Shown here: positions 1-55,670 of the stretch, piece after piece | Position numbering within the stretch: the first letter of the stretch is position 1 | Layout of the letters: every line of letters starts with the position of its first letter | Origin: a virus | Taxonomy: Duplodnaviria > Caudoviricetes | IMG/VR virus record: IMGVR_UViG_3300001782_000010 | Location: 1-55,670 of that record | Reading direction: 5' to 3' (one strand) | DNA length: 55,670 nt | Made by a program: the position numbers and the translations under genes | The notes under the pieces: generated by a model | What the model was told of the DNA's origin: nothing | Database searches by the model: none | The model's input: only the letters and a program-made list of their open reading frames with translations

Positions 1-1
1 A

Positions 2-226
2 GACTGGAATGGTTATGTAGGATATTCCAGAGGACAGGCTTTATTTAAAGATTGTATATTAATATCTGGATTTAAATTCTCTGCTGGAGGAGACAGTGGA
101 AGTCCAGTATTTACTATGGACATGAAATATATTGGAGCATTATTTGCTGGTTCGGAAAGTGAAACTATAGTATGCAAATTTACAAGAATAGAAGACTTAA
201 GTGGTTTAGAATATCTTCTGGACTAG
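2..226 (+). CDS. C-terminal fragment of a trypsin-like (PA clan) serine protease, truncated by the window edge
   Basis: Not in the ORF track. Frame 2 is open from the window start: ...FSAGGDSGSPVFTMDMKYIGALFAGS...LLD*, containing the GDSGS nucleophile motif and the downstream G-x-L-F-A-G strand. Confidence 0.7.
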   Translation, partial: DWNGYVGYSRGQALFKDCILISGFKFSAGGDSGSPVFTMDMKYIGALFAGSESETIVCKFTRIEDLSGLEYLLD

Positions 227-267
227 ATTTAAATATTAGATAAATCAGAAATATTTTAGGTGAAATA

Positions 268-477
268 ATGAATATGCTTGAAAATGAATGGTTTTTTCCA
301 AATATAAGAACTAATGTATATCCATCCGATGGTACAATTTCGATTACTTGGAATTATTATGTTACTTGCCCCAAGTGTGGACAATGTTTTTATAGATATA
401 GTGGATATAAATACTGTCCATATTGTGGAGCAAAGTTAGAAGAGAAATGTCCTCATTGTGGAAAACCATATGAATAA
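268..477 (+). CDS. Double zinc-ribbon small protein
   Basis: CPKCG, CPYCG and CPHCG motifs; AGGTGA SD upstream. Confidence 0.7.
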   Translation: MNMLENEWFFPNIRTNVYPSDGTISITWNYYVTCPKCGQCFYRYSGYKYCPYCGAKLEEKCPHCGKPYE

Positions 478-985
478 AACATATAATCGTTTCTGGTTTA
501 TTGTTCTTTTAGAACTTATTATTTTAGATTTATTTGCTACTACTTTTATAGATATTGTTGTCCATAATATTTTATATAGATATGGATTACAATTTTCTTA
601 TGAATGGGCTGATATGTACTGGTTCTGGATAGCAATATTAAGATTAACTATAGCTTGTATTGCAGCAGTTTCTTTTTATTTCTTGAGAGATCCATCTGAA
701 AGAGACAAACAAGTTTCTATAGCTATTTTCATAACTCTTGTCTCTTTATATTTTGGTTTTATATTAGACTCTTTATTTTTTGTAATAATTGGAGCATTTC
801 CTCCATTAGACAGTATCTGGTGGTGGAATCCTTTCTATAGATTCTTTGGAATAAGATGGACTACACTAGAGAATTTAATATATAACTTTATATGGATATC
901 AATTGATATTATTATTTGGGTATATATAAAATATAGATTTGATATATTGGAGAAAATAAGAAGTGTTAGAAAGAGGAATTATTAA
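458..985 (+). CDS. Multi-pass membrane protein of unknown function
   Basis: About four hydrophobic, Trp/Phe-rich segments and a basic C-terminal tail. Confidence 0.6.
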   Translation: MENHMNKTYNRFWFIVLLELIILDLFATTFIDIVVHNILYRYGLQFSYEWADMYWFWIAILRLTIACIAAVSFYFLRDPSERDKQVSIAIFITLVSLYFGFILDSLFFVIIGAFPPLDSIWWWNPFYRFFGIRWTTLENLIYNFIWISIDIIIWVYIKYRFDILEKIRSVRKRNY

Positions 986-1196
986 AGCATGGGTATGTCA
1001 AATATGTGGTAATTACTATCCTGGACCAGATGGAGAAAAAGAAGCTTTAGAATGTTTTAATTCTCATGAAGAATTAATTTTTACTCCTAGACATGTCTTA
1101 GGAAAAAGATTTCCTATTGAAATTGAAGTACATTTAGTTAAAGGGAAAGAAATTATAGATAGTATGATATATATTTCTAAAGGGGAAGTTAAATGA
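963..1196 (+). CDS. Small zinc-finger protein
   Basis: WVCQICG...ALECFNSH (C2H2/C2CH-like). Confidence 0.55.
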   Translation: MLERGIIKAWVCQICGNYYPGPDGEKEALECFNSHEELIFTPRHVLGKRFPIEIEVHLVKGKEIIDSMIYISKGEVK

Positions 1197-2422
1197 TTAA
1201 AATATCTGTATTTATATCTGATTTACACTTGTTTAGTGAAACACATGATTATGATGCATTTCAGAGATTTCTAGATAAAGTATATTCTGTTATAGAAGAA
1301 TATAATGACAATAAAGTAACAGTTAAAATTTATTGTGTAGGAGATGTTCTTTCAGGAGCTGAAGTATATGGTAAATGGATGGGACAGCAAGCTTATAATG
1401 AAGTATTACAATCTGTATCAGCACAAACTTTAGGAACATCTTATATTTTCAAAAAGATAGCTGAAAAAGTTAAAGAATTAACAGATTATGAACCATCTTT
1501 TCATATTTTAAGAGGTACACATGAAAAAGTAAGAGGTCAGAATTATGCATGGCAATTAGTTACTGAATTACAAGCTAGTGGTTTAAATGCTGATTATCTT
1601 GGAACATGGAAAACAATTAAGATATGTGATAAATATTATGTATTTGCTTGGCATTCAACAGGATCATCTTCTTATGGATATGCTCCTGCTGCAATTAGAA
1701 ATTCTAATATGGCATTACTAGAACGTAGAGATAATCCATATATTAAAGATGTTATTATAGCACATAGACATGCTACAGGATATATTGGTTTGACACAAGC
1801 GTATAGACTAATTCAATTAGGAGGATTCCAGCAATATGATAGAGCACCTAATCAGAGACAAATGGGAGGATATGTTTATATTTCTACTTCTGATGAATTA
1901 CTTAAAGACTTCTTTATTCTAGTTGGAGCTACACAAGATCCAATGTTGGATATTCATAACAGAGTTAAATTTGCAGAAATATTTAAAGAAGCATGTGAAG
2001 ATGCTGTTAAAAATGGTAGAATATCTATAGATGATGAAAAAGTAGAAAATCCTAAAATTTCTAAGATAGTTGATAAAGAAAAAATAGTAGGATTTTATAA
2101 TAAAGCTATGAGATATTATTTTGAAAATGTTCCTAAATATATTGATATTTTACTTAAATTAATTAATAGAAACTTTAAAGAAAATAATGAAGTCATGATA
2201 TCTTTAAAAATGTTAGAAAGAAACTGGGATCCAGCTTTGAGTGAAACATATGCAGGATTTAAAAACTGGAAGTCATCTTCATTTAATCTTGGAAAGGATG
2301 GTATACCTAAACATGACCTTTCAAGAAGTAATATATGGCTTAAACCATTTGGAGTTAAACTCATATGGAGTTCTAGATTAAATGATATAATAATATTGAT
2401 GGAAGAAGACAAGTGGAAATGA
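1193..2422 (+). CDS. Calcineurin-like metallophosphoesterase with C-terminal extension
   Basis: Motifs ISDLH, VGDV, RGTHE, AWH and AHRH in canonical order. Confidence 0.75.
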   Translation: MIKISVFISDLHLFSETHDYDAFQRFLDKVYSVIEEYNDNKVTVKIYCVGDVLSGAEVYGKWMGQQAYNEVLQSVSAQTLGTSYIFKKIAEKVKELTDYEPSFHILRGTHEKVRGQNYAWQLVTELQASGLNADYLGTWKTIKICDKYYVFAWHSTGSSSYGYAPAAIRNSNMALLERRDNPYIKDVIIAHRHATGYIGLTQAYRLIQLGGFQQYDRAPNQRQMGGYVYISTSDELLKDFFILVGATQDPMLDIHNRVKFAEIFKEACEDAVKNGRISIDDEKVENPKISKIVDKEKIVGFYNKAMRYYFENVPKYIDILLKLINRNFKENNEVMISLKMLERNWDPALSETYAGFKNWKSSSFNLGKDGIPKHDLSRSNIWLKPFGVKLIWSSRLNDIIILMEEDKWK

Positions 2423-2547
2423 AATGTAAAATTAAATGTCAAAAGTGTGGTTCATATATTATAGTAGGTACTGAGGAATATATTAATGAAATTTATGTAT
2501 GCAAAAAATGTTTAAGGAAATATTTAAAATATAAGAGGGAGGAATGA
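2419..2547 (+). CDS. Zinc-ribbon microprotein (42 aa)
   Basis: Not in the ORF track. MKCKIKCQKCGSY...YVCKKCLRK; ATGA overlap with the upstream stop. Confidence 0.6.
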   Translation: MKCKIKCQKCGSYIIVGTEEYINEIYVCKKCLRKYLKYKREE

Positions 2548-2548
2548 A

Positions 2549-2818
2549 TTGAACAAAGAACCAAGTATAGGATATCTAATTAGTGAGAAAGGTCCACATG
2601 ATGTCTGGAAATTAATCAAAAAACTTATCAATAAATATCCAAAAACTGTTATATTGTCTAAACAGTTGTGTATAGATCCTTTCTTTCAAGATGTTCCAAC
2701 TCCTATGTTATGGGAAGATACAATAATTTCAATTTCTGATGTAATCTTTATAGAAACAAGTAATGATATTATTGTTATTGACTATAATTATAGAACTGTA
2801 GAAAAGATATCCATATAG
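2549..2818 (+). CDS. Hypothetical protein
   Basis: ORF in the operon with GGAGG SD and TTG start. Confidence 0.5.
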   Translation: MNKEPSIGYLISEKGPHDVWKLIKKLINKYPKTVILSKQLCIDPFFQDVPTPMLWEDTIISISDVIFIETSNDIIVIDYNYRTVEKISI

Positions 2819-2850
2819 AATAATTATTAAGCAGGTACTTCAGATATTAA

Positions 2851-4230
2851 GTGAGGGAAAGAATAATGTCTAGCTTTAGTCCGTTTATTAGAGATCTTGA
2901 AAGACTTAGTGAAAAAAAGATAATAAATAAAAAAGAAAGAAAAGTTCTTGTAAAAGTTAGTGGAGAGAAAGATAGATATCTTAAAGTTAAACATCTTATT
3001 GAAGCTGCTGCACAAAGAATAGAAAGTAAGATAAGACCTAAAGTATTTAGACTTCTTTATCAATCTGAAGAAACTATTTTTGGACTGGTTAATAAAATAA
3101 ATATAGATGTTATTGGACCAGGTTTTAGTATTATTCCAGATCCTGATGTAGAACCAAATGATAAAGAATTATTGGAAACAGCTAAAAAAGAAGCTAAAGA
3201 AGTTGAGATATGGTCAAAATCAAAATATATTAAACTTAAAAGAAAAAGTTCAATAGCTTTTACAGACACTTTAGTTTATGGAAGAGGGTTTTTAGAACTA
3301 TGTTATAATTATAATAAAGATAATATTCTTTTAATACATTCAATTGATCCTGAAGATATGAGATATCAAACTAAAAAAACTAGTGGAGAAGTATTATTAG
3401 ATAAATATGGAATGCCTGAAGGATATGTGTATAAAGAATATCAAGGACAAAAAGAACTAAAATTATTTAGAAATGAAATAGCACATTTTAAGATGTGGGG
3501 TCTTGGTGAACCATCTATTGGTTTAAGTCCTTTAGAACCTTTATATAATGTATTAAAAGCTAAAATGAATATAGAAGAAGCTTTGGCTGAAGCGATCTAT
3601 AGAAGAGCATTTCCTTGGATAGTAGCATATTGTGGAGACAAAGATCATGAACCAACTATGGAACAAATTGATGAATTGCACAAAGCTATTTCAGAAATAG
3701 AACAAAAAACAGAATTTACATTTCCTTATTATTTTAAACTAGACAAATTAGAACCAGGTGGAGTAGAAGAACTAGCTACTTATCATAAAATATATTCTGA
3801 TTTAATTTACAATACATATCTTATGCCTAGAGGAATAATTACTGGAGGAAGAAAGACAGAAGTAGAGAAAGGAAGTCTTCAATGGGAAAGAAGTATTTTA
3901 AATTATCAAGAAATACTTTCTGAAATAATTCAAGAACAGATACTTGATAGATTATATGAAGTAAAACATTATAAAACAAGACCTAGAATTGTATGGAATA
4001 TTGTTACTCCTCAACATCAGACAGCATATGATAGATCTATAGCTACTCTCTTTAGGCATGGTGCAATAAAGTATGGTTTTGATACAGACAATTATTTGAG
4101 AAAGATGCATAATCTTCCTTTAATAAATGAAGAAGATATTGACGTTAATGAACAGTCTTTAAATATAATAGCTAAAAAAATTGCAGAATATATTAAAAAT
4201 ATTGAAGGTTCAGACGAAGAAAAAGAATAG
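2851..4230 (+). CDS. Portal protein
   Basis: Portal-like motifs DTLVYGRGFLE, IDPEDM, EIAHFK and GLSPLEP; 459 aa. Confidence 0.85.
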   Translation: MRERIMSSFSPFIRDLERLSEKKIINKKERKVLVKVSGEKDRYLKVKHLIEAAAQRIESKIRPKVFRLLYQSEETIFGLVNKINIDVIGPGFSIIPDPDVEPNDKELLETAKKEAKEVEIWSKSKYIKLKRKSSIAFTDTLVYGRGFLELCYNYNKDNILLIHSIDPEDMRYQTKKTSGEVLLDKYGMPEGYVYKEYQGQKELKLFRNEIAHFKMWGLGEPSIGLSPLEPLYNVLKAKMNIEEALAEAIYRRAFPWIVAYCGDKDHEPTMEQIDELHKAISEIEQKTEFTFPYYFKLDKLEPGGVEELATYHKIYSDLIYNTYLMPRGIITGGRKTEVEKGSLQWERSILNYQEILSEIIQEQILDRLYEVKHYKTRPRIVWNIVTPQHQTAYDRSIATLFRHGAIKYGFDTDNYLRKMHNLPLINEEDIDVNEQSLNIIAKKIAEYIKNIEGSDEEKE

Positions 4231-4279
4231 TTTAAATTTAAGAAGATTATATTCTATCTAGAGTTCTGGAAGTGAAGTC

Positions 4280-6022
4280 ATGAAGTTGTCATATAATGCT
4301 ATTAACATTCTAAAAGAAAGATATTTAATAAAAGATGAGAACGGTGATGTTCAGGAAGATCCTTTATCTTTATTTAAAAGAGTTGCTAAAGAGATAGCTG
4401 AAGTAGAAAAGAAATATAATAAAAATGATGAGTATATTAAAAATCTTGAACAGTCTTTTTTAAGCATGATGTCTAATTTAGAATTTTTACCTAATTCTCC
4501 TACTCTTATGAATGCAGGTACATCTCTTAATCAACTTTCAGCTTGTTTTGTTATTCCTATTGAAGATAGTATGGAAAGTATATTTCAAGCTGTTAAAGAT
4601 GCATCTATCATTCATAAATCTGGAGGAGGTACAGGATACTCTTTTTCTAGACTTAGACCAAAAGACGATATAGTTAAAAGCACAGGTGGAATAGCTTCTG
4701 GACCAATATCATTTATGACAGTTTTTGATGCTGCAACTAATGTTATTAAACAGGGAGGAAGAAGAAGAGGAGCTAACATGGCTATTTTAAGAGTAGATCA
4801 TCCTGATATTTTAGATTTTATAGTAGCTAAAGAAAGAGAAGGTAATTTATCTAATTTTAATCTATCAGTTGCTATAACTGATAAATTTATGAAAGCTGTT
4901 CTAAACGATAAAGATTATGATATTGTTAATCCTAGAAATAAAAGAGTAACTAAAAGATTAAAAGCTAGAGCAGTATGGAATCTTTTAATTACTATGGCTT
5001 GGAAGAATGGAGAACCAGGTGTAGTATTTATAGATAGAATAAATAAGTTTAATCCTACTCCAAGTATTGGAGAAATAGAATCAACTAATCCTTGTGCAGA
5101 ACAACCTTTACTTCCATATGAATCATGTAATCTTGGATCTATTAATTTAAATAAAATGGTAGAAGGTAACAGGATCAGTTGGATTAAATTAAGAGAAATA
5201 GTACATTTATCTGTAAGATTTCTTGATAATGTTATTGATGCTAATTCTTATCCTTTAGAAATAATTGGAGAACAAACAAGAGGAAATAGAAAAATAGGTC
5301 TAGGAGTTATGGGATTTGCTGATATGTTAATAAAACTTGACATTCCATATAATTCAGATAAAGCAATTAATTTAGCTAAAAAAATTATGAAATTTATTAA
5401 TGATGAAGCTAGAAATATTTCAGAACAGATTGGAAAAGAAAAAGGTTCGTTTCCAAACTTTGATAAAAGTGCTTTAAAAAATAAATATAAAACAATGAGA
5501 AATGCTACTGTTACTACTATTGCACCAACAGGAAGTATTTCTATTATAGCAAATTGTTCTTCTGGTATTGAACCTCTTTTCTCTCTTGTTTATGTACGAA
5601 AATTGTCTGAAAGTATAGGAAAAGATCTAATAGAAATTAATTCTTTATTTAAGAATAAATTAGAAGAAAAAGAACTTTATTCTACTGAACTTATAAATAA
5701 AATATCCAGTAAGACTTCTATTCAAGGTGAGAATCTTCCTGTAGATATTAAAGAATTATTTATTACAGCACATGATATTTCTCCTGAAGAACATATAAAA
5801 ATACAAGCTGCCTTTCAACAATATACAGATAATGCTGTAAGTAAAACAGTAAATTTTCCTAAGACTGCTACAATTAACGATATTGAAAACACATTCTTAC
5901 TTGCATACAATCTAGGATGTAAGGGAGTAACAGTATATAGAGATAAATCTAGGAAATTACAAGTTCTAGATAGAATAGACTCTAAAACTTGTGAAGGAGG
6001 AATATGTCCAATATGCAGTTAA
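4280..6022 (+). CDS. nrdJ: Class II (adenosylcobalamin-dependent) ribonucleotide reductase
   Basis: NSPTLMNAG, LSACFV, GGGTG, TNPCAEQ, CNLGSINL, IAPTG and a C-terminal cysteine cluster (CEGGICPICS); no beta subunit gene nearby. Confidence 0.92.
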   Translation: MKLSYNAINILKERYLIKDENGDVQEDPLSLFKRVAKEIAEVEKKYNKNDEYIKNLEQSFLSMMSNLEFLPNSPTLMNAGTSLNQLSACFVIPIEDSMESIFQAVKDASIIHKSGGGTGYSFSRLRPKDDIVKSTGGIASGPISFMTVFDAATNVIKQGGRRRGANMAILRVDHPDILDFIVAKEREGNLSNFNLSVAITDKFMKAVLNDKDYDIVNPRNKRVTKRLKARAVWNLLITMAWKNGEPGVVFIDRINKFNPTPSIGEIESTNPCAEQPLLPYESCNLGSINLNKMVEGNRISWIKLREIVHLSVRFLDNVIDANSYPLEIIGEQTRGNRKIGLGVMGFADMLIKLDIPYNSDKAINLAKKIMKFINDEARNISEQIGKEKGSFPNFDKSALKNKYKTMRNATVTTIAPTGSISIIANCSSGIEPLFSLVYVRKLSESIGKDLIEINSLFKNKLEEKELYSTELINKISSKTSIQGENLPVDIKELFITAHDISPEEHIKIQAAFQQYTDNAVSKTVNFPKTATINDIENTFLLAYNLGCKGVTVYRDKSRKLQVLDRIDSKTCEGGICPICS

Positions 6023-6129
6023 TGAAATGTTATAGTTGTGGTAAACTAATGACTATAGATGAAGTTATAGAATATGGTAGAAAATGTAAAATCTGTAGAC
6101 GTACAGAAGAAATTACAGGGGAAATATAA
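6022..6129 (+). CDS. Zinc-ribbon microprotein (35 aa)
   Basis: Not in the ORF track. MKCYSCGK...KCKICRR; exactly fills the gap between nrdJ and the eS30-like gene. Confidence 0.6.
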   Translation: MKCYSCGKLMTIDEVIEYGRKCKICRRTEEITGEI

Positions 6130-6327
6130 ATGCCTTCACATGGTTCTTTAACAAAAGCTGGAAGAGTTATAAAGTCTAGAGACTGGAGAATTGAAGACAA
6201 AAAATATGAAAAAGGAATTAAAAGATGGCATAAGAAAAAACATTATAGTCCAAAATTAAATAACAGAAAGAAATATAATAGATATCTTCAAAAATTGATT
6301 CATGTTCATAAACAAGTTAAAATCTAG
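6130..6327 (+). CDS. rps30e: Ribosomal protein eS30 (S30e) homolog
   Basis: MPSHGSLTKAGRV matches the archaeal eS30 N-terminus (HGSLTKAGKV); C-terminal SPKLNNRKKYNR matches the P-R-x-x-N-R-x-x-Y pattern. Confidence 0.8.
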   Translation: MPSHGSLTKAGRVIKSRDWRIEDKKYEKGIKRWHKKKHYSPKLNNRKKYNRYLQKLIHVHKQVKI

Positions 6328-6366
6328 ACATACTTTTATACACCATTATATTTATTATATTCAGAG

Positions 6367-7113
6367 GTGTATTTATTGACAGAAACTTGGGATCTTTTAA
6401 ATCAATTGTGGTTTTCATTATCTGGATGGAACAAAGTAGGGAGCGGTACAAGTGAAATAAATCCTCCTGGTCAGTTACATCAACAAGGAACTGGATTATC
6501 AAGTGTCGGTAGAACTAAAACTCTTGCTTCTGGATTACCTTCAGAATATACTATTGAAGTCCGTTTAAAAATAACTCAAGCTTTTCCTAGTCTTCGTTGG
6601 ACATATGAATTTTATGATGGTGAACATCGCATTGTACTTCAAATATGGAATAATAAAATTCGAAGTACTTATGGTATAGATTTTCAAGATATTATCTGTC
6701 AAAATGAACAAAATATTTTTTATATATGGCGTTTTGTAATAAACTCTAAAGAAAATGAAATAAAAGTTTACAGGGACTTTGAATATCTAGGCATATTTAC
6801 TCGTCTAGAAGATGATGCAAGTAATGATGGAAAAATATGGACCAGAGCCATGTTTTATCTTGAAGGTTATGAAGATTATATTAAAATAAAATCTGGGTTA
6901 CATCCTCCTTCTCTTCATGATAAAGGTTCTAAATATTCATTTATAATTTCTAAGCTTCATCCTTATTCTGCTTTAGTTTTTTTAAAAGAAAAATATCAAG
7001 CTCCAATATTTATAAAAGATAAAGAATATAATGCATTCATATCTTTGAAAAATAAATATAAAGGTAATGTAAGAAAAAAATATTATTATAGAGGGAGAGT
7101 ACAATTACAATAG
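6367..7113 (+). CDS. Putative virion fibre protein with a beta-sandwich/lectin-like domain
   Basis: Clear paralogy with the C-terminal domain of 23924..26797 (GSGTSEINPPGQLHQ vs GDGTSEIYPPSQLHQ; YEDYIKIKSG vs YEDYLRIKSG). Confidence 0.55.
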   Translation: MYLLTETWDLLNQLWFSLSGWNKVGSGTSEINPPGQLHQQGTGLSSVGRTKTLASGLPSEYTIEVRLKITQAFPSLRWTYEFYDGEHRIVLQIWNNKIRSTYGIDFQDIICQNEQNIFYIWRFVINSKENEIKVYRDFEYLGIFTRLEDDASNDGKIWTRAMFYLEGYEDYIKIKSGLHPPSLHDKGSKYSFIISKLHPYSALVFLKEKYQAPIFIKDKEYNAFISLKNKYKGNVRKKYYYRGRVQLQ

Positions 7114-7123
7114 AGGGAGAATC

Positions 7124-7480
7124 ATGACAGACAATACACTTACAATATTTAAGGGAGATAATGTTACATTATTTGTTCAAATTACTGAATCAGATGCTTC
7201 TGCAGATATTTCAGGTTTCAGTTTTATATTCACTGTTAAAGACAATATTTCTGAACCACAATTAAATGCTGAAATAATTAAATCTTCTGATATTGCTTCA
7301 GAGATAACTTTGATAAATCCATCTATAGGAGAAATTGAGATATATATTCTTCCAAACGATACTAAAAATTTAAGTGGAGAAGGAAGATTTTATTATGATA
7401 TTCAAATGACTACAGCTACTGGAGAAATATATACTATAGTACAAGATTATATTTTTATTAAAGAGGATGTTACAAAATGA
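7124..7480 (+). CDS. BppU-N-like / Ig-like virion adaptor protein
   Basis: TIFKGDNVTL...GEIEIYILPNDT...YYDIQMT...IFIKEDVT pattern typical of phage BppU N-terminal-like domains. Confidence 0.6.
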   Translation: MTDNTLTIFKGDNVTLFVQITESDASADISGFSFIFTVKDNISEPQLNAEIIKSSDIASEITLINPSIGEIEIYILPNDTKNLSGEGRFYYDIQMTTATGEIYTIVQDYIFIKEDVTK

Positions 7481-7581
7481 TATGTCCAAAATGTAAAAAA
7501 GAAATGATAGAACTTATAGTTGGATATTATTGTAAAAAATGCCAAATCTTTAAGAAAAAGGAGGGAAAAATATATGTCTAA
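7477..7581 (+). CDS. Zinc-ribbon microprotein (34 aa)
   Basis: Not in the ORF track. MICPKCKK...YYCKKCQ; ATGA overlap. Confidence 0.6.
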   Translation: MICPKCKKEMIELIVGYYCKKCQIFKKKEGKIYV

Positions 7582-7696
7582 CTTTACTATTCATTGTGGT
7601 CATAAAGAACTTCAGGTGGAAAGAATAAGAGTTACTATCCGTTGTAAAGAATGTGGATTTTCATATTCTTTTAATTTAGATGTTAAGAAGGAATAA
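7574..7696 (+). CDS. Zinc-ribbon microprotein (40 aa)
   Basis: Not in the ORF track. HCGHK...RCKECG; GGAGGG SD; ends 2 nt before the next start. Confidence 0.55.
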   Translation: MSNFTIHCGHKELQVERIRVTIRCKECGFSYSFNLDVKKE

Positions 7697-7698
7697 AT

Positions 7699-10635
7699 AT
7701 GCCGATAAGCAAGAAGTATTTAAAAGTTCTTAGATCAATGGTTTCTCAGTATTGTACATCTAAATATGGAGCAGATGGAAGAAGAGATAAATATGTACAG
7801 GGAATACATACATGTCCTAAAGCTAGACAGGTCTTTTATGCTAAAATGAGAAAAGAAGGGATAGATTATAGATTATCTGAATTATTAGAATTATTACATT
7901 CTAGAATTAAATGTTTTGAATGTAATCAACCTCCAACTATAGATGTCCTTTGGGCTGAAGGAATGGCTAGATGCTGGTTCTGTGATAAACATTTTGAAGA
8001 ATGGAAGAAAAAGAAATTTAAGATTAATGATCAAGTGGTAACTTATGGAAGTGAAATAAATAAAGTAAGAAAAGTTAAAGATGGAGAAGTACCTAAGAAA
8101 TGGTCAGACTGGTATAAATTATCTCTTGACACATTAGATATTGACCCTTTAAAGCCAAAGATATTTCCATCTAAAAAAATAGAAGAAATGAGTAATATAG
8201 AATTAGAATATGTACATGCATTAGTACATTCTATCAAACCTAAATTGTTTACTAAAGAATGTGGTTTACATTATAAAATAGTTAAAGAAATGACAAAAAG
8301 AAATTATTTACACATGTTTAAAGAAGGATATTTATGTGATAGAATAATTGAATGGGGAATTAAAGACTGGAAAACTTATAATCCTAAAAATATATCTGAT
8401 GCTGTTTTAAGAGATGATTGGAGAATAGTACATGCTTGGATGAAACTTGTCTGTCAAAAAGGAAAGAAATTAGAAAGTATACAATTTAAAGAATACTCTT
8501 TAGAACAACAGAAGAAAATAATAGGAGATTTAAGAGATAAAATAAGAAAGGAAATGATTGAAAGAGGATGGCAGCCTAAGAAATTATCTTTTAAACTTCC
8601 TTCTGGAATGAATATTGAAGATATTGATCCTCCATTTATTATGAATTTAAAAGATAAAGATCTTATTAGTTTATATAAATTTTTACATCAAGAATATAAG
8701 AAGCGAGGAAAAGTAACTGAAGATATATCTAATGCTAACATATTTATTGGTTTAGAACTTGTTAGAAGAAGACTTTATAATAAAAATAAAATTGATGACG
8801 ATCTTACAAAAGAGACTGAACTTGAAATAAGAGAATATCCAACACCAGAAGGATTCCCTAGGAAAGAACAGTCTTTAGAATGGAAAGAAATAGAGAAGAG
8901 AGGATATATTACTTTAGAAGATGTTCTTTCTGTTTTACCTGACCAGTTGATTATTAAAGGTACCGTTGAAAAACCAGTATCAATATATCTTATTGGAAGA
9001 ATTGTTAATGTTAAGAAAGTACCTTTAGATCATGATATAGACGTTCTTTTTAAAACAGAATTTATAGATCCTAAATTATTATATTCATTTTACGCTAGTA
9101 TACCAGTATGGTTATCTAAAATATTACATCCTGTTCCAGATATAAATGGACCAGAAATAGGTAATGCAATATTAATATATGAACCAGGAAATTATTTTTC
9201 ACATCCTAGCAGATTATCCTTTTCTATCAAAGTAGGAAGATCATTTGTTGGACTTAAAGCTAAATCAGGATTTCATAAATATGAGTTCTGGGATATTGAT
9301 GAAGCATATAAAAAAGCTGTTTCTCAGTATATTAGTAGAGGTCTAATTATAGATAAAAAATATGATGGTAGAAGATTTCAGATTCATTATGATAAAAGTG
9401 AAGGAATATTTAAAATTATTACTGAAGATCAACAGAGAGATAGAGCAGGAGCATTACCAAATATTTCTTCTGAGATAAAATCGTTTCTAGATAAGAAAGG
9501 AATTAAAAATGTTATATTAGATTCTGAAGCAGTAGCATATGATTGTACAGGAAAGAAAGTTAAAAATAAAGAAGACCTGTGTGATTTTATAGATAGAGAA
9601 AAAACAGCATGGTTAACTGTTGGAACGATTAGTTCAGAACAGGAAGAATCTGTTGTATTTCATGTACATGATATTTTATATTTAAATGATAAAACAGTCA
9701 ATGAATTGGGATATATAGATAGACAGAGATTATTTAGAAAATTAATAGGTGTAGGTACTCCTCATCTTCAGGTTGTTAAAAGTACAACTGCAGATAATGT
9801 TAAACAATTTATATCTGCTGTTAAAAGAATGAGATCCCTTCCTGGTTCAGAAGGTGTAATGATTAAAGTAAGTGACAGTAAATATAGAATAAAATATTCA
9901 GGAGAGAATAGAACATCTGAATGGATAAAAATCAAGAATCTTAAAGAAATAGATGTAATGGTATGGGAAAGAGTACCTATGAAGAGAAAAGAAACAGGTG
10001 AACCAACTGGAGCATTTAGGTATGAATCAGTATTTGAAATACCAAGTAATAAAAAAGGACAGTTTAGAGAAAGTGATATAGTTGAACATAAAGGAAAAAT
10101 ATATGCTAAAATAGGTCTAACATATGCTACTAATGATAGAAATAAAAGAGGAGATATTATAAGTGTTAGACAAATTAGGATTAGAAAAGATTATGATAAA
10201 AATAATAAAGTCTACTATACTTGGATGTTTCCTTTTTATGCTGGTAAAAGAACAGATAAGAAAGAACCTGATACTTTAACTACAGTAGATAGACTTGAAA
10301 GAATTGGTACTAAACCATTAGAAAGGAACAGTCTAGAAAGATGGTACAAAGATACTTTCAGAGAAGAACTAAAGTATAAAGAAATAATGGAAAGAATTAC
10401 TGATGAAAACATAGAAGATTATTTAGATTCAGATACCATAATTATATCTTTAAACAAATGTCCTTTCTATGATAAAACAAAAATATGTCCTTTCAGGGAA
10501 CGATTTAAAGGACCATATTTAACGAAAGTGTTAGAACAATACTTGGAATTTCCAATAAAATGTCATTTTGCTGATATGTTTATATGTAGATATGTCAAGA
10601 AATATTATTATCCATATAAAATAATAGAGATTTAA
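7699..10635 (+). CDS. Multidomain protein: zinc finger, helical repeats, Pol-beta-like nucleotidyltransferase-like domain and ATP-dependent DNA ligase
   Basis: Ligase motifs I KKYDGRR, III ILDSEAV, IIIa FHVHDILY, IV SEGVMIK and V WIKIK, followed by an OB-like region; NTase-like IYLIGRIV...HDIDVLF; CFEC/CWFC zinc finger. Confidence 0.85.
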   Translation: MPISKKYLKVLRSMVSQYCTSKYGADGRRDKYVQGIHTCPKARQVFYAKMRKEGIDYRLSELLELLHSRIKCFECNQPPTIDVLWAEGMARCWFCDKHFEEWKKKKFKINDQVVTYGSEINKVRKVKDGEVPKKWSDWYKLSLDTLDIDPLKPKIFPSKKIEEMSNIELEYVHALVHSIKPKLFTKECGLHYKIVKEMTKRNYLHMFKEGYLCDRIIEWGIKDWKTYNPKNISDAVLRDDWRIVHAWMKLVCQKGKKLESIQFKEYSLEQQKKIIGDLRDKIRKEMIERGWQPKKLSFKLPSGMNIEDIDPPFIMNLKDKDLISLYKFLHQEYKKRGKVTEDISNANIFIGLELVRRRLYNKNKIDDDLTKETELEIREYPTPEGFPRKEQSLEWKEIEKRGYITLEDVLSVLPDQLIIKGTVEKPVSIYLIGRIVNVKKVPLDHDIDVLFKTEFIDPKLLYSFYASIPVWLSKILHPVPDINGPEIGNAILIYEPGNYFSHPSRLSFSIKVGRSFVGLKAKSGFHKYEFWDIDEAYKKAVSQYISRGLIIDKKYDGRRFQIHYDKSEGIFKIITEDQQRDRAGALPNISSEIKSFLDKKGIKNVILDSEAVAYDCTGKKVKNKEDLCDFIDREKTAWLTVGTISSEQEESVVFHVHDILYLNDKTVNELGYIDRQRLFRKLIGVGTPHLQVVKSTTADNVKQFISAVKRMRSLPGSEGVMIKVSDSKYRIKYSGENRTSEWIKIKNLKEIDVMVWERVPMKRKETGEPTGAFRYESVFEIPSNKKGQFRESDIVEHKGKIYAKIGLTYATNDRNKRGDIISVRQIRIRKDYDKNNKVYYTWMFPFYAGKRTDKKEPDTLTTVDRLERIGTKPLERNSLERWYKDTFREELKYKEIMERITDENIEDYLDSDTIIISLNKCPFYDKTKICPFRERFKGPYLTKVLEQYLEFPIKCHFADMFICRYVKKYYYPYKIIEI

Positions 10636-10646
10636 GTTGATAAATA

Positions 10647-11339
10647 ATGTTACTAAAAAATAGTTACAATAAGTCAATATATATTATTAGAGAAGCTAGA
10701 ACAAGATTTACAAATTTAGCATTGATGTGGGGAGGAGGAAAAGATAGTACTTTAATGTTATATTTAACTAAAGAAGCTTTATATAATAATCTTCCATCAA
10801 TTATATTTCTTGATACTACATTTGCTTTTAGAGAAACTAAAGAATACATAAGAATTATATCTAAATTATGGAATTTTAATTTGATATATTTTCAGAATAG
10901 AGAAGCATTATCAAAAGGAATTAATCCTTGGAACTATTCTAAAATAGAATGTTGTACAAAATTAAAAACAGACGCTTTAAACCAATGTATACAAAAATAC
11001 AACTTTGATGGATTAATGTTTGGTATTAGATGGGATGAACATCCAATAAGGGGGAAAGAAAAATATTTTAGTTCTAGAGATGTTCCTTGTCATATGAGAG
11101 TACATCCAATATTACACTGGTCAGAAGAAGATGTCTGGAGATTTATAAAAAAATATAATATTCCTTATAATCCATTATATGATAGAATTATTAATGATAA
11201 AAAATATAAGTCTATAGGGTGTTATCCATGTACAAAACCTATTTCTCAAGAAGAATATTTAGAACTTGGAGAAAGAGGAGGAAGATCTTTAGATAAAGAA
11301 AAAATTATGGAGAGACTTCGTTCTCTAGGATATATGTGA
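10647..11339 (+). CDS. PAPS-reductase-family protein, CysD (sulfate adenylyltransferase small subunit)-like
   Basis: GGGKDS PP-loop, LDT, ECC, GIRWDE, RVHPILHW, SIGCYPCT and a C-terminal ERGGR...LGYM. Confidence 0.8.
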   Translation: MLLKNSYNKSIYIIREARTRFTNLALMWGGGKDSTLMLYLTKEALYNNLPSIIFLDTTFAFRETKEYIRIISKLWNFNLIYFQNREALSKGINPWNYSKIECCTKLKTDALNQCIQKYNFDGLMFGIRWDEHPIRGKEKYFSSRDVPCHMRVHPILHWSEEDVWRFIKKYNIPYNPLYDRIINDKKYKSIGCYPCTKPISQEEYLELGERGGRSLDKEKIMERLRSLGYM

Positions 11340-11340
11340 A

Positions 11341-11865
11341 ATGAAAATACATAATAAAATAAATCCTAGAAGTATATATACTTCTAAATATTTTGAAAAA
11401 GCTACTAAGACTTCTCATTTTGAATATATTAAATGGGCAATGTATCTGAAGAAATATCCAGATCCTATGTTAGAATTAGGATGTTATAAAGGAGAATTAG
11501 TTAAAGAATTACAATTAAGAAAAAAAGAAACATATGGTGTTGATTCTTCAAACTATGCTATTCAAAATATTATTTGCAAAGATATTCTTCAAGCTGATGC
11601 ACACTTTTTACCTTTTAAAAACAATTTTTTTGGTACAATATTCTCTTTTCAATTTTTAGAACATTTAAGTGTACCAGATATCTGCCTTAAAGATTGCTAC
11701 AGAATTTTAAGATCTGAAGGATATTTTCTAGCTAAATGGGGATGGGGACAAGATATTACTCATTTATCTGATCTTCGAGATGGATGGATAGGAAAACTTA
11801 AAAGATATTTTAAATATATTAAATATCATCAAGGTTTGTATGTCTTTCAGAAGGTAGACAAATGA
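11341..11865 (+). CDS. Class I SAM-dependent methyltransferase
   Basis: LELGCYKG, GVDSS, ADAHFLPF, FLEHL, RILRSEG. Confidence 0.85.
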   Translation: MKIHNKINPRSIYTSKYFEKATKTSHFEYIKWAMYLKKYPDPMLELGCYKGELVKELQLRKKETYGVDSSNYAIQNIICKDILQADAHFLPFKNNFFGTIFSFQFLEHLSVPDICLKDCYRILRSEGYFLAKWGWGQDITHLSDLRDGWIGKLKRYFKYIKYHQGLYVFQKVDK

Positions 11866-12851
11866 AGATATTAGTAACTGGTGGTGCAGGATTTATAGGT
11901 TCATATTTAACTGAATATCTATTAGGAAAAGGACATGAAGTAATAGTATGGGACGATTTAAGCACAGGAAGACAAGATAATTTAAAGAATGTTTATTCAA
12001 ATAAAAATTTACAGATGATAAAAGAAAATATTCTTAATTATTATACTCTAGAAAGTGGAAGTAAAGGCTGTGATATTATTTTTCATCTTGCTGCTCAATT
12101 AGAAATATTAGAAATGATGGATGATCCTTCTATAGATTTAACAGTTAATGGACAGGGAACATTGAATGTCTTAGAAGCTGCAAAAACAAATAAAGTTAAG
12201 AAAGTAGTATTTGCTAGTACATGTGGAGTATATGGAGAACCTAAATATATTCCTGTAGACGAAAAACATGTCCTTGAACCTCAGTGGCATTATGGAGCAT
12301 CAAAAATATTAGGAGAGAAATATTGTGGAGTTTATAGTAAATTATATAATATTCAGACAATTATTCTAAGATATGGTTATATTTATGGTCCAAGAGAATG
12401 GTTTGGAAGAGTTCATACCAGATTTATTAATAGAATACTAGATAATAAAAATCCTCTGGTATTTGTTCCAGGTACTCAAACTAGAGATTTCCTTAATGTT
12501 ATTGATTGTGCAAGAATAACAGCTGAACTAGGGTTAAGATGTATTCCGTCTTCTATTTTCAATGTAAGTTCAGGAAATAAAATAACTATTTCTAAACTAG
12601 CTAAATTATTAATAGAGATTTCAAATAAAGATCTAGAAATTAAAATGATAAATCCTGAACCTTACAAGATGGGAAGAAAACCATGTGAATTAAAACATGT
12701 ACAGTTAGATATTAACAAATTAAAACATTATATTGATGATCAAATTATTGATTTATATGACGGACTTGTTTCTGAATATGAATGGGCTAAAAAATATAGA
12801 CATATATATTGGAGAAATGCTGATGAGAAATATAATGATTTTATGTATTGA
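11862..12851 (+). CDS. NAD-dependent nucleotide-sugar epimerase/dehydratase (extended SDR)
   Basis: TGGAGFIG, HLAA, YGASK, TRDF. Confidence 0.92.
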   Translation: MKILVTGGAGFIGSYLTEYLLGKGHEVIVWDDLSTGRQDNLKNVYSNKNLQMIKENILNYYTLESGSKGCDIIFHLAAQLEILEMMDDPSIDLTVNGQGTLNVLEAAKTNKVKKVVFASTCGVYGEPKYIPVDEKHVLEPQWHYGASKILGEKYCGVYSKLYNIQTIILRYGYIYGPREWFGRVHTRFINRILDNKNPLVFVPGTQTRDFLNVIDCARITAELGLRCIPSSIFNVSSGNKITISKLAKLLIEISNKDLEIKMINPEPYKMGRKPCELKHVQLDINKLKHYIDDQIIDLYDGLVSEYEWAKKYRHIYWRNADEKYNDFMY

Positions 12852-13617
12852 TGGATTAGATCCAATTCTGGCTAGAGACTGTAAACTTGAATTTTTAAGA
12901 AGTATAGGAGATATTCAAGAAATAATAACTGGTAAAGATACTGGTGAAACTGTCTCTTATATATTCTCTGATAATATAGTTGATATGACTGAACATAGTA
13001 ACTATAACATTAAATCACATGAATTATTATGGAATAAAATTAATTGTAAATGGGGAATAGGAAATGTACCAACTATTCCAGTATTAAAAATATTTGGATG
13101 GTCTATTGTAGGATATTTTCGTCCTGGATCTTATCTTGCATATCCTTATTATATTGAAGATTATTTACGTTCAATAAATTATGAAGTTGATATACCAGTT
13201 AAAATAGGAGAATACTTGTTTTCACATTTACATTATCCTAGAATAATTAATAAAAGAACTAAAGCATTTAATTATTTATTAAAGGAATATCCTGTTGAAA
13301 TAGCATTTTTATGGTATAGATGTTTAGATGGAATTAATCATGAATATTGTATTGGTCCAGAAAAGAACATTGAAAAAATTTTAAAATGGTATGAAAGATT
13401 AGATTATGAAATATCAAAATTAAATACAAAGTTTGAAAAAATAATAATTTTTTCTGATCATGGTGTACCATCATATGCAGGTATATTTAAAAGATTAAAA
13501 GATAAACCTCATAGAGCAAAAGGAATATTTTTAAATAATATGAAATATAAAATAAAACATATTAGAGAACTTTATTACCTTATAGAAGAATTAGCTAAAG
13601 ATATTAAAGGAATTTAA
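12733..13617 (+). CDS. Alkaline phosphatase superfamily (nucleotide pyrophosphatase/sulfatase-like) protein; true start probably near 12817-12823
   Basis: ILCIDGLD, LDGINH, FSDHG, H-x-x-x-G-I-F. Confidence 0.75.
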   Translation: MMIKLLIYMTDLFLNMNGLKNIDIYIGEMLMRNIMILCIDGLDPILARDCKLEFLRSIGDIQEIITGKDTGETVSYIFSDNIVDMTEHSNYNIKSHELLWNKINCKWGIGNVPTIPVLKIFGWSIVGYFRPGSYLAYPYYIEDYLRSINYEVDIPVKIGEYLFSHLHYPRIINKRTKAFNYLLKEYPVEIAFLWYRCLDGINHEYCIGPEKNIEKILKWYERLDYEISKLNTKFEKIIIFSDHGVPSYAGIFKRLKDKPHRAKGIFLNNMKYKIKHIRELYYLIEELAKDIKGI

Positions 13618-13618
13618 A

Positions 13619-14572
13619 ATGAATATTGTATTTCTAGCTCTATATAATTCTGGAGGAATATTTGGTACTTTAACAAAGGCAATAAATAAATATACTGAAC
13701 ATCATGCAGATTTTATTTTAAAGAAAAGACATAGATATAAATTTGATTATGATATTTGTGAAACTGAAGGATACAAAAGAGAAGATGGAAACTCTTTTAA
13801 TAATGAAGATATTAAAAGAATATTGAATAATGCTGATGTAATTCATAGAAATATGTGTGCTGGTAGATTTTCTAGAATATTTGGAATAAATATAGAACCA
13901 TATTTCAATAATGTTAAAACTAGAGCCTTTCATTTTTCAGGATATGAACTTAGAAATCAGCCTGGAAGATGGGATCACTTGAAGGGAATAAAAATAGTAG
14001 ATAATTTGGATTTATTACAGTATATAAAGAATGGACACTGGCTTCCTAATCCAGTTCCTACTAATAATAAATTATATACTCCAGATCCTTTTAGATCCAT
14101 TTATACTTTAAGATTTTGTACTGATATTTCTGTACCTTCTAAATGGGGAGGACATAAAGGACTTAGCTTATATGCTGATATAATCAAAGACAAGATAAGA
14201 AAGTATAATAGTAAAGTTAGTTTAGACATTATTAATGAAGTAACTAGAAATGAATGTCTAGAAAGAAAAAGAAAATGTCATGTTTATGCAGGAGAATTAT
14301 TTTTACCTAATTATGAAAATTCAGTATTAGAATGTACTAGTCAGTCTTTAGTTATTATTAATAAACATATACTTCATCCTGAAATATATAATAATCCTCC
14401 ATTCATATTTATAGAAAAGAAAGATTTGGATAAAACAATAGAAAAGTTAATTAATACTCCAATGAAAGAAATATTTAATATAGGAAGAAAGACTAGAGAA
14501 TGGTGTGTATCATTTCATGATGATAAAATAGTAATTAAGAAATTAATATCGTTATATGAGGAATATAAATGA
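13619..14572 (+). CDS. Putative GT-B glycosyltransferase
   Basis: LPNPV, HKG, YENSVLEC and a C-terminal 'R..V..FH....V...L...Y' pattern of GT-B enzymes. Confidence 0.65.
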   Translation: MNIVFLALYNSGGIFGTLTKAINKYTEHHADFILKKRHRYKFDYDICETEGYKREDGNSFNNEDIKRILNNADVIHRNMCAGRFSRIFGINIEPYFNNVKTRAFHFSGYELRNQPGRWDHLKGIKIVDNLDLLQYIKNGHWLPNPVPTNNKLYTPDPFRSIYTLRFCTDISVPSKWGGHKGLSLYADIIKDKIRKYNSKVSLDIINEVTRNECLERKRKCHVYAGELFLPNYENSVLECTSQSLVIINKHILHPEIYNNPPFIFIEKKDLDKTIEKLINTPMKEIFNIGRKTREWCVSFHDDKIVIKKLISLYEEYK

Positions 14573-14814
14573 AAATAAAAGTTAAAAAACATTTTAGAAA
14601 TAATACAGAAGGATATGAATATTGGGAATATGATCATTTAAATAAAAAATGTACAAAGTGTTGTTTCTGTGGACTAGATAAAGGAGATAGAAAATTATTG
14701 TTATATCATGCTTGTACAGGAGAAGAAGAACATGCTGTTCAATGTCCTGAAATGTCTACATGTTTTGGAATGTTAGTTAAGAAAAGAACAAGTGAGATAA
14801 AAAATGATAAGTAA
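14569..14814 (+). CDS. Small cysteine-rich protein
   Basis: CTKCCFC plus three further Cys; overlaps both neighbours. Confidence 0.5.
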   Translation: MKIKVKKHFRNNTEGYEYWEYDHLNKKCTKCCFCGLDKGDRKLLLYHACTGEEEHAVQCPEMSTCFGMLVKKRTSEIKNDK

Positions 14815-15805
14815 CAAATATTCATATACCGCTGCTGGGATATTTCCTGCTAAATTATTAATACATCAAAAATTAAATGATTATACTAGAAAGTTTGGAA
14901 AAATATTTCCTATCCATATTCAATTAAATCCAACCAATAGATGTAATTTTAACTGTTTCTTCTGTTCTTGTGCAGGAAGAAAAAGAAATATAGAATTATC
15001 ATATAATGAAATTTATGATATTATGACCAAGTCAAAACAAGTTGGAGCAGAATCTGTAACTATCACAGGTGGAGGAGAACCTTTGATGCACAGAAAAATT
15101 CAAGAGATTATTCTTTCAATTGACCTTTTAGGAATTCAAATTGGTTTAGTTACAAATGGGACTTTATTAAAAAATCTTTCAACAGAAACTTTAGATAAAA
15201 TAGTCTGGTGTAGAATATCTTCTGGAGATAATGTGGAATATAGTAAATATGGAATGGGAAATGAAAAGTATAGAGATATGTTGGAAGAAATAGTTAATAG
15301 ATCTAATAAAACTGATTGGGCATTTAGTCATGTTCTATCTAGAGATCCAAATTATTATACTTTAGAACATGTTGTTAAATTTGCTAATAAACATAATTTT
15401 ACTCATGTAAGAATAGTGTCTGATCTTTTAGATCTAAAATATGTACCTAACATGAAAATTATAAAAGAACATTTAAGAAAAAGAAATATTGATGATAGTA
15501 AAGTCTTTTATCAAGGAAGAAAAGATTTTACTAGAGGAAAAAATCCTTGTTATATAAGTATTCTAAAACCAATAGTAGGAGCAGATGGTTGGATATATCC
15601 TTGTTGTGGTACACAATATGCTCTTAAAAATCCTTCAAAAGATTATGAATTTAGTATGAGGATGTGTAAAGCTACTGAAATTGATAAATTATATGAAGAA
15701 CAGAAATTTTTTGATGGTTCAGTTTGTGCAAGATGTTATTATCAGAACTATAACTGGGCTTTAGGTGTAATGTTATCTAAAATAGATCATGAGAAATTTG
15801 TATGA
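14804..15805 (+). CDS. Radical SAM protein with SPASM/Twitch-like C-terminus
   Basis: CNFNCFFC (CxxxCxxC), TGGGEP, VTNG, DGWIYPCC, CARC. Confidence 0.9.
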   Translation: MISNKYSYTAAGIFPAKLLIHQKLNDYTRKFGKIFPIHIQLNPTNRCNFNCFFCSCAGRKRNIELSYNEIYDIMTKSKQVGAESVTITGGGEPLMHRKIQEIILSIDLLGIQIGLVTNGTLLKNLSTETLDKIVWCRISSGDNVEYSKYGMGNEKYRDMLEEIVNRSNKTDWAFSHVLSRDPNYYTLEHVVKFANKHNFTHVRIVSDLLDLKYVPNMKIIKEHLRKRNIDDSKVFYQGRKDFTRGKNPCYISILKPIVGADGWIYPCCGTQYALKNPSKDYEFSMRMCKATEIDKLYEEQKFFDGSVCARCYYQNYNWALGVMLSKIDHEKFV

Positions 15806-16668
15806 AAGTAAATGTTGTAACTGTTAGTTCTGGATGGATCTTAGAAAAAATAGCTGATAGATTAATAGAGAACAATAATAAATTAAACACAAAAATGGAA
15901 ATGAGAAAATGTTATCAGCCAAATAATAAAGCAGATATTAATTATTATATTGATATTTACAACTGTTTCTGGAATAAATCTAAAATTAAAGATGTAGGAT
16001 ATTTTACTCATTTAGACAAAGATTCTGACAAAAGTTTTGAAGATCATTGGAAGTTATTAGATTATATAGTTCATAAAAATAGTTATTATTTAGATAGAAC
16101 AGCTAAATGGGGATATCCTAGAGAAAAGATGAAAGTAATAGTACCTCCAATAGATACTGAACAGTTTCATTTAAAGAAAATAACACTTGGGATAATTCAA
16201 AGAGGATATTATATTGGAAAAGGTCATCAGTTCATGCTTGATCTTCCTAAATATATTAATCTTAAAAACTTTAGATTTTTATTTATTGGACAAGGTTGGG
16301 ATCAAGTCTGTTCAGAATATAATAAAAGAAAAATTGCTTTTATGTATACTAGAAACGAGGATTATAATTTGTACAGGAAATATTATGAAATTATAGATTA
16401 TTTATTAGTTCCTTCTTTATGGGAAGGTGGACCAATGTGTATTCTAGAAGCTTTATCATGTGGTATTCCAATAATATCTAGTAAAGTAGGATTTGTACAT
16501 GATTTTAAGATTGATCATGTATTTGAACCAAACAATTATAAACAATTGATTAAGATTTTAAAAAATATAGAAAAAGAGAAACTGGAAAGAAGAGAACAAC
16601 TTAAAAATATCAATTGGAACAATTATATATTGGAACTATATAATATATTTAAAGAGGTTTTAAATTGA
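15802..16668 (+). CDS. GT4 family glycosyltransferase
   Basis: VPSLWEGGPMCILEALSCGIPIISSKVG (EX7E motif). Confidence 0.88.
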   Translation: MKVNVVTVSSGWILEKIADRLIENNNKLNTKMEMRKCYQPNNKADINYYIDIYNCFWNKSKIKDVGYFTHLDKDSDKSFEDHWKLLDYIVHKNSYYLDRTAKWGYPREKMKVIVPPIDTEQFHLKKITLGIIQRGYYIGKGHQFMLDLPKYINLKNFRFLFIGQGWDQVCSEYNKRKIAFMYTRNEDYNLYRKYYEIIDYLLVPSLWEGGPMCILEALSCGIPIISSKVGFVHDFKIDHVFEPNNYKQLIKILKNIEKEKLERREQLKNINWNNYILELYNIFKEVLN

Positions 16669-17099
16669 AAATAAATCTCGGATCAGGAAAAGATTATAGA
16701 AATGGGTTTGTTAATATAGAGAAAAATACTTTACTTAAAGCAGATATTCATTTAGATCTAGAAAAAGATAGATTACCTTTTAAAGATAGTTCGGTTGATT
16801 TTATTTTAATTAAACATACTCTGGAACATATTACTAATATTGTACATTTATTGAATGAATGTCATAGAATATTAAAGAAAGATGGAAATATACATATTGA
16901 AGTACCAAATGTAGCACACCCACAAGGAATTATAAGTGCATTTGGAGATATTTTTCATGTAAGATGTTTTAGTCCTTTTACTTTTACTATGCTTGGAGGA
17001 AGTTCAGACGATTACAGATTTAACAATCTTAAACCTTGGAATTTAATCAAATTAAGTTCTAATAGAGATATTATAGCTATTTTATCTCCTAGGAAATGA
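16665..17099 (+). CDS. SAM-dependent methyltransferase (type 11-like)
   Basis: INLGSG, LPFKDSSVD, HTLEH, ECHRILKKDG. Confidence 0.85.
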   Translation: MKINLGSGKDYRNGFVNIEKNTLLKADIHLDLEKDRLPFKDSSVDFILIKHTLEHITNIVHLLNECHRILKKDGNIHIEVPNVAHPQGIISAFGDIFHVRCFSPFTFTMLGGSSDDYRFNNLKPWNLIKLSSNRDIIAILSPRK

Positions 17100-17103
17100 T
17101 GAT

Positions 17104-17550
17104 ATGATTAAATTAAATTTAGGATGTGGAGCTAGATATCTTCAAGGATTTATAAATATTGATATTGACAGATCTTACAAAGCAGATCTATATCTTGATT
17201 TTGAGAGAGATGTTTTACCATATCAAGATAATTCTATAGATTATATTATAGCTATTCATACTTTAGAACATATTAATAATATATGGGATCTTTTAAATGA
17301 ATGTCATAGAGTTCTTAAACCAAACTGTATATTAGAAGTTGAAGTACCAAATATAGCTAATATTCCACAAGGATTATTAGATTCTGTAGAAAGTATGTCA
17401 CATATAAGATTTTTTGTACCTTCATCTTTTAAAACTATGACTACTGCAGGAACAAAAGCAGGAATAAAATATAATAAATTAAAAAGATGGAAGATAATAG
17501 AAATAAAACATAATAGAGCTATACATGTTAGGATGGTGCCTATAAAATGA
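17104..17550 (+). CDS. SAM-dependent methyltransferase, tandem paralog of 16665..17099
   Basis: LNLGCG, HTLEH, ECHRVLKP, EVPN shared with the upstream gene. Confidence 0.85.
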   Translation: MIKLNLGCGARYLQGFINIDIDRSYKADLYLDFERDVLPYQDNSIDYIIAIHTLEHINNIWDLLNECHRVLKPNCILEVEVPNIANIPQGLLDSVESMSHIRFFVPSSFKTMTTAGTKAGIKYNKLKRWKIIEIKHNRAIHVRMVPIK

Positions 17551-18185
17551 GGATATTAATAGTTACTCCAGCTAGAAGCTTTCAAGATGTTCATATTAAA
17601 GTTATGGAAGGAATAAGATCTTTAAATCTAGGAGAACATATAGTAGATTGGATATTACTTACTGAACAAAAATATAAAGGAACTGATCAAGGAAGTAGAG
17701 AAGGAAACTTAAGGTTAAAATTAGAATATGGCAGAAAAATATTTCTAGAAAATAACTATGACAAAATGATGATAGTAGAAAGTGATAATGTAATTCCAAG
17801 TCACACTTTACTGGATTTAATTAAAACTCCAGGAGATATTTCAGCTACTTTAATAATGGATAGACCAAGTATGGTACATGGACAGTATGAATGGAATTTA
17901 GTAAGGCAGACTGGTTCAGCATTCAATAAAAATGCTTTAGAATTAATTAGAAAGAAAGAACCATTTATAATAACTGGTGCAACAGGTTATCATTGTATAA
18001 TGATAGATAGAAAAGTTCTAGAAAAAACAGAATTTAAAGCTACTGATATTCATTCTTATATTAACTGGAGAGGATTAGGATTTCAGATATATTGTAATCC
18101 TCTTATTAATGTTGGACATCTAGATCATAAAAAGATCTATAAGAAAGAAATAGATGGAGAAAAAGTGATAATATTTGAAGCCTAG
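17547..18185 (+). CDS. GT-A fold (GT2-like) glycosyltransferase
   Basis: ILIVTP, IVESDNVIP (ExD), GYHCIMIDRKVLEK, C-terminal VGH. Confidence 0.7.
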   Translation: MRILIVTPARSFQDVHIKVMEGIRSLNLGEHIVDWILLTEQKYKGTDQGSREGNLRLKLEYGRKIFLENNYDKMMIVESDNVIPSHTLLDLIKTPGDISATLIMDRPSMVHGQYEWNLVRQTGSAFNKNALELIRKKEPFIITGATGYHCIMIDRKVLEKTEFKATDIHSYINWRGLGFQIYCNPLINVGHLDHKKIYKKEIDGEKVIIFEA

Positions 18186-18579
18186 AAAAGTATTCATGTT
18201 TGATATAGGAGACTGCTTAGATATTGGAGGAGAAAGAAAAGGAGACAAAGGATTTCTTATTCCAACTAGAGAAGTATTTACTAGTCTGAGAGATAAAGGA
18301 TACTGGTGTGGTTTTGCTTCTGGAGTATATTTCTGGGTTGGACATCAGATTGCCAATAGAAATAGATTAACAATAGATTTTGCTTTCAAGAAAGAAGATA
18401 TAATATATTTTGTAGGAAGTGTAGAAATAATGTATGGACCAGGAACAATTTTTTATATGATAGGAGAAGATGAATCTGATAAAATGTTTGCTGATATAGC
18501 CAATCAAGCATGTCCTAGTAAAGTTATATATTATTCTCCTAGAGAATTTTATAAAAGATTTAAACAAGGAGAATTTTAA
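18175..18579 (+). CDS. HAD-like hydrolase (divergent)
   Basis: FMFDIGDCL (motif I-like), FASG (II), MIGEDESD (IV). Confidence 0.5.
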   Translation: MKPRKVFMFDIGDCLDIGGERKGDKGFLIPTREVFTSLRDKGYWCGFASGVYFWVGHQIANRNRLTIDFAFKKEDIIYFVGSVEIMYGPGTIFYMIGEDESDKMFADIANQACPSKVIYYSPREFYKRFKQGEF

Positions 18580-18580
18580 A

Positions 18581-19159
18581 TTGGATTTTAAAAAATTATG
18601 GGACCAAAGAAAGATTGGTACATATCAAGATATTGAACTTCCAGATGGAACTGTTTTGGAAGGATGGAGACATTCAGAAAAAACATGGGACCAAATTAAA
18701 TGGATCCCTTTTAAAAACAAAATAATTCTAGATATTGGTCCTTTTCATGCATATTTTTTAATAAAGGCTGTTCAAGCTGGTGCTAAAGAATGTTATGGAA
18801 TAGATTTAAATGTTGGTGCGTTAGGGGAAGGAGAAATAAAAACATTATATGTAGCAAAAGAAATTGTTAAAAAGTGGAAATTTAATAATATATATTTAAT
18901 AATAGCAGACTGGATGTTTTCTCCTATTAAAAATAAAGTAGATATTATTTTATGTTTTAATACAGCACATTATTTTCATAATATTAATAAAGGAATAGAA
19001 GACATGTTTAAAATAAGTAAAGAATGGATAATATTTCAAGTGATGCATCATATTGTACCTATTATATATAGATATTGTAATAAATATAATTTTAAGGTAG
19101 AAAAAGAAATAATTGGTACATGGAATCAGAGACCAATATTATTTTGTAGAAAGGTATGA
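18581..19159 (+). CDS. SAM-dependent methyltransferase (CmoB/DUF1698-like)
   Basis: YQDIELPDG, ILDIGPFHAYF, YGID, DIILCFNTAHY. Confidence 0.75.
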   Translation: MDFKKLWDQRKIGTYQDIELPDGTVLEGWRHSEKTWDQIKWIPFKNKIILDIGPFHAYFLIKAVQAGAKECYGIDLNVGALGEGEIKTLYVAKEIVKKWKFNNIYLIIADWMFSPIKNKVDIILCFNTAHYFHNINKGIEDMFKISKEWIIFQVMHHIVPIIYRYCNKYNFKVEKEIIGTWNQRPILFCRKV

Positions 19160-19162
19160 AAT

Positions 19163-19912
19163 ATGATAATTACTGGAATTGTTAAATTTTATAATGAAAG
19201 TAATAATGGTAATTTAGAAAGATGTCTTAAACAGATGTCAATATATTGTAATCATATTATATGTTGTAATGATTCAAGTACTGATAATAGTCTAGAAATA
19301 GCATATAAATATACTAATGATATTATTAATCGTCCTAATGATTTTAAATCTGAACTTCAGCACAAACAAGATTTGTTAGATTATTTGTATAAATTTTATC
19401 CTAAAACTGATATTATTATACATTTAGACCCTGATGAATGTTTAGATAATATTTCTAATATAGGAGCTTTGTGTGATGAAGTTCTAATAAAAAATTATGG
19501 AGGAATAAGAGCACACCTTCTCAATTTATGGTTATCTGAAGATTATTATAGAGTAGATAACGCATTCAATTATTTATGGAAAACATTTCTATGGAGAAAT
19601 ACTGGAGAATTAAGGTATCCTTCTGAAAAGAAATTACATCAACCTATGCACCCTCCAAATATTAAAAATATAGCTACTGTTAATCCAAGAAGTTTACAGA
19701 TAATTCATTATGGATTTTCTACTCCTGAATTAATAGCTAGAAAATATAAAACATACAAATCATTAGGACAGACTGGATGGGAATTAAGTAGATTAATACC
19801 TACTCATAAAACAGAACTATTTCCTTTATATCCTGGTTCAGGAGGAAGACCTATAAATAGAATAAATAAGAAAGAATGGAAGGAAGTATTAAAAAAATGT
19901 CAATTACAATAG
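19163..19912 (+). CDS. GT2 family glycosyltransferase
   Basis: NDSSTDNS, LDPDE, IIHYG. Confidence 0.8.
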   Translation: MIITGIVKFYNESNNGNLERCLKQMSIYCNHIICCNDSSTDNSLEIAYKYTNDIINRPNDFKSELQHKQDLLDYLYKFYPKTDIIIHLDPDECLDNISNIGALCDEVLIKNYGGIRAHLLNLWLSEDYYRVDNAFNYLWKTFLWRNTGELRYPSEKKLHQPMHPPNIKNIATVNPRSLQIIHYGFSTPELIARKYKTYKSLGQTGWELSRLIPTHKTELFPLYPGSGGRPINRINKKEWKEVLKKCQLQ

Positions 19913-20655
19913 TTATACCAACATATAATTCAGTAGATTATTTAAAAACATGTTTAAAGTCTATTTTCAAACAAACTCTTAAACCAGATGAAATTTTAAT
20001 AATAGATGATTGTTCTACAGATAATACTTGGGAATATCTGGAAGACTTAGCTAAAAATCATTCAGAAATAAAAATACATACTAATAAAGAAAATATGGGA
20101 ATAGGGTACACTAGAGGAAAAGGAATTGATCTAGCAAGATCAGAATATATTGGATTTATATCTGCTGATGATGGTTTAGAAAGAAAATTCTGTGAAGTAA
20201 TGTTAAAATATAATATTAAATATTCTGATTCATTATTGTATTCAGATTATTTTAGATGTAACGAAGAATTAATACCTACTGGAATATATAGAGCACCATC
20301 TTTTAGAGATCAGGAAGAATTGGAGAAATATTGTATTGTTGAAGCTAGAAAACATAACATGTTTATTTGTTATAATTTATTTGGACCTTCTAAAATATGG
20401 AAGAAATGTAATTTTAATCCTAATAAAAGAATGGTAGAAGATTTAGAACATTTACTTAGAGCATTAGTTGTACATCATATTAAATTTACTCATGTACCAT
20501 TTCCTTTATTTAAATATAGAATACATAAAAAATCAACTACATCTCAGAAATATTGGGATTGTATAAAAGAAAATAGAAAGACCTTTAAAGAAATAAATAC
20601 TCTAGTAAACAAAAGAATACTATGGGATCAAATCTTTAAAGGTAAAAAATTATGA
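19876..20655 (+). CDS. GT2 family glycosyltransferase (start probably 19897)
   Basis: IVIPTYN, IDDCSTDNT, SADD, EDLE, YRIH. Confidence 0.9.
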   Translation: MEGSIKKMSITIVIPTYNSVDYLKTCLKSIFKQTLKPDEILIIDDCSTDNTWEYLEDLAKNHSEIKIHTNKENMGIGYTRGKGIDLARSEYIGFISADDGLERKFCEVMLKYNIKYSDSLLYSDYFRCNEELIPTGIYRAPSFRDQEELEKYCIVEARKHNMFICYNLFGPSKIWKKCNFNPNKRMVEDLEHLLRALVVHHIKFTHVPFPLFKYRIHKKSTTSQKYWDCIKENRKTFKEINTLVNKRILWDQIFKGKKL

Positions 20656-21515
20656 AGTCTAGATTAGAATATTTAAAATATAAAGATAAAATAACAATTG
20701 GTGCTCCATTTTATAATTCTGTATGGTGCTGGAAAATATTTAGTAAAAGTATTTTAGATCAAGACTACAATAAAAAATATATTAATATTGTATGGGTTGA
20801 CAATGGATCAACAGATAATACTAAAGATTTATTATTAAAATTTAAAAAGAAATATGAGAAAGATTACAATTCTATTAAAGTCTTAGATTGTCCAAGAGTT
20901 AAAGAGAAATCTAGAGGAATGAGAAAATATATTCGAAATATAGTCAATGGTACAAATATGATAGCTGATAATAGAGAGAAAGATAGTGATCTTATATTAA
21001 TGGGAAGTGACTGTATTCCTCCTCAAAATGGTCTTAAAAAACTTCTAGATATGAAATATCTTGGAGCTGATATTGCAGGAGGAATAACTGTAATATTTGC
21101 AGGTGGTAGATTAGATAAATATGGTAGAAAAACTGTTATACCAGTCTTTTCTATATTTAACGCTTTAAGTCCATCATCTGCTTTTAAAGGAGTATTATTC
21201 CATAAAACTGAAAAGGATCTTCTTACTTTACCAGTATGGTTAAAAGATAAAGTAATTAGAGTAATGGCTTTAGGAACAGGTTTCTGTTTAATAAGAGATA
21301 GAGTATTAAAGAAACAAAGATGGAAAGTAAATTATAGATTTGGAGAGGATTTATATTTCTGCTGGACAGCACACCTTAATGGTTTCAAAATATATGCTGA
21401 TACTTCTTTATGGTATGATCATTTACATTATGATTATCAAGTAAAAAAGAAGAAACTAGGATATCAAATAATATATAAAGGAGAAACTGATAAGAGGGAA
21501 CGTTGGATTGTATAA
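20652..21515 (+). CDS. GT2 family glycosyltransferase
   Basis: APFYN, VDNGSTDNT, GSD, GTGFCLI, GEDLYFC. Confidence 0.85.
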   Translation: MKSRLEYLKYKDKITIGAPFYNSVWCWKIFSKSILDQDYNKKYINIVWVDNGSTDNTKDLLLKFKKKYEKDYNSIKVLDCPRVKEKSRGMRKYIRNIVNGTNMIADNREKDSDLILMGSDCIPPQNGLKKLLDMKYLGADIAGGITVIFAGGRLDKYGRKTVIPVFSIFNALSPSSAFKGVLFHKTEKDLLTLPVWLKDKVIRVMALGTGFCLIRDRVLKKQRWKVNYRFGEDLYFCWTAHLNGFKIYADTSLWYDHLHYDYQVKKKKLGYQIIYKGETDKRERWIV

Positions 21516-22392
21516 TTCAGATTATCAAATAACTATTGGAACACCTTTCTATAATTCTTCATATTATGTAAATATGTATTTAAAACATGTTTATGATTTA
21601 GATTATCCTAAGAAATTAATAAATTTAATATTTGTTAATAATGAAAGTACAGATGACACAGAAGATAAACTAGTTAATTTTTGTAAAAAATATAAAAACA
21701 AATATAGATCTGCTAAAGTACTTTTTACTAAACATATCGAAGAAAGAGGAAAATTTAAAGGGCATTCAAATATTGTAGAATCTGTTAAAGCTTTCATAAA
21801 AGAAAATAAAACTGACTTATTATTTATAGGGTCCGATTGTTTTCCTACTAAAGATTCTATTAATAAACTTATTGAATTATTTAGAAAAGGTGCTGATATA
21901 GCTGCAGGAATTACTTTAGTTGGAGGAGCACAGACTCAAATTAAAGGTAGATTAATAAAAGGAATACCTGTTTTAAGTGCTTATTCTTTTGATAAGATTA
22001 CTGGAAAATTTCATTCTCTATCTAGAATTAAAAAAGATAAACCATATGTTTCTATGTTAGGAGTTGGATATTTAAATAAAATAGTAGAAGTAGATGGTAT
22101 AGGAACAGGTCTGTCTTTAATTAAAAAAGAAGTTCTAGATAATGTGTCTTTTGGAATAAGTAAGAGATATGGTGAAGACCTATATTTCTGTATGAAAGCT
22201 AGAATGTTAGGATATAAGATAATGATAGATACAAGTTTATTGTATAACCACTGGCATTATAGTTATTCAACTAATACTAACCAAGATGGAATGTATTTCA
22301 TAGTTAAGGGAATTAGAAATAAAGAAACAGGTGAAATAAATCCTATAATAGATAAGAATGCTTATAAATCAAAAAGGACATCAATTTATTAG
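21508..22392 (+). CDS. GT2 family glycosyltransferase, tandem paralog of 20652..21515
   Basis: TPFYN, NNESTDDT, GADIAAGIT, GTGLSLI, GEDLYFC. Confidence 0.85.
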   Translation: MYNSDYQITIGTPFYNSSYYVNMYLKHVYDLDYPKKLINLIFVNNESTDDTEDKLVNFCKKYKNKYRSAKVLFTKHIEERGKFKGHSNIVESVKAFIKENKTDLLFIGSDCFPTKDSINKLIELFRKGADIAAGITLVGGAQTQIKGRLIKGIPVLSAYSFDKITGKFHSLSRIKKDKPYVSMLGVGYLNKIVEVDGIGTGLSLIKKEVLDNVSFGISKRYGEDLYFCMKARMLGYKIMIDTSLLYNHWHYSYSTNTNQDGMYFIVKGIRNKETGEINPIIDKNAYKSKRTSIY

Positions 22393-22398
22393 GAGGTT

Positions 22399-23085
22399 AT
22401 GATATTGGTAGTCTTAGTTGATCTACAGGTAAATACTGGAACTAATGCTTCACCTTCATGGTCTACTATTACAGCTAGTGAAAAATTAGTTTTTACAACA
22501 AGTGATATGACTGATTCTACTACAGATGCTAATATTCCATTTATTACTAAACCTGCTTCTGGAACAACTACAGCTGAACGATTATATTGGGGTACTTCAG
22601 GAGAATATACATGTATAATAACATATCATGGACATGGTACTGGAATGGACAGACCTAATGATAATGAAAATGTTATTAGATGGTCATGGGATGCTGCAAT
22701 GAATAGTGCTCCAGAATTTACTGCATGTTTAGATACTGTGACACATTCAGCTGCAACAGCTGGTAATGAAACTCTTCTAGGAGGAACAACTAATGAGACA
22801 GTTGATAAATCACATCTTAAAGCAGTAATATGTGATGGAAGCTTATCAGCTTCATGGTGTACTGCTGGAACAGGATCTATAGGAGAAGTAACAACTACAA
22901 ATACTGGGCAGTCATTAAATGGTTTCTATTCTGAAGATAATTCTAATGGACAAACATTGAAGAAAGATGGTATTCCTTCAGGAGCAGATAATGAACCACT
23001 AGCTCTATGTATGTTTGTATCCGCTTCATTGACAGAAACTGGTACTGTAGATTTCTATCTATCCTGTAAATTTACATATACATAA
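22399..23085 (+). CDS. Ser/Thr/Gly-rich putative minor virion protein
   Basis: Acidic, T/S/G-rich beta-like composition; strong GGAGG SD; C-terminal aromatic (FTYT). Confidence 0.5.
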   Translation: MILVVLVDLQVNTGTNASPSWSTITASEKLVFTTSDMTDSTTDANIPFITKPASGTTTAERLYWGTSGEYTCIITYHGHGTGMDRPNDNENVIRWSWDAAMNSAPEFTACLDTVTHSAATAGNETLLGGTTNETVDKSHLKAVICDGSLSASWCTAGTGSIGEVTTTNTGQSLNGFYSEDNSNGQTLKKDGIPSGADNEPLALCMFVSASLTETGTVDFYLSCKFTYT

Positions 23086-23148
23086 GAGATATAGTCAGAA
23101 CATCTGACCTTTATCTCTTCAACTGGTCCAAGGAGGATACAGAGTTGA
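23085..23148 (+). other. Two adjacent intergenic stem-loops
   Basis: AGAGATA..GTCAGA-ACA-TCTGAC..TATCTCT, then TCAACT...AGTTGA, followed by a T-rich tract. Confidence 0.5.
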
Positions 23149-23175
23149 GATCAAAACATTTTTATTTTGTAGGAG

Positions 23176-23622
23176 TTGATTAAAATATCTTATTTTATAG
23201 CCCATCTAGACAATGGAAAAAGTATTTCAGAACAAAAGATGTTAAATATTATTGATCCTAAATATAGGAGATCAGTATGGGATTTTATGAGAGATAATGG
23301 ATATTTAGAAAAAATATCTTCTCTAGAACTTAAACTTCCATATGGAGACTTGGTAAATATTCCTAGGAAAGAACCACACTGGAAATTCTTCCAGTTTAAA
23401 TATGCTCAGTCTGCTCCACAGAAAGGATATAGTCACAAAAGACTTGCTCAGATAATTGGTGCAGTTTATAATAATAAAGGAGATTGTATTATAGTATGTT
23501 ATTTATCTGATAGTCCAGATGTTATAGTAACAATAGATAATATTATAAATTTAAGATTGTTTAGAATAGGAGCTATTAATTTAAAGTTACATAATATAGA
23601 ATTGAAGGAGATACCTATATGA
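23176..23622 (+). CDS. Hypothetical protein
   Basis: ORF with AGGAG SD and TTG start. Confidence 0.5.
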   Translation: MIKISYFIAHLDNGKSISEQKMLNIIDPKYRRSVWDFMRDNGYLEKISSLELKLPYGDLVNIPRKEPHWKFFQFKYAQSAPQKGYSHKRLAQIIGAVYNNKGDCIIVCYLSDSPDVIVTIDNIINLRLFRIGAINLKLHNIELKEIPI

Positions 23623-23987
23623 TCTCTTTCAAATGTCAAAGATGTGGATGGTGCTGTAAAAATAAAGCTATAAATATTTTATATTCTGATATTAAACGAT
23701 GGGAAAAAGAAGATAGAAAAGATATTTTAAAAGAAGTAAGTTTTGTAGAAGTAAAGAATCCTAAAATATCAGGATTTTATTTTGTTAAAACAAGTATTCC
23801 AAATCATGATAAATGTCCTTTTTTAACTTTTAAAAATGATTTAGCTATATGTTCTATATATGAAACTAGACCTAAAAGTTGTAGGAATAATCCAGAAATT
23901 ATTCCTAAGGAATTATATAAGAAATGGTTAGGATGCCCTGCATTCAGGGAGGTGTACAGGGATTGGATAAAAGAACAATTGAATTAA
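23619..23987 (+). CDS. YkgJ-family (CxxCxxCC) cysteine-cluster protein
   Basis: FKCQRCGWCC, CPFL, CSIYETRPKSCR. Confidence 0.85.
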   Translation: MISFKCQRCGWCCKNKAINILYSDIKRWEKEDRKDILKEVSFVEVKNPKISGFYFVKTSIPNHDKCPFLTFKNDLAICSIYETRPKSCRNNPEIIPKELYKKWLGCPAFREVYRDWIKEQLN

Positions 23988-26797
23988 GGAAAGATGAACA
24001 AGAAGATACTCTCCTAGCTATTTTACATAAAGACGAACTTTTACAGATTATTACTAATGCTAGAAAAAATATAAGTCTAAATTTAGATCCTGAAACAACT
24101 CTAGAAAGTGATAGTGAAGACATTGGTAATTGGACAGGTTCTGGTGATTCTCCTTATCTGCAATACGATGATAATAATTATATTTATTCTGATGCTAAGA
24201 AAGATACTACAAATAATGTTACATTTGAAAATCTTCCAGGAAATGCAGAATCTATTAATACAGTAGTTCTAAAAATAGAAACATATCTTGTTGGTAACGC
24301 TAAAAGTGGTCTAGTATATTACTGGGATAATGATGGAAGTACTGAAAGAAGTGCTGACTTAAACTTTCCTCGAGATACATGGGGAGAACAATCAATTGAT
24401 ATTACTTTAGATATAGGTACTGTTTCTGATGTTAATGCTTTATATGTGAGATTAGAATCACCTAATTTAACGAATGAATCTAGAATAGATTATGTCAAAG
24501 TACTTGTAAATTATAATGAAACTGCAGCAGTTACTACATCTTTTGAAGATATTCCTGCAACTATTAAAATTGAAATATTAGATTATAAAAACATCTTATC
24601 AAGAATCAGAACAGAAACAAAAGATTATAAAAATATAATTTCTAGATTAAGAGTTCAATTAAAAGAATTTAAAAATATTCTGTTTTCAATTAATGTTCAA
24701 ACTGAAGAGTTTAAAAATTACTTATTAAAACTTAGAGTTCATACTTTAGAATATAAAAATATTCTAACAAGTATTAAAATATATACAATTCAATACAAAG
24801 ATATTTTTTCTAGAATAAGACTGATTTCAATCAAATATAAGAGTATACAAGTTAGACTTAGAATAGGTTTTACAACTTATAAAAATATACCGATAATAAT
24901 TAAATTAGAAACTTCAAATTATAAAAATATAACAATAAGGATTAAAACTAGAGTTGAACAATTTAAAGATCTCATAATTAGAATTAGAACTTGTGTTAAA
25001 CTATATAAGAATCTTTTATTAAGAATACGAATACAGAATTTAATTTATAAAGATATAATTTTTCAAATTAAAATACAATATAAAATCTATAAAGATATTC
25101 TTGGAACTTTAAAACTTGAAGATTTACTTTATAAAGATATTTTAACAAGATTAAGAATTGTAACCACTTCTTATATATATATTTTAAATAGAATTAAAAT
25201 CCAGACTTTGGAATATTCTAATATATTAATTCAAATTAGAACACAGTATGAAAATTACAAAAATATTCTATCTAGAATTAGAACTATAACTTTAGAATAT
25301 TCAGATTATATAATACGAATTGAAATTCATTATTTAATATTTAAAGACATTACTTCAAAAATAAAATTAGCTGGAACAGGGTTCAAAGATATTGTACTAA
25401 GAATTAAATTTGTGGAAGAATATTTTAGAGATTTACCTTCTCTAATAAGAATAAAAATAATAGAATATAAAAATATCATATTTAAAATATATATACATTT
25501 AACTTTATATAAAGATATTTTAAATCAGATAAAACTAGAGACTTTAGTATATTTAAATAAAATAGTAAGAATAAGAACTCATATTGAAACATACAAAGAT
25601 ATTTTAATCATAATAGAAACTGCTTATAAAAATTATTCTGATATTATCTCTAGAGTAAGATTTGCACAGACAGAATTTAAAGATATTAATATTATGATTA
25701 AATTCTTTTCAGGAAATTACAAGGACGTTCTTGTAAAGATTAGAACTAAGATAATAGTTTATAAAAACTATATATTTAGAATTAAAATTCATAACTTAAA
25801 ATATTCTGACTATTTAATGAGAATTAGAAGTCAATATAAATTTTATGCTGATAAACTTATAAAAATAAAGAACCAATCTCAAGGAATTAAAGATATTCCA
25901 ATTAGAGTTCGTACAATGGTTTCAGGATATTATAAATACTATCATATTATAGTTAAATTCTTACAGAATTATTATAGAGATAGACATTCAATAATTAAAC
26001 TTGCCTATATTTCTTATAAAAACATTCTTTCAAAAATAAAAGTTTCTGTTAAGACAACTTCAGATTATTTGATTAGAATTCGTTCAATTAGTCTATTTGA
26101 TATTTTGGATCAACACTGGGACAGTCTTACAGACTGGATTAAAAGTGGAGATGGAACATCTGAGATATACCCTCCTTCACAATTACATCAGAAACCAGAA
26201 TCATACTCATATGTTAAAAGATCTTATGATATTTCAGAAGGATTTACAACTAAAATTTACACAGTATATTTCTCAGTAAAAGCAGAATCATGGGGTGATT
26301 ATATATCTCATGATTTCTTTGATGGTATTCATTGGATCAGTTTTAGAATAAAATCTGATAGAATAGAATTAAGAAATGAATTTGGAACATATTCTTATTA
26401 TACTTTAAGTACTGATACTAACTTTCATACTTGGGAATTACAAGTTAACAGTTTAGAACCTTTTGTTAAAGTCTATAGAGATAATATATTCATTACTAAA
26501 TTTACTTCATTATATGATTATACACAACTTGAAGGAAGAGTAGAAGTTTACTTATATAGATTTACTGATGGAGAAATGTACGAGGATTATCTGAGAATAA
26601 AATCTGGGATAATTCAGTTCTTTAAAGATGTACAAGTAAGAACTGGTTTTAGAGATTACTGGTTGTATTCTTATGCAACTGTTAGAATTAGAACTACAGA
26701 TTTTAGAAGACCAGTTGTAATATCTAAACTAGAACTCTTAAGAAGATATATTAAATTAATACCTATGAAGAAAAATATATCTATTGAAATGTATTGA
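23924..26797 (+). CDS. Fibre-like protein with ~37 tandem 14-aa repeats (start probably TTG at 23963)
   Basis: Repeat consensus (Y/F)K(D/N)I-x-x-(R/K)I(R/K)-x5; globular N- and C-terminal domains; GGAGGTG precedes TTG at 23963. Confidence 0.65.
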   Translation: MVRMPCIQGGVQGLDKRTIELRKDEQEDTLLAILHKDELLQIITNARKNISLNLDPETTLESDSEDIGNWTGSGDSPYLQYDDNNYIYSDAKKDTTNNVTFENLPGNAESINTVVLKIETYLVGNAKSGLVYYWDNDGSTERSADLNFPRDTWGEQSIDITLDIGTVSDVNALYVRLESPNLTNESRIDYVKVLVNYNETAAVTTSFEDIPATIKIEILDYKNILSRIRTETKDYKNIISRLRVQLKEFKNILFSINVQTEEFKNYLLKLRVHTLEYKNILTSIKIYTIQYKDIFSRIRLISIKYKSIQVRLRIGFTTYKNIPIIIKLETSNYKNITIRIKTRVEQFKDLIIRIRTCVKLYKNLLLRIRIQNLIYKDIIFQIKIQYKIYKDILGTLKLEDLLYKDILTRLRIVTTSYIYILNRIKIQTLEYSNILIQIRTQYENYKNILSRIRTITLEYSDYIIRIEIHYLIFKDITSKIKLAGTGFKDIVLRIKFVEEYFRDLPSLIRIKIIEYKNIIFKIYIHLTLYKDILNQIKLETLVYLNKIVRIRTHIETYKDILIIIETAYKNYSDIISRVRFAQTEFKDINIMIKFFSGNYKDVLVKIRTKIIVYKNYIFRIKIHNLKYSDYLMRIRSQYKFYADKLIKIKNQSQGIKDIPIRVRTMVSGYYKYYHIIVKFLQNYYRDRHSIIKLAYISYKNILSKIKVSVKTTSDYLIRIRSISLFDILDQHWDSLTDWIKSGDGTSEIYPPSQLHQKPESYSYVKRSYDISEGFTTKIYTVYFSVKAESWGDYISHDFFDGIHWISFRIKSDRIELRNEFGTYSYYTLSTDTNFHTWELQVNSLEPFVKVYRDNIFITKFTSLYDYTQLEGRVEVYLYRFTDGEMYEDYLRIKSGIIQFFKDVQVRTGFRDYWLYSYATVRIRTTDFRRPVVISKLELLRRYIKLIPMKKNISIEMY
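24542..26098 (+). repeat. Coding tandem repeat, 14 aa (42 nt) period
   Basis: YKNILSRIRTETKD YKNIISRLRVQLKE FKNILFSINVQTEE ...; about 37 units counted by eye. Confidence 0.9.
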
Positions 26798-26865
26798 AAT
26801 GTTCAAAATGAAATTAGTAATGTATATTAATATCATATAACATTTATAAAGAGGAGGAACAGATC

Positions 26866-27162
26866 ATGGGACTGGCTGTTTTTGAACTAGGTTCTGAAGT
26901 AAGATTTAGAGCTACAATTACCGATTATGATGCTAAAACATTATTTAATCCAGATGATCAAACAGTTAAATTAATATCAGGTTCTTCTACAGTAACATAC
27001 GGAAGTCCTGTCTCAGAAAGTACTGGTATATTTTATTTTTCTTATCAGACTTCTATAAATGATCCTGAAGGTTATTGGTATATTGAATGGAGTATTACTA
27101 AAGATTATATCACTACTGTATCTAGAAAGAAATTTCTTGTACAAAATAGTGGTGGAGATTAA
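26866..27162 (+). CDS. Small Ig-like virion protein
   Basis: GSEVRFRATITD...STGIFYFSY...EGYWYIEWS beta-sandwich pattern; same position after a fibre gene as 7124..7480. Confidence 0.5.
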   Translation: MGLAVFELGSEVRFRATITDYDAKTLFNPDDQTVKLISGSSTVTYGSPVSESTGIFYFSYQTSINDPEGYWYIEWSITKDYITTVSRKKFLVQNSGGD

Positions 27163-30100
27163 ATGAAAATATATCTTTATATGATAAATACTTCACTACT
27201 TTCTAAAAGATATCAAGCTGAATTAGACTGGTTCTCTGCATATCCTTCAAAAGAATGTTCTAGAAAATTTGTATTACAAAAACATAAAATAGGAAAAAGT
27301 ATTTCAGATGAAGATCCGATAATTATTAAAAGAAATAATAAAATAGAAGTAATACCCATTAGACAATTATTGCCTTACAAGTTAAGAACAAGATCTGATA
27401 TTTACGAATATAAAATAGAAGGAATAAAGACTTGGACTAGAGGTGGATGGAAAGATATTAAATGGTTAATGAGACATAAACATAATGGTTTATTTAGAGT
27501 ACAATGCCCTTCTGGTTTAATTAATATTACAGAAGATCATTGTTTATTTAATGATACCAAACCAATTAAAATATCTGAATTTAAAGAAAATCAAAATATA
27601 GAACTTTGTAATTTACCAGTTATAAATGGTAATATTCATGTAGATCAGGAAATTGCATGGTTATTTGGATATTATTTAGCTGAAGGATCTAAACATGGAA
27701 AATATGCTGTAATATCACAAAATAATAAAAATGTTCTAGAAAAGATTGGAAAGATAATTTCTAAATATGGAGGAAAATATTTTATTTCAGGAAATAATGT
27801 GGAATTTTCTGGATTTAATATATGGAATGAATTTTATATTCCTAGCCCTCATAAACGAAGACAATCTAATGATAAAATAGTACCTTCATTTGTATTTCAA
27901 TGGGATAACAATTCAAAACAAGAATTCTTAAGAGGTTATCTAGAAGGAGATGGAGATGGTAATCTGAATTTTTCTACTTCTTCATTAGCTTTAGCTCAAG
28001 GTATAATTTTATTAATTTATTCTTTATATCCAAATAAAGATTTTACAATTATATGGGATAATTTAATTAGAATTAAAACAATAGATCCAATACATAACAG
28101 AACAGAATATCCTAGAGGAAGAATAAAAAATATTAAGAGAAGTTTAGCTTCAGATGCTGATGGTAAGAAAAATCCTAATTATAAATATGGAAAATATAGA
28201 TTCAAGAAATATAAAGAGAATAAATATATTTATTCTAACAAAAGATGGGTATATGATATAGAAACGGAAGATCATTCGTTTATGGCTGGAGTAGGAAGAA
28301 TATTAGCTCATAATTCACAACATGGAGATCTTAGACTTGAAAAATGTGATTTCCTAGAGGGATCATCTATAGTTGGATTTTCTGAAGATAAACAATTTAA
28401 TGCTGACACTCTTCTTAGCAATAGAGGAAGAGGATTTAGAGCTGAAACAAAATGTATTCAAGAATATTGTAATGAATGGAAATATAATATTGAAGAAAGA
28501 AATGGAGAATTTTATGCTGTTCCAATAAATATTGAAGAATTAAATTTTAAAGATATAGAGGAATTAGCAAGGCAGCCAAAGATATGGTTAAAAGTAAAAG
28601 GAGAAATAAAACCAGGAGAAGTAGGAGGAGGAGTAGAAGCACCAGGATACATGGAAATAATAGATTCTGGAACATATTGGGAAGGAGCAATTAAACCTTG
28701 GTTTAAAGAATTCTTTCTTAATGGGAAGACTTTGAAGAATTATGTTAGAATTATTATTAGAGCTATTAAAGTAAGAAAGATAGATCCTAAAACTAAGAAA
28801 CCAACTGGTAGATATGAAAGAATGTGGAGAATAATGGCACCAATAGATCAGACTCCATACGCTATTAAAAGAGGTAGAAAGAAAGGATGGGTCCCTCCAA
28901 AAGGAACTATTCCAATACCTCCTAATTGGAGGAAAGAAAATAAAGATAAATATGAAGAATGGTTACAATGGATTAAAGAGAAATGGTCAGAAAGACAGTC
29001 TTTATCTAAAGATGTACCTTTTACTTTAGCTTTACATAGATATAGAGGTCCAATTCATGTAAGAGGAAATTGGATAATAGATTTTTATTTATTATTTGAT
29101 GATAAAAGAACTGGATCTGTTAAAACATTTAAAATAGAAGGAGATCCAACTAGGAACAAATCTATATTGGCTTGGAAATGGAAAAAGACTTCTAGAAAAT
29201 TTCTAGATTATGAAGGAGAAACAAGACCAGGAAGTACTTTTAATCCTACAAAAGAAGTTAAAGGGGAATACATTATTATAGATAAAGGAAAAGTAAATAT
29301 TGAATTAAAGAAAGAAGAAACTGGAAATATCATTGATCTACAATTTAAAGGTAAGGAATTAAAAGGTAAATGGAAATTAAGTCAAGAAGAACCTGGATCA
29401 GAATCTTATGCTTTTGAAAAATTACATGTTGAAAAGTTAGTTCCATACAAATTTGTTTTACATAAACATGTTTTAGATTCTAAAGTACATTTCGATCTAA
29501 GATGGAAAACATCTGAAATTACAAAAGAAGAATTAAATTTATATTATAATCCTTTAGAAACAAAAGATAAAATTAAAGCATTTTATAAAAGTATAAAAGA
29601 ATCTAAAGATAAAGTTGATTACTGGATGATTGATAAAGGTACTAATATTAAAAGAAAGGTAGGTAATAAAGAAACTACAATTGACGTACTTGATTCAGGT
29701 ACATTAGAAGTTATAGAACATAATCCACAATTTTTATCTTTTAATATACTTGGAAAGAAATTGAAAGATCTTTGGGTAGCTAAGAAAAGTAACGGATTGT
29801 GGTACTTCTGGAAAACAAGTAAACCTAAAGAACCAAGAGAATTAGCTGGTGCAGGAGATCCTAAAACAGGAGATTATTATAAACCTTTTATTATAGAAGA
29901 AAAGAAAGGATGGGATCATTTTAATATAAAAATATATGATATAAGAGATTTTACTAGATGTGAAGGAGAAGAAAAAGTTAAACTTTATTTTAAAGATATT
30001 AATATTCCAAGTGGAGTAAATATTGGTGTTTGTTTATATCCTGTAATTGGAAAAGTACATCATGTAAGAGTAGCATTTGTTCAATTTAATAATAAAACAT

Positions 30101-30261
30101 GGAATTATGAAAAAGCTAAAAGTTGGATTAAAAGTAAAAAATTACATTTATTTGAAAGAGAACAGATTAGAAAAAGAATTGAAGAAGATATAGAAGAAGA
30201 GAAATATATATTAAGTAATAAATCTAGAACTAAAGAAGAGGGAGAATGTTGTCAGGAATAG
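27163..30261 (+). CDS. Intein-containing protein with three LigD 3'-phosphoesterase (PE)-like domains
   Basis: After splicing: FVLQKHKIGK|SQHGDLRLE (cf. LigD PE FVxQKH...HYDFRLE). A third copy reads FVLHKHVLDSKVHFDLRW. Each copy has an I-I-D-x-G motif and a GKxLK motif. Overlaps the prohead protease gene. Confidence 0.75.
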   Translation: MKIYLYMINTSLLSKRYQAELDWFSAYPSKECSRKFVLQKHKIGKSISDEDPIIIKRNNKIEVIPIRQLLPYKLRTRSDIYEYKIEGIKTWTRGGWKDIKWLMRHKHNGLFRVQCPSGLINITEDHCLFNDTKPIKISEFKENQNIELCNLPVINGNIHVDQEIAWLFGYYLAEGSKHGKYAVISQNNKNVLEKIGKIISKYGGKYFISGNNVEFSGFNIWNEFYIPSPHKRRQSNDKIVPSFVFQWDNNSKQEFLRGYLEGDGDGNLNFSTSSLALAQGIILLIYSLYPNKDFTIIWDNLIRIKTIDPIHNRTEYPRGRIKNIKRSLASDADGKKNPNYKYGKYRFKKYKENKYIYSNKRWVYDIETEDHSFMAGVGRILAHNSQHGDLRLEKCDFLEGSSIVGFSEDKQFNADTLLSNRGRGFRAETKCIQEYCNEWKYNIEERNGEFYAVPINIEELNFKDIEELARQPKIWLKVKGEIKPGEVGGGVEAPGYMEIIDSGTYWEGAIKPWFKEFFLNGKTLKNYVRIIIRAIKVRKIDPKTKKPTGRYERMWRIMAPIDQTPYAIKRGRKKGWVPPKGTIPIPPNWRKENKDKYEEWLQWIKEKWSERQSLSKDVPFTLALHRYRGPIHVRGNWIIDFYLLFDDKRTGSVKTFKIEGDPTRNKSILAWKWKKTSRKFLDYEGETRPGSTFNPTKEVKGEYIIIDKGKVNIELKKEETGNIIDLQFKGKELKGKWKLSQEEPGSESYAFEKLHVEKLVPYKFVLHKHVLDSKVHFDLRWKTSEITKEELNLYYNPLETKDKIKAFYKSIKESKDKVDYWMIDKGTNIKRKVGNKETTIDVLDSGTLEVIEHNPQFLSFNILGKKLKDLWVAKKSNGLWYFWKTSKPKEPRELAGAGDPKTGDYYKPFIIEEKKGWDHFNIKIYDIRDFTRCEGEEKVKLYFKDINIPSGVNIGVCLYPVIGKVHHVRVAFVQFNNKTWNYEKAKSWIKSKKLHLFEREQIRKRIEEDIEEEKYILSNKSRTKEEGECCQE
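27298..28314 (+). mobile_element. Intein with LAGLIDADG homing endonuclease (339 aa, Ser-initiated)
   Basis: Block A SISDEDPI, block B ITEDH, LAGLIDADG blocks LFGYYLAEG and FLRGYLEGDG, block F VYDIETEDHSF, terminal HN followed by +1 Ser. Confidence 0.92.
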
Positions 30262-31673
30262 AATATAATGAAAAAGAATTGGAAGAAGATAAGTCTGGAA
30301 TAGTAGAAGAACTTCTTCTGGAATTAGAGGAAACTAAAGAACAGCTTAAAAATTTAAATAATTATGGTAAGCATAAACATATTTTATCTTTAAGTTCTTG
30401 GATTGCTACTACTTCAGAAAAACCTGTTAAAATAACTGGAATTGCACTTGCAGAAGGAACATGGAATGGAGTTCTATATTCTCTGGAAGAAATAGAAAAA
30501 TCAGCTGAGAAATTAATTGGTATTCCATTAAAAGTAGAACATGGACAGGGAAGCGAATATAAAAATAAAGAAGTAGGGAAAGTTACTAAAGCAAAGTTCG
30601 ATGAATTGACTAAAGCATTACTGTTTGAAGCAGAAGTCACTGATCCTAGAGCTATCAAAGATGTTCTAAAGAAACGATTTAAAGCTGTGTCTATGGCAAC
30701 TTCAATGGAATATGTACCTGAAAAAGGACAAGTAATGGGTAAAGACTTTGAATTTCTAGAAATATCTCTTGTAGAGAATCCTGCTTGTGAATCCTGCTAC
30801 ATTCTCCATTTTGAACAATCTTTAAGTATGATTAAAGATAAAAATATAAATATAAAGGAGGAAGAGGTGAATAAAATGACTAAAGATAAATTTTACCTGG
30901 CTTCAGAAGAACTGACTGTTGATATGCCTAAAGATATAAATATTCCAGTAGAGACTTTGAACAAGTTTGGTGAAAAGATAGGATTTCAATTTCTAAAAGC
31001 TGAAAGTGCTACTAATGATGAAGGAGAAGCAGTAATGAGATATACTTTCCAATACAAGAATTATCCATACACAAATCTTGGATCTCCTGTTGCTGAAGAA
31101 GAAGAAAAGAAAGAAACATTTAAAAAAGAAGATATTGTTAAACTTATTGATGAAAAACTAGAAAATTTCAAAGAGTCTTTATTGCCTAAACCAGAAGAGA
31201 AAGCTGGAGAAGAGAAACCTGAAGAAGAAGCTAAAGAAGAAACAGAAGAGATTGAAGGACTTGCTGAACATATTAGTGCATACACTGATTATATAAAGAA
31301 ATGCATGGCTGATGGAAAAAAATCAATGAAGGAATGTGCTAATGAATGGAAAGGTGGAGAGAAAGAAGAGAAGTCTAAAGAGACTGAAAAAGAACCTAAA
31401 GAAGTAAAGAAAGAAGAGACAGCTGAGAAATATGAATACAAATGTCCAGAAGGAGAAGTATGGGATGCAGAGAAAGAGAAATGTGTTCCAAAAGAAGAGA
31501 AAAGTACAGAAGAAGTTAATGAGGAAGAAAGGAAGCCCACAGAGACAGAAGCTAATGAAGAGGAAGTAAATTCTAAAGAAGAAAAATTAAGTAAACTTTC
31601 AGGTGCTGAAGCTGCACTAGGCATAATAGAATATGTTCAAAGAATGTCAGGAAGAAAGAAAGATGGCAAATAG
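30246..31673 (+). CDS. Prohead protease fused to acidic scaffold
   Basis: ITGIALAEG, PLKVEH, EVGKV, KAVSMA and FLEISLVENPAC (HK97/herpes-fold protease pattern); E/K-rich C-terminal half; lies upstream of the capsid gene. Confidence 0.85.
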   Translation: MLSGIEYNEKELEEDKSGIVEELLLELEETKEQLKNLNNYGKHKHILSLSSWIATTSEKPVKITGIALAEGTWNGVLYSLEEIEKSAEKLIGIPLKVEHGQGSEYKNKEVGKVTKAKFDELTKALLFEAEVTDPRAIKDVLKKRFKAVSMATSMEYVPEKGQVMGKDFEFLEISLVENPACESCYILHFEQSLSMIKDKNINIKEEEVNKMTKDKFYLASEELTVDMPKDINIPVETLNKFGEKIGFQFLKAESATNDEGEAVMRYTFQYKNYPYTNLGSPVAEEEEKKETFKKEDIVKLIDEKLENFKESLLPKPEEKAGEEKPEEEAKEETEEIEGLAEHISAYTDYIKKCMADGKKSMKECANEWKGGEKEEKSKETEKEPKEVKKEETAEKYEYKCPEGEVWDAEKEKCVPKEEKSTEEVNEEERKPTETEANEEEVNSKEEKLSKLSGAEAALGIIEYVQRMSGRKKDGK

Positions 31674-31905
31674 AGGAACTGAAACTTTAAAAGAGAAAGA
31701 GATACATAGACTTTCCAAAGAAGTACATAAGCTTAAGAAAGAAGTTGAGAAGAAAGATAGAGAAATAGAAAAACTAAATAAGATAATAAAAGAAATTCCA
31801 ATAATGTATACACATAGAATAATTAAACCAATGTCAGAAGAAGATGAATCGAAAGACAAGACAGAAGAAGCAGCTAAAGCAGTTATTAAAATAAGTGGGT
31901 CTTAG
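31633..31905 (+). CDS. Small coiled-coil, scaffold-like protein (start probably 31663)
   Basis: Heptad K/E-rich helix; lies between protease and capsid genes. Confidence 0.5.
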   Translation: MFKECQEERKMANRGTETLKEKEIHRLSKEVHKLKKEVEKKDREIEKLNKIIKEIPIMYTHRIIKPMSEEDESKDKTEEAAKAVIKISGS

Positions 31906-31920
31906 ACCCATTCTTTTTTT
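31894..31920 (+). terminator. Hairpin plus T-run terminator
   Basis: TGGGTC-TTA-GACCCA followed by TTCTTTTTTT. Confidence 0.6.
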
Positions 31921-31937
31921 ATAGTTGTATGTTATCC

Positions 31938-31986
31938 AATATATTTAAATATATATAAATTTATAAGATAAATAAGAGGGAGGTGG
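31938..31986 (+). promoter_or_regulatory. Putative archaeal TATA promoter and SD of the capsid gene
   Basis: TTTAAATATATATAAA followed by GGGAGGTGG before ATG 31995. Confidence 0.5.
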
Positions 31987-31994
31987 ATTAGATA

Positions 31995-33062
31995 ATGAGA
32001 GCTATTGAGGTTCTAGCTGCCATAACTACATCAGATCTTACTGGATTATATCCTAAGATTATGACTGCTGTTGAAACAGAAATGAGAGAAGCTCGTTTTG
32101 GAGCACAGCTTGTTAAAGAGAATAGAGATTTAACAGGTAAAGGACGTACATTAACTGTTCCATACAGATCTAGAATTGCATATAGTGGAACGACTGCTGT
32201 TGGTTATGTTGCTGAAGGAACAAGTCCAACTGAAGTTAAAGCAACTTATACAACTGTTGAAGTTACAGTTACTAAAATTGGTGCATCTTTCAAGGTGACT
32301 CAAGAAGCAATAGATTCTGTTGCGGTTGATATTATAAAAGATCAGATAGCTGAAGTTGGTGAAGCACTTGCAGACTTTGAAGATTGGATGATTATGGACG
32401 AATTGTATGGTGCTTCTGAGGTTACTACAATAATCTCTGGAGATACTACAATGACTCTTTCAGGTCCAATACTTGATATTTTGGAATATAGAGAGACAGA
32501 TGCTAGTGGAACTGATAAAATGTCTGAGATAACTTATATAGATGCATATCTTAATTCTGCAAATGGACAGGTATTTGTTTCAGCCACATATACTAATGTT
32601 TACTTTAAGTATAAGAAATCTTCAAGGACCAATTGGTTTGAAGGAGTAGGGACTGTTACTGTAGCAGACTATATTGATCTTGTTAAAGGTAGAACAGAAA
32701 TGAAGAAGCTAAAATATCATCCAAATATATGTGTATTTGGTCCTGATCATGAAGCAAAGCTTTTGGAAGATAGTAGATTCATAGATGCAAGTCAGTATGG
32801 TGCAAGAGAACCAGTCTTGAATGGTGAGATTGGTAAAGCTGCAGGACTAAAACTTTTAACTGCTATACACACATATGGTAGAGCACTATTGTTCTTGGAC
32901 ACTGATAAAGCTGCATGGTTGATTCTTAAGAGAGAACTTGATATGAAGCTTAAGGAGCTTCCAGAAGAGGATTCGTTTGCATATTACTTCTACAGAGAAT
33001 GTATTCCAGCTGTTATTCATGAAGATGCTATTGTACTGGTAGCTGTTGACTATACAGTGTAA
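31995..33062 (+). CDS. Major capsid protein (HK97 fold)
   Basis: GRTLTVP, VAEG, KIGASFKVTQEAI and GEIGKAAGLKL patterns; position between protease and neck genes. Confidence 0.88.
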   Translation: MRAIEVLAAITTSDLTGLYPKIMTAVETEMREARFGAQLVKENRDLTGKGRTLTVPYRSRIAYSGTTAVGYVAEGTSPTEVKATYTTVEVTVTKIGASFKVTQEAIDSVAVDIIKDQIAEVGEALADFEDWMIMDELYGASEVTTIISGDTTMTLSGPILDILEYRETDASGTDKMSEITYIDAYLNSANGQVFVSATYTNVYFKYKKSSRTNWFEGVGTVTVADYIDLVKGRTEMKKLKYHPNICVFGPDHEAKLLEDSRFIDASQYGAREPVLNGEIGKAAGLKLLTAIHTYGRALLFLDTDKAAWLILKRELDMKLKELPEEDSFAYYFYRECIPAVIHEDAIVLVAVDYTV

Positions 33063-33084
33063 ACATAAATTACATTTTATTTTG

Positions 33085-33115
33085 TGACATATTCCTCTAA
33101 AGTAGGAGTATGTCA
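33085..33115 (+). terminator. Stem-loop after the capsid gene
   Basis: TGACATATTCCT-7nt-AGGAGTATGTCA (12-bp stem with one G-U pair), flanked by T-rich tracts. Confidence 0.65.
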
Positions 33116-33182
33116 ATAAACTTTTATTTTATATTATTCTTTATATGATAGTGAATACAGTATATTTAAGGGAGGGAATAAT

Positions 33183-33926
33183 ATGGTCTATAATGAACCA
33201 GAAAATATTCGTAAAATTGGGAATTTAACTGCTTCTCAGGCACCTAATAACTTACTTGAAGACTTTATAAATAAAGCAGATAGATCATTAATAAATAGTA
33301 TAACTGTTCAAGTTAGAAATGAAGAGATGGTAAATGATATTAATCGTACAGAATCTCAAGTAATAGATGGAAATAACAAAGTCTTCTACACTCAACATTT
33401 TCCTTTAGCAGATACAAATTCTAGTTACACACTTATTAATAATGAAATTAAATGGGTATGGACAGATGATATTAAAGTATATACATGGGGTACTAAATAT
33501 GATGAAAGTACTAAATCAGAAGTTACTATAATAAATATTAATGATAAAACAGGAATGGTAGAGTTAGAAACTGCACCATCTTCAGATTCTATAGCTTGGA
33601 TTACATGTGATTATTATCATTATTATAATGAAATGGACTTTGAAATAATAAAAGAAGTAGCAGCCATTGGAGCATTATTAAGATGGGCTAGAAGAGAATA
33701 TTTCTGGCATCCTGATAGCATAAGAATTGGACCTTTAGATGTCAAATATATTCCAAGATCTAGTAAGTTAGGTTCTATAGAAGGAGGATTACCAACTACT
33801 AGAATATATCAAGCATATATTCATGGACTAAATCTATTGAAAAAGAAAGCATTTGCTAAGACTGATGATAAAACTATAACTAGGATTAAAAGAATGGAAG
33901 AGAAAGAAAGTGATATTCCAACATAA
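33183..33926 (+). CDS. Head-tail adaptor with inserted beta domain
   Basis: YxxPExIR N-terminus, 'FINKADRSLIN' helix, 'SIRIGPLDVKY' hairpin; first gene after the capsid. Confidence 0.65.
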   Translation: MVYNEPENIRKIGNLTASQAPNNLLEDFINKADRSLINSITVQVRNEEMVNDINRTESQVIDGNNKVFYTQHFPLADTNSSYTLINNEIKWVWTDDIKVYTWGTKYDESTKSEVTIININDKTGMVELETAPSSDSIAWITCDYYHYYNEMDFEIIKEVAAIGALLRWARREYFWHPDSIRIGPLDVKYIPRSSKLGSIEGGLPTTRIYQAYIHGLNLLKKKAFAKTDDKTITRIKRMEEKESDIPT

Positions 33927-33937
33927 GGGGTAATAAA

Positions 33938-34294
33938 ATGTTCTTTTTATCAAGTATACTAAAGAATAATTATATTCTGAAAAAAGTAGAGGAAATAATA
34001 ATAGATGAAATATATGGTACTACACAATCTATAGATACTTCATATGAGATACAAGGATTAATTATACCTTTAACTGTAGAAGATTTAAGATATGAATTAT
34101 CTGGAATATACAAAGTTGGAGATGCAAGAGGGTATTTCTTGAAAGAATTTGCAATAGGAACTAAGATTCTATCTATAGAAACAAATGATATATTAGTAGA
34201 TGGTTCTATTAATTATAGAGCTGATCTTTATAATGATTATAAATGGAGCACTATTGAATTAAGAGAGGTATTTCTAAGGAGAGTACAGGAATAA
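33938..34294 (+). CDS. Head closure (stopper) protein
   Basis: Size, beta-rich sequence and synteny. Confidence 0.55.
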   Translation: MFFLSSILKNNYILKKVEEIIIDEIYGTTQSIDTSYEIQGLIIPLTVEDLRYELSGIYKVGDARGYFLKEFAIGTKILSIETNDILVDGSINYRADLYNDYKWSTIELREVFLRRVQE

Positions 34295-34809
34295 TGGCTA
34301 GAACAAAATCCAACTTAAACAAATTTACTAGAGGATTTAGAAGAATAATTAGAGAAGAAATGTATAGAGCTTCTTTTAGAATACCTAAAGAAATATCTAA
34401 TGCTTGTCCTGCTCCAGGAATGAAAGGATCATTTGGAGGGAAATATATTAGAACAGAAGGTGGAGCAATGTTTGAAATATTTACTACTTTTCCTAGAATA
34501 ATTGCTGTATATGCTATGGAATTTGGTAGAAGAGAATTACCAGCTAGAGAACGTCCTTATCCATTATATATTAGAGGGAAACCAGTTATTAAAAGAAGAA
34601 GGAGAGCAAAAGGAGTATATCAAGAAAAACCAAGTGCAAGAGAACAAGCTAAATATGATGAAGAAGGATATATTATAAGATATGGTCCAATTGGACCTCA
34701 GAAAGCTAGACCATTTATAGTTCCTACATGGATAAGAGAATTTAATAATCTAAAGAAAAGAATTGGTATTAGACTGATAGAATTAGTTAAAAGGAGTAAA
34801 ATATCTTGA
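34294..34809 (+). CDS. Neck protein, HK97 gp10-like
   Basis: Basic; YAMEFG and PQKARPFIVP motifs; synteny. Confidence 0.65.
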   Translation: MARTKSNLNKFTRGFRRIIREEMYRASFRIPKEISNACPAPGMKGSFGGKYIRTEGGAMFEIFTTFPRIIAVYAMEFGRRELPARERPYPLYIRGKPVIKRRRRAKGVYQEKPSAREQAKYDEEGYIIRYGPIGPQKARPFIVPTWIREFNNLKKRIGIRLIELVKRSKIS

Positions 34810-35270
34810 GTTTTACATTTGAAAGAATTACTAAAGATCTTATAGAGTTTTTAAGAGATAAAGTAGAAGATCCTATAAGTAGAGGAAAAGAATGGATATA
34901 TCCAGATTATCCAAGAGTAGATGCTAAAATGCCTAGGATCTCAATTATACAATCTGGTTCTCCTTTTCTAAGAGAATATATTAGTAATAATCAATCAATA
35001 TGGAATATAACATTTACAATAGATGTATGGACTAATTCTAAAGTTAAAGTAACTATTAATGATGAAATATATTCAGGAAGTAAATTAAGAGAATATTTAA
35101 CCGATCAAGTTGTATCTGCATTTATTGATAATAAATCTATTTTAGAATCTTCTTATGGAATTTTAGATGCATTACCAGGATCAATCTTTACACATCCTTA
35201 TAATGAAGAATTGGATGAATATAGAAAGAGTATTCCTTTTACATTTAGTATAGTACGAATTACTGGATAA
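34806..35270 (+). CDS. Tail terminator protein
   Basis: MPRISI, FTIDVW; directly upstream of the tail tube gene. Confidence 0.65.
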   Translation: MSFTFERITKDLIEFLRDKVEDPISRGKEWIYPDYPRVDAKMPRISIIQSGSPFLREYISNNQSIWNITFTIDVWTNSKVKVTINDEIYSGSKLREYLTDQVVSAFIDNKSILESSYGILDALPGSIFTHPYNEELDEYRKSIPFTFSIVRITG

Positions 35271-35349
35271 TATATATAAATAAGGAAATATAATTTATTT
35301 ATTGAGATCAAGAAGATCTTATAAAACCAAGTAAGGGAGGTTATGTATA

Positions 35350-35769
35350 ATGCCTACAGTTATAAAAGGATGGAAAGCTGAAATCTGGTCCACAGCTACT
35401 GCTGGAGGACAAACTCTGTACAAAATAGGATATGCCGAATCAGCTACTGTAGATATTGATTCTGCTGTAGATGAGTTCTTAGCTGTTGGAGAATGGTCTC
35501 CTGTGGCAATTGCTGAAGGTCCTCGTATTCTAACAGGTACACTTTCAGAAGCATGGGTTGATAATACACATGTTGCATTTATTTATGGTGATGTAACTAC
35601 ACATGAACAGTTCAAGTGGCAATTATATGTTTATAATACTACAAATAACTTGTATATCTGGGCATATGACTGTTTGATAGAGTCTTTGAGTCTTGATATT
35701 CCTGCTGATGGATTTCTAACACAAGATGTAGATTTCAGAGCAACGTACTGGGTATATGGATCCTTCTAA
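35350..35769 (+). CDS. Major tail tube protein
   Basis: KIGYAESATVD, GPRILTGTL and QDVDFRA patterns; strong SD; synteny. Confidence 0.7.
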   Translation: MPTVIKGWKAEIWSTATAGGQTLYKIGYAESATVDIDSAVDEFLAVGEWSPVAIAEGPRILTGTLSEAWVDNTHVAFIYGDVTTHEQFKWQLYVYNTTNNLYIWAYDCLIESLSLDIPADGFLTQDVDFRATYWVYGSF

Positions 35770-35792
35770 GATCAAATTAAAGGGGATATCTC

Positions 35793-36254
35793 TTGTCTTC
35801 AAGTCATTATTCAGAAACAGAGAAAGCTATAATTGGATGGACATTAGCTACCAAGGGGTATATATCTCTTAACTGGAAATTTAAGAGGACAGGGGAAAAC
35901 CGTTCTTTCTTTTTATGTCCTGTTATTGGAATTATAAGTCCAGATTATTATTTCCTAGATAGATTTGATAAAGTAGTTAAATGTGGTAATATTAGACATA
36001 AAGGACTTCCTAAATATGGAAGACAAGATTATATTTGGCAAGTTAATAAACAAGAAGAAGTATATAGAATTTTAAAAGAAGTTATTCCTTACTTGCCTAA
36101 TAAAGAAAAAATAAAACTAGCAGAATTGGTTATGGAATTCTGTGAATTAAGAAAGTATGGAACACTTAAGAAGAAACCATATTCTGATAGAGAAAAAGAA
36201 ATAGCAGTAGAAATAACTGCTATCAATAAAAAGAATAGGAGAGGTGGTAAATGA
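35793..36254 (+). CDS. Free-standing LAGLIDADG homing endonuclease-like protein, probably catalytically degenerate
   Basis: IIGWTLATKGYISL (degenerate LAGLIDADG helix), YIWQV, ILKEVIPYL, KIKLAELVMEF. Confidence 0.65.
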   Translation: MSSSHYSETEKAIIGWTLATKGYISLNWKFKRTGENRSFFLCPVIGIISPDYYFLDRFDKVVKCGNIRHKGLPKYGRQDYIWQVNKQEEVYRILKEVIPYLPNKEKIKLAELVMEFCELRKYGTLKKKPYSDREKEIAVEITAINKKNRRGGK

Positions 36255-36571
36255 GTGAAGAAAGAGAAGTAGCTCAGATAGGGGATTTAGTTGATACAGA
36301 AGCAGAGAAATGGGTTAAAATTGATCTAATAGACAAAGAAGTACGTATCAAGAAGATACTACTTGGTTCAATGGGTAATATTACTAAGAAAGCAGGTGAT
36401 GATCCATTTGAAAATCTTATATTAATGATTCTTGAAGGTCTAGTAGAACCCAAGCTTACAAGAGATGATATTGAAAAAATGAATCCACTAGTAGCTAATG
36501 AAATTGGCATGTCAATTGCTGAGTTCAGTGGAATGACAAAAGAATCAGCTAAGAAGATCAGAAATTTATAA
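36251..36571 (+). CDS. Tail assembly chaperone (gpG-like)
   Basis: Lies between tail tube and tape measure; GLVEPKLT motif; ends in a slippery heptamer. Confidence 0.75.
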   Translation: MSEEREVAQIGDLVDTEAEKWVKIDLIDKEVRIKKILLGSMGNITKKAGDDPFENLILMILEGLVEPKLTRDDIEKMNPLVANEIGMSIAEFSGMTKESAKKIRNL

Positions 36572-36753
36572 GAAGTGATTATGGTTGGAGTATATGGATA
36601 TTAATGCATGAATTCCATATTGCTGATCCAAAAGTTGTAGCTAGATGGACTCCAGAGTTCTTATATTTCATGGCTAAAGGACTAGAGAAATATAATAAGG
36701 AACTAGAAAGAGCAAGGAAGAAAGCAAGTAGAAAAGCTAAAAGGAAGCATTAA
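36562..36753 (+). CDS. -1 frameshift extension of the tail chaperone (gpGT-like)
   Basis: A AAT TTA at 36562-36568 just before the stop; -1 frame open for 63 codons (FIRSDYGWSIW...KRKH*). Confidence 0.8.
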   Translation, partial: KFIRSDYGWSIWILMHEFHIADPKVVARWTPEFLYFMAKGLEKYNKELERARKKASRKAKRKH

Positions 36754-36787
36754 ATCCCCTTTTATATTTAAAAGGAGGTAAATAAAT

Positions 36788-39700
36788 ATGGCAGAAGTTG
36801 GACGTCCTATATCAGAAATTATTATTCGTTGTATGATTGAGTGTAAACAGACTACAAAAGGTTTACAGAACTTACAGGAAGAACAAAAGAAAACTATTAA
36901 GATAGGAGATCAATTAAAAGATAATCATAGGAAAATTCAAGATAGTGTTTTTCAAACTGCTAAAAGTTTGGAAGAATTAAAGTCTTCTTTAAGAGAAGTT
37001 ACACAAGTACCAGAATTTAGACCTAAAGTAAATATTAACGAAATAGTTAAAGAACTAGAACGTTTGATGGGTTATGAAATTAATTTAGAAAAGAAAGTAG
37101 GAGACTTAAAGAAAAAATTTGCAGAAAAGATGGAAATAAAAGATATCAAAGGAGCAGAAAGTGTTAAGAAACAATTAATTAAAATAGAAGAAGAATTATA
37201 TAATGTTCGTAAAACAAGAACTTCTTTGATAAATGAATTAAAAGGATCTATGCCAGGAATAATAATTCCAACACATGTTGAAACTAAAGAATCTTATCTT
37301 GAAGTTCAGGCTTTAGTTAAAAGATTATATCAGTTAAGAAATAAACAGAAAGAAGTTATGGAAGAATGGTTGAAGTCTTCTAAAGAAGGTGCTACTGCAA
37401 CTGCTAAGAATTATAAAAAACAGTTTGATCTTTTAACTTCTGAAGTAGAAAAGACTAGGAATCTTATTCAGCAGTTATCAGGAATAAGTGTTACTACTAA
37501 ATATGATATTGCTCCTGTTCGAGGAACAATTGAAGAAGCATTATTAAAACAAATAAATATTGCTCAACAGAAACTTAAGGATCTTTTTAAAGCAGAAATG
37601 CCTCCTAAAGAATTACAAATATTTCCTAAAATATTTAAAAAACTAACTTCTGAAGAAATAATTGAAAAAGTTCCTATAGTTAAAACAAAAGCTGAATTAA
37701 CTCAAGAAATTACTAGAGTTCTTAAAGAAGATATTAAAGCACCTGAAAAGGCTATTCAGGAAATAATTAGAAAGGTTGTTAAAGAACCTGAAGAAATTCC
37801 AAGAACAGCTACTATTGTTGTTGATTTAAATGAAGAACTTGTAAAAAGAGGACTAGAACCACTTACAGCAGTTCAAGCTTCTAAATTAGAATTTGATTTA
37901 ATGCCTACTGGGTTATCTGAACTTGAACAAGCAATTTCTATTATTAAAGATTCTCAGAAATCACATGAAAGAACTATTGAAAAAGTTGAAAAGGCTGGAA
38001 TAGCTCAGACAGAATATGGTAAAGGAGTAATTCATTGGGAACAAAAAGTTATTGATCAATATCAGACTGTTCTAAATCTTTTAGGAAAATTTCCTAAGTA
38101 TATACTTGGAACAGGAATAATGGAAGAAGCTAAAGAATTAATTGCATATCTAGAACAAATTAAAGCAACTATAAGAACAATACCTACTATAGAAGAAGTT
38201 AAAGCTCCTGATATTTTGAAAGATGTTCCAAAAGAACAATTAGTAAGATGTAAAGTAATATGTGATGAAGCAACTAAGAAAATAAAAGAATTAACTTCTA
38301 CTAAAATATCTAAAGTGGTTTATGAAGCAGAAGTACCTCCACATGTAAGAGTAGAACCATTAACAATACTAGTTAAATATGTACAAGAAAAACTTCCAGA
38401 AGTAAAAATTCCAGATGCTATTCAAAAGATTGTAAGTGAATATGAAGGAGAGATGCCTCCAGAAACATATGAAGCTATTCTTGATTTTGCTTTAGGAAAG
38501 ATTCCAGAAGTACCTCCTGCGGTACAAAGTTTAATGTACAAATATAGACCATTAGAAGAACCAGAACTAAAAGAATTATCTCAGTTTATAGAATTGGTTC
38601 ATAAAGAAGTACCTACTGTAAAATTAGAACCATATTTAATAGATGTTGAATATGCTAGAATTGCTCCTCCAAAACTTGATCCTATCAGACAAGATATTAA
38701 AGTTATGGAAGCAAAGATTCCAGATTTTGAAGTACCTCCTGCTGTTAGGGAAATATTACATAAAGAAGAACCAATTCCTATTCAAGAACTTGAACCTTTA
38801 ATAAGATGGATTAAACCTCAGTACGAAAAAGTAGAAGATTTAAAACTTCCTCCATTACTTAGAGATATTAAAATTGTTGAACAAGAAATTCCTAAACCTG
38901 AAATAGAAGCTGCAGAAATTCCAATACAATGTAAACTAATATGTATGGAAACAACTAAGGAAGCTTTAGATAAAGTAACTGGTAAAAGAGAAATTGAAAT
39001 TTCTCTTCCTCACGCACCAGTAAGAACGTTTGCTAACAGAATGTCAAGTGATGTTGGTGCAATCAGTACTGGTCTTTCTGGTTTAAGCAGATCAATTGGA
39101 TCTTCATTTCAACTTATGAGTGATAGGGCTGAAAGATTCAGAGCTACACAATTAAGATGGATCGGAAGAGACTTGATGAGAATTGGATTTATGATCACAA
39201 TATATGGCAGAATGTTTTCTACTACATTTCAGAAAGCTGCAACTGCTTCAGCAGATTTGGAAGGAGCATTAATGGACATTGGAGATGTTTTAGAAGATAT
39301 GGCAGATATTATTGGTACAACTATTGCTCCAATCTTTGAAGCATTACGAGGTCCATTAGAGGCTATTCAAGATTTCTTAGAAATGAACGAAATAATTGCT
39401 GCTGTAATTGGAGTAGTCATTCTTATTGGAAGCGCATTTGTACTTCTAGCTTCACAAATGTTCTCTGTTATTGGAACTATTACAGTTCTAAGATATGGAC
39501 TTGTACAAATAGCTGGATCAGCTCTTGGTGCAAAAACAGAAGTTAGAGGATTAACTGATATGTTAAAACTTCTGTTTGAAGTATTGATGGGTGCAACAAG
39601 AGTTCAAAGAACAATGGTGCAAGAGTTGGGATTATCTCAAGAAGAAACTAAGAAGTTTGCTTTAGGAATAGACGATACTATTATGAAATTAGAAGCATTT

Positions 39701-42700
39701 CTTGGAAGTGAACAAGCTTTAATGAAGGCAGGATTTAAACCTGTTCAGAAATTATTGGATGGACAGGAACAGACATTTAAATTGTTTGGAGATACTGCTT
39801 CAAAAGTTGGAGAAGAAGTTGCTAAGTCTTACCCTGGAATTCTTCCTGTATTCAATAGAATTGTAAATGCTAGTGAAAGTTTATATCAAGAATGGCAGGA
39901 AGGAAAAGAATATTCTAAAAAATTAATAGATAATATTAAAGAATTAGTAGAAGTTAAAGATGAACTTAGTAAAACTACTGATACTGCTACTAAAAAAGAA
40001 TTGAAAGGAAGAATAGCTAGTTTAGAACAAAATATTAAATACGCTACTTCTTATAATACATTACAATCAGCTATAGTAAGAACTACAGAAGATGGTAGAA
40101 GATTTCAGAAGAATGCTTTGAAAAATATACAAAAAGAATTTAAAGGTGTTTTATCTATAATAGAGGAAAATGCTGAAGGATTAAATCTTTTTGGAAGATT
40201 TATTAAAAATACTATAAAAGAAATTATTCATGCTATTGACATATATAAAGAAGAAAATGATTTAATAGATAGAAATGAAAAATTAATGACAAGTCTAAAA
40301 ACAAGGATCAAATCAGTAACTGGAGTAATGAAATTACTTGGAAGAGCTGCAATTGGTGTAATAGGTGGATTTATTTTAATGGCTGCTATTGAACCTGTTA
40401 TAGAAGGAATTCAGGGTCCATTAGAAGTTATAGGAGATATATTTTCAAATATTATAGATACTTTACAACCAGCTATTGACGCTTTTGCAGATGTATTAGA
40501 ACTTATAGGAGAAATACCATTCTTTGGACCTATATTGCAAGCTGCTATTGGTATGTTTCTACTAGCTTTAGCATTAATACCTGGTACAGTATTAAAAGGA
40601 ATAGCTGCATTTCTTAAATTTCTATTACATATTGATGCTGGTAAACAGAAGTCAGACGAATTTAGAAATATTCTAAAAACTACTTTTCTAGAATTTAAAG
40701 AAGGTATTACAACAACCATTCCATTTATGCAGGTATTAACTAATGAATTCTCTTTACTAGAATCTAAAATTAAAACAGTAGCAATAAAATTAAAAGAAGT
40801 AACAGCAGGAGTGGAAGGAACAGTAAAAGATGCTCCTTTGGATGTAGCATGGGAATTTAGTGTTATGGCTGGAGGAACAGAAGTAGCTAAGAAATCTTTA
40901 GAACAAATAACTGGAGCAATGGATACTACAATGAATACTGCTAATCAAATGGTTTCTTCAGTTAAAAAAATAAATACAAGTATGGAACCCAAAAATATTT
41001 CTAGTTCAGCATATGCATATAATATTCTTTCTAAAAATGTTAGAGTAGCAGGTGGTACACTAGAAGATACTTCTGTTCATGTGAAAACAACTGTAGAAAA
41101 TGCTAAAGCAATGACTGATGGATTGAAAGGATCTTCTGATGAAATGGGAAAAGTAAAAAGTGGAGTATCAGGTGCAGTTAAAGGACTTAAGAATTTTGCT
41201 TCTGGAGCATTTAAGGGATTTGCATATTTAACATTATTTGGAATAGCATTACAAGCTTTAGAACCTATATTAGAACCATTAGCAGAAGCATTTCAAATGA
41301 TGTTTGAACCATTAGAACCAATATTTGAATTGATAGGAGACTGGATTGAAGAAAATCCTGAATTAGTACAAGGATTATTTTTGATAATAGCAGGTTTATG
41401 GGCTGCAAATAAAATATTAGGTCCATTTGGAGGATTGCTAGGTGGAATATCTAAAATAACTGGTAAAGTAACAGGAGGAATTGGAGATGCAACGGACAGT
41501 GTATCAGGATTTTCATTTGAAAGTGCTGCATCAATGGCTGGGATGGCAGCTGTTATTGCTTCAATAGCTGGATTAGTTCTTGCATTTGCTGAATTAGCAA
41601 GATCATTTAAAGAAAGTGGAATATCAATTGACCAGTTTGCAGAATTAATTCTTATAGTATCTGTTGCAGGAGGAGCTTTAATAGCAGAAGTCACTTTACT
41701 TTCAAAATCATTCAAACAATTTTCTTATGAATCTGCCGTTTCAATGGCTGCTATTGGAGCTGTATTAGCTGGTCTAGCAGGATTAGTAATTGGTTTTTCA
41801 AATTTTGTTAAAGCTGTTGGTGAATCAGGAGTTAAAATAGGAGATACTATAAATCTTATTGTATCGTTCTCTATATCTTTAGGAATATTAGTTGGAATAA
41901 TTGAAGTACTTGCTGCAGTAATGGGTAGACTAGGAGCAACATGGGAAACAGCTCTGAGTTTAGCAGCTGTAACTGCAATTATTGTTGGTTTAAGTCTTCT
42001 TGTTGGTTCCTTTGGCGATTTAATTAAAGCAGCTAGTGAATCAGGATTTACTTTAGGAGAAATAACTGGTTTCTTAAATGCAACTATAACATCAGTTGGA
42101 ATATTAATTGGAGTATTAGCTGCTGTAGCAGGAGTATTAAGTGCTGTAACAGGAGGACTTGCTGCCGCAGGAATTGCAGCATTAGGATTCTTAGTAATTG
42201 CATTTGCAGAACTAATTAAAGCAGTTGCAGTATTTATTGAAGCAATAGTATATATGGCTAAGAACTGGAAGAAAATATCTAAGATGTTACTAGAAATAGG
42301 ACCAACAATTGTTAAAGCAATTGAAAATACTGTTGATGAAGTATTAAGAGTTTTAAAAGATAAAGTTCCAGAATGGATTAGAATGTTTGGTGAAGCAATG
42401 AGAAGAATTAGAGAAGCAATAATTGCTGAAGGACCATCTATAGCAAATGCTATAAAAGATATAATGAGTGAACTCGGAAGAATAATTGGTTCAGCTTTAG
42501 CAGGAATACCTTTGTTGTTTAGTAATATGTTTGCTGAAATATTTAGAGGGATAGGTGAAGCAGTAAATATATTAACTACAGCATTTGGAGAAATGTCTAA
42601 TAAAATAGTAACGTCTTTTTCTGAAATGTTTATATCTATCTTTAAGACGATAGATGAACAAATACCTCTTGTTGTACAAGCATTTACTTCTATGACAAGT

Positions 42701-44008
42701 GATATTTTAAATGCGGTTGGTTCTGGGATCGAAAGCATAGTTACAGACTTTGGTACTTTAATAGGAAGGATAATGAGTGTTATAGGAGAACAAGTATATC
42801 AGTTAATAGACTTAGGATCTGATATAATATCTAATATTCTTGAAGGAATAGGAGATGCTGCTGAACAAATTGGAGATGCTTTTATAGGAACTATGGAAAA
42901 AATAGGATCAACAATTGGTTCAGTAGTAAGTGTTGGTGCAGATATTATAGCAGATATTTTAGAAGGAATTGGTGATGCTGCAGTTGTGATAGGAAATGCC
43001 TTTATTGATACCATTTCAGAAATAGGAGATGTGATTGGAAGTGCTATAGATGTTGGTGGAGATATAATAGCAGATATTATTACTGGTATTGGAGATAATA
43101 TTTACAAGATAGGAAATGCTACTAAAGATGTAATTAAAAAAGTAGGAGAAGTAATAACTGATAATATTGATACTATTACACAATATGGTACTGATATAGC
43201 AGAAGCAATTAAAGATGGTATAACAGCTGGAGTAGATGTCGTTAAAGGAGGAATAGGAGAAATAATTGATCACATTATATCAGGATGCCCAGGAGGAGGA
43301 TTACAGGACATGTCTAAAGTAGGATATAAATATGGAAATCAAATGTCAAGAGGAATGGCAGATGGAATGTTAGGAAGTCTTAAACATATCAAAGATTCTG
43401 TGTCTCAAGCAATAAGTGGTTCTATAGAAATTATTGAAGGAGGAATAAAGATCGTAGGAGATATTGCAACTGGAATTGGAACTGCAGTTGTTATAGGAAT
43501 AGCTGGAGCTGCAAGTGCTGCTGGATCAGCAGTTGAAGGACTTGGGAATATCATTAGTGATGGAATAGAAGGAATACTTACTGGGTTAAGAAATATTTTC
43601 TGTTTCTCTCACATTATTCCAGAAGCAATATTAGATGCAGTTGATCCGTCTGTTAAAGCAATGTCTATATTAGGAGATTCAATATCAAGTACTTTAGGTG
43701 GATCAATTAGAGATGTTTCTAAAGTGTCTGAAGATATATCTTCCGCAGCATTATCTGAACTGAAAAATATGGAAGAATTAATTGGTAATCCAGAAATTCA
43801 GATAACTAGTAGAATAGGTGAAATGATTGGTCCAGGAATGTTGACAATTCCAACTGGAGCAGCAGTTGCTCCATCTCCAACATATTATAATGATTTCTAT
43901 ATTACAATTTCTGCTAGAGAATTATCTCCACAAATGACAGATGCAGAGAAAAGAAATTTAGCAGATGACTTATCTAAGCTAGTAGCAGAAAAAATAAGGA
44001 GGACTTAA
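36788..44008 (+). CDS. Tape measure protein (2406 aa)
   Basis: Length, position after the chaperones, A/G/I-rich amphipathic repeats including ~40-aa units (GxDIIxxILEGIGD). Confidence 0.9.
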   Translation: MAEVGRPISEIIIRCMIECKQTTKGLQNLQEEQKKTIKIGDQLKDNHRKIQDSVFQTAKSLEELKSSLREVTQVPEFRPKVNINEIVKELERLMGYEINLEKKVGDLKKKFAEKMEIKDIKGAESVKKQLIKIEEELYNVRKTRTSLINELKGSMPGIIIPTHVETKESYLEVQALVKRLYQLRNKQKEVMEEWLKSSKEGATATAKNYKKQFDLLTSEVEKTRNLIQQLSGISVTTKYDIAPVRGTIEEALLKQINIAQQKLKDLFKAEMPPKELQIFPKIFKKLTSEEIIEKVPIVKTKAELTQEITRVLKEDIKAPEKAIQEIIRKVVKEPEEIPRTATIVVDLNEELVKRGLEPLTAVQASKLEFDLMPTGLSELEQAISIIKDSQKSHERTIEKVEKAGIAQTEYGKGVIHWEQKVIDQYQTVLNLLGKFPKYILGTGIMEEAKELIAYLEQIKATIRTIPTIEEVKAPDILKDVPKEQLVRCKVICDEATKKIKELTSTKISKVVYEAEVPPHVRVEPLTILVKYVQEKLPEVKIPDAIQKIVSEYEGEMPPETYEAILDFALGKIPEVPPAVQSLMYKYRPLEEPELKELSQFIELVHKEVPTVKLEPYLIDVEYARIAPPKLDPIRQDIKVMEAKIPDFEVPPAVREILHKEEPIPIQELEPLIRWIKPQYEKVEDLKLPPLLRDIKIVEQEIPKPEIEAAEIPIQCKLICMETTKEALDKVTGKREIEISLPHAPVRTFANRMSSDVGAISTGLSGLSRSIGSSFQLMSDRAERFRATQLRWIGRDLMRIGFMITIYGRMFSTTFQKAATASADLEGALMDIGDVLEDMADIIGTTIAPIFEALRGPLEAIQDFLEMNEIIAAVIGVVILIGSAFVLLASQMFSVIGTITVLRYGLVQIAGSALGAKTEVRGLTDMLKLLFEVLMGATRVQRTMVQELGLSQEETKKFALGIDDTIMKLEAFLGSEQALMKAGFKPVQKLLDGQEQTFKLFGDTASKVGEEVAKSYPGILPVFNRIVNASESLYQEWQEGKEYSKKLIDNIKELVEVKDELSKTTDTATKKELKGRIASLEQNIKYATSYNTLQSAIVRTTEDGRRFQKNALKNIQKEFKGVLSIIEENAEGLNLFGRFIKNTIKEIIHAIDIYKEENDLIDRNEKLMTSLKTRIKSVTGVMKLLGRAAIGVIGGFILMAAIEPVIEGIQGPLEVIGDIFSNIIDTLQPAIDAFADVLELIGEIPFFGPILQAAIGMFLLALALIPGTVLKGIAAFLKFLLHIDAGKQKSDEFRNILKTTFLEFKEGITTTIPFMQVLTNEFSLLESKIKTVAIKLKEVTAGVEGTVKDAPLDVAWEFSVMAGGTEVAKKSLEQITGAMDTTMNTANQMVSSVKKINTSMEPKNISSSAYAYNILSKNVRVAGGTLEDTSVHVKTTVENAKAMTDGLKGSSDEMGKVKSGVSGAVKGLKNFASGAFKGFAYLTLFGIALQALEPILEPLAEAFQMMFEPLEPIFELIGDWIEENPELVQGLFLIIAGLWAANKILGPFGGLLGGISKITGKVTGGIGDATDSVSGFSFESAASMAGMAAVIASIAGLVLAFAELARSFKESGISIDQFAELILIVSVAGGALIAEVTLLSKSFKQFSYESAVSMAAIGAVLAGLAGLVIGFSNFVKAVGESGVKIGDTINLIVSFSISLGILVGIIEVLAAVMGRLGATWETALSLAAVTAIIVGLSLLVGSFGDLIKAASESGFTLGEITGFLNATITSVGILIGVLAAVAGVLSAVTGGLAAAGIAALGFLVIAFAELIKAVAVFIEAIVYMAKNWKKISKMLLEIGPTIVKAIENTVDEVLRVLKDKVPEWIRMFGEAMRRIREAIIAEGPSIANAIKDIMSELGRIIGSALAGIPLLFSNMFAEIFRGIGEAVNILTTAFGEMSNKIVTSFSEMFISIFKTIDEQIPLVVQAFTSMTSDILNAVGSGIESIVTDFGTLIGRIMSVIGEQVYQLIDLGSDIISNILEGIGDAAEQIGDAFIGTMEKIGSTIGSVVSVGADIIADILEGIGDAAVVIGNAFIDTISEIGDVIGSAIDVGGDIIADIITGIGDNIYKIGNATKDVIKKVGEVITDNIDTITQYGTDIAEAIKDGITAGVDVVKGGIGEIIDHIISGCPGGGLQDMSKVGYKYGNQMSRGMADGMLGSLKHIKDSVSQAISGSIEIIEGGIKIVGDIATGIGTAVVIGIAGAASAAGSAVEGLGNIISDGIEGILTGLRNIFCFSHIIPEAILDAVDPSVKAMSILGDSISSTLGGSIRDVSKVSEDISSAALSELKNMEELIGNPEIQITSRIGEMIGPGMLTIPTGAAVAPSPTYYNDFYITISARELSPQMTDAEKRNLADDLSKLVAEKIRRT

Positions 44009-44009
44009 C

Positions 44010-44456
44010 ATGCCAAATATTAAATTTGTACCAACTTCAGATACCGATGACACACTTGTTTTAAGTGGAATATTTAGACCATCAAGATTAATTAAAAATA
44101 TTAAACATACATGGAGAAGAAGAAGACCATCCTCAAGTACAAGACCAGTAAAGAGAGCTAAAGATAGAAGAGAAGATCTTGTAGTATATACTTTAGAAGG
44201 TTCATGTGATTCTGCTGTAGCAGAGAAGCTAGAAAGTTTCAGTAAAGATGCATCAACATATTATTTTTATAACCCTCTTATTAGTCCAGATACTGTAATA
44301 TGTGGGGATCATCAGACTAGATGTCCTGCTTCAGGAGGAAATTATGGTTATGATCAGATAGTTTTTACATCATGTGAAGTAGAATTATTAGCTGGTAAGA
44401 AACCAGGATATGAATATAAATATAGAATAAATCTAGAAGAAGCAAAGGAGTATTGA
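44010..44456 (+). CDS. Putative distal tail (Dit-like) protein
   Basis: First gene after the tape measure; YTLEGS and YKYRINLEE beta strands. Confidence 0.5.
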   Translation: MPNIKFVPTSDTDDTLVLSGIFRPSRLIKNIKHTWRRRRPSSSTRPVKRAKDRREDLVVYTLEGSCDSAVAEKLESFSKDASTYYFYNPLISPDTVICGDHQTRCPASGGNYGYDQIVFTSCEVELLAGKKPGYEYKYRINLEEAKEY

Positions 44457-44510
44457 ATATGAAGAAAAGATTATTTATAGAAATGTACAATAAAATACTG
44501 AGGGAGATTA

Positions 44511-45647
44511 ATGCCTATTAGAATTATTCCTCCACAATTAACTAAGACTGAATGGAATGCTTTACTTTATCTAGCTTTAGCTAAGACTTCAAGTTTTATA
44601 GTTAGAATAAATGAAGGATATTATGAAGCAATATGGGCATATGGTACATATGGAGGACAATCTGAAACAACTCAAGCTGGAAGATTAGCTTATGGAGGAT
44701 CAGGAAATCAGGGAGGAATAAGTGGTTCTTCTTTTGAAGCAGTTATTGAAGCATGTCTTAGTACATTATCAAATGGAGGAAGTATTTTAACTAAGTCGGC
44801 TTCATATGAAGTAGATGATCAAATAGACTGGTCACAAAATGATATTATGTTATTTGGAGAAAGAGGTACGATCTTTACTTTTCCAGACACTTTATCAGTA
44901 GATAGAACAATGATTGATATGACTGGAGATAGAAATAGAATAAGCAATATATTCTTTGATGGTATTAGAGATCAGGTTTCAGGAAATCAAGATGCAGTTC
45001 TTATTGATGGAGGATTATATAATACTATAGACAATAATAGATTTGAAGCATTTACTTCAGATGCAATAGTTTGTGATAATGCTTCTTCATATTGTTTTAT
45101 TACAAACAATTTAATATATGATATTTATTCTAGAGGATTAAATCTTAATGATATTAGACATTCTGTAATATCAGGAAATATTTTAAGACATATTGGAGTT
45201 TCAGGAGTAGACACTGATGGTGCATTATATAGTACATTTGCGTACAATATATTTGAAGATACTTCTTTCTGGGCTAATGATAATGCTTTAGAACTTGAAC
45301 AGGAAGAGACTAGTCCAACACATACTGAATTTTGTACGGTTATAGGAAATACATTTTTGAATGGATATTGTGGAGTACATATTAATTCTGGAAGAAATAA
45401 TACAGTTATTGGTAATTCATTTGATAGTTTTGTATATGGAATAAGAATACAGACAGCTGGAGGTACAAGATACTCTACTAGAAATATTATTAAAGGGAAT
45501 AGATTTGGTACTATAACAACCAATCCAATTATAGAAATAGATGCTAATCAAGATTATAATGTAATAGTAGGGAATATATTTCCAGACAGTCCTAATAATG
45601 ATCTAAAAGGAGTTAATGATGAAATAGGACATAATATAGGTGGATAA
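44511..45647 (+). CDS. Right-handed beta-helix tailspike-like protein
   Basis: GGSI.. cap followed by repeated I-x-G/N-N-x-F/I (PbH1/NosD-like) coils. Confidence 0.75.
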   Translation: MPIRIIPPQLTKTEWNALLYLALAKTSSFIVRINEGYYEAIWAYGTYGGQSETTQAGRLAYGGSGNQGGISGSSFEAVIEACLSTLSNGGSILTKSASYEVDDQIDWSQNDIMLFGERGTIFTFPDTLSVDRTMIDMTGDRNRISNIFFDGIRDQVSGNQDAVLIDGGLYNTIDNNRFEAFTSDAIVCDNASSYCFITNNLIYDIYSRGLNLNDIRHSVISGNILRHIGVSGVDTDGALYSTFAYNIFEDTSFWANDNALELEQEETSPTHTEFCTVIGNTFLNGYCGVHINSGRNNTVIGNSFDSFVYGIRIQTAGGTRYSTRNIIKGNRFGTITTNPIIEIDANQDYNVIVGNIFPDSPNNDLKGVNDEIGHNIGG

Positions 45648-47331
45648 AATGAGTCAACATCTTAAAATAGTAAGTTACATTATAGAAAAAAGAGATTCTA
45701 CTTATTTAGCTAGAGATAAATATGGAAAAATATTTTCTAAATCAGATATTTTCAAAACAGTAATTGATGATGTTATTTCTGAAATAAGTTATGTTGGAGG
45801 AGGAAAAATATTTATTACTAAATCTGTCATTGCTTCTTATTCTGGAAAAATATACATAACATCATCTAATATTGAAATGGAAGGAGAAAAAGGACACCAA
45901 TTAACTCATACTGGTACAAATTTTGCTTTTCATATTCAGGGAACTCTAGATAATTATATAGATAATATAAGATTGAAAGATATTAATTTAAAATGTAGCA
46001 ATGGTTCTGAAGAAGACGGATTTACTTTTGTATATGTAGAAAACAGTATAATTGAAAACTGTTCTTTGAGAGATTCTCATGAAGAAGGAATAATATTATA
46101 TGATTGTAGAAATGTTAAAATAATAAAAAATAATCTGGACAATTGTGGTCAAGACGTTACTAACCCATCTATAGAAATAAAAGATACAGCTACAGGAGCC
46201 GATGTAAGAAACAATTATATTGGATATAATAAAATTATTAATTCTCCAAAAATAGCTATAACTGTAAGAGGAACTAAAAATACTGTTATTGAAAATAATA
46301 TTATTACTAATTCATCAATTACAACTGCAGATAAGATAGGTTCAGCTGGAATAGTAATATGGGCTGGAGGAGAAACTTCAGAAACTGATGTTGATGATGT
46401 AATAATAAGAGAAAATATGATTGATACTCCTTATGCCTATGGAATCCTTATAAATTCTGGAGGAACAAACTCAAATAATCATATAAATATTTTAAATAAT
46501 ACAATTATAAATGGCAAATATTTTGGAATAGGAGTGTTTGGTGATTCTACAAGAGTAGGAATAGATCATAATACTATTAAAAATTGTATTTATGGAGCAA
46601 TTCAAGTTCAAAATAAACCTAGATATGGAAGAATACATGGTAACTTTTGTATTGATAGTCCAGTATCATTTACTACAACAAATATTATAACATTATATGA
46701 TAATGTTACTGATTGGATAATTGATGGAAATACATTAATATTTAAAAATAGTGGACAAGGTCAACATTTAATAAGTATTCAAAATCAATGTAATAGAAAC
46801 AATATTTTAAACAATTATTTGTATAGACCTGATCTTAATAATAGAGGTATTGTTATTTCTTCAAATTGTGATGATAATATGATCCAAAATAATAGAATAT
46901 TAAATAGTTGGTCATGTGTTCAAATATGGTCAGCAGATTGTCAGAATACCTTGATTCAAGGAAATTATTTTAATAGAGGATCTCTTTCAATAGGTGAATC
47001 TGGGAATATAAGTACTGTAATAAAAAATAATTATAGTTTTAATCCAATAGGTAAAATATCTAATCCTTTTGAAAATATATATAATACAATTTCATGGAGT
47101 AAAGGAAATCAATCTAGTCCTACAGCAGATACTACTTACATTATAAAACAAATTGATATGATAATAACGTCATATGGAGGTTCTAATGTGGATATAACTG
47201 TTTATGATTTAAATGATAATATAATAACTGAGAATGAATTAGAACTATCAGCTTTATATCTACCAGTAGGATATAAAATAAATTGGGGATCATTTACTTC
47301 AGATCCAACAGTCATAATAGGAGGTAATTAA
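45640..47331 (+). CDS. Right-handed beta-helix tailspike-like protein
   Basis: GGGKIFI followed by many IENN/IRENM/ILNNTI coils. Confidence 0.78.
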   Translation: MDKMSQHLKIVSYIIEKRDSTYLARDKYGKIFSKSDIFKTVIDDVISEISYVGGGKIFITKSVIASYSGKIYITSSNIEMEGEKGHQLTHTGTNFAFHIQGTLDNYIDNIRLKDINLKCSNGSEEDGFTFVYVENSIIENCSLRDSHEEGIILYDCRNVKIIKNNLDNCGQDVTNPSIEIKDTATGADVRNNYIGYNKIINSPKIAITVRGTKNTVIENNIITNSSITTADKIGSAGIVIWAGGETSETDVDDVIIRENMIDTPYAYGILINSGGTNSNNHINILNNTIINGKYFGIGVFGDSTRVGIDHNTIKNCIYGAIQVQNKPRYGRIHGNFCIDSPVSFTTTNIITLYDNVTDWIIDGNTLIFKNSGQGQHLISIQNQCNRNNILNNYLYRPDLNNRGIVISSNCDDNMIQNNRILNSWSCVQIWSADCQNTLIQGNYFNRGSLSIGESGNISTVIKNNYSFNPIGKISNPFENIYNTISWSKGNQSSPTADTTYIIKQIDMIITSYGGSNVDITVYDLNDNIITENELELSALYLPVGYKINWGSFTSDPTVIIGGN

Positions 47332-47389
47332 ATGATAAATAAACCTTTTAATAATAAAATATACTTAATATCTTTGGAGGAAAATTTAA

Positions 47390-48691
47390 ATGCCAAAATG
47401 GAGAAAATATGATGTAGATGTAGATATTGGAAATATAGATCTTAGAACTACTTTTGGAGCTAATGTAGAAGGTAATATTGTAATGTGGGTGCCTAAAGAA
47501 AAACGTCTAATTGTTGGTATTACAAATAACACAGATAATAAAGCAGAAATATGGATTTCAGATGATTTTGGTGTTAATTGGACTATAGTTTATCAAGATG
47601 CTCTTCCTGTTACTTCAGGTCAATATTGGAGAGATACATTTGTTGCTAGAAATGGAACTCTATTGATAGGAGGTTCTCATTATAATATATATTCAAAAGA
47701 TGATGGTAAAACATGGGCAAGACTTGGTGATTTAGGTGATTTTCCAATGATGAATTTTACAGAAGACAAAAACGGAAATTTATATGCATGTAGTCATGGT
47801 CCCGCTATTAATAAATCAACAAATGGTGGAGATAATTGGACAACAGCTTGGAGTATTGGAACATGGGATGAACATTTACATGGATGCTACTATGATAAAT
47901 GGAATGACAAGTTTTGGCTAACAATGGGCGATATAAATAAATATATTATGAAATATGATAACACTTTAACTTCAAGAGAAGGTTTGTTCCAGATCTCATA
48001 TAGAGGTGGTATAAATCAATATATAGCATGTATAGTTACAGATAATGCTTTATATTTTACAACAGATATGGCTACTCCAACATTAATAACAAGAGCTTAT
48101 ACTGATATGAGTGATTATAATCATTGGGTTATGCCTTCACAAGTTGGTCCTGTAGTAAGTAATATATATAGTGCTACAGCAATGGGAGATCTTTTCACAG
48201 TCTGGGGAACAGATTATCCTTATTTCTCATTTAGTTATGATGGTGGAGAAACTTGGTGTTACTTACAAATTGGTGATGATAAGACTGTAGAATGGGCTTT
48301 TGATGCTGGTAATTTTGTTCTTATAATTACAGAAACTTCACTTGTTTCTATTTCTAAAGAATCACTTAGAAATATGAAGCCAGCAAACCATCAAATTATA
48401 AATATAGATTATGTAACAGCAGGATCAACAACATATTCTATGAAAGTACCAATTAGAAAATGGAATTCAATAATGGTATATACTGAAACAGATGGTACCT
48501 GTGGTTTTGAACCATATATTTATTATTATGGTAATGAATATATAGTAGATTCAACAATTTCTCATAGTGGTACAGAAAGAAAACTTACAGACTTGACAGC
48601 AAAAGCAAAAGGTGCACAGTATATAAACTTTCGTTATTTTGCTTCATCATATAAAAGAATGGCTGTTGTAATATTAAGTGATCCTGTATAA
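47390..48691 (+). CDS. BNR/Asp-box beta-propeller (sialidase-like fold) protein
   Basis: SDDFGVNW, SKDDGKTW, STNGGDNW, SYDGGETW Asp-boxes. Confidence 0.8.
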   Translation: MPKWRKYDVDVDIGNIDLRTTFGANVEGNIVMWVPKEKRLIVGITNNTDNKAEIWISDDFGVNWTIVYQDALPVTSGQYWRDTFVARNGTLLIGGSHYNIYSKDDGKTWARLGDLGDFPMMNFTEDKNGNLYACSHGPAINKSTNGGDNWTTAWSIGTWDEHLHGCYYDKWNDKFWLTMGDINKYIMKYDNTLTSREGLFQISYRGGINQYIACIVTDNALYFTTDMATPTLITRAYTDMSDYNHWVMPSQVGPVVSNIYSATAMGDLFTVWGTDYPYFSFSYDGGETWCYLQIGDDKTVEWAFDAGNFVLIITETSLVSISKESLRNMKPANHQIINIDYVTAGSTTYSMKVPIRKWNSIMVYTETDGTCGFEPYIYYYGNEYIVDSTISHSGTERKLTDLTAKAKGAQYINFRYFASSYKRMAVVILSDPV

Positions 48692-48722
48692 TATTAAACT
48701 CTTTTAAATGAGAGTGTAATAA

Positions 48723-50582
48723 ATGGGTGATTTTAATCCTGTTGATTTTTATTCTGTTGATTTTTATGATGGATTAGATTATAAAGTAATACCTGTTAGA
48801 ATTGGAATATATGAACTTGGCGAATTCAAAAATATCTTAGTTAATATTAGAATAAATGAAATTGTAGCTGAATTTAAAAATCTATTAACAAGGATTAGAA
48901 TACAAGAACTCCCATTATACTTTAAAGATATTCTATCAAGAGTTAAAATAACATCAGTATTTCCTTCAACTGATGTTCCAGAATGGGATATTAAATTATA
49001 TAGAATAATAAATGGATCAGAAATACAATTATCATTCAATAATCAAGAAGTAATAGAAATAGAAACAGAACAAATAGCTAATAGAGAAATAGGAAATTTC
49101 AGAATTAGAATGACTAATGAACCTATTCTTCAAGATATTGAGTCAGCAGATGCTATTGAAATATTTATGAGACATACAGGAGAAGAATGGTCCAAAATAT
49201 TTACAGGACAGGTTATTAAAGCTCCAGAAGAATTAACAGACGAAGGAGATAGATTTATTAATGTTAATGGAAATGATTTTGGACTACTTCTTAAAAAATA
49301 TTCTTTTACAAGAACATATACAGACGCAACTTTTGCTGATATTATAAAAGATATAGTAGATCCAATTACTAAAAAGACAGGTACTCCATCTCCAACAGAA
49401 AAGAAAATAACAGTTAATAATGTTGAAGGATCAGATATTATAAGTTGGGAATTTGAAGATTACACTTATTGGGATGCTATTAAAGAGTTATGTGCTAAAT
49501 ATAATTATATTTTTTATGTTGATGAGAATAAAGACTTAAATGTTTTTAAAAGAGGAACTAAGTATGGAGATTATCTTAATGAACCTATGCTAGAAAAATA
49601 CAAATATTATACAACAGTGGAATATATTATAAATTATCAGGAAGTAATTGGTGCAAGAACAGATGTATTTAATCCAGAGAATAAAGATGACTGGTCAGAA
49701 ACTACAAATAATTATACAGGAAGTGCTTTAAATTATAATAATCAGCCTAAAACTGTTTATTTTGATGTTGGTACTCCAGCACAAGCAGGAATATATTATA
49801 TTAAAGCATATACTACAGATACAATCAACACAGCTTTAATAAGATATTCTTTTTCTCCATCAGCAGATTGTTCTAACACATATAAAACATTTAAAGTTAT
49901 GAGAAGACAGAACGATGAATTTAGATATAAAATACGTTTAGAAACAGATGCTTCAAACTATTATGAAACTACAGAATGGTACCATGATTCTGTATGGAAT
50001 GAGAAAGTTGTAACTACAAATACTGCTACTGGATGGAATATTACTGGAAGTCCTTCATGGAATAATATAAACAGTATTTCATTTAATTTGAAATATCCAG
50101 AAGCATTGTTTGGTCAAGGAATATTTGGATTAAGTATTTTCAGTTCATTTGATAATATATTAAATGAACATTTTGATAAAATGTATTTTGAAGGAGATAG
50201 AGTAAGAGCTATAGCTTATGACATAACTTCTCAAAATAAATATGGTTATTCAGAAGGAGAAAAAATAATAGATGAATCTTTAACTTTAAATTCTCAGGCA
50301 CAAGCAGTAGCTGAATATATGGTTAATTCTTATAAAAATCCACTACCAGTTGTTGAAAATGCAGAGACAGACTTTAATAAATTGGATGTAAAACCAGGAA
50401 GACTTATACAAATTAGTATTCCTGAAATTTCAGATTCATTTATTATTTCAAGTATTAGACATTCATTATTAGAAGATAAGAATATTGATCTGTATATGTT
50501 GTCATATTATCTTCCTTCAATAGAAACTGAATTGAAAGATTTAAAAACTAGAATTGCTTCTTTAGAACATAGAGTTGATTAA
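48723..50582 (+). CDS. Baseplate hub / Tal-like protein
   Basis: KIFTGQV, YWDAIKELC..YNYIFYVDE, SQNKYG and VKPGRLIQI hub motifs; C-terminal coiled coil. Confidence 0.75.
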   Translation: MGDFNPVDFYSVDFYDGLDYKVIPVRIGIYELGEFKNILVNIRINEIVAEFKNLLTRIRIQELPLYFKDILSRVKITSVFPSTDVPEWDIKLYRIINGSEIQLSFNNQEVIEIETEQIANREIGNFRIRMTNEPILQDIESADAIEIFMRHTGEEWSKIFTGQVIKAPEELTDEGDRFINVNGNDFGLLLKKYSFTRTYTDATFADIIKDIVDPITKKTGTPSPTEKKITVNNVEGSDIISWEFEDYTYWDAIKELCAKYNYIFYVDENKDLNVFKRGTKYGDYLNEPMLEKYKYYTTVEYIINYQEVIGARTDVFNPENKDDWSETTNNYTGSALNYNNQPKTVYFDVGTPAQAGIYYIKAYTTDTINTALIRYSFSPSADCSNTYKTFKVMRRQNDEFRYKIRLETDASNYYETTEWYHDSVWNEKVVTTNTATGWNITGSPSWNNINSISFNLKYPEALFGQGIFGLSIFSSFDNILNEHFDKMYFEGDRVRAIAYDITSQNKYGYSEGEKIIDESLTLNSQAQAVAEYMVNSYKNPLPVVENAETDFNKLDVKPGRLIQISIPEISDSFIISSIRHSLLEDKNIDLYMLSYYLPSIETELKDLKTRIASLEHRVD

Positions 50583-50584
50583 AT

Positions 50585-51514
50585 ATGGTAGGTATTAAAC
50601 ATAGTGAAACAGTTACAGATAATGTAGATACTGTTACTGCAGAGAAATGGAACGCTGATCATATTATAACAGGAAATATTGTACCACAAAATCCAGGATA
50701 TTCCATAGGAAGTTCAACAAATCCATTTGTAGGTATTTATTTTGGAACATCTGATAGTCCTAAATTTAGAACATATAGATATTCTTCTTTAATCTTTGAA
50801 ATTCTTAAAAATATAACTAGTGGCATTGTAAGACTTGAAGTTAGAGAAGCAGGTCCAGACGAGCTTGTATTCAGATCACATATAGGAACAGATATTTTTA
50901 AAATAACTGAAACTGGAGATATTATCCTCACTGGAAATGTAGATGGAGTAGATATTGCAAATCATGTTCATTCTGGAGGAAGTCTTGGATTAACAATTGA
51001 TCATGGTACCACAACAGGAAAAAGTGATGATGATCATCCAGAATATTTAAGATTAAATAAATCTGGACAGACTCTTCAACAAAATTTAAGTGTTGCAGCA
51101 GGAATAACAATTGATGGTAAAGATATATCATCAATAGGTGAAGGATGGCATGCATCATCCACAAGAATAAAAATATCACCTCAAGATTTTAGAAGGGGTG
51201 GAGCAGCAGATTATTACTGTTCAGGATCTACAGGTTCACTACAAGGGTCAGGATCATTATGGGCAACATCTTATATACCAACAGGTTTCAAGGCAACTGC
51301 TGTTAGGATATATGGTTCTGCAGGAGTAGATATTGATATATATGAATGTAGAATAGATGATAATACTCTTGATAGCAGAGGAAGCGGTACAACATTTGCA
51401 GAAATTGATATAACTGATGTAACTTCATCATCTGTAAATTATCTAGCAATTAGAGCTACTAAGACTGCAGCATTTAGTGTATACGGTGGATATGTAACTA
51501 TAGTTAAAGTTTAA
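50585..51514 (+). CDS. Tail fibre-like protein
   Basis: VDGVDIA/IDGKDIS repeats, DHG...DDDHPEYL motif, G/S-rich C-terminal beta domain. Confidence 0.65.
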   Translation: MVGIKHSETVTDNVDTVTAEKWNADHIITGNIVPQNPGYSIGSSTNPFVGIYFGTSDSPKFRTYRYSSLIFEILKNITSGIVRLEVREAGPDELVFRSHIGTDIFKITETGDIILTGNVDGVDIANHVHSGGSLGLTIDHGTTTGKSDDDHPEYLRLNKSGQTLQQNLSVAAGITIDGKDISSIGEGWHASSTRIKISPQDFRRGGAADYYCSGSTGSLQGSGSLWATSYIPTGFKATAVRIYGSAGVDIDIYECRIDDNTLDSRGSGTTFAEIDITDVTSSSVNYLAIRATKTAAFSVYGGYVTIVKV

Positions 51515-52805
51515 GAAATTTACTTTTTCTTTTTCTTTTAGATCCAACTCTAATATACCATGTACTAGGAGGTAAACTAGATTCCTGTACTCCTAACATT
51601 ATACTATCTACCCAATCATCTTTCTCATGTGTGTCAATAGTATACACTGATAATTGCATAAATGCTGTTTTATATTTTTCAGGTATTTTGATGTCTTTAT
51701 GTTCTATTAAAGATTGAAGACCAAATTGCATTCTAGGTTTATTTCCTTTAAATGTTATTCCTTTTATTTTACATAATCTTAGGTCCTGTAAATCTCTTAT
51801 TAACCAAGGAATAGCAGCATCAGCATTTACTATCATCACATTATAATCTCTTATTAAATGTCCTATTCTATTAATTATAAAATCTCTAGGTTTTTCTGTC
51901 CATTCTTCAGCATATACTAGATACCAGGTACTTCCTTCTTTCTGAAATATTGTGATAATAGTAGGATTTTTTGATCCAAAGTCTACTCCCATATAACTAG
52001 GAGAATTAGTATCGAAAGAACATGTTTTAACTTTAACTTCATCTCTAAGTCTTACAGGATTAAATAATGCTCCTTTAGGATTAAAAGAAGGTTCACCTTT
52101 CCATTTAGCATCAAACTTATCTTTAGATAATGTAGCTTCTGCTTCTTTAATTTCTGATAAAGAGATCCAATTACAATCAAATGAAGACCATGATTTTCTT
52201 TCCCAGTGTTCATATTTTTTTAGATCATTCCACATTTCTATAAATCTAGAAAAATAATATTCAGTTTCTGGAGTAGATGTAAATATGATAATTCCTGGTT
52301 CTCCAACTATTCTAGAATAAGAATCATCCATAATATTGTCTGGTATTAGAACAGCTTCATCTCCAAAATAAACATTAGGATGTTCTCCTAGAATCTGTTT
52401 TTCACTAGAAGTAAAAGATTTTATCCATGATCCATCTTTAAAGTTTAATTCAGTAACTTTTGGATCTCCTTTAATTAATTCTTCAATATATGGATGTTCT
52501 ATGAATTCTTTAACAAAAGATTGTAATTTCTTGGCTTGTGTCCAACTACCACTTACTAGAAGAACTCTTACTCTTCTTCTTTTCTTTTTAGCATATACTG
52601 TACAGAACCATAAGGCTATAATAGCTAACAATAAAGTCTTTCCAGTTTTATTAGCAGAACATATTAGAATTCTTTTTGTAAGTTTTTTTACTAAGTCTAA
52701 TAATTCTTGCTGTTTAATATTTGGAGAGAAAGGAGTAATATCTTTCATAAATTCTCCAATATCATTAATCCATACTTCTCTTTTTAACATAAAATATAAT
52801 GACAT
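51504..52805 (-). CDS. terL: Terminase large subunit
   Basis: Walker A ANKTGKT, Walker B YFGDEA, FTSTP coupling motif, nuclease GVDFG and KDDWVDS. Confidence 0.92.
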   Translation of the reverse strand: MSLYFMLKREVWINDIGEFMKDITPFSPNIKQQELLDLVKKLTKRILICSANKTGKTLLLAIIALWFCTVYAKKKRRRVRVLLVSGSWTQAKKLQSFVKEFIEHPYIEELIKGDPKVTELNFKDGSWIKSFTSSEKQILGEHPNVYFGDEAVLIPDNIMDDSYSRIVGEPGIIIFTSTPETEYYFSRFIEMWNDLKKYEHWERKSWSSFDCNWISLSEIKEAEATLSKDKFDAKWKGEPSFNPKGALFNPVRLRDEVKVKTCSFDTNSPSYMGVDFGSKNPTIITIFQKEGSTWYLVYAEEWTEKPRDFIINRIGHLIRDYNVMIVNADAAIPWLIRDLQDLRLCKIKGITFKGNKPRMQFGLQSLIEHKDIKIPEKYKTAFMQLSVYTIDTHEKDDWVDSIMLGVQESSLPPSTWYIRVGSKRKRKSKFLKL

Positions 52806-53342
52806 TTAATAACCCTTATTTTTAAGTTTTTCAGCTATTTTATTAATATATTCTACTGGTATATCTTCACAAGCTTCTATAAAATCTTTGAATATATCTT
52901 CTTTATCTATTTCAGGTTCAGGATAATATTCTTTTTTAATCTTTTCATATTCTCCCATACATTTAACAATATCAGTTACTAAACCTCTTAACTCTCTGAT
53001 CATAGATGGTTTAAAGAAATTCTGTTTATTTTCAAGAACAGTTCCAAGAGTAGTTTCTAGAACTTCTAAATGTGTTCTAATTCTTTCAAGTATACTTACA
53101 TCTTCATTTAATCTTTTCTGAAAATATTCTTTAGTGTACTTATCAGCTTCTTTCATAAATTTCTGATATGGATATACATGTTTTCTAAAATGATCTCCAA
53201 GAGCAGTATCTGATATTGGATCTTTATCTTTTAACCATTCTTCTACTCTTTCCACAGACCATCCTTTTTCTAATACTAATTCATGTATTTCTTTCTTATA
53301 TTTAGATGTACATGTTTTACATCTGGTACTGAAATATGACAT
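52806..53342 (-). CDS. Putative terminase small subunit
   Basis: Abuts terL; N-terminal CKTC + HTH-like + HxxxH motif, helical C-terminus; GAGGGAGG SD. Confidence 0.65.
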   Translation of the reverse strand: MSYFSTRCKTCTSKYKKEIHELVLEKGWSVERVEEWLKDKDPISDTALGDHFRKHVYPYQKFMKEADKYTKEYFQKRLNEDVSILERIRTHLEVLETTLGTVLENKQNFFKPSMIRELRGLVTDIVKCMGEYEKIKKEYYPEPEIDKEDIFKDFIEACEDIPVEYINKIAEKLKNKGY

Positions 53343-53545
53343 GGTCCTCCCTCACATAGTTACTTAAACTTTTATATATATAAACATTAGCTTCATTAGG
53401 CATTAACTGTTAAATGAGTCTTTAATTACAAATATACATAACTATTTCAAACTCCTTCCAAACCCAATACTACATATATACTAATGTCGTCTATGGATAA
53501 AGATTTAAAAGTAAAATTTGATGGATGTTATGAATGTGATGAATA
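53343..53545. promoter_or_regulatory. Divergent promoter region between the terminase operon and right-end genes
   Basis: Palindromic TTTATATATATAAA at 53371-53384; GATAAAGATTTAAAA (BRE/TATA-like) near 53497-53511. Confidence 0.5.
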
Positions 53546-54316
53546 ATGCAAACAACCAAAAAAAGTAAGAAGGATTTCGTTAAAGAGTTATGTGAGGATA
53601 AAGGATACTCTTATAGAGATTTAGTAAGAGAAGGATTATTCAATAATGTTACTAAGGCTTTTAGGTATTGTAAGACATACTCTATAAAGACGATTTACTC
53701 AAATGAAAAGAATGAAGATAAAAAACAATTAAATACTTTATCTTTAAACGATTTAAAAAACTTAGATGGAGTAATTGATTTAAGTTGTGTATCTATAGTA
53801 AGACAAAAAGGAAAACATAAGAGAGATATAGGAGATACTTTAATCGGATATATTGATATAAGAAGTAAAAGAGTCTTTATAAATTACATTAAAGACTTAA
53901 AACAAAATAAAGTAACCGAAAACATGGTTATTACATTCTTAGAATACTTAAAGATAAAATTCAATTTAAAAATTCAAACTATAGGTTGCGATAGTGAATT
54001 TCCTAATTTACCTTACAAAATTGGTAAAGTTGCAAATTGGAATTGCTCAAAAAGTTATATAGAAAAATGTTTTGGAATTAAAAACAAAATTCTACAATAC
54101 TTAAATATAGTAAAAGAAATTATGGGATTAACAAATAAAGAATTACTCACAACACATAAAGAAATAGTAAGAAGGATATACTTAGAAATTTTAAAAAGAC
54201 ATAAAGAAACTTTTACTTTAGTTTTAGAGGTAAATAACACAATTCCTTCAAAAGAGAAAAAAGAGATTATGGTTACTCATAGAGTAACAAATAAAAAAGG
54301 AGGTTTGATAAAATGA
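53546..54316 (+). CDS. Protein with a possible DDE integrase/transposase (rve-like) core
   Basis: VIDLS...GYIDIRSKRVF...TIGCDSEF...SYIEKCFG resembles D, D-x-x-S-R, D-N-G-x-E-F and I-E-R-x-F-G of rve/IS481 cores. Confidence 0.45.
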   Translation: MQTTKKSKKDFVKELCEDKGYSYRDLVREGLFNNVTKAFRYCKTYSIKTIYSNEKNEDKKQLNTLSLNDLKNLDGVIDLSCVSIVRQKGKHKRDIGDTLIGYIDIRSKRVFINYIKDLKQNKVTENMVITFLEYLKIKFNLKIQTIGCDSEFPNLPYKIGKVANWNCSKSYIEKCFGIKNKILQYLNIVKEIMGLTNKELLTTHKEIVRRIYLEILKRHKETFTLVLEVNNTIPSKEKKEIMVTHRVTNKKGGLIK

Positions 54317-54513
54317 CAAAAATAGAAGAATTCTCTAATATTGAATTAATAGAGAATTACAACAAAATTAAAATGATAAAAGGTATGATTGAAATAGAAA
54401 TTAAAAGGAGAGTAAGAGAAGGAGAAATGAAAAATATCTTTAAGACTTCTTACCCTTTACTCTTACCATTTGATAGAAAAAAGAATTTTCATGACTTAAG
54501 AATAATGATTTAA
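54313..54513 (+). CDS. Hypothetical small protein
   Basis: GGAGGT SD, ATGA overlap. Confidence 0.55.
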   Translation: MTKIEEFSNIELIENYNKIKMIKGMIEIEIKRRVREGEMKNIFKTSYPLLLPFDRKKNFHDLRIMI

Positions 54514-54527
54514 AAGAGGTAAGAGAA

Positions 54528-54773
54528 TTGGAGAGAAATACAATTAAACAAAACTACGAAATAGCTAATATTCTCTTAGAAAATATGTGTATGATAAAAT
54601 GTAAAAAGACAATAACTAAAGAATGTCTTAAAAAGAAATGTGAAATGAAGACATTAATTGATAATTTGGATTACCATTACTCAATGGATTGGTATAAAAT
54701 GATTTCACATGACGTTAAAAGAGTTATGAAATTATTCTTAAAGACGATTAAGATAACAATAACAATTAAGTGA
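54528..54773 (+). CDS. Hypothetical Cys-containing small protein
   Basis: GAGGT SD; four Cys. Confidence 0.5.
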   Translation: MERNTIKQNYEIANILLENMCMIKCKKTITKECLKKKCEMKTLIDNLDYHYSMDWYKMISHDVKRVMKLFLKTIKITITIK

Positions 54774-55030
54774 AACACTCTTAATAAGATTGTTTCATGG
54801 TTAAAGGAATGTTGAAATAAGGAATAAGAAAAGGAATTAAAGACGTATTATTCAACCCTTAAACAACACAACAAAAACAAATAGGAAGGAGAGATAATAT
54901 TACATCTATTGTTAATATAGGTTGAATACCTAAGTTTTTTATGGTGTAATTGTTTAGTTATAACTATTCACACAACACAAACCTTATAAAGAAACCTTAA
55001 CACTTATGTTAATTACGGAAAAATAGAGGA

Positions 55031-55372
55031 ATGAATTTGTCAAAAGAAACCAAAGACACACCAACCGAAGACAAAGACAAAGACAAAGAAACTTTAATGA
55101 TGGAGATAGATTTAACTCCTCCCGAAGAAACCGTTGTAAGTGAATATCCCGCAACAAAAGGGCATTACTTTCGCCCTTTTTTGACTAAAGACGGAAAGCT
55201 AAAGAATGAAGGAAATTTAAAATCTATTGAAAAAATAGAAAGACGGGGTTATTTCCTTCTACCAAAAGTAAAAAAGATTATGGGGAGAGATAACTTCACA
55301 AAAGCTATGGTTGGTTTCTTAGAATCTCTTAACCAACACTACGAAAAAGAGATTAAAAAAGCTAAATCCTAA
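55031..55372 (+). CDS. Hypothetical protein
   Basis: 113-aa ORF followed by a terminator-like hairpin. Confidence 0.55.
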   Translation: MNLSKETKDTPTEDKDKDKETLMMEIDLTPPEETVVSEYPATKGHYFRPFLTKDGKLKNEGNLKSIEKIERRGYFLLPKVKKIMGRDNFTKAMVGFLESLNQHYEKEIKKAKS

Positions 55373-55376
55373 AGGT

Positions 55377-55421
55377 AAAGAGTCTTTAAAAATTTAGACT
55401 CTTTTCACTCCCTCTTTTTTT
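55377..55421 (+). terminator. Hairpin plus pyrimidine/T tract
   Basis: AAAGAGTCT-10nt-AGACTCTTT followed by TCACTCCCTCTTTTTTT. Confidence 0.6.
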
Positions 55422-55477
55422 CTCAAAATAAATTTGAGGAAAAGAAAATAATGATACCAAAGAAAACTCCCTATTTC

Positions 55478-55670
55478 TCTAAGCATAATATCTTAAATCT
55501 TCCTATAAAGCATAAGCACAAAGATAAAGACAAAGACAATTTTAACGATTTAACTTCTAAAAAATCTAAAAATCTAATTGGGAGAATTCTAAGCATAATA
55601 TCGTATGCAAAAAATCAAAAGAAAAAGCATAAAAAATCTAAGCATAATCTAATGCAATCTTTGAAGCATA
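55478..55670 (+). repeat. Clustered AAGCATA direct repeats
   Basis: TCTAAGCATAATATC at 55478 and 55588, TCTAAGCATAAT at 55637, AAGCATA at 55508, 55625 and 55664. Confidence 0.7.

What the first reader, a model, noticed from the sequence alone, without database searches (positions are those of the whole stretch)
6130..6327. Virus-encoded ribosomal protein eS30 homolog with a remodelled middle segment
Seen: MPSHGSLTKAGRV...SPKLNNRKKYNR. The usual 'RxQTPK' segment is replaced by a longer insert (IKSRDWRIEDKKYEKGIKRWH). Established: eS30 lies near the decoding centre and mRNA entry channel of the small subunit. Phage-encoded ribosomal proteins I know of are mostly bacterial types such as bS21 and bL12, and I know of no eS30 from an archaeal virus (not verified). 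Inference: it could replace host eS30 to bias late translation, or be repurposed as a basic nucleic-acid-binding protein.
Basis: partly seen in the sequence, partly recalled or inferred. Interest (0 to 1): 0.8.

Follow-up and report, generated by a model that had tools for sequence, protein, structure and literature searches.

The report
Archaeal virus gene for altered eS30
A tailed virus from marine sediment carries its own intact but altered copy of the small ribosomal protein eS30, which suggests, without proving it here, that the virus changes its host's ribosomes.

Summary
The ORF at 6130-6327 (+) is real and is a true but divergent homologue of archaeal eS30. A profile-profile comparison with cellular eS30 gives 99.5% probability. 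The single protein stays below both curated cut-offs (Pfam 12.8 of 27 bits, NCBIfam 33.2 of 75 bits).

It keeps the N-terminal tail: 12 of 13 residues match eS30 of a solved archaeal ribosome. It also keeps the C-terminal P-x-x-N-R-x-x-Y anchor. It has lost the Q-T-P-K motif and is 11 residues longer in the middle.

The contig is a tailed-virus fragment. The gene has the virus's own composition, and no assembly break lies at it.

Similar "long-middle" forms lie on three related viral records, one of them complete. They were not found in 401 Thermoproteota genomes.

The most likely mechanism, which is inferred, is that the protein takes the eS30 site on host small subunits.

The main open rival is that the long form is native to an unsampled host lineage. 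I could not reach Asgard or DPANN genomes.

I found no archaeal-virus eS30 in the searchable papers. This scan has noted viral eS30 genes before on other DNA.

The parts
6130..6327 (+). Gene for a 65-aa, very basic (pI 10.7; 21 K+R) divergent eS30 homologue of the long-middle type
   Evidence: ORF. NCBIfam NF006817 E 3.4e-8, 33.2 bits. PDB 9fhl_e E 3.2e-5. hhalign 99.5% against cellular eS30. Composition and pI.
6130..6168 (+). Residues 1-13: conserved N-terminal tail. In cellular eS30 this tail reaches helix h44 and the A site.
   Evidence: 12 of 13 residues identical to 9fhl_e. M1, G5, K9 and G11 are invariant, and P2, H4, S6 and L7 are conserved in at least 90% of the 14 family members. The role of the tail is taken from passages of PMC11698992.
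6169..6249 (+). Residues 14-40: remodelled middle. The Q-T-P-K motif is lost, the net gain is 11 residues, and the segment includes an aromatic residue (W19) and a W-H-K-K-K-H stretch.
   Evidence: Alignments. Spacing counts.
6250..6324 (+). Residues 41-65: conserved P-[RK]-x-x-N-R-x-x-Y anchor followed by a predicted helix
   Evidence: P41 is invariant and R46 is conserved in at least 90% of the family; Y49 is conserved in at least 90% in alignments A1 and A3. The AlphaFold2 model shows a helix at 43-63, the best-scored part of a low-confidence model.
6004..6129 (+). 41-aa CxxC...CxxC zinc-ribbon ORF directly upstream. Its stop codon abuts the eS30 start, so the two are probably co-transcribed. 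Context only; a functional link is not shown.
   Evidence: ORF, with weak zinc-finger hits. A small Cys-rich ORF also directly precedes the eS30-like gene in the related viral record G003. I did not test whether the two small ORFs are homologous.
6117..6122 (+). Purine-rich AGGGGA, 7 nt before the ATG: a possible weak Shine-Dalgarno site (inference only)
   Evidence: Read from the sequence. Not tested.

Best explanation
This is a functional viral gene for a divergent paralogue of ribosomal protein eS30. It belongs to a family I call 'long-middle eS30', which is found mainly on archaeal virus contigs.

Shown here: it is homologous to eS30. It keeps the N-terminal tail and the C-terminal anchor and helix. 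It has lost the otherwise near-invariant Q-T-P-K motif and carries about 11 extra residues with family-conserved features. It sits inside a tailed-virus genome with that genome's composition. Relatives of this virus carry the same kind of gene.

Inferred: during infection the protein is built into host small ribosomal subunits at the eS30 site (helix h16, the mRNA entry channel, with the tail reaching h44 at the A site). There it takes the place of host eS30, or competes with it. Its altered middle would then change how those ribosomes take up or decode mRNA, to the benefit of viral messages. The host should therefore be an archaeon whose ribosome uses eS30 (TACK or Asgard).
For: Homology:
- NCBIfam S30e E 3.4e-8.
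- Solved S. solfataricus eS30 chain, E 3.2e-5, with 12 of 13 N-terminal residues identical.
- hhalign of family against cellular profile: 99.5%, E 6e-23, 52 aligned columns.

Viral setting:
- IMG/VR virus record, estimated 51% complete.
- Portal, HK97-type capsid protein and TerL are present.
- Gene GC 26.3% against 28.4% for the window; Lys AAA 12 of 15 and Arg AGA 6 of 6, as in the large genes.
- Logan contigs of two runs cover 4623-9500 and 4623-8829 with 0 differences and even depth.

Conservation in related viruses:
- The window's capsid protein matches G001 (E 4e-54) and G003 (E 1e-26).
- The family profile hits G012 (complete, terminal repeats; 77.8 bits), G003 (71.4 bits) and G001 (38.6 bits).
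- G003 shares a portal, an Mre11-like nuclease and an epimerase with the window, and also has a small Cys-rich ORF directly before its eS30-like gene.

Family mainly off cellular bins:
- In 401 Thermoproteota genomes, 358 have an eS30 match, but the best scores only 38.5 bits.
- 80 of 80 reference-genome eS30 have the short spacing and the motif.
- Of the 24 hits scoring 57 bits or more, 2 come from NCBI, against 40 of the 96 lower hits (my count).
- 0 of the 19 listed members of the ten nearest clusters come from NCBI.
- The nearest ESM Atlas cluster (82 members) is 87% viruses among the 15 members with a known phylum.

Selection:
- The frames are intact, and the same few positions (M1, P2, H4, G5, S6, L7, K9, G11, P41, R46) are kept across proteins only 32-51% identical.

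Role of the kept parts:
- In the S. solfataricus 30S, eS30 lies in the mRNA entry channel and contacts h16, and its Pro2 touches h44. In eukaryotes a conserved His of the tail stabilises A-site pairing (passages of PMC11698992).
Against: - No experiment or RNA data show expression or ribosome binding.
- The single protein fails both curated family cut-offs.
- It lacks a motif that all 80 reference-genome eS30 keep, so it may no longer fit the eS30 site.
- The gene is patchy. Only 3 of the 12 capsid-related viral records searched have it, and only 1 of the 4 that are at least 90% complete. It is therefore dispensable for this virus group.
- The host is unknown. The nearest named cellular relatives of the virus's ribonucleotide reductase (62-65% identity) are from Aenigmarchaeota (DPANN) as well as Bathyarchaeia. 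A review table lists Nanoarchaeota, a DPANN phylum, as lacking eS30 (PMC9932298).
- I could not examine Asgard or DPANN genomes. An earlier unchecked note of this scan says Loki-type archaea have a long cellular eS30 of about 67 aa.
- One long-middle form is labelled as a Thermoprotei MAG protein (P0026). Its 27-kb contig shows no ribosomal genes in the 10 kb I hold.
Confidence: 0.5

Rival explanations
1. Host-type copy. The long middle is the native form of eS30 in the unknown host lineage (for example Loki-type Asgard archaea, or another low-GC sediment archaeon). The virus simply carries a normal host-like eS30, perhaps to raise its supply. It did not remodel it.
For: An earlier follow-up note of this scan, on other DNA, reports a cellular long form of about 67 aa in Promethearchaeia/Lokiarchaeia (unchecked). 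The window's DNA is held by runs labelled marine sediment and seawater metagenome, and its GC is 28%. From my own recall, low GC and this habitat fit Lokiarchaeia. 22 of the 24 best family members carry no organism label.
Against: All five long-middle genes whose surroundings I could read are on IMG/VR viral records (window, G001, G003, G012) or, for L087, on a contig with no ribosomal or housekeeping genes in the 10 kb held. No NCBI-sourced member is in the ten nearest clusters. The nearest Atlas cluster is virus-dominated. None turned up in 401 Thermoproteota genomes. No contig holding a top-24 member exceeds 144 kb, whereas contigs with canonical forms reach 2.8 Mb.
Confidence: 0.2
2. Repurposed protein. 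The eS30-derived protein no longer acts as a ribosome part. Either it blocks the eS30 site or h44 as an inhibitor of host translation, or it serves as a small basic nucleic-acid-binding protein, for example with packaged DNA.
For: It has lost the Q-T-P-K motif that all 80 reference-genome copies keep. It is very basic: pI 10.7, 21 K+R in 65 residues. It lies among portal, nucleotide-metabolism and head genes.
Against: The parts best conserved across the family are the ones that, in solved ribosomes, touch h44 and the A site, together with the C-terminal anchor. A plain DNA-binding role would not need to keep M-P-S-H-G-S-L-x-K-A-G.
Confidence: 0.2
3. Decaying passenger gene. It was picked up from a host by chance and has no function, so the odd middle is drift.
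For: The distribution among related viruses is patchy, and the gene is small.
Against: The frames are intact and motifs are shared in viruses whose capsid proteins are only 29-37% identical. The insert itself has family-wide conserved features. Composition is fully that of the virus. With the insert columns mostly left out, a tree that holds the 45 long forms together is not rejected and scores better than the free search (p-AU 0.909).
Confidence: 0.05
4. Assembly chimera or cellular contamination at this position.
For: None found.
Against: GC is even along the contig. Gene composition equals that of the contig. There are viral genes on both sides. Contigs of a second assembler bridge the gene in two runs with no differences (these runs may be the source sample). 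A related virus (G003) also places its eS30-like gene directly after a small Cys-rich ORF.
Confidence: 0.01

Closest known systems
Cellular archaeal eS30 (S30e; Pfam PF04758, NCBIfam NF006817), e.g. the S. solfataricus chain 9fhl_e described in PMC11698992
   Same: Homologous over its whole length. Same N-terminal tail (12 of 13 residues). Same P-[RK]-x-x-N-R-x-x-Y anchor and C-terminal helix. Small and very basic.
   Different: Lacks the Q-T-P-K motif. The middle is 11 residues longer, with a family-specific aromatic residue and an H-K-K-K-H-like stretch. Scores below both curated cut-offs. Encoded by a virus. Ribosome binding is untested.
Phage- and virus-encoded ribosomal proteins (bS21, bL12, bL9 and others; Mizuno et al. 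2019, PMC6375957); archaeal cases in print: L21e, and bL19 of a Bathyarchaeia virus (PMC10541130)
   Same: A single small ribosomal protein gene embedded among viral genes, conserved among some relatives, and presumed to alter host translation.
   Different: A different protein. This one is specific to TACK/Asgard archaea and eukaryotes and sits at the mRNA entry channel and A site. Here the viral copies form their own altered family rather than near-copies of host genes. In the passages I read, the only viral eS30 is the antisense, untranslated fau copy of a murine retrovirus.
Canonical-type eS30 on another viral record (G002, 77 kb)
   Same: An eS30 gene on an IMG/VR viral contig.
   Different: G002's copy keeps the short spacing and an E-T-P-K-I motif, and it groups with cellular forms in the tree. 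Its record has no match to the window's capsid protein. It looks like a separate acquisition. Apart from the IMG/VR label, I checked its viral nature only through a weak terminase hit (20 bits).

Membership tests
eS30 / S30e (Pfam PF04758; NCBIfam NF006817 equivalog) | Profile match at the curated cut-off | tested here: not met
   Pfam 12.8 bits against 27, E 0.15. NCBIfam 33.2 bits against 75, E 3.4e-8.
eS30 / S30e (Pfam PF04758; NCBIfam NF006817 equivalog) | Common descent with cellular eS30 (homology) | tested here: met
   hhalign of the 14-member family profile against a 25-member cellular profile: 99.5%, E 6e-23. PDB eS30 chain E 3.2e-5.
eS30 / S30e (Pfam PF04758; NCBIfam NF006817 equivalog) | Archaeal N-terminal tail M-P-[ST]-H-G-S-L-x-K-A-G-K-V | tested here: met
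   12 of 13 residues identical to 9fhl_e.
eS30 / S30e (Pfam PF04758; NCBIfam NF006817 equivalog) | Near-invariant R-x-[QAS]-T-P-K-[IV] segment and short (17-19 residue) spacing to the P-R anchor | tested here: not met
   The window has spacing 30 and no T-P-K. 80 of 80 reference-genome copies and 75 of 79 metagenome copies have the motif.
eS30 / S30e (Pfam PF04758; NCBIfam NF006817 equivalog) | C-terminal P-[RK]-x-x-N-R-x-x-Y anchor and helix | tested here: met
   The window reads P-K-L-N-N-R-K-K-Y. P41 is invariant and R46 at least 90% conserved. Helix 43-63 in a low-confidence model.
eS30 / S30e (Pfam PF04758; NCBIfam NF006817 equivalog) | Is a component of the small ribosomal subunit | not testable with these tools
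   Needs ribosome purification or binding assays.
Virus-encoded ribosomal proteins (sense of Mizuno et al. 2019) | Ribosomal protein homologue inside a bona fide viral genome, not a chimera | tested here: met
   A complete relative with terminal repeats (G012) also carries one.
Virus-encoded ribosomal proteins (sense of Mizuno et al. 2019) | Kept by selection in viral lineages | tested here: inconclusive
   Intact frames and conserved positions across proteins 32-51% identical. No dN/dS was possible, because the closest relative (P0002, 51%) has no DNA within reach.

The most novel reading that the evidence does not exclude
A family of virus-made eS30 variants re-fits the mRNA entry channel and decoding site of TACK/Asgard-type ribosomes. 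Infected archaea would then run virus-specified 'specialised ribosomes'. The family arose once and spread among tailed archaeal viruses of differing GC content.
Probability: 0.3. Interest if true: 0.85.

Novelty: new variant of a known kind. Interest (0 to 1): 0.62.

Why it matters
Viral ribosomal proteins are known mostly from phages and are bacterial types. eS30 is shared only by eukaryotes and their closest archaeal relatives, and it sits where mRNA enters the ribosome and where codons are read.

A viral version keeps the ribosome-contacting ends but carries a conserved new middle. That gives a concrete, clonable handle for asking three questions. Can viruses of these archaea reprogram ribosomes? 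What does the little-studied archaeal eS30 do? Which archaea do these uncultured viruses infect? Only hosts whose ribosome has an eS30 site should be affected.

Tried and rejected
- **Pfam DUF4485** (14.1 bits, E 0.047): taken as chance.
- **PHROGs:** no family for the ORF.
- **Word-indexed protein search with the single protein:** found only the protein itself.
- **GenBank phage collection:** no tblastn match for the eS30-like protein (E up to 1) or for the capsid protein.
- **tRNA and Rfam scans of the window:** nothing.
- **eS25, eS26 and AmoC profiles:** no match at E up to 0.01 in the five viral records searched each time (G000, G001, G003, G012 plus G002 or G008). That search's first look is loose. 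It also missed the window's own terminase, which hmmscan finds.
- **Single-protein scans of IMG/VR** with the eS30-like protein, P0002 and the capsid protein: no confirmed relatives. Degenerate DNA patterns and alignments did better.
- **The 55,884-base contig** that probably holds both P0002 and a 78%-identical reductase (P0136) could not be fetched. That they share one contig is inferred only from the equal contig length.
- **Expression:** no RNA holder listed.
- **AlphaFold2 model:** low confidence (mean pLDDT 65.8, pTM 0.29). I did not use it for a fold search.
- **Tree** (149 rows, 53 columns, quick method): poorly resolved, 9 of 145 inner branches starred. It places the long forms in three groups. 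The AU test does not reject one clade, but long branches are in play, so the number of origins stays open.
- **Asgard and DPANN genomes:** That scan could only see copies containing one of six exact 8-residue words of the query, in practice its first eight residues, so it is biased.
- **Rows dropped:** three short capsid-matching contigs (L172-L174, 4-5.6 kb) and the 27 partial capsid matches (L184-L210) were left out.
- **Supplements:** I did not ask for any. Supplementary Fig. 11 of PMC11698992, an eS30 alignment, may bear on the Loki-type question.
- **Papers, what I saw:** passages only of PMC6375957, PMC11698992, 10.1101/2021.07.29.453957, PMC10541130, PMC11499249, PMC9932298 and PMC10380927. 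All others were search listings only.

Full report
**What is there**

The window is one IMG/VR virus record of 55,670 bases, linear, estimated 51% complete. GC is about 28% throughout, and almost all genes lie on the + strand. It encodes:
- a portal protein at 2851-4230 (PHROG 9232, E 2.6e-14);
- an HK97-type major capsid protein at 31995-33062 and a large terminase at 51504-52805 on the minus strand;
- a class II-type ribonucleotide reductase at 4280-6022 and an ATP-dependent DNA ligase at 7699-10635.

The ORF in question, 6130-6327 (+), is 65 codons, ATG to TAG. It starts directly after the stop codon of a 41-aa zinc-ribbon ORF.

**Is it eS30?**

The single sequence scores poorly against Pfam Ribosomal_S30 (12.8 bits, E 0.15, cut-off 27). 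It scores better against NCBI's archaeal S30e model (33.2 bits, E 3.4e-8, cut-off 75).

Against solved structures the best hit is the eS30 chain of an archaeal small subunit (9fhl_e, E 3.2e-5), with 12 of the first 13 residues identical.

An exhaustive phmmer search of 1.84 billion representatives gave only 10 hits at E up to 0.001, all 58-71 aa. I aligned these with the viral copies found later (14 sequences, A4) and compared that profile with a profile of 25 cellular eS30 (A5). hhalign gave 99.5% probability and E 6e-23 over 52 columns. Homology is therefore secure, although the protein does not qualify as an orthodox member by either curated cut-off.

**What is altered**

In that alignment the tail (residues 1-13) and the P-[RK]-x-x-N-R-x-x-Y anchor with the following helix line up with cellular eS30. 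Between them the window's protein lacks the R-x-Q-T-P-K segment, and the family has two insertions of 4 and 9 columns.

I measured the distance from Gly11 to the anchor Pro. It is 30 in the window. It is 17 or 19 in 80 of 80 eS30 genes fetched from reference-genome contigs and in 75 of 79 fetched from metagenome contigs. The motif G-K-V-[RK]-x-x-T-P-[KR] is present in 80 of 80 and in 75 of 79. These sets were selected through words of the query, in practice its first eight residues, so they are not an unbiased sample.

Among proteins returned by the family-profile search, the spacing is two-peaked: 19-21 for those named as cellular S30e, and 25-41 for the high scorers.

**The family and where it lives**

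Degenerate DNA patterns for the N-terminal motif found only three other IMG/VR records besides the window's own: G001 (136 kb), G002 (77 kb) and G003 (65 kb).

The window's capsid protein matches G001 (E 4e-54, 39% identity) and G003 (E 1e-26), but not G002. Its terminase matches G003.

A capsid alignment retrieved 42 viral loci, 15 of them full length. I searched 12 of those records plus G002 with the eS30-family profile. It hit:
- G012, a complete 120.7-kb genome with terminal repeats (77.8 bits);
- G003 (71.4 bits);
- G001 (38.6 bits);
- G002 (29.3 bits).

It hit none of the other nine records, including three that are at least 92% complete. So 3 of 12 capsid-related records, or 4 of 13 with the window, carry such a gene. 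It is an accessory gene that recurs in this virus group, not a core gene.

G003 has a small Cys-rich ORF directly before its eS30-like gene, as the window does. It shares a portal, an Mre11-like nuclease, an epimerase and a glycosyltransferase with the window.

G002's copy is of the ordinary short type and groups with cellular forms. It looks like a separate acquisition.

**Cellular genomes**

In 401 genomes drawn evenly from the phylum of a Thermoproteota reference genome, 358 had a match to the family profile, but the best scored only 38.5 bits. The twelve best that I read are all short canonical forms.

In the word-indexed search with the family profile, 24 of the 120 listed hits score 57-95 bits. 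The rest score 55 bits or less and are typical S30e, many named from Bathyarchaeia, Sulfolobales, Pyrodictiaceae and others. By my count, 2 of those 24 come from NCBI, against 40 of the other 96. None of the 24 sits on a contig longer than 144 kb, while canonical forms sit on contigs of up to 2.8 Mb.

The one labelled long form (P0026, 'Thermoprotei archaeon' MAG) is the protein of locus L087. The 10 kb I hold of its 27-kb contig carries an AAA ATPase, a VWA-like protein and unknowns, and no ribosomal genes.

The ESM Atlas puts both the window's protein and P0005 nearest to a 71-aa cluster of 82 members. That cluster is 87% viruses among the 15 members with a known phylum.

With the insert columns mostly left out, a quick tree places the long forms in three groups. 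One starred group, which includes G012's copy, sits beside Bathyarchaeia-type sequences and shares their S-G-Q-N-W tail. A tree constrained to hold all 45 long forms together is not rejected, and it scores 41.5 log-likelihood units better than the free search (p-AU 0.909). One origin is possible but not shown.

**Not a chimera**

- The gene's GC (26.3%, GC3 18%) lies within the spread of the contig (198-nt windows average 28.4 ± 4.3%).
- Its Lys and Arg codons follow the viral preference.
- Logan contigs of two DNA runs labelled marine sediment and seawater metagenome hold the whole stretch.
- One contig per run covers 4623-9500 or 4623-8829 with no differences, at an even depth of about 8-9.
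- These runs may be the source sample, so this checks the assembly and not the biology.

**Host**

The host is unknown. Passages of PMC11698992 and a table in PMC9932298 report eS30 for TACK and Asgard phyla and not for Euryarchaeota or Nanoarchaeota.

The viral reductase lacks the ATP-cone that its cellular relatives carry. It is 62-67% identical to those cellular enzymes. The named ones, at 62-65%, are from Aenigmarchaeota and Bathyarchaeia. It is 78-84% identical to two unnamed proteins on contigs of 55.9 and 136.4 kb. The 55.9-kb contig probably also holds P0002, the closest eS30-like relative at 51%. No eS25, eS26 or amoC was detected in these viral records.

**How it probably works**

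The following is established for cellular eS30, from passages I read in PMC11698992. It lies in the mRNA entry channel and contacts h16, and its N-terminal Pro2 packs on h44 next to the A site. In eukaryotes a conserved His of the tail stabilises codon-anticodon pairing, and the tail touches eIF1A and eEF2.

The viral family keeps exactly this tail (P2, H4, G5, S6, L7, K9, G11) and the C-terminal anchor. It replaces the segment between them with a longer one that has its own conserved features.

The simplest reading is that the protein still docks at the eS30 site and presents a new surface in or near the mRNA entry channel. I hold this at about 0.5. The steps 'is expressed', 'binds 30S' and 'changes translation' are all inferred.

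**Rivals**

- **Host-type copy:** the long form may be the normal eS30 of an unsampled host lineage. An earlier unchecked note of this scan claims such a form for Loki-type Asgard archaea. I could not test it.
- **Repurposed protein:** it may act as an inhibitor of host translation or as a basic nucleic-acid-binding protein.
- **Decaying passenger gene:** unlikely.
- **Chimera:** rejected.

**Novelty**

- In the passages of Mizuno et al. 2019 that I read, the only viral eS30 is the fau copy of a murine sarcoma virus. PMC11499249 describes that copy as antisense and not translated.
- The 2023 Bathyarchaeia-virus preprint states that only L21e had been seen before in archaeal viruses, and it adds bL19.
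- Five full-text searches combining eS30 or S30e with archaeal or viral terms found no report of an archaeal-virus eS30.
- This scan has itself noted viral eS30 genes on other DNA several times, including a 'long eS30' family. My results agree with that note and were obtained independently here.
- I rate the finding a new variant of a known kind (virus-encoded ribosomal proteins), of good but not top interest, because the function is unproven.

Noticed in passing
window 4280-6022: The viral class II-type ribonucleotide reductase (580 aa) lacks the ATP-cone domain (PF03477) that nearly all of its listed cellular relatives of about 700 aa carry. The named relatives are from Aenigmarchaeota and Bathyarchaeia, at 62-65% identity.
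   Followed up: partly
window 27163-30261: A 1032-aa protein with a sub-threshold LigD 3'-phosphoesterase hit (26 bits against a cut-off of 31.1) and a LAGLIDADG-type hit (24.2 bits against 22.5), suggesting an intein.
   Followed up: no
G003:C1:1921-4194 (loci L165, L166): The large terminase of the related virus G003 matches the window's terminase in two pieces (residues 16-135 and 134-429). The pieces lie about 1 kb apart inside one open 799-aa frame, as expected for an intein in the terminase.
   Followed up: no
proteins P0027, P0028, P0031, P0034, P0037: Some long-middle eS30 forms also carry a basic N-terminal extension of roughly 6-20 residues before the H-G-S motif. Earlier notes of this scan describe such a 'basic head' on other viral elements.
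   Followed up: partly
L088:322-636 and protein P0115: eS30 fused to a C-terminal extension of about 45-50 residues, giving 104 and 95 aa. P0115 has an otherwise canonical eS30 part. L088's copy has an altered middle (spacing 26 by the script). Context unknown.
   Followed up: no
L003 (G002), 4807-5328 minus strand, and its neighbours: The 77-kb viral record with a canonical-type eS30 also has a 703-aa ORF (11092-13203, minus strand) that looked to me like an anaerobic ribonucleotide reductase, and a 173-aa ORF that looked by eye like a TATA-binding protein. Neither was checked with a profile.
   Followed up: no
window 10647-22392: A long run of sugar-modifying genes lies between the ligase and the head genes. 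A PAPS-reductase-like ORF and an NAD-dependent epimerase-like ORF were read by eye. The epimerase and one glycosyltransferase-like ORF have counterparts in G003.
   Followed up: no

Follow-up and report, generated by a model that had tools for sequence, protein, structure and literature searches.

A ligase and phosphoesterase pair in the head-gene block of an uncultured tailed virus, a candidate packaged kit for DNA end cleaning and nick sealing

Closest described systems

In LigD an ATP-dependent ligase is joined with a 3'-phosphoesterase (PE), and a 3' end is cleaned and then sealed. Together with the archaeal enzymes PaePE (3n9b), CkoPE (3p4h), MbaPE (3p43) and Methanocella PE (5dmp), LigD formed our comparison set, in which the PE fold is an eight-stranded barrel bearing a His/His/Asp Mn site plus an arginine; in the available part of the CkoPE study, mutagenesis found the Mn-binding residues and the arginine to be essential (PMC3082917). 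A second comparison is with the polyvalent proteins and head-packaged effectors of phages, described in the accessible parts of two papers (PMC5512222, PMC9503650) as multi-domain enzymes encoded beside portal or head genes, with relatives fused to a capsid-processing serine peptidase and a recurring Dam methylase partner. There, such a fusion already serves as an argument for packaging in the head, and packaging with co-injection alongside the DNA is deduced from this position and fusion (PMC9503650, in part). In the available text of the 2017 polyvalent paper (PMC5512222) the term 'LigD' occurs 0 times and 'ligase' three times, the mention displayed referring to RNA ligases.

The literature that we found on a kit of the kind described below comes to a remark in the magrovirus paper (PMC5434244), according to the available text of which the structural module of magroviruses in groups A and B encodes an ATP-dependent DNA ligase; no function, phosphoesterase, NTase domain or protease fusion is given for this ligase, which may belong to the family studied here. 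Among 50,697 GenBank phage and virus records, the sole match to our ligase type was AJP62006.1 of the uncultured ANMV-1 virus (KP703175.1, 3200-5800), which is annotated as a ligase alone and has neighbouring genes that, as shown in that record, are mostly annotated as hypothetical proteins. This is a distant match (25-30% identity), detected by our ligase P0002 with an E value of 5e-16 and, over both ligase and PE parts, by protein P0151 (query 349-1114, 29.7% identity, E 4e-75).

The locus analysed here lies in a stretch of 55,670 nucleotides (the window; IMG/VR record IMGVR_UViG_3300001782_000010) from an uncultured tailed virus, probably one of archaea. The record is approximately 51% complete and absences apply to that portion; all features given below are on the plus strand.

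Ligase and phosphoesterase domains

The original prediction placed a ligase gene at 7699 and a PE gene at 27163, and both features were recovered. The ligase, LIG (P0002, 978 aa; 7699..10635), runs from a Cys-rich N-terminus through a helical region, a nucleotidyltransferase (NTase)-like domain, an adenylation domain and a likely OB region to a C-terminal module of four cysteines (C921, C930, C955 and C963), which are kept in the 14 aligned homologues. Its adenylation (nucleotidyltransferase) domain (9304..9936), assigned by Pfam, alignment and motif position, matches PF01068 DNA_ligase_A_M over aa 536-746 (E 2.9e-26; 92.9 bits, cut-off 26.2). The same homologues invariably carry K554, D556 and G557 of the KxDG motif I (K554 codon at 9358-9360), D658, S717-E718-G719, K744 and K746, and the ligase motifs are intact in the predicted protein. 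No RNA_ligase match was found for LIG at E <= 0.01, the DNA ligase model alone scoring.

The assignment of a minimal Pol-beta-type NTase-like domain beside the ligase (approximately aa 395-500; 8881..9198), as first proposed, is plausible, given a G...DxD motif and three weak, concordant structural matches. G433, N437 and D448 are invariant and D446 nearly so in the homologue alignment. VIA-align superposed the domain on the HI0073 NTase (1no5_B) with Z 6.9 and rmsd 3.1 Å over 85 aligned residues, a score within the noise of its list; Foldseek matched it to 2rff with a probability of 0.72; and seven of its ten neighbouring ESM Atlas clusters are named NTP_transf_2/Polbeta, with TM values of 0.55-0.56 to neighbours of 106-112 aa.

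The second protein, PE3 (P0001, 1032 aa; 27163..30261), comprises an intein-split PE domain 1, a degenerate PE domain 2, a PE domain 3, a C-terminal domain and a charged tail. By itself its sequence matches Pfam LigD_N weakly (26.0 bits, below the 31.1 cut-off); a profile of 25 relatives matched the archaeal PE structures 3p43 and 3p4h with an E value of 2e-10. For structural comparison we used an AlphaFold model of the intein-free homologue P0005, 58% identical with PE3, for which the top five Foldseek PDB entries were all LigD-PE structures (E <= 1e-3, probability 1.00). The original prediction had depended on a match to the LigD PE fold, and in this model such a fold is shown for both domains 2 and 3. 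Domain 2 (aa 618-758, 29014..29436; model residues 281-420) superposes on 3p43 with Z 15.7 and rmsd 2.2 Å over 120 of 124 residues, and matches domain 3 of PE3 by hhalign (97.4%, E 1.5e-11). Domain 3 (aa 759-888, 29437..29826; model residues 425-547) superposes on 3p4h with Z 16.2 and rmsd 2.2 Å over 116 of 118 residues, and its profile matches the same entry (E 2.1e-10). Domain 1 is identified by its catalytic motif and profile-profile match: the motif, H41 ... H387-x-D389-x-R391, is built from aa 36-45 and the C-extein (aa 385-566; 28315..28860), its N-terminal part matches 3p43, 5dmp and 3n9b in a profile search, and hhalign aligns the domain with domain 3 (86% probability, E 4.9e-6). The C-terminal domain (aa 894-1006; 29842..30180) is conserved in A1 and A5 and gave no match by model superposition or hhalign.

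The aligned PE3 homologues are approximately 35-58% identical, yet the Mn triad and arginine are kept in domain 1 in 24 of the 25 and in domain 3 in all of them. Domain 1 additionally has E93, K95, Q136 and W140 (P0005 numbering) in 25/25, and domain 3 (model numbering) has H433, H442, D444, R446, K476 and W483 in 25/25. Domain 2, on the other hand, has lost the Mn-binding His/His/Asp and the arginine, its catalytic columns are variable across the 25 homologues, and it is probably non-catalytic. The idea of a triple PE protein thus stands for the fold, modelled in domains 2 and 3 and read from motif and profile in domain 1, whereas only two of the three domains, 1 and 3, look catalytic. In addition, the phosphate-binding His and Tyr of the solved PEs are replaced in the viral family by an invariant, family-specific Lys...Trp; in the profile alignment neither domain 1 nor domain 3 conserves the residue equivalent to His51, the essential phosphate-binding histidine of CkoPE, and, as an invariant lysine nearby may or may not substitute for it, the PE activity might be changed or absent. 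The term 'LigD-like' is too strong in its full sense on this account and also because neither Ku nor, among the 52 ORFs scanned with Pfam, an AEP (primase-type) polymerase was found in this part of the genome, an absence that had already been remarked. The viral proteins differ from LigD further in their Pol-beta-type NTase-like domain and tandem arrangement of three PE domains.

Inteins favour conserved functional sites. The intein of PE3 (aa 46-384, 339 aa; 27298..28314) lies between the two Mn-binding histidines of domain 1 and so splits the first active site; it begins with Ser, ends with His-Asn and is followed by Ser at +1, carries a LAGLIDADG homing endonuclease (LAGLIDADG_3 match) and resembles the PI-PkoII intein 2cw7 (E 2.5e-06), and intein-free homologues run unbroken across the site. 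It is the LAGLIDADG element of this virus, a point of comparison with the magrovirus ligase system. The intein was absent from the earlier description of the locus, as were the approximately 16.5 kb of unrelated genes between LIG and PE3.

Gene order and fusions in relatives

Both genes lie, as predicted, between portal and capsid genes. Upstream, the block is bounded by a portal-like protein (459 aa; 2851..4230; phrog_9232 portal protein, E 2.6e-14), homologues of which also precede the ligase in loci L010, L011, L019 and L023; downstream, it is bounded by the major capsid protein (355 aa; 31995..33062; PF25209, E 4.7e-08; phrog_1357, E 6.8e-12). The overlap of the PE gene with a prohead protease gene was likewise borne out: P0003 (475 aa; 30246..31673), with a prohead protease-like domain (approximately aa 45-190) and an acidic scaffold-like tail, overlaps the end of PE3 by 16 nt and starts after a Shine-Dalgarno-like GAGGGAG. 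Its H99 and S149 are invariant in 15 homologues, 'Head maturation protease' PHROGs match 8/15 and 7/15 members of its family, and hhalign aligns its His and Ser with those of XkdF domains (E 5e-4, probability 31%).

Between LIG and PE3 lies an accessory island of approximately 16.5 kb (10647..26797), delineated by Pfam matches and mostly of glycan and methyltransferase genes, with methyltransferases, an epimerase, a radical SAM protein, glycosyltransferases, a phosphodiesterase, a CxxCxxCC protein and the 957-aa repeat protein P0004. Given this distance, co-expression of the two genes in this genome is assumed. The first island gene, 12 nt after LIG, encodes a PAPS-reductase-like protein (10647..11339; PF01507, E 4.3e-40), possibly an accessory of the ligase-PE kit and not of the glycan island; one of 32 long PE-family proteins scanned, P0175, is a Dam-PE-PAPS_reduct-ligase-XkdF polyprotein.

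We examined 30 related loci, 28 with upstream and 28 with downstream sequence. LIG is fused to PE3 in five and directly upstream (overlap or gap <=482 nt) in 21, i.e. in 26 of 28 loci, and in 27 of 28 PE3 is followed by a same-strand protease-scaffold gene (fused in one, no more than 850 nt away in 16, and separated by inserted genes at a distance of 2-8 kb in ten). Relatives keep the order from portal through ligase, PE and protease-scaffold to capsid protein, with fusions in several of them, and both the pairing of ligase with PE and its place in the head-gene block, as originally proposed, are supported. Phage genes for RNA repair are, to our knowledge, not part of head modules, which counts against a kit for RNA.

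PE3 forms the C-terminus of four of the 14 aligned ligase homologues; the 1608-aa P0019 matches both LIG (40% identity over 827 aa, E 1e-156) and PE3 (39% over 626 aa, E 1e-124). A survey for fusions with prohead proteases, suggested at the outset, also found them. The L027 ORF (1464 aa) joins ligase, PE and a protease domain of the window virus's own type (27% identical with P0003 aa 45-186, E 1e-12), no separate protease gene being found in that locus, and the L026 ORF joins PE with an XkdF protease (E 6.9e-33). A PE profile search matched 1186 protein clusters; among 32 long PE-family proteins, chosen by length from the 150 matches listed, PF01068 is present in 31, Peptidase_S78_2 (XkdF-type capsid protease) at the C-terminal end in six, an MBL-fold nuclease-like domain in seven (and in 5/11 relatives) and UDG in one, and P0056 is a Dam-ligase-XkdF protein. 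By this adjacency and fusion, LIG and PE3 are a functional pair.

A packaged repair kit and its alternatives

The best explanation, to which we would give roughly an even chance, is that LIG and PE3 form a viral DNA 3'-end-cleaning and nick-sealing machine of the head block, probably packaged with the protease-scaffold. PE domains 1 and 3 would strip 3'-phosphate, 3'-ribonucleotide or similar blocks in an Mn-dependent manner while domain 2, as a non-catalytic copy, may hold DNA; the task of the NTase-like domain in LIG may be the addition of a nucleotide, and the ligase would then seal the nick. Produced along with head proteins, the module would enter the procapsid beside the protease-scaffold and repair damaged-end nicks in the viral genome while it is packaged or just after delivery, before viral expression. 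Of the restriction and CRISPR breaks first envisaged as possible targets, those made by restriction enzymes typically have 3'-OH/5'-P ends, which need no PE. The predicted PE chemistry is better suited to nick ends that are damaged or that bear a 3'-phosphate or 3'-ribonucleotide.

The same chemistry might instead be carried out by unpackaged, late cytoplasmic enzymes that seal nicks and gaps in replicated concatemers for packaging, with the late-operon site reflecting timing only, a reading that we consider rather unlikely. In T4, nicks left unsealed in the DNA impair packaging, the conserved head-block position and the translational coupling with the protease gene would be expected from co-expression no less than from co-assembly, and in the window virus LIG, PE3 and the protease-scaffold are separate proteins in which no capsid-targeting signal was found. 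However, the ligase-PE fusions to prohead protease described above (L027, L026, 6/32 and P0056) would bring the enzymes into procapsids, which sits poorly with an exclusively cytoplasmic role in these relatives.

It is improbable that LIG is an ordinary replication ligase for Okazaki joining that lies among head genes by chance, with PE3 a domesticated, non-enzymatic structural or DNA-binding head protein. Replication ligases are common among large viruses, magroviruses reportedly have a second ligase in the structural module with its function unstated in the available text (PMC5434244), and the degeneration of domain 2 and the lack of a conserved His51 equivalent would suit such a non-enzymatic PE3. 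The strict ligase-PE adjacency or fusion, the retention of the Mn triad and arginine at this level of divergence, the intein in the domain 1 active site and the ligase in nearly all of the long PE-family proteins, chosen by length, argue against it. Finally, an RNA repair kit is very improbable; it might, e.g., mend tRNA cleaved by anticodon nucleases of the host, with PE opening 2',3'-cyclic or 3'-phosphate termini, the NTase restoring 3' ends and the ligase joining the RNA. In its favour, ribonucleotide 3' ends are substrates of PE enzymes (PMC3082917, in part), a Pol-beta NTase-like domain is present and some homologues also match PF09414 RNA_ligase (P0019, 1.4e-06; P0049; P0054). Against it, LIG matches the DNA ligase model alone, the Pfam scan found no polynucleotide kinase in the window (record approximately 51% complete), and the Dam methylase, UDG and MBL nuclease-like domains fused in relatives act on DNA.

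The packaged ligase-PE kit would thus combine two described principles. Like LigD it pairs a ligase with PE domains, but inside a head-gene block and with fusion to a capsid protease in relatives; like the polyvalent proteins it consists of multi-domain enzymes near head genes, but in this virus as separate genes and with no MuF or portal-fusion domain detected in Pfam and PHROG searches of the window ORFs, and it would, as proposed, mend the virus's own DNA and not attack the host. Close and distant relatives alike fuse ligase-PE to the prohead protease, and on the strength of those fusions the particle of this virus may be loaded with a DNA repair kit of viral origin.

PE3 and LIG: domains and active sites

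The original prediction had placed a triple-PE (LigD-type 3′-phosphoesterase) protein, here called PE3 (P0001; 27163–30261, +; 1032 amino acids), at 27163 and a ligase fused to a nucleotidyltransferase (NTase)-like domain, here LIG (P0002; 7699–10635, +; 978 amino acids), at 7699, and both coordinates and gene identities proved right according to the Pfam/PHROG gene order. As P0001 alone scored 26.0 bits against LigD_N, under the Pfam cut-off of 31.1, relatives were required to establish the PE assignment. Searching with the segment of P0001 that follows its intein gave 37 proteins including the query, mostly of 620–790 amino acids, and 25 intein-free relatives were aligned (A1). The A1 profile matched the archaeal PE structures MbaPE (3p43, E=2e-10) and CkoPE (3p4h, E=2.1e-10) over all of the third PE domain (D3), and matched the N-terminal catalytic motif of the first (D1) weakly. 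A structure model was also built for the homologue P0005, which naturally lacks the intein and shares 58% identity with P0001 (mean pLDDT 81.9); the top five Foldseek entries for it in the PDB were all LigD-PE structures. By VIA-align, residues 425–547 of this model (D3) aligned with 3p4h (Z 16.2, rmsd 2.2 Å, 116/118) and residues 281–420 (D2) with 3p43 (Z 15.7, rmsd 2.2 Å, 120/124), the next unrelated match reaching only Z 4.1. D1 was not picked out by the structure search with this model; hhalign related it to D3 with 86% probability (E=4.9e-6), and related D2 to D3 with 97.4% (E=1.5e-11). On the model, the predicted eight-stranded β-barrel PE fold (PF13298) is thus present in D2 and D3, and the match to the LigD PE fold on which the original prediction depended was found by both profile and model.

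The excerpted text of PMC3082917 describes the Mn/phosphate binders His9, His15, Asp17 and Arg19 of CkoPE as each essential by mutagenesis. This His/His/Asp/Arg set is present in D3 of all 25 A1 sequences and in D1 of 24 of them, the exception (P0009) appearing to start inside an intein, and is absent from D2. The residues in the window are H41/H387/D389/R391 for D1 and, for D3, the ‘HKH...VHFDLRW’ motif at residues 764–781. The triple-PE description therefore stands as regards fold, D1 being included by hhalign, and fails as regards the catalytic residues of D2. In an HMM alignment to 3p4h, which may be offset, the column under the essential phosphate-binding His51 of CkoPE is not conserved, and in this same alignment an invariant K476 lies three columns upstream of it and an invariant W483 lies under Tyr55. 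As an invariant lysine and tryptophan, instead of a conserved His51 column, mark D1 as well as D3, the sequences place these two domains in a distinct PE subfamily of putative activity. The C-terminal domain of PE3 (~110 amino acids) is conserved and had no detectable relative by profile–profile comparison or structure search; a hidden protease/XkdF relative was rejected here (hhalign probability ≤0.3%). PHROGs held no family for PE3, and a search of the BFVD viral structure library with the P0005 model gave one credible local match, the unnamed A0A516LT18 (probability 1.00), and otherwise noise only.

D1 of the window is interrupted between its two Mn-binding histidines by residues 46–384 of P0001, across which P0005 and other intein-free homologues are continuous. 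This segment begins with Ser46, ends with His383-Asn384 and is followed by Ser385 at +1, and it matches LAGLIDADG_3 and the PI-PkoII structure 2cw7 (E=2.5e-06), terminal block included. By all the sequence features checked it is an intein with a LAGLIDADG endonuclease. Inteins are common in the ligase/PE/head gene block: they interrupt ligase genes, a portal gene and, at sites other than that of the window, PE genes (related loci L005 2–4786, L014 1239–5966, L021 1040–6340 and L027 2301–4568; proteins P0020, P0045 and P0049); the portal gene, in L027, combines Phage_portal, Intein_splicing and LAGLIDADG domains. These inteins may be what the excerpted accounts of magrovirus structural modules report as a separate LAGLIDADG endonuclease gene.

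LIG matched PF01068 with 92.9 bits (cut-off 26.2), and the residues K554/D556/G557 (KxDG), D658, S717-E718-G719 and K744/K746 (motifs I, III, IV and V) are invariant in 14 homologues, so that its ligase core is intact and contains the adenylation domain of ATP-dependent DNA ligases. The ligase OB model of Pfam had no match in P0002; a conserved segment at residues 750–860 closes with a near-invariant K854...D858 stretch, which we take to be motif VI-like, and the C-terminal module carries four conserved cysteines. PHROGs held no family for LIG. Upstream of the core, residues 395–500 contain invariant G433, N437 and D448 and near-invariant D446 (G...DxD), and the conserved D327 (numbering of alignment A3) is a candidate third carboxylate. 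This NTase-like domain had no Pfam match, and the profile of the LIG N-terminal part matched no solved structure below E=0.2. A model of residues 155–535 (pLDDT 73.8) aligned with the HI0073 minimal nucleotidyltransferase (1no5_B) over 85 residues at Z 6.9 and rmsd 3.1 Å, a score within the noise of the list, and Foldseek gave the minimal NTase 2rff at probability 0.72 and nothing in the PDB at E≤1e-3. For the ESM Atlas model of P0002, seven of ten structural neighbour clusters were named NTP_transf_2/Polbeta; the Atlas feature search with residues 155–535 gave no usable match. We regard residues 395–500 as a probable Pol-β-type NTase domain (PF01909/PF18765 type) on the basis of these models. 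The helical region that precedes it had no reliable match, and a T4 endonuclease V-like (Pyr_excise) domain, to which P0047 had matched with 24.1 bits (cut-off 23) and P0040 at E=0.0059, did not hold up beyond a lead, since only two of 15 A3 members reached E≤0.1.

The ligase–PE module among the head genes

The window is an entire IMG/VR virus record of 55,670 bases, classed as linear and ~51% complete by estimate, with a GC content of ~28%, and nearly all genes up to ~51.5 kb lie on the + strand. Pfam and PHROG scans gave the order portal-like gene (2851–4230, +), LIG, an accessory island (10647–26797), an Ig-like protein of 98 amino acids, PE3, a protease-scaffold gene (P0003; 30246–31673, +; 475 amino acids) with a prohead protease-like domain and a scaffold-like tail, the major capsid protein (31995–33062, +) and tail genes, including that of a very long tape measure protein (36788–44008; 2406 amino acids), followed by the terminase on the − strand (51504–52805). 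Directly after the portal-like gene lies that of the ribonucleotide reductase large subunit (4280–6022; PF02867, E=2.2e-140), a further metabolic gene within the structural region, and an HNH-endonuclease-like ORF (35793–36254; phrog_5046, E=2.3e-4) lies among the tail genes. A promoter/terminator scan of 6000–12000 showed no difference from shuffled sequence. PE3 overlaps the next gene by 16 nt, in agreement with the overlap of PE and prohead protease genes noted originally; a −1 frameshift fusing the two was rejected, the overlap having no slippery heptamer and an ordinary Shine–Dalgarno-like site with ATG.

Within the accessory island, genes for sugar and methyl transfer are densely packed from 10647 to 22392: a PAPS-reductase-like gene, at least five methyltransferase-like ORFs, a phosphodiesterase, an NAD epimerase/dehydratase, a radical SAM protein and six glycosyltransferase-like ORFs, one of them Anp1-like. 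Together they could serve to build glycans of the virion or of the host surface, and the equivalent slot carries other cargo in relatives. The island also contains a CxxCxxCC protein and P0004 (23924–26797; 957 amino acids), which is encoded where the GC content of the window is lowest (22%) and consists mostly of degenerate ~17-residue repeats (‘..YKNI..RIR..’) between distinct N- and C-terminal parts. P0004 matched no Pfam or PHROG family, a tandem-repeat finder found no repeats at the DNA level, and the protein may decorate the head or form a fibre on it.

That ligase and PE belong together is seen in P0019 (1608 amino acids), along which LIG (40% identity over 827 amino acids) and PE3 (39% over 626) align one after the other, and four of 14 aligned ligase homologues run on into PE3. 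We compared the ORFs of 30 related loci, 27 from IMG/VR and three from prokaryote genome contigs, with those of the window by blastp. Upstream sequence could be counted in 28, the other two beginning inside PE3; the ligase was in the same ORF as PE3 in five, directly upstream in 21 (overlap of 1–38 nt or gap of ≤482 nt) and upstream with inserted ORFs in two. With ~16.5 kb between LIG and PE3 the window is therefore an unusual case, since most of its relatives fuse or adjoin both genes. When all 1.84 billion representative proteins were searched using the PE3 profile, 1186 matches, as clusters at 50% identity, had E≤1e-3; of these, 797 reached ≤1e-10 and 395 reached ≤1e-30. From 150 listed of these 1186 we picked the 32 longest-looking multidomain proteins, which, being chosen by apparent length and multidomain make-up, are not a random sample; PF01068 was present in 31, an MBL-fold domain in seven, Dam methylase in four, and UDG and a PAPS-reductase domain in one each. 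MBL-fold domains were also found in five of 11 ligase homologues scanned and, nuclease-like and beside ligase–PE, in the MAG contig L029. The polyproteins named for UDG or MBL-fold additions (P0155, P0129, P0172, P0184, P0185, P0149, P0154, P0062 and L029 4341–9983) hint at a base-excision-like repair set.

Linkage to head genes in relatives, by which the original prediction could be judged, was found almost throughout: a protease-scaffold homologue lies downstream of PE3 on the same strand in 27 of 28 loci with downstream sequence, fused in one, within 850 nt in 16 and 2–8 kb away in ten. Two of the 16 close loci overlap by 16–17 nt like the window, the capsid gene is usually next, and only L014 had no such homologue within 10 kb. 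The PE3–protease or LIG–PE3 gaps of relatives contain genes for ~2000-residue DUF2341 proteins and for LamG, Kelch, Ig-like (ASH/MG4) and Anp1 glycosyltransferase proteins (L003 10485–16935, L013 13487–19513, L014 11017–18648, L016 12455–18963, L011 7943–9013 and L018 7534–8568). These inserts, surface-type proteins together with a glycosyltransferase, make the region a hot spot where accessory genes of this type gather within the head module; it is a slot of variable content, comparable to the island of the window.

The protease-scaffold had no Pfam or PDB sequence match, and its protease profile matched no solved structure below E=0.2. It is a candidate HK97-type prohead serine protease (S78/XkdF superfamily): all 15 homologues share its H99 and S149, eight and seven of the 15 matched ‘head maturation protease’ families of PHROGs (best E=5.5e-05), and hhalign aligned it weakly with XkdF domains (E=5e-4, 31% probability) with His and Ser in register. 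The scaffold-like tail is acidic in the window, with one short CxxC-type motif; in relatives (L002, L006, L010, L019, L023, L025 and L012; alignment A6) such tails have C2H2 zinc fingers as well as long stretches rich in Tyr, Pro and Gly (‘YYYGYP..YPYP’), unusual for scaffolding proteins.

The survey of ligase/PE fusions to prohead proteases called for by the original prediction gave several cases. L027 encodes, downstream of its intein-bearing portal gene, a single ORF of 1464 amino acids in which a ligase domain (PF01068, E=6e-19) and PE domains are joined to a C-terminal protease-like domain 27% identical to residues 45–186 of the window protease (E=1e-12), with His, Ser and ‘NPAC’ motifs aligned; no separate protease gene was found at this locus. 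In addition, the PE protein of L026 ends in an XkdF-type protease (E=6.9e-33), Peptidase_S78_2 lies at the end of six of the 32 picked PE-family proteins, and P0056, among the 11 ligase homologues scanned, is a Dam–ligase–XkdF protein. The gene order LIG, PE3, protease in the window is the domain order of the polyproteins.

Comparison with known systems and likely host

The window module would work like the PE and LIG part of LigD, with a probable nucleotidyltransferase of another kind; the module itself is not LigD. As predicted, neither Ku nor a primase-type polymerase was visible: a PF02735 search of the whole, incomplete record gave 0 matches, with control genomes as expected, and Pfam scans of 52 window ORFs found no AEP/primase-polymerase family in this ~51% complete record. 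The LigD-like kit thus holds for the PE–LIG combination, but not for an AEP polymerase or Ku. Effector domains joined to a processing peptidase in one polypeptide, as in polyvalent proteins, also occur in the L027, L026, P0056 and six-of-32 fusions, whereas the genes of the window are split; Pfam and PHROG scans found no MuF domain in the window.

The searched text of the polyvalent-protein paper (Iyer et al. 2017; PMC5512222) has ‘LigD’ 0 times and ‘ligase’ three times, the mention shown being of RNA ligases. Philosof et al. (PMC5434244), in the excerpted text, give the magrovirus structural-module ligase without a stated function or mention of a phosphoesterase, and a preprint on Asgard viruses lists a ‘ligD’ ligase with the genes for replication. 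No published description of a ligase–PE head module was found in full-text searches of the literature, although supplementary files may contain annotations. Among 50,697 GenBank phage/virus records, the uncultured archaeal virus ANMV-1 alone (L032, KP703175.1; 3200–5800) has a LIG-type ligase; this gene is annotated solely as ‘ATP-dependent DNA ligase’ and matches the ligase and PE parts of P0151 (query 349–1114, E=4e-75), so that by sequence its annotation probably misses PE domains. By tblastn against these records there was no match for the PE3 C-terminal part or the terminase large subunit, and one weak match for the capsid protein. The three relatives on prokaryote contigs all fell in archaeal bins (MAGs of Thermoprotei, Archaeoglobales and Geothermarchaeota), two of them carrying Guaymas-style sample labels, and an archaeal host for the window virus is likely.

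Possible capsid loading and its consequences

A prohead protease works inside the procapsid, and anything fused to it would therefore be carried in. Given the fusion of ligase–PE to this protease, capsid loading is likely in L027-type viruses. For the window virus, where LIG, PE3 and protease are separate proteins, loading is an extrapolation from relatives that we consider evenly balanced. No capsid-targeting signal was found in its proteins, and a complex prediction of the PE3 C-terminal domain (143 amino acids) with the protease-scaffold (475 amino acids), run as alignments and without controls, scored 0.00 and is evidence neither way. The main rival reading places the same chemistry in the cytoplasm late in infection, readying DNA for packaging; it would apply to separate proteins such as those of the window, the fusions of relatives being what speaks for loading, and we think it rather unlikely. 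Our tentative proposal is that this very large class of virus proteins, which has no name and comprises at least 1186 clusters (50% identity), represents capsid-loaded DNA first-aid kits, with the window as a split-gene form. Through linkage to the maturation protease, archaeal and bacterial tailed viruses would place a ligase, possibly charged with AMP beforehand, LigD-type 3′-end cleaners and a small nucleotidyltransferase inside the head, often with a nuclease, glycosylase or Dam methylase, and nicks and damaged ends of virion DNA, accumulated or inflicted at entry, could then be repaired before viral gene expression.

Overall, the observation behind the original prediction is confirmed and strengthened, the module being built into the head-gene block and its protein family large and essentially undescribed, and the interpretation is partly supported. 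The usual assumption is that viral DNA is mended by host enzymes or by enzymes made after infection. A repair kit within the particle, if true, would represent virion cargo of a new type, could explain lasting infectivity in hot or long-residence habitats despite DNA decay, and would give a first function to the ‘unexpected’ structural-module ligase of the abundant ocean magroviruses. The PE family is modular, its parts being ligase, PE, NTase, MBL, Dam, UDG and protease, and it has hardly been annotated; this, with its size, makes it a source of many natural variants for enzymology, including PE domains with the Lys/Trp variant of the active site and ligases that are perhaps single-turnover, pre-adenylated enzymes.

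What the first reader, a model, noticed from the sequence alone, without database searches (positions are those of the whole stretch)
53410..55670. Sharp switch to a segment devoid of CAG/CTG, GATC, CTAG, GTAC and GAAC/GTTC
Seen by manual scan: after the CTG at 53407 I find no CAG or CTG trinucleotide and no GATC, CTAG, GTAC, GAAC or GTTC in about 2260 nt. These words are very common in the preceding 53 kb, while CG, rare upstream, appears more often here. Established: first-transferred or early DNA of some phages (e.g. T5) is purged of sites targeted by host defences. Inference: this is a leading, first-injected region under strong motif avoidance (restriction sites or a PAM-like triplet), while the rest of the genome is protected by modification, repair or delayed entry. 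Alternatives are a provirus-host junction or a recently acquired module.
Basis: partly seen in the sequence, partly recalled or inferred. Interest (0 to 1): 0.8.

Follow-up and report, generated by a model that had tools for sequence, protein, structure and literature searches.

The report
Motif-purged early module beside terminase genes
The last 2.3 kb of this uncultured marine-sediment virus contig, a block of early-type genes that starts next to the DNA-packaging genes, has been stripped of a whole set of very short DNA words, most likely because this DNA meets host nucleases before the rest of the genome is protected.

Summary
Observation confirmed and sharpened. From 53410 to the contig end (2261 nt) there is no CAG/CTG (29.5 expected by Markov model, 56.5 at the rate of the other 53 kb; no other 2261-nt window has fewer than 32). 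The absent words follow a simpler rule. C..G at spacing 2 (CWG 0) and spacing 3 (CNNG 7 of 38, CATG spared) and G..C at spacing 3 (GNNC 4 of 38) are purged. GNC and spacings of 4 or more are normal. Synonymous-codon shuffles show the purge acts on DNA, not protein.

The switch lies in the divergent intergenic region upstream of the putative small terminase gene. A second assembly bridges it. A relative (TerL 49% identical, two metagenomes) has the same layout, a shared 24-nt element at the head of a non-homologous early module, and a purge of other words (GATC, GACC/GGTC) starting at the same place.

Best reading (about 0.5): an early, probably first-entering module under restriction-type avoidance, as in T5 and T7-like phages. 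This is inferred; termini, host and the missing half of the genome are unknown. The degenerate motif classes match no Type II specificity I know. The scan has noted similar purged early blocks in other phage genomes.

The parts
53410..55670 (.). Motif-purged segment: no CWG; CNNG (except CATG, CCCG/CGGG) and GNNC nearly absent; CG more frequent than anywhere else in the contig. It runs to the contig end, so its true length is unknown.
53343..53545 (.). Divergent intergenic region in which the switch occurs (last GNNC 53343/4, last CWG 53407).
53473..53496 (+). 24-nt element (TATA-like run followed by TAATGTCRTCTAWGG) shared with the relative L002/L001 at the head of its early module. Candidate early promoter or packaging/end site; function not tested.
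   Evidence: single match in window, 6 of 100 shuffles give one; L002 5659-5673 -, L001 1027-1041 -
53546..54316 (+). First gene of the purged module, 256 aa: N-terminal helix-turn-helix plus RNase H-like (DDE integrase/transposase-like) core. D78 and D149 are invariant in 8 of 8 family members.
54313..54513 (+). ORF, 66 aa, no family match
54528..54773 (+). ORF, 81 aa, no family match
55031..55372 (+). ORF, 113 aa, acidic N-terminus, no family match and no homolog other than itself. The second assembly's main contig ends inside it at 55263.
55451..55669 (+). ORF open at the contig end (73+ aa), no family match; lies on the low-depth path.
52806..53342 (-). Putative small terminase subunit, named by position only (directly upstream of and co-oriented with TerL). 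About 43% identical over 140 aa to the equivalent gene of L002. Not purged.
51504..52805 (-). Large terminase subunit; not purged
   Evidence: phrog_2, 3.7e-28; Terminase_6N/6C

Best explanation
The segment is the start of the virus's early gene module. It reads away from the packaging genes, and its DNA is under strong selection against a set of very short words. The most likely reason is that this stretch is exposed naked to host DNA-cutting defences (restriction-type nucleases) before the virus has switched them off. The rest of the genome would be protected because it enters later or is shielded once early products are made. This is the logic established for the first-step-transfer DNA of T5-like phages and the leading end of T7-like phages. 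SHOWN: the purge is real, sharp, strand-symmetric, present in coding and non-coding DNA, and independent of protein sequence and codon usage. It starts in the intergenic region beside the terminase genes. A related virus purges different words from the same position onwards. INFERRED: the agents are host nucleases; this end enters first (a cos/pac site upstream of the small terminase gene would put the module at the last-packaged, first-ejected end, with its genes reading inward); and early products protect the remaining DNA.
For: (1) Size and sharpness: with figures given in the observation check. (2) Selection on DNA: 2000 synonymous-codon shuffles kept the five ORFs' proteins and the segment's own codon counts. 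They give CWG 10.5 +/- 2.0 (observed 0; 0 of 2000 shuffles as low), GNNC 15.3 (observed 4; 0/2000), CNNG 15.7 (observed 6; 1/2000) and GWWC 7.6 (observed 0; 0/2000). CATG, GNC, CG and GC are not depleted. (3) Both orientations of every asymmetric word are absent, so double-stranded DNA is the target, not mRNA. (4) Not an assembly artefact: an independent assembly of public reads gives one 18868-nt contig covering 49000-55263 of the laid stretch with no difference. The 24-nt element just inside the segment is shared with a relative at the equivalent position. (5) Recurrence: in L002 (TerL 49% identical; the same virus as L001 from another metagenome, 99.8% over 5620 nt) the module divergent from TerS has no GACC/GGTC in 1-5887 (12.7 expected by Markov model; 13 in the 4386-nt late part). 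It has no GATC in 1-5691 (11.8 expected for the module; 20 in the late part). The only two GATC of that side lie at 5692 and 5717, just beyond the shared element. Synonymous shuffles give GATC 5.1 expected vs 0 (7/2000) and GACC/GGTC 4.6 vs 0 (9/2000). (6) The purged words are not avoided in the other 53 kb (observed/Markov 1.0-1.6), and no DNA methyltransferase family (PF01555, PF00145, PF02086) is found there. The late DNA therefore needs another kind of protection. (7) Published precedent: RM motifs matter only in the first-injected region of Murciavirus, T5 and T7, and such leading regions are highly variable (PMC12455610, abstract and discussion read). T5-like phages resist RM when sites lie outside the terminal repeats (PMC10644984, abstract read). 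(8) The early modules of the window and L002 share no detectable similarity, whereas TerS and TerL do. This matches the variability described for leading regions.
Against: No physical end was mapped. Only contigs, not reads, could be laid, and no terminal repeat is present in the contig. The contig is about 51% of a genome and the purged stretch runs off its end, so it may cover far more than a leading end. None of the five ORFs matches a known anti-restriction or T5/T7 early gene. The first gene looks like a DDE integrase or transposase, which is not a typical takeover gene. The segment also differs from the rest in codon usage (TAC 15 of 24 Tyr codons vs 11%; C-ending codons 11% vs 4%) and in CG content. 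These differences could equally reflect a foreign origin. The absent words form degenerate classes (CWG, GNNC, most CNNG) that I cannot match to any known Type II enzyme set. Host and host defences are unknown, and the packaging mode is unknown (one search gave no solved relative). Published work notes that leading-end avoidance is irrelevant for headful packagers (PMC12455610 discussion).
Confidence: 0.5

Rival explanations
1. Mosaic origin. The early module was imported by recombination from a virus or plasmid lineage that is purged genome-wide because it lives in hosts with many short-site nucleases. The switch point is simply the recombination junction. In that case the purge says nothing about entry order in this virus.
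For: Homology with the relative stops exactly at the boundary: tblastx finds TerS, TerL and a weak match to the next late gene but nothing in the early modules. Codon usage, Lys content and CG frequency differ between the segment and the rest. The seven remote homologs of the first gene (28-34% identity) show it belongs to a small dispersed family.
Against: Two viruses with unrelated early modules both show purged early DNA next to unpurged late DNA, with the edge at the same shared 24-nt element. That would require two independent recent imports of purged modules. The purge is complete (0 CWG against 29.5 to 56.5 expected; CNNG 7 and GNNC 4, each against 38 expected by composition), which argues for ongoing selection in the present host rather than a decaying relic. 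Both viruses also show higher CG in early than in late DNA (observed/expected 0.58 vs 0.16, and 0.46 vs 0.19). That looks systematic rather than accidental.
Confidence: 0.2
2. Self-avoidance. The purged words are targets of an enzyme of the virus itself. This could be a motif-directed DNA modification made late in infection, or a frequent-cutting nuclease used against host DNA. The early module is kept free of them so that incoming DNA can be transcribed or stay intact, while late DNA is modified or made only after the enzyme is controlled.
For: The purged words are slightly over-represented, not avoided, in the other 53 kb (CWG 1.40, GTAC 1.61, CTAG 1.30, GATC 1.25 against Markov expectation). 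The virus carries a PAPS-reductase-family protein, a radical SAM enzyme, several SAM methyltransferases and many glycosyltransferases, whose substrates are unknown. Known double-stranded phosphorothioate motifs (GpsAAC/GpsTTC, GpsATC, GpsGCC; passage in PMC9521924) all belong to the GNNC class.
Against: No recognisable DNA methyltransferase is found. The island looks like sugar metabolism by Pfam (epimerase, GT1, GT2). The relative purges ordinary restriction-type words (GATC, GACC/GGTC), which fits host enzymes better. No nuclease candidate was identified, and half the genome is unseen.
Confidence: 0.12
3. RNA-level or translation-level constraint on the early transcripts, for example avoidance of sites for a host or viral ribonuclease, or codon-pair effects.
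For: The purged stretch begins near a TATA-like element about 50-70 nt upstream of the first ORF, so it roughly coincides with a transcription unit whose genes all lie on one strand.
Against: Every asymmetric word is missing in both orientations on the coding strand (GAAC and GTTC, CAAG and CTTG, GGAC and GTCC, GACC and GGTC, CCAC and GTGG). The classes are reverse-complement symmetric. That is expected for double-stranded DNA targets and not for RNA. Intergenic parts are purged too.
Confidence: 0.05
4. Assembly chimera joining two unrelated molecules at about 53410.
For: There is an abrupt change of several composition measures at one point. The last about 400 nt lie on low-depth contigs (2.8 and about 1, against 11.3).
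Against: A second assembler's contig runs through 53410 without a difference (the two runs look like one data set filed twice, so this is one independent assembly, not two samples). The element at 53473-53496, inside the new segment, is homologous to the element next to the homologous TerS gene in L001/L002, which come from two other metagenomes.
Confidence: 0.03

Closest known systems
First-step-transfer (pre-early) DNA of phage T5 and other Tequintavirus phages
   Same: A defined sub-genomic stretch of early genes is free of host restriction sites while the rest of the genome carries them. Restriction acts only on sites in that stretch (PMC10644984 abstract; PMC12455610 discussion, which cites the T5 EcoRI work).
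   Different: In T5 the stretch lies in a roughly 10-kb terminal repeat with an injection stop signal and known genes (A1, A2). Here no terminus, repeat, stop signal or homologous gene was found. The purge concerns 3-4-nt degenerate classes rather than individual 6-bp sites. The virus is an uncultured marine-sediment virus with no detectable close relatives among deposited phages.
Leading (first-injected) region of Autographiviridae (T7, Murciavirus)
   Same: Sensitivity to restriction is decided by motifs in the first-entering, highly variable early region, and motifs elsewhere are tolerated (PMC12455610, abstract and discussion). Here too the early genes read inward from the presumed end, and the early modules of relatives are unrelated.
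   Different: That case concerns one Type I motif. No Ocr-like or other anti-restriction gene is recognisable here. The genome is roughly 100 kb by the completeness estimate, with terminase genes divergent from the early module. It is not a T7-like layout.
Leading regions of conjugative plasmids
   Same: The DNA that enters first is depleted of RM targets and carries anti-defence genes (stated in the PMC12455610 discussion, citing other work I did not read).
   Different: This is a tailed-virus contig (terminase, structural genes). No relaxase or oriT was looked for or seen in the segment.
Modification-dependent restriction enzymes of the MspJI type
   Same: They are the only nucleases I found in print with a CNNG-like specificity (MspJI: 5(h)mC-N-N-G/A, PMC4231741 abstract). 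Such enzymes typically have 2-4 bp specificity (PMC7461809 abstract), like the classes purged here.
   Different: They need modified cytosine, and no evidence exists that this virus's DNA is modified. GNNC and CWG are not explained by mCNNR, and CATG is spared here. This is a lead only.

Membership tests
T5-type first-step-transfer region | Host restriction-type words absent from the segment but present in the rest of the genome | tested here: met
T5-type first-step-transfer region | Segment lies at a physical genome end or within a long terminal repeat | tested here: inconclusive
   No terminal repeat in the contig. The contig is about 51% complete. Only contigs could be laid, so no read-start pile-ups are available.
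T5-type first-step-transfer region | Two-step DNA transfer with an injection stop signal | not testable with these tools
   Needs infection experiments or at least a complete genome.
T5-type first-step-transfer region | Homologs of known pre-early genes | tested here: not met
   0 PHROG families and 0 NCBIfam families for the five ORFs. Pfam gave one sub-threshold match for ORF256 only (PF01658, E 0.0044, 17.6 bits against a cut-off of 27)..
T7-type leading region | Recognisable anti-restriction gene (Ocr-like) among the first genes | tested here: not met
   No family match. No homolog of ORF113 other than itself.
T7-type leading region | Early genes co-oriented, reading inward from the entering end | tested here: inconclusive
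   All five ORFs are on the + strand, reading away from the intergenic switch, but the end itself is not mapped.
DDE (retroviral-integrase-type, rve) recombinases, for ORF 53546-54316 | RNase H-like core fold (three strands, helix, strand, helix) | tested here: met
   AlphaFold model built on 8 sequences: mean pLDDT 72.3, strands 75-83, 94-104, 109-115, helix 125-139, strand 145-147. The best Foldseek PDB hits are the HIV-1 integrase core (E 1e-3, prob 0.98), IstA and TnsB, all weak, with none below E 0.001. Atlas leads to rve clusters score 0.90 or less.
DDE (retroviral-integrase-type, rve) recombinases, for ORF 53546-54316 | Conserved D, D, E catalytic triad | tested here: inconclusive
   D78 (first strand) and D149 (after the fourth strand) are invariant in 8 of 8 sequences. 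No invariant third acidic residue was found.
DDE (retroviral-integrase-type, rve) recombinases, for ORF 53546-54316 | Match to the Pfam rve models | tested here: not met
   No rve hit for any of 8 members at E<=0.1. Transposase-type HTH domains do match: HTH_23 in 6 of 8 and HTH_38 in 5 of 8 members, but none in the window's own protein.
Insertion sequence or transposon inserted in the virus | Terminal inverted repeats bracketing the transposase gene or the segment | tested here: not met
   Only short, imperfect inverted repeats (<=26 nt, 73-100% complementary) with no pair bracketing the gene or the segment. The purge extends 1.35 kb beyond the gene.

The most novel reading that the evidence does not exclude
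The purged words are not a list of ordinary restriction sites. They are three reverse-complement-symmetric classes that place a C and a G 2-3 nt apart: CWG, CNNG (sparing CATG) and GNNC. That pattern points to host (or viral) DNA-targeting enzymes with only 2-3 specified bases. Such breadth is known only for modification-dependent nucleases (MspJI: mCNNR) and for the GNNC family of phosphorothioation motifs. On this reading the virion DNA carries a cytosine or backbone modification that shields the bulk genome from classical restriction. The early, first-read module is then purged of every context in which modification-reading nucleases would cut, or in which the modification would be written. 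The module's word gaps would then be a direct read-out of an undescribed ultra-short-motif defence or modification system in an uncultured sediment host.
Probability: 0.15. Interest if true: 0.85.

Novelty: new variant of a known kind. Interest (0 to 1): 0.6.

Why it matters
Region-limited restriction avoidance is experimentally known only for a few cultured coliphage and Marinomonas phage groups. This contig gives an extreme, statistically unambiguous case in an uncultured marine-sediment virus, and a relative repeats it with a different word set.

If the leading-end reading holds, sequence alone would reveal three things. It would show which end of such a virus enters first. It would show where the early promoter or end element lies. 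It would show which words the unknown host's defences recognise.

The breadth of the purge (a trinucleotide and two 2-base-specified classes) is beyond what known Type II specificities explain. It therefore also points to a possibly undescribed kind of frequent-cutting or modification-reading defence.

Tried and rejected
Relatives of the segment:
- blastn of 53300-55670 against deposited phages gave no match.
- tblastn of TerL against phages gave no match.
- ORF256 and TerL, and later the TerL alignment, found nothing in viral contigs.
- The TerL alignment and an alignment of four ORF256-family proteins found nothing in genome contigs.
- P0007 and P0008 found nothing in viral contigs.
- An exact 35-mer from the segment was not found in viral or metagenome contigs.
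- The degenerate 23-nt element pattern was not found in viral contigs.
- The window's own record may be left out of these collections, as the tools state.
- ORF256 and ORF113 have no close homolog other than themselves among 5.8 billion proteins.

Function of the ORFs:
- PHROGs and NCBIfam gave nothing for the five ORFs, and Pfam only the sub-threshold PF01658 match for ORF256.
- The single-sequence structure model of ORF256 was unusable (pLDDT 41.9).
- The first early protein of L002 is not demonstrably related to the ORF256 family (BLASTP E 3.2; hhalign probability 0.4%).
- Pfam gave nothing meaningful for ten early ORFs of L002.

Other searches:
- Packaging type: the TerL profile has no solved relative by sequence, so cos versus headful could not be inferred.
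- Host: the Atlas look-up of the epimerase gave mixed, mostly bacterial neighbours and is uninformative. The Pfam eS30 model gave no match at E<=0.001 in the window. I therefore do not call the host archaeal.
- Rfam and tRNA scans of the segment or window found nothing. The sigma-70 and terminator pattern scan was not above shuffles.
- Gapped motifs: all 20 absent gapped patterns are derivatives of CNG, CNNG or GNNC.
- Literature: a whole-word search for 'CWG' with 'restriction-modification' and 'methyltransferase' listed one unrelated paper. 'CNNG' with 'restriction' led only to MspJI papers. So I found no printed enzyme with CWG or GNNC specificity in that library. These are two searches, not an exhaustive check. 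REBASE could not be consulted, and paper supplements were not seen.

Explanations rejected:
- Deamination-type mutational decay is not supported. The would-be products are not in excess (CAA/TTG 91 vs 79.1; CTA/TAG 64 vs 78.8).
- PAM avoidance is rejected as the sole cause because about ten independent words are purged.

Local depth is not informative because contigs carry one depth figure each.
Full report
WHAT THE RECORD IS. The window is the whole held record: one linear IMG/VR virus contig of 55670 nt, with CheckV completeness 51%. It has no terminal repeat, 28% G+C, and almost all genes on the + strand. Two runs with coded ids hold it (marine sediment and seawater metagenome labels). They contain identical contig sets and look like one data set filed twice. 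It has no detectable relatives among deposited phages or IMG/VR contigs.

OBSERVATION. After the CTG at 53407 there is no CAG, CTG, GATC, CTAG, GTAC, GAAC or GTTC in 2261 nt. CG rises from 3.05 to 9.73 per kb. For CAG/CTG the strand-symmetric Markov expectation inside the segment is 29.5, and the rate of the other 53 kb predicts 56.5. The longest CWG-free gap elsewhere is 322 nt. No other 2261-nt window has fewer than 32 CWG or 18 GWWC. Nine strand-symmetric tetranucleotides with expectation 3.3-18 are absent. Of 46 control windows, 38 lack none and 8 lack one. The distribution is bimodal: the next-lowest words sit at 0.28-0.55 of expectation.

A SIMPLER RULE. The absences reduce to spacing between C and G on one strand. 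CNG is 9 against 38 expected by composition, all CCG/CGG, so CWG is 0. CNNG is 7/38 (CATG four times, at its expected frequency of 4.7, and CCCG/CGGG three times). GNNC is 4/38. GNC (33/38) and all spacings of 4 or more are normal. CG and GC are about 0.55-0.58 of expectation. In the other 53 kb the same spacings are at or above expectation (1379, 1225 and 1235 against 1034), while CG is only 0.16 of expectation. Every absent gapped pattern is a derivative of these three classes. Both orientations of each asymmetric word are missing. The classes are reverse-complement symmetric, so the target is double-stranded DNA.

SELECTION ON DNA. I shuffled synonymous codons among the five ORFs of the segment, keeping the proteins and the segment's own codon counts (which already lack CAG and CTG). 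The shuffles still produce 10.5 +/- 2.0 CWG, 15.3 GNNC, 15.7 CNNG and 7.6 GWWC at codon junctions. The observed values are 0, 4, 6 and 0, reached by 0, 0, 1 and 0 of 2000 shuffles. CATG, GNC, CG and GC are not depleted. The would-be deamination products of CWG are not in excess, so a mutational origin is not supported.

ANATOMY OF THE EDGE. The large terminase gene (51504-52805, -; PHROG 2 at 3.7e-28, Pfam Terminase_6N/6C) is preceded by a 178-aa gene in the small-terminase position (52806-53342, -). From 53546 five ORFs read the other way. The last GNNC (53343/4) sits at the start codon of the 178-aa gene. The last CNNG is at 53340 and the last CWG at 53407. The last CG before the switch is at 52013 and the first after it at 53488. 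All measures therefore switch inside the 203-nt divergent intergenic region.

NOT A CHIMERA. Another assembler's contig of 18868 nt covers 49000-55263 of the laid stretch with no difference. It ends inside the 113-aa ORF at 55263. Beyond that point only contigs at depth 2.8 and about 1 match, so the last 400 nt of the window follow a minor variant path. That path is purged as well.

A RELATIVE REPEATS THE PATTERN. TerL has four relatives among 5.8 billion proteins (73, 57, 48 and 36% identity). A scan of metagenome contigs recovered three loci. L001 and L002 are the same virus from two metagenomes (99.8% over 5620 nt; TerL 49% identical to the window's). L003 is too short to be informative. 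In L002, TerS (5870-6415) and TerL (6416-7723) diverge from a run of eleven small ORFs on the other strand.

The early side of L002 has no GACC/GGTC in 1-5887 (Markov expectation 12.7; 13 in the 4386-nt late part). It has no GATC in 1-5691 (11.8 expected for the module; 20 in the late part), and no CCWGG (7 in the late part). The only two early-side GATC, at 5692 and 5717, lie in the intergenic region. Synonymous shuffles give 5.1 GATC and 4.6 GACC/GGTC expected against 0 (7 and 9 of 2000 shuffles as low). GTAC is 2 against 7.0 (21/2000). CCWGG is uninformative in that test, and CWG, CTAG and CATG are not depleted. As in the window, CG is less depleted in the early part than in the late part (0.46 vs 0.19).

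Aligning the two intergenic regions shows one shared block: window 53473-53496 against L002 5659-5682 on the minus strand. It is a TATA-like run followed by TAATGTCRTCTAWGG. It occurs once in the window, and once each in L001 and L002. In L002 the purge starts within about 10-35 nt of this block. In the window the block lies 64 nt inside the purged stretch. Otherwise homology stops at the boundary. tblastx finds TerS, TerL and a weak match in the next late gene, but nothing between the early modules.

GENES OF THE SEGMENT. The five ORFs match no PHROG or NCBIfam family, and Pfam gives only a sub-threshold PF01658 match for ORF256. The 256-aa protein has seven remote homologs (28-34% identity). 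Of the 8 family members, 6 hit the transposase-type HTH_23 model and 5 hit HTH_38, but the window's own protein hits neither. D78 and D149 are invariant.

An AlphaFold model built on the alignment (mean pLDDT 72.3) shows a three-helix N-terminal domain and an RNase H-like core. Foldseek's best PDB matches are the HIV-1 integrase core, IstA and TnsB, all weak (best E 1e-3). Protein-atlas neighbours are rve clusters at 0.90 or below. No Pfam rve match is found. I read it as a divergent HTH-DDE recombinase-like protein, which agrees with another first-stage note on the same gene. No inverted repeats bracket it, and the purge continues 1.35 kb beyond it, so the segment is not simply an insertion sequence.

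Codon usage in the segment differs from the rest. TAC is 15 of 24 Tyr codons against 11%. TTC is 10 of 21 against 16%. GAC is 10 of 29 against 12%. Lys is 17% against 9%.

THE REST OF THE GENOME. The purged words are not avoided in the 53 kb (observed/Markov 0.95-1.61). No DNA methyltransferase family (PF01555, PF00145, PF02086) is found there. The island at 10647-22392 holds a PAPS-reductase-family protein, generic SAM methyltransferases, an epimerase, a radical SAM protein and glycosyltransferases. This looks like sugar metabolism, and a role on DNA is not shown. Half of the genome is unseen.

INTERPRETATION. What is shown is DNA-level, module-limited, lineage-specific purging of short words, starting at a conserved element beside the packaging genes, in two related viruses with unrelated early modules.

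The best-supported mechanism is the one published for T5-like and T7-like phages. In those phages the DNA that is exposed first must lack the host's restriction targets, while the rest is tolerated because early products or delayed entry protect it (PMC12455610 abstract and discussion; PMC10644984 abstract). The layout fits. If the packaging site lies upstream of the small-terminase gene, as in many cos and pac phages (my knowledge, not tested here), the early module would form the opposite, last-packaged and first-ejected end. Its genes would then read inward. None of that is demonstrated: no end was mapped, and the host and packaging mode are unknown.

The main rival is mosaic import of a module from a lineage purged genome-wide. 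It is favoured by the homology break and the different codon usage. It is disfavoured by the recurrence in two viruses, the completeness of the purge, and the shared early/late CG contrast.

A third reading is that the words are targets of a viral modification or nuclease from which the early module must stay free. It is kept alive by the mild excess of these words in the late DNA and by the unexplained enzyme island.

WHAT IS UNUSUAL. The purged set is far broader than in the published cases: a trinucleotide class and two classes with only two specified bases, with CATG spared. Two searches of the paper library found no enzyme with CWG or GNNC specificity. CNNG-like specificity appears only for MspJI-type modification-dependent enzymes (PMC4231741 abstract), which as a group have 2-4 bp specificity (PMC7461809 abstract). 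The known double-stranded phosphorothioate motifs are GNNC words (passage in PMC9521924). These are leads for the boldest reading, not tests.

EARLIER NOTES OF THIS SCAN. Other first-stage notes and follow-up reports describe motif-purged early blocks in other phage genomes. One example is a 22-kb GATC-free early block whose relative purged another palindrome. I did not check them, and they are not independent evidence. They do suggest the phenomenon is widespread.

VERDICT. The finding is a new, extreme variant of a known kind. Interest is 0.6.

Noticed in passing
window 55245-55670: The second assembly's main contig (depth 11.3) ends at 55263, inside the 113-aa ORF. Only contigs at depth 2.8 (55245-55546) and about 1 cover the rest. 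The window's last ~400 nt therefore follow a minor strain path, and the majority path beyond 55263 is not in the window.
   Followed up: partly
window 54306-55345: Low-depth contigs (3.3-3.4) in both runs join 54306 to 55345 with 25 other letters between. This looks like a variant in which the small ORFs after the first gene are replaced. The replacing letters contain CAAG and CAG, words that the window's segment lacks. A second odd joint (54534 to 53885, depth 2.4) was also listed.
   Followed up: no
window 1-53409, especially 52014-53487: CG is at 0.16 of its composition expectation in the late 53 kb and entirely absent from the last 1.4 kb (terminase genes). TG/CA show no matching excess. 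The relative L002 shows the same early/late contrast (0.46 vs 0.19). Cause unknown.
   Followed up: partly
window 1-53409: Several of the words purged from the segment are mildly over-represented in the rest of the contig against Markov expectation (GTAC 1.61, CWG 1.40, CTAG 1.30, GATC 1.25).
   Followed up: no
window 6130-6327: Another first-stage note calls this a ribosomal protein eS30 homolog. The Pfam Ribosomal_S30 model (PF04758) gave no match at E<=0.001 anywhere in the window (one candidate scored), so the archaeal-host argument built on it is not supported at that level.
   Followed up: partly
window 10647-22392: By Pfam the gene island holds PAPS_reduct (4.3e-40), four generic SAM methyltransferases, an NAD-dependent epimerase (4.6e-51), a type I phosphodiesterase-like protein, a radical SAM protein, one GT1 and four GT2 glycosyltransferases. 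Substrate (glycan or DNA) unknown.
   Followed up: partly
window 53493-53546: A 17-codon ORF (ATG at 53493) starts inside the conserved element and ends at the start of the 256-aa gene. It is not conserved in L002.
   Followed up: no
L002 1-5869: GAAC/GTTC is over-represented in the relative's early ORFs (53 observed against 36.4 in synonymous shuffles; all 2000 shuffles are at or below the observed value). This is the opposite of the window's segment, where the word is absent.
   Followed up: no
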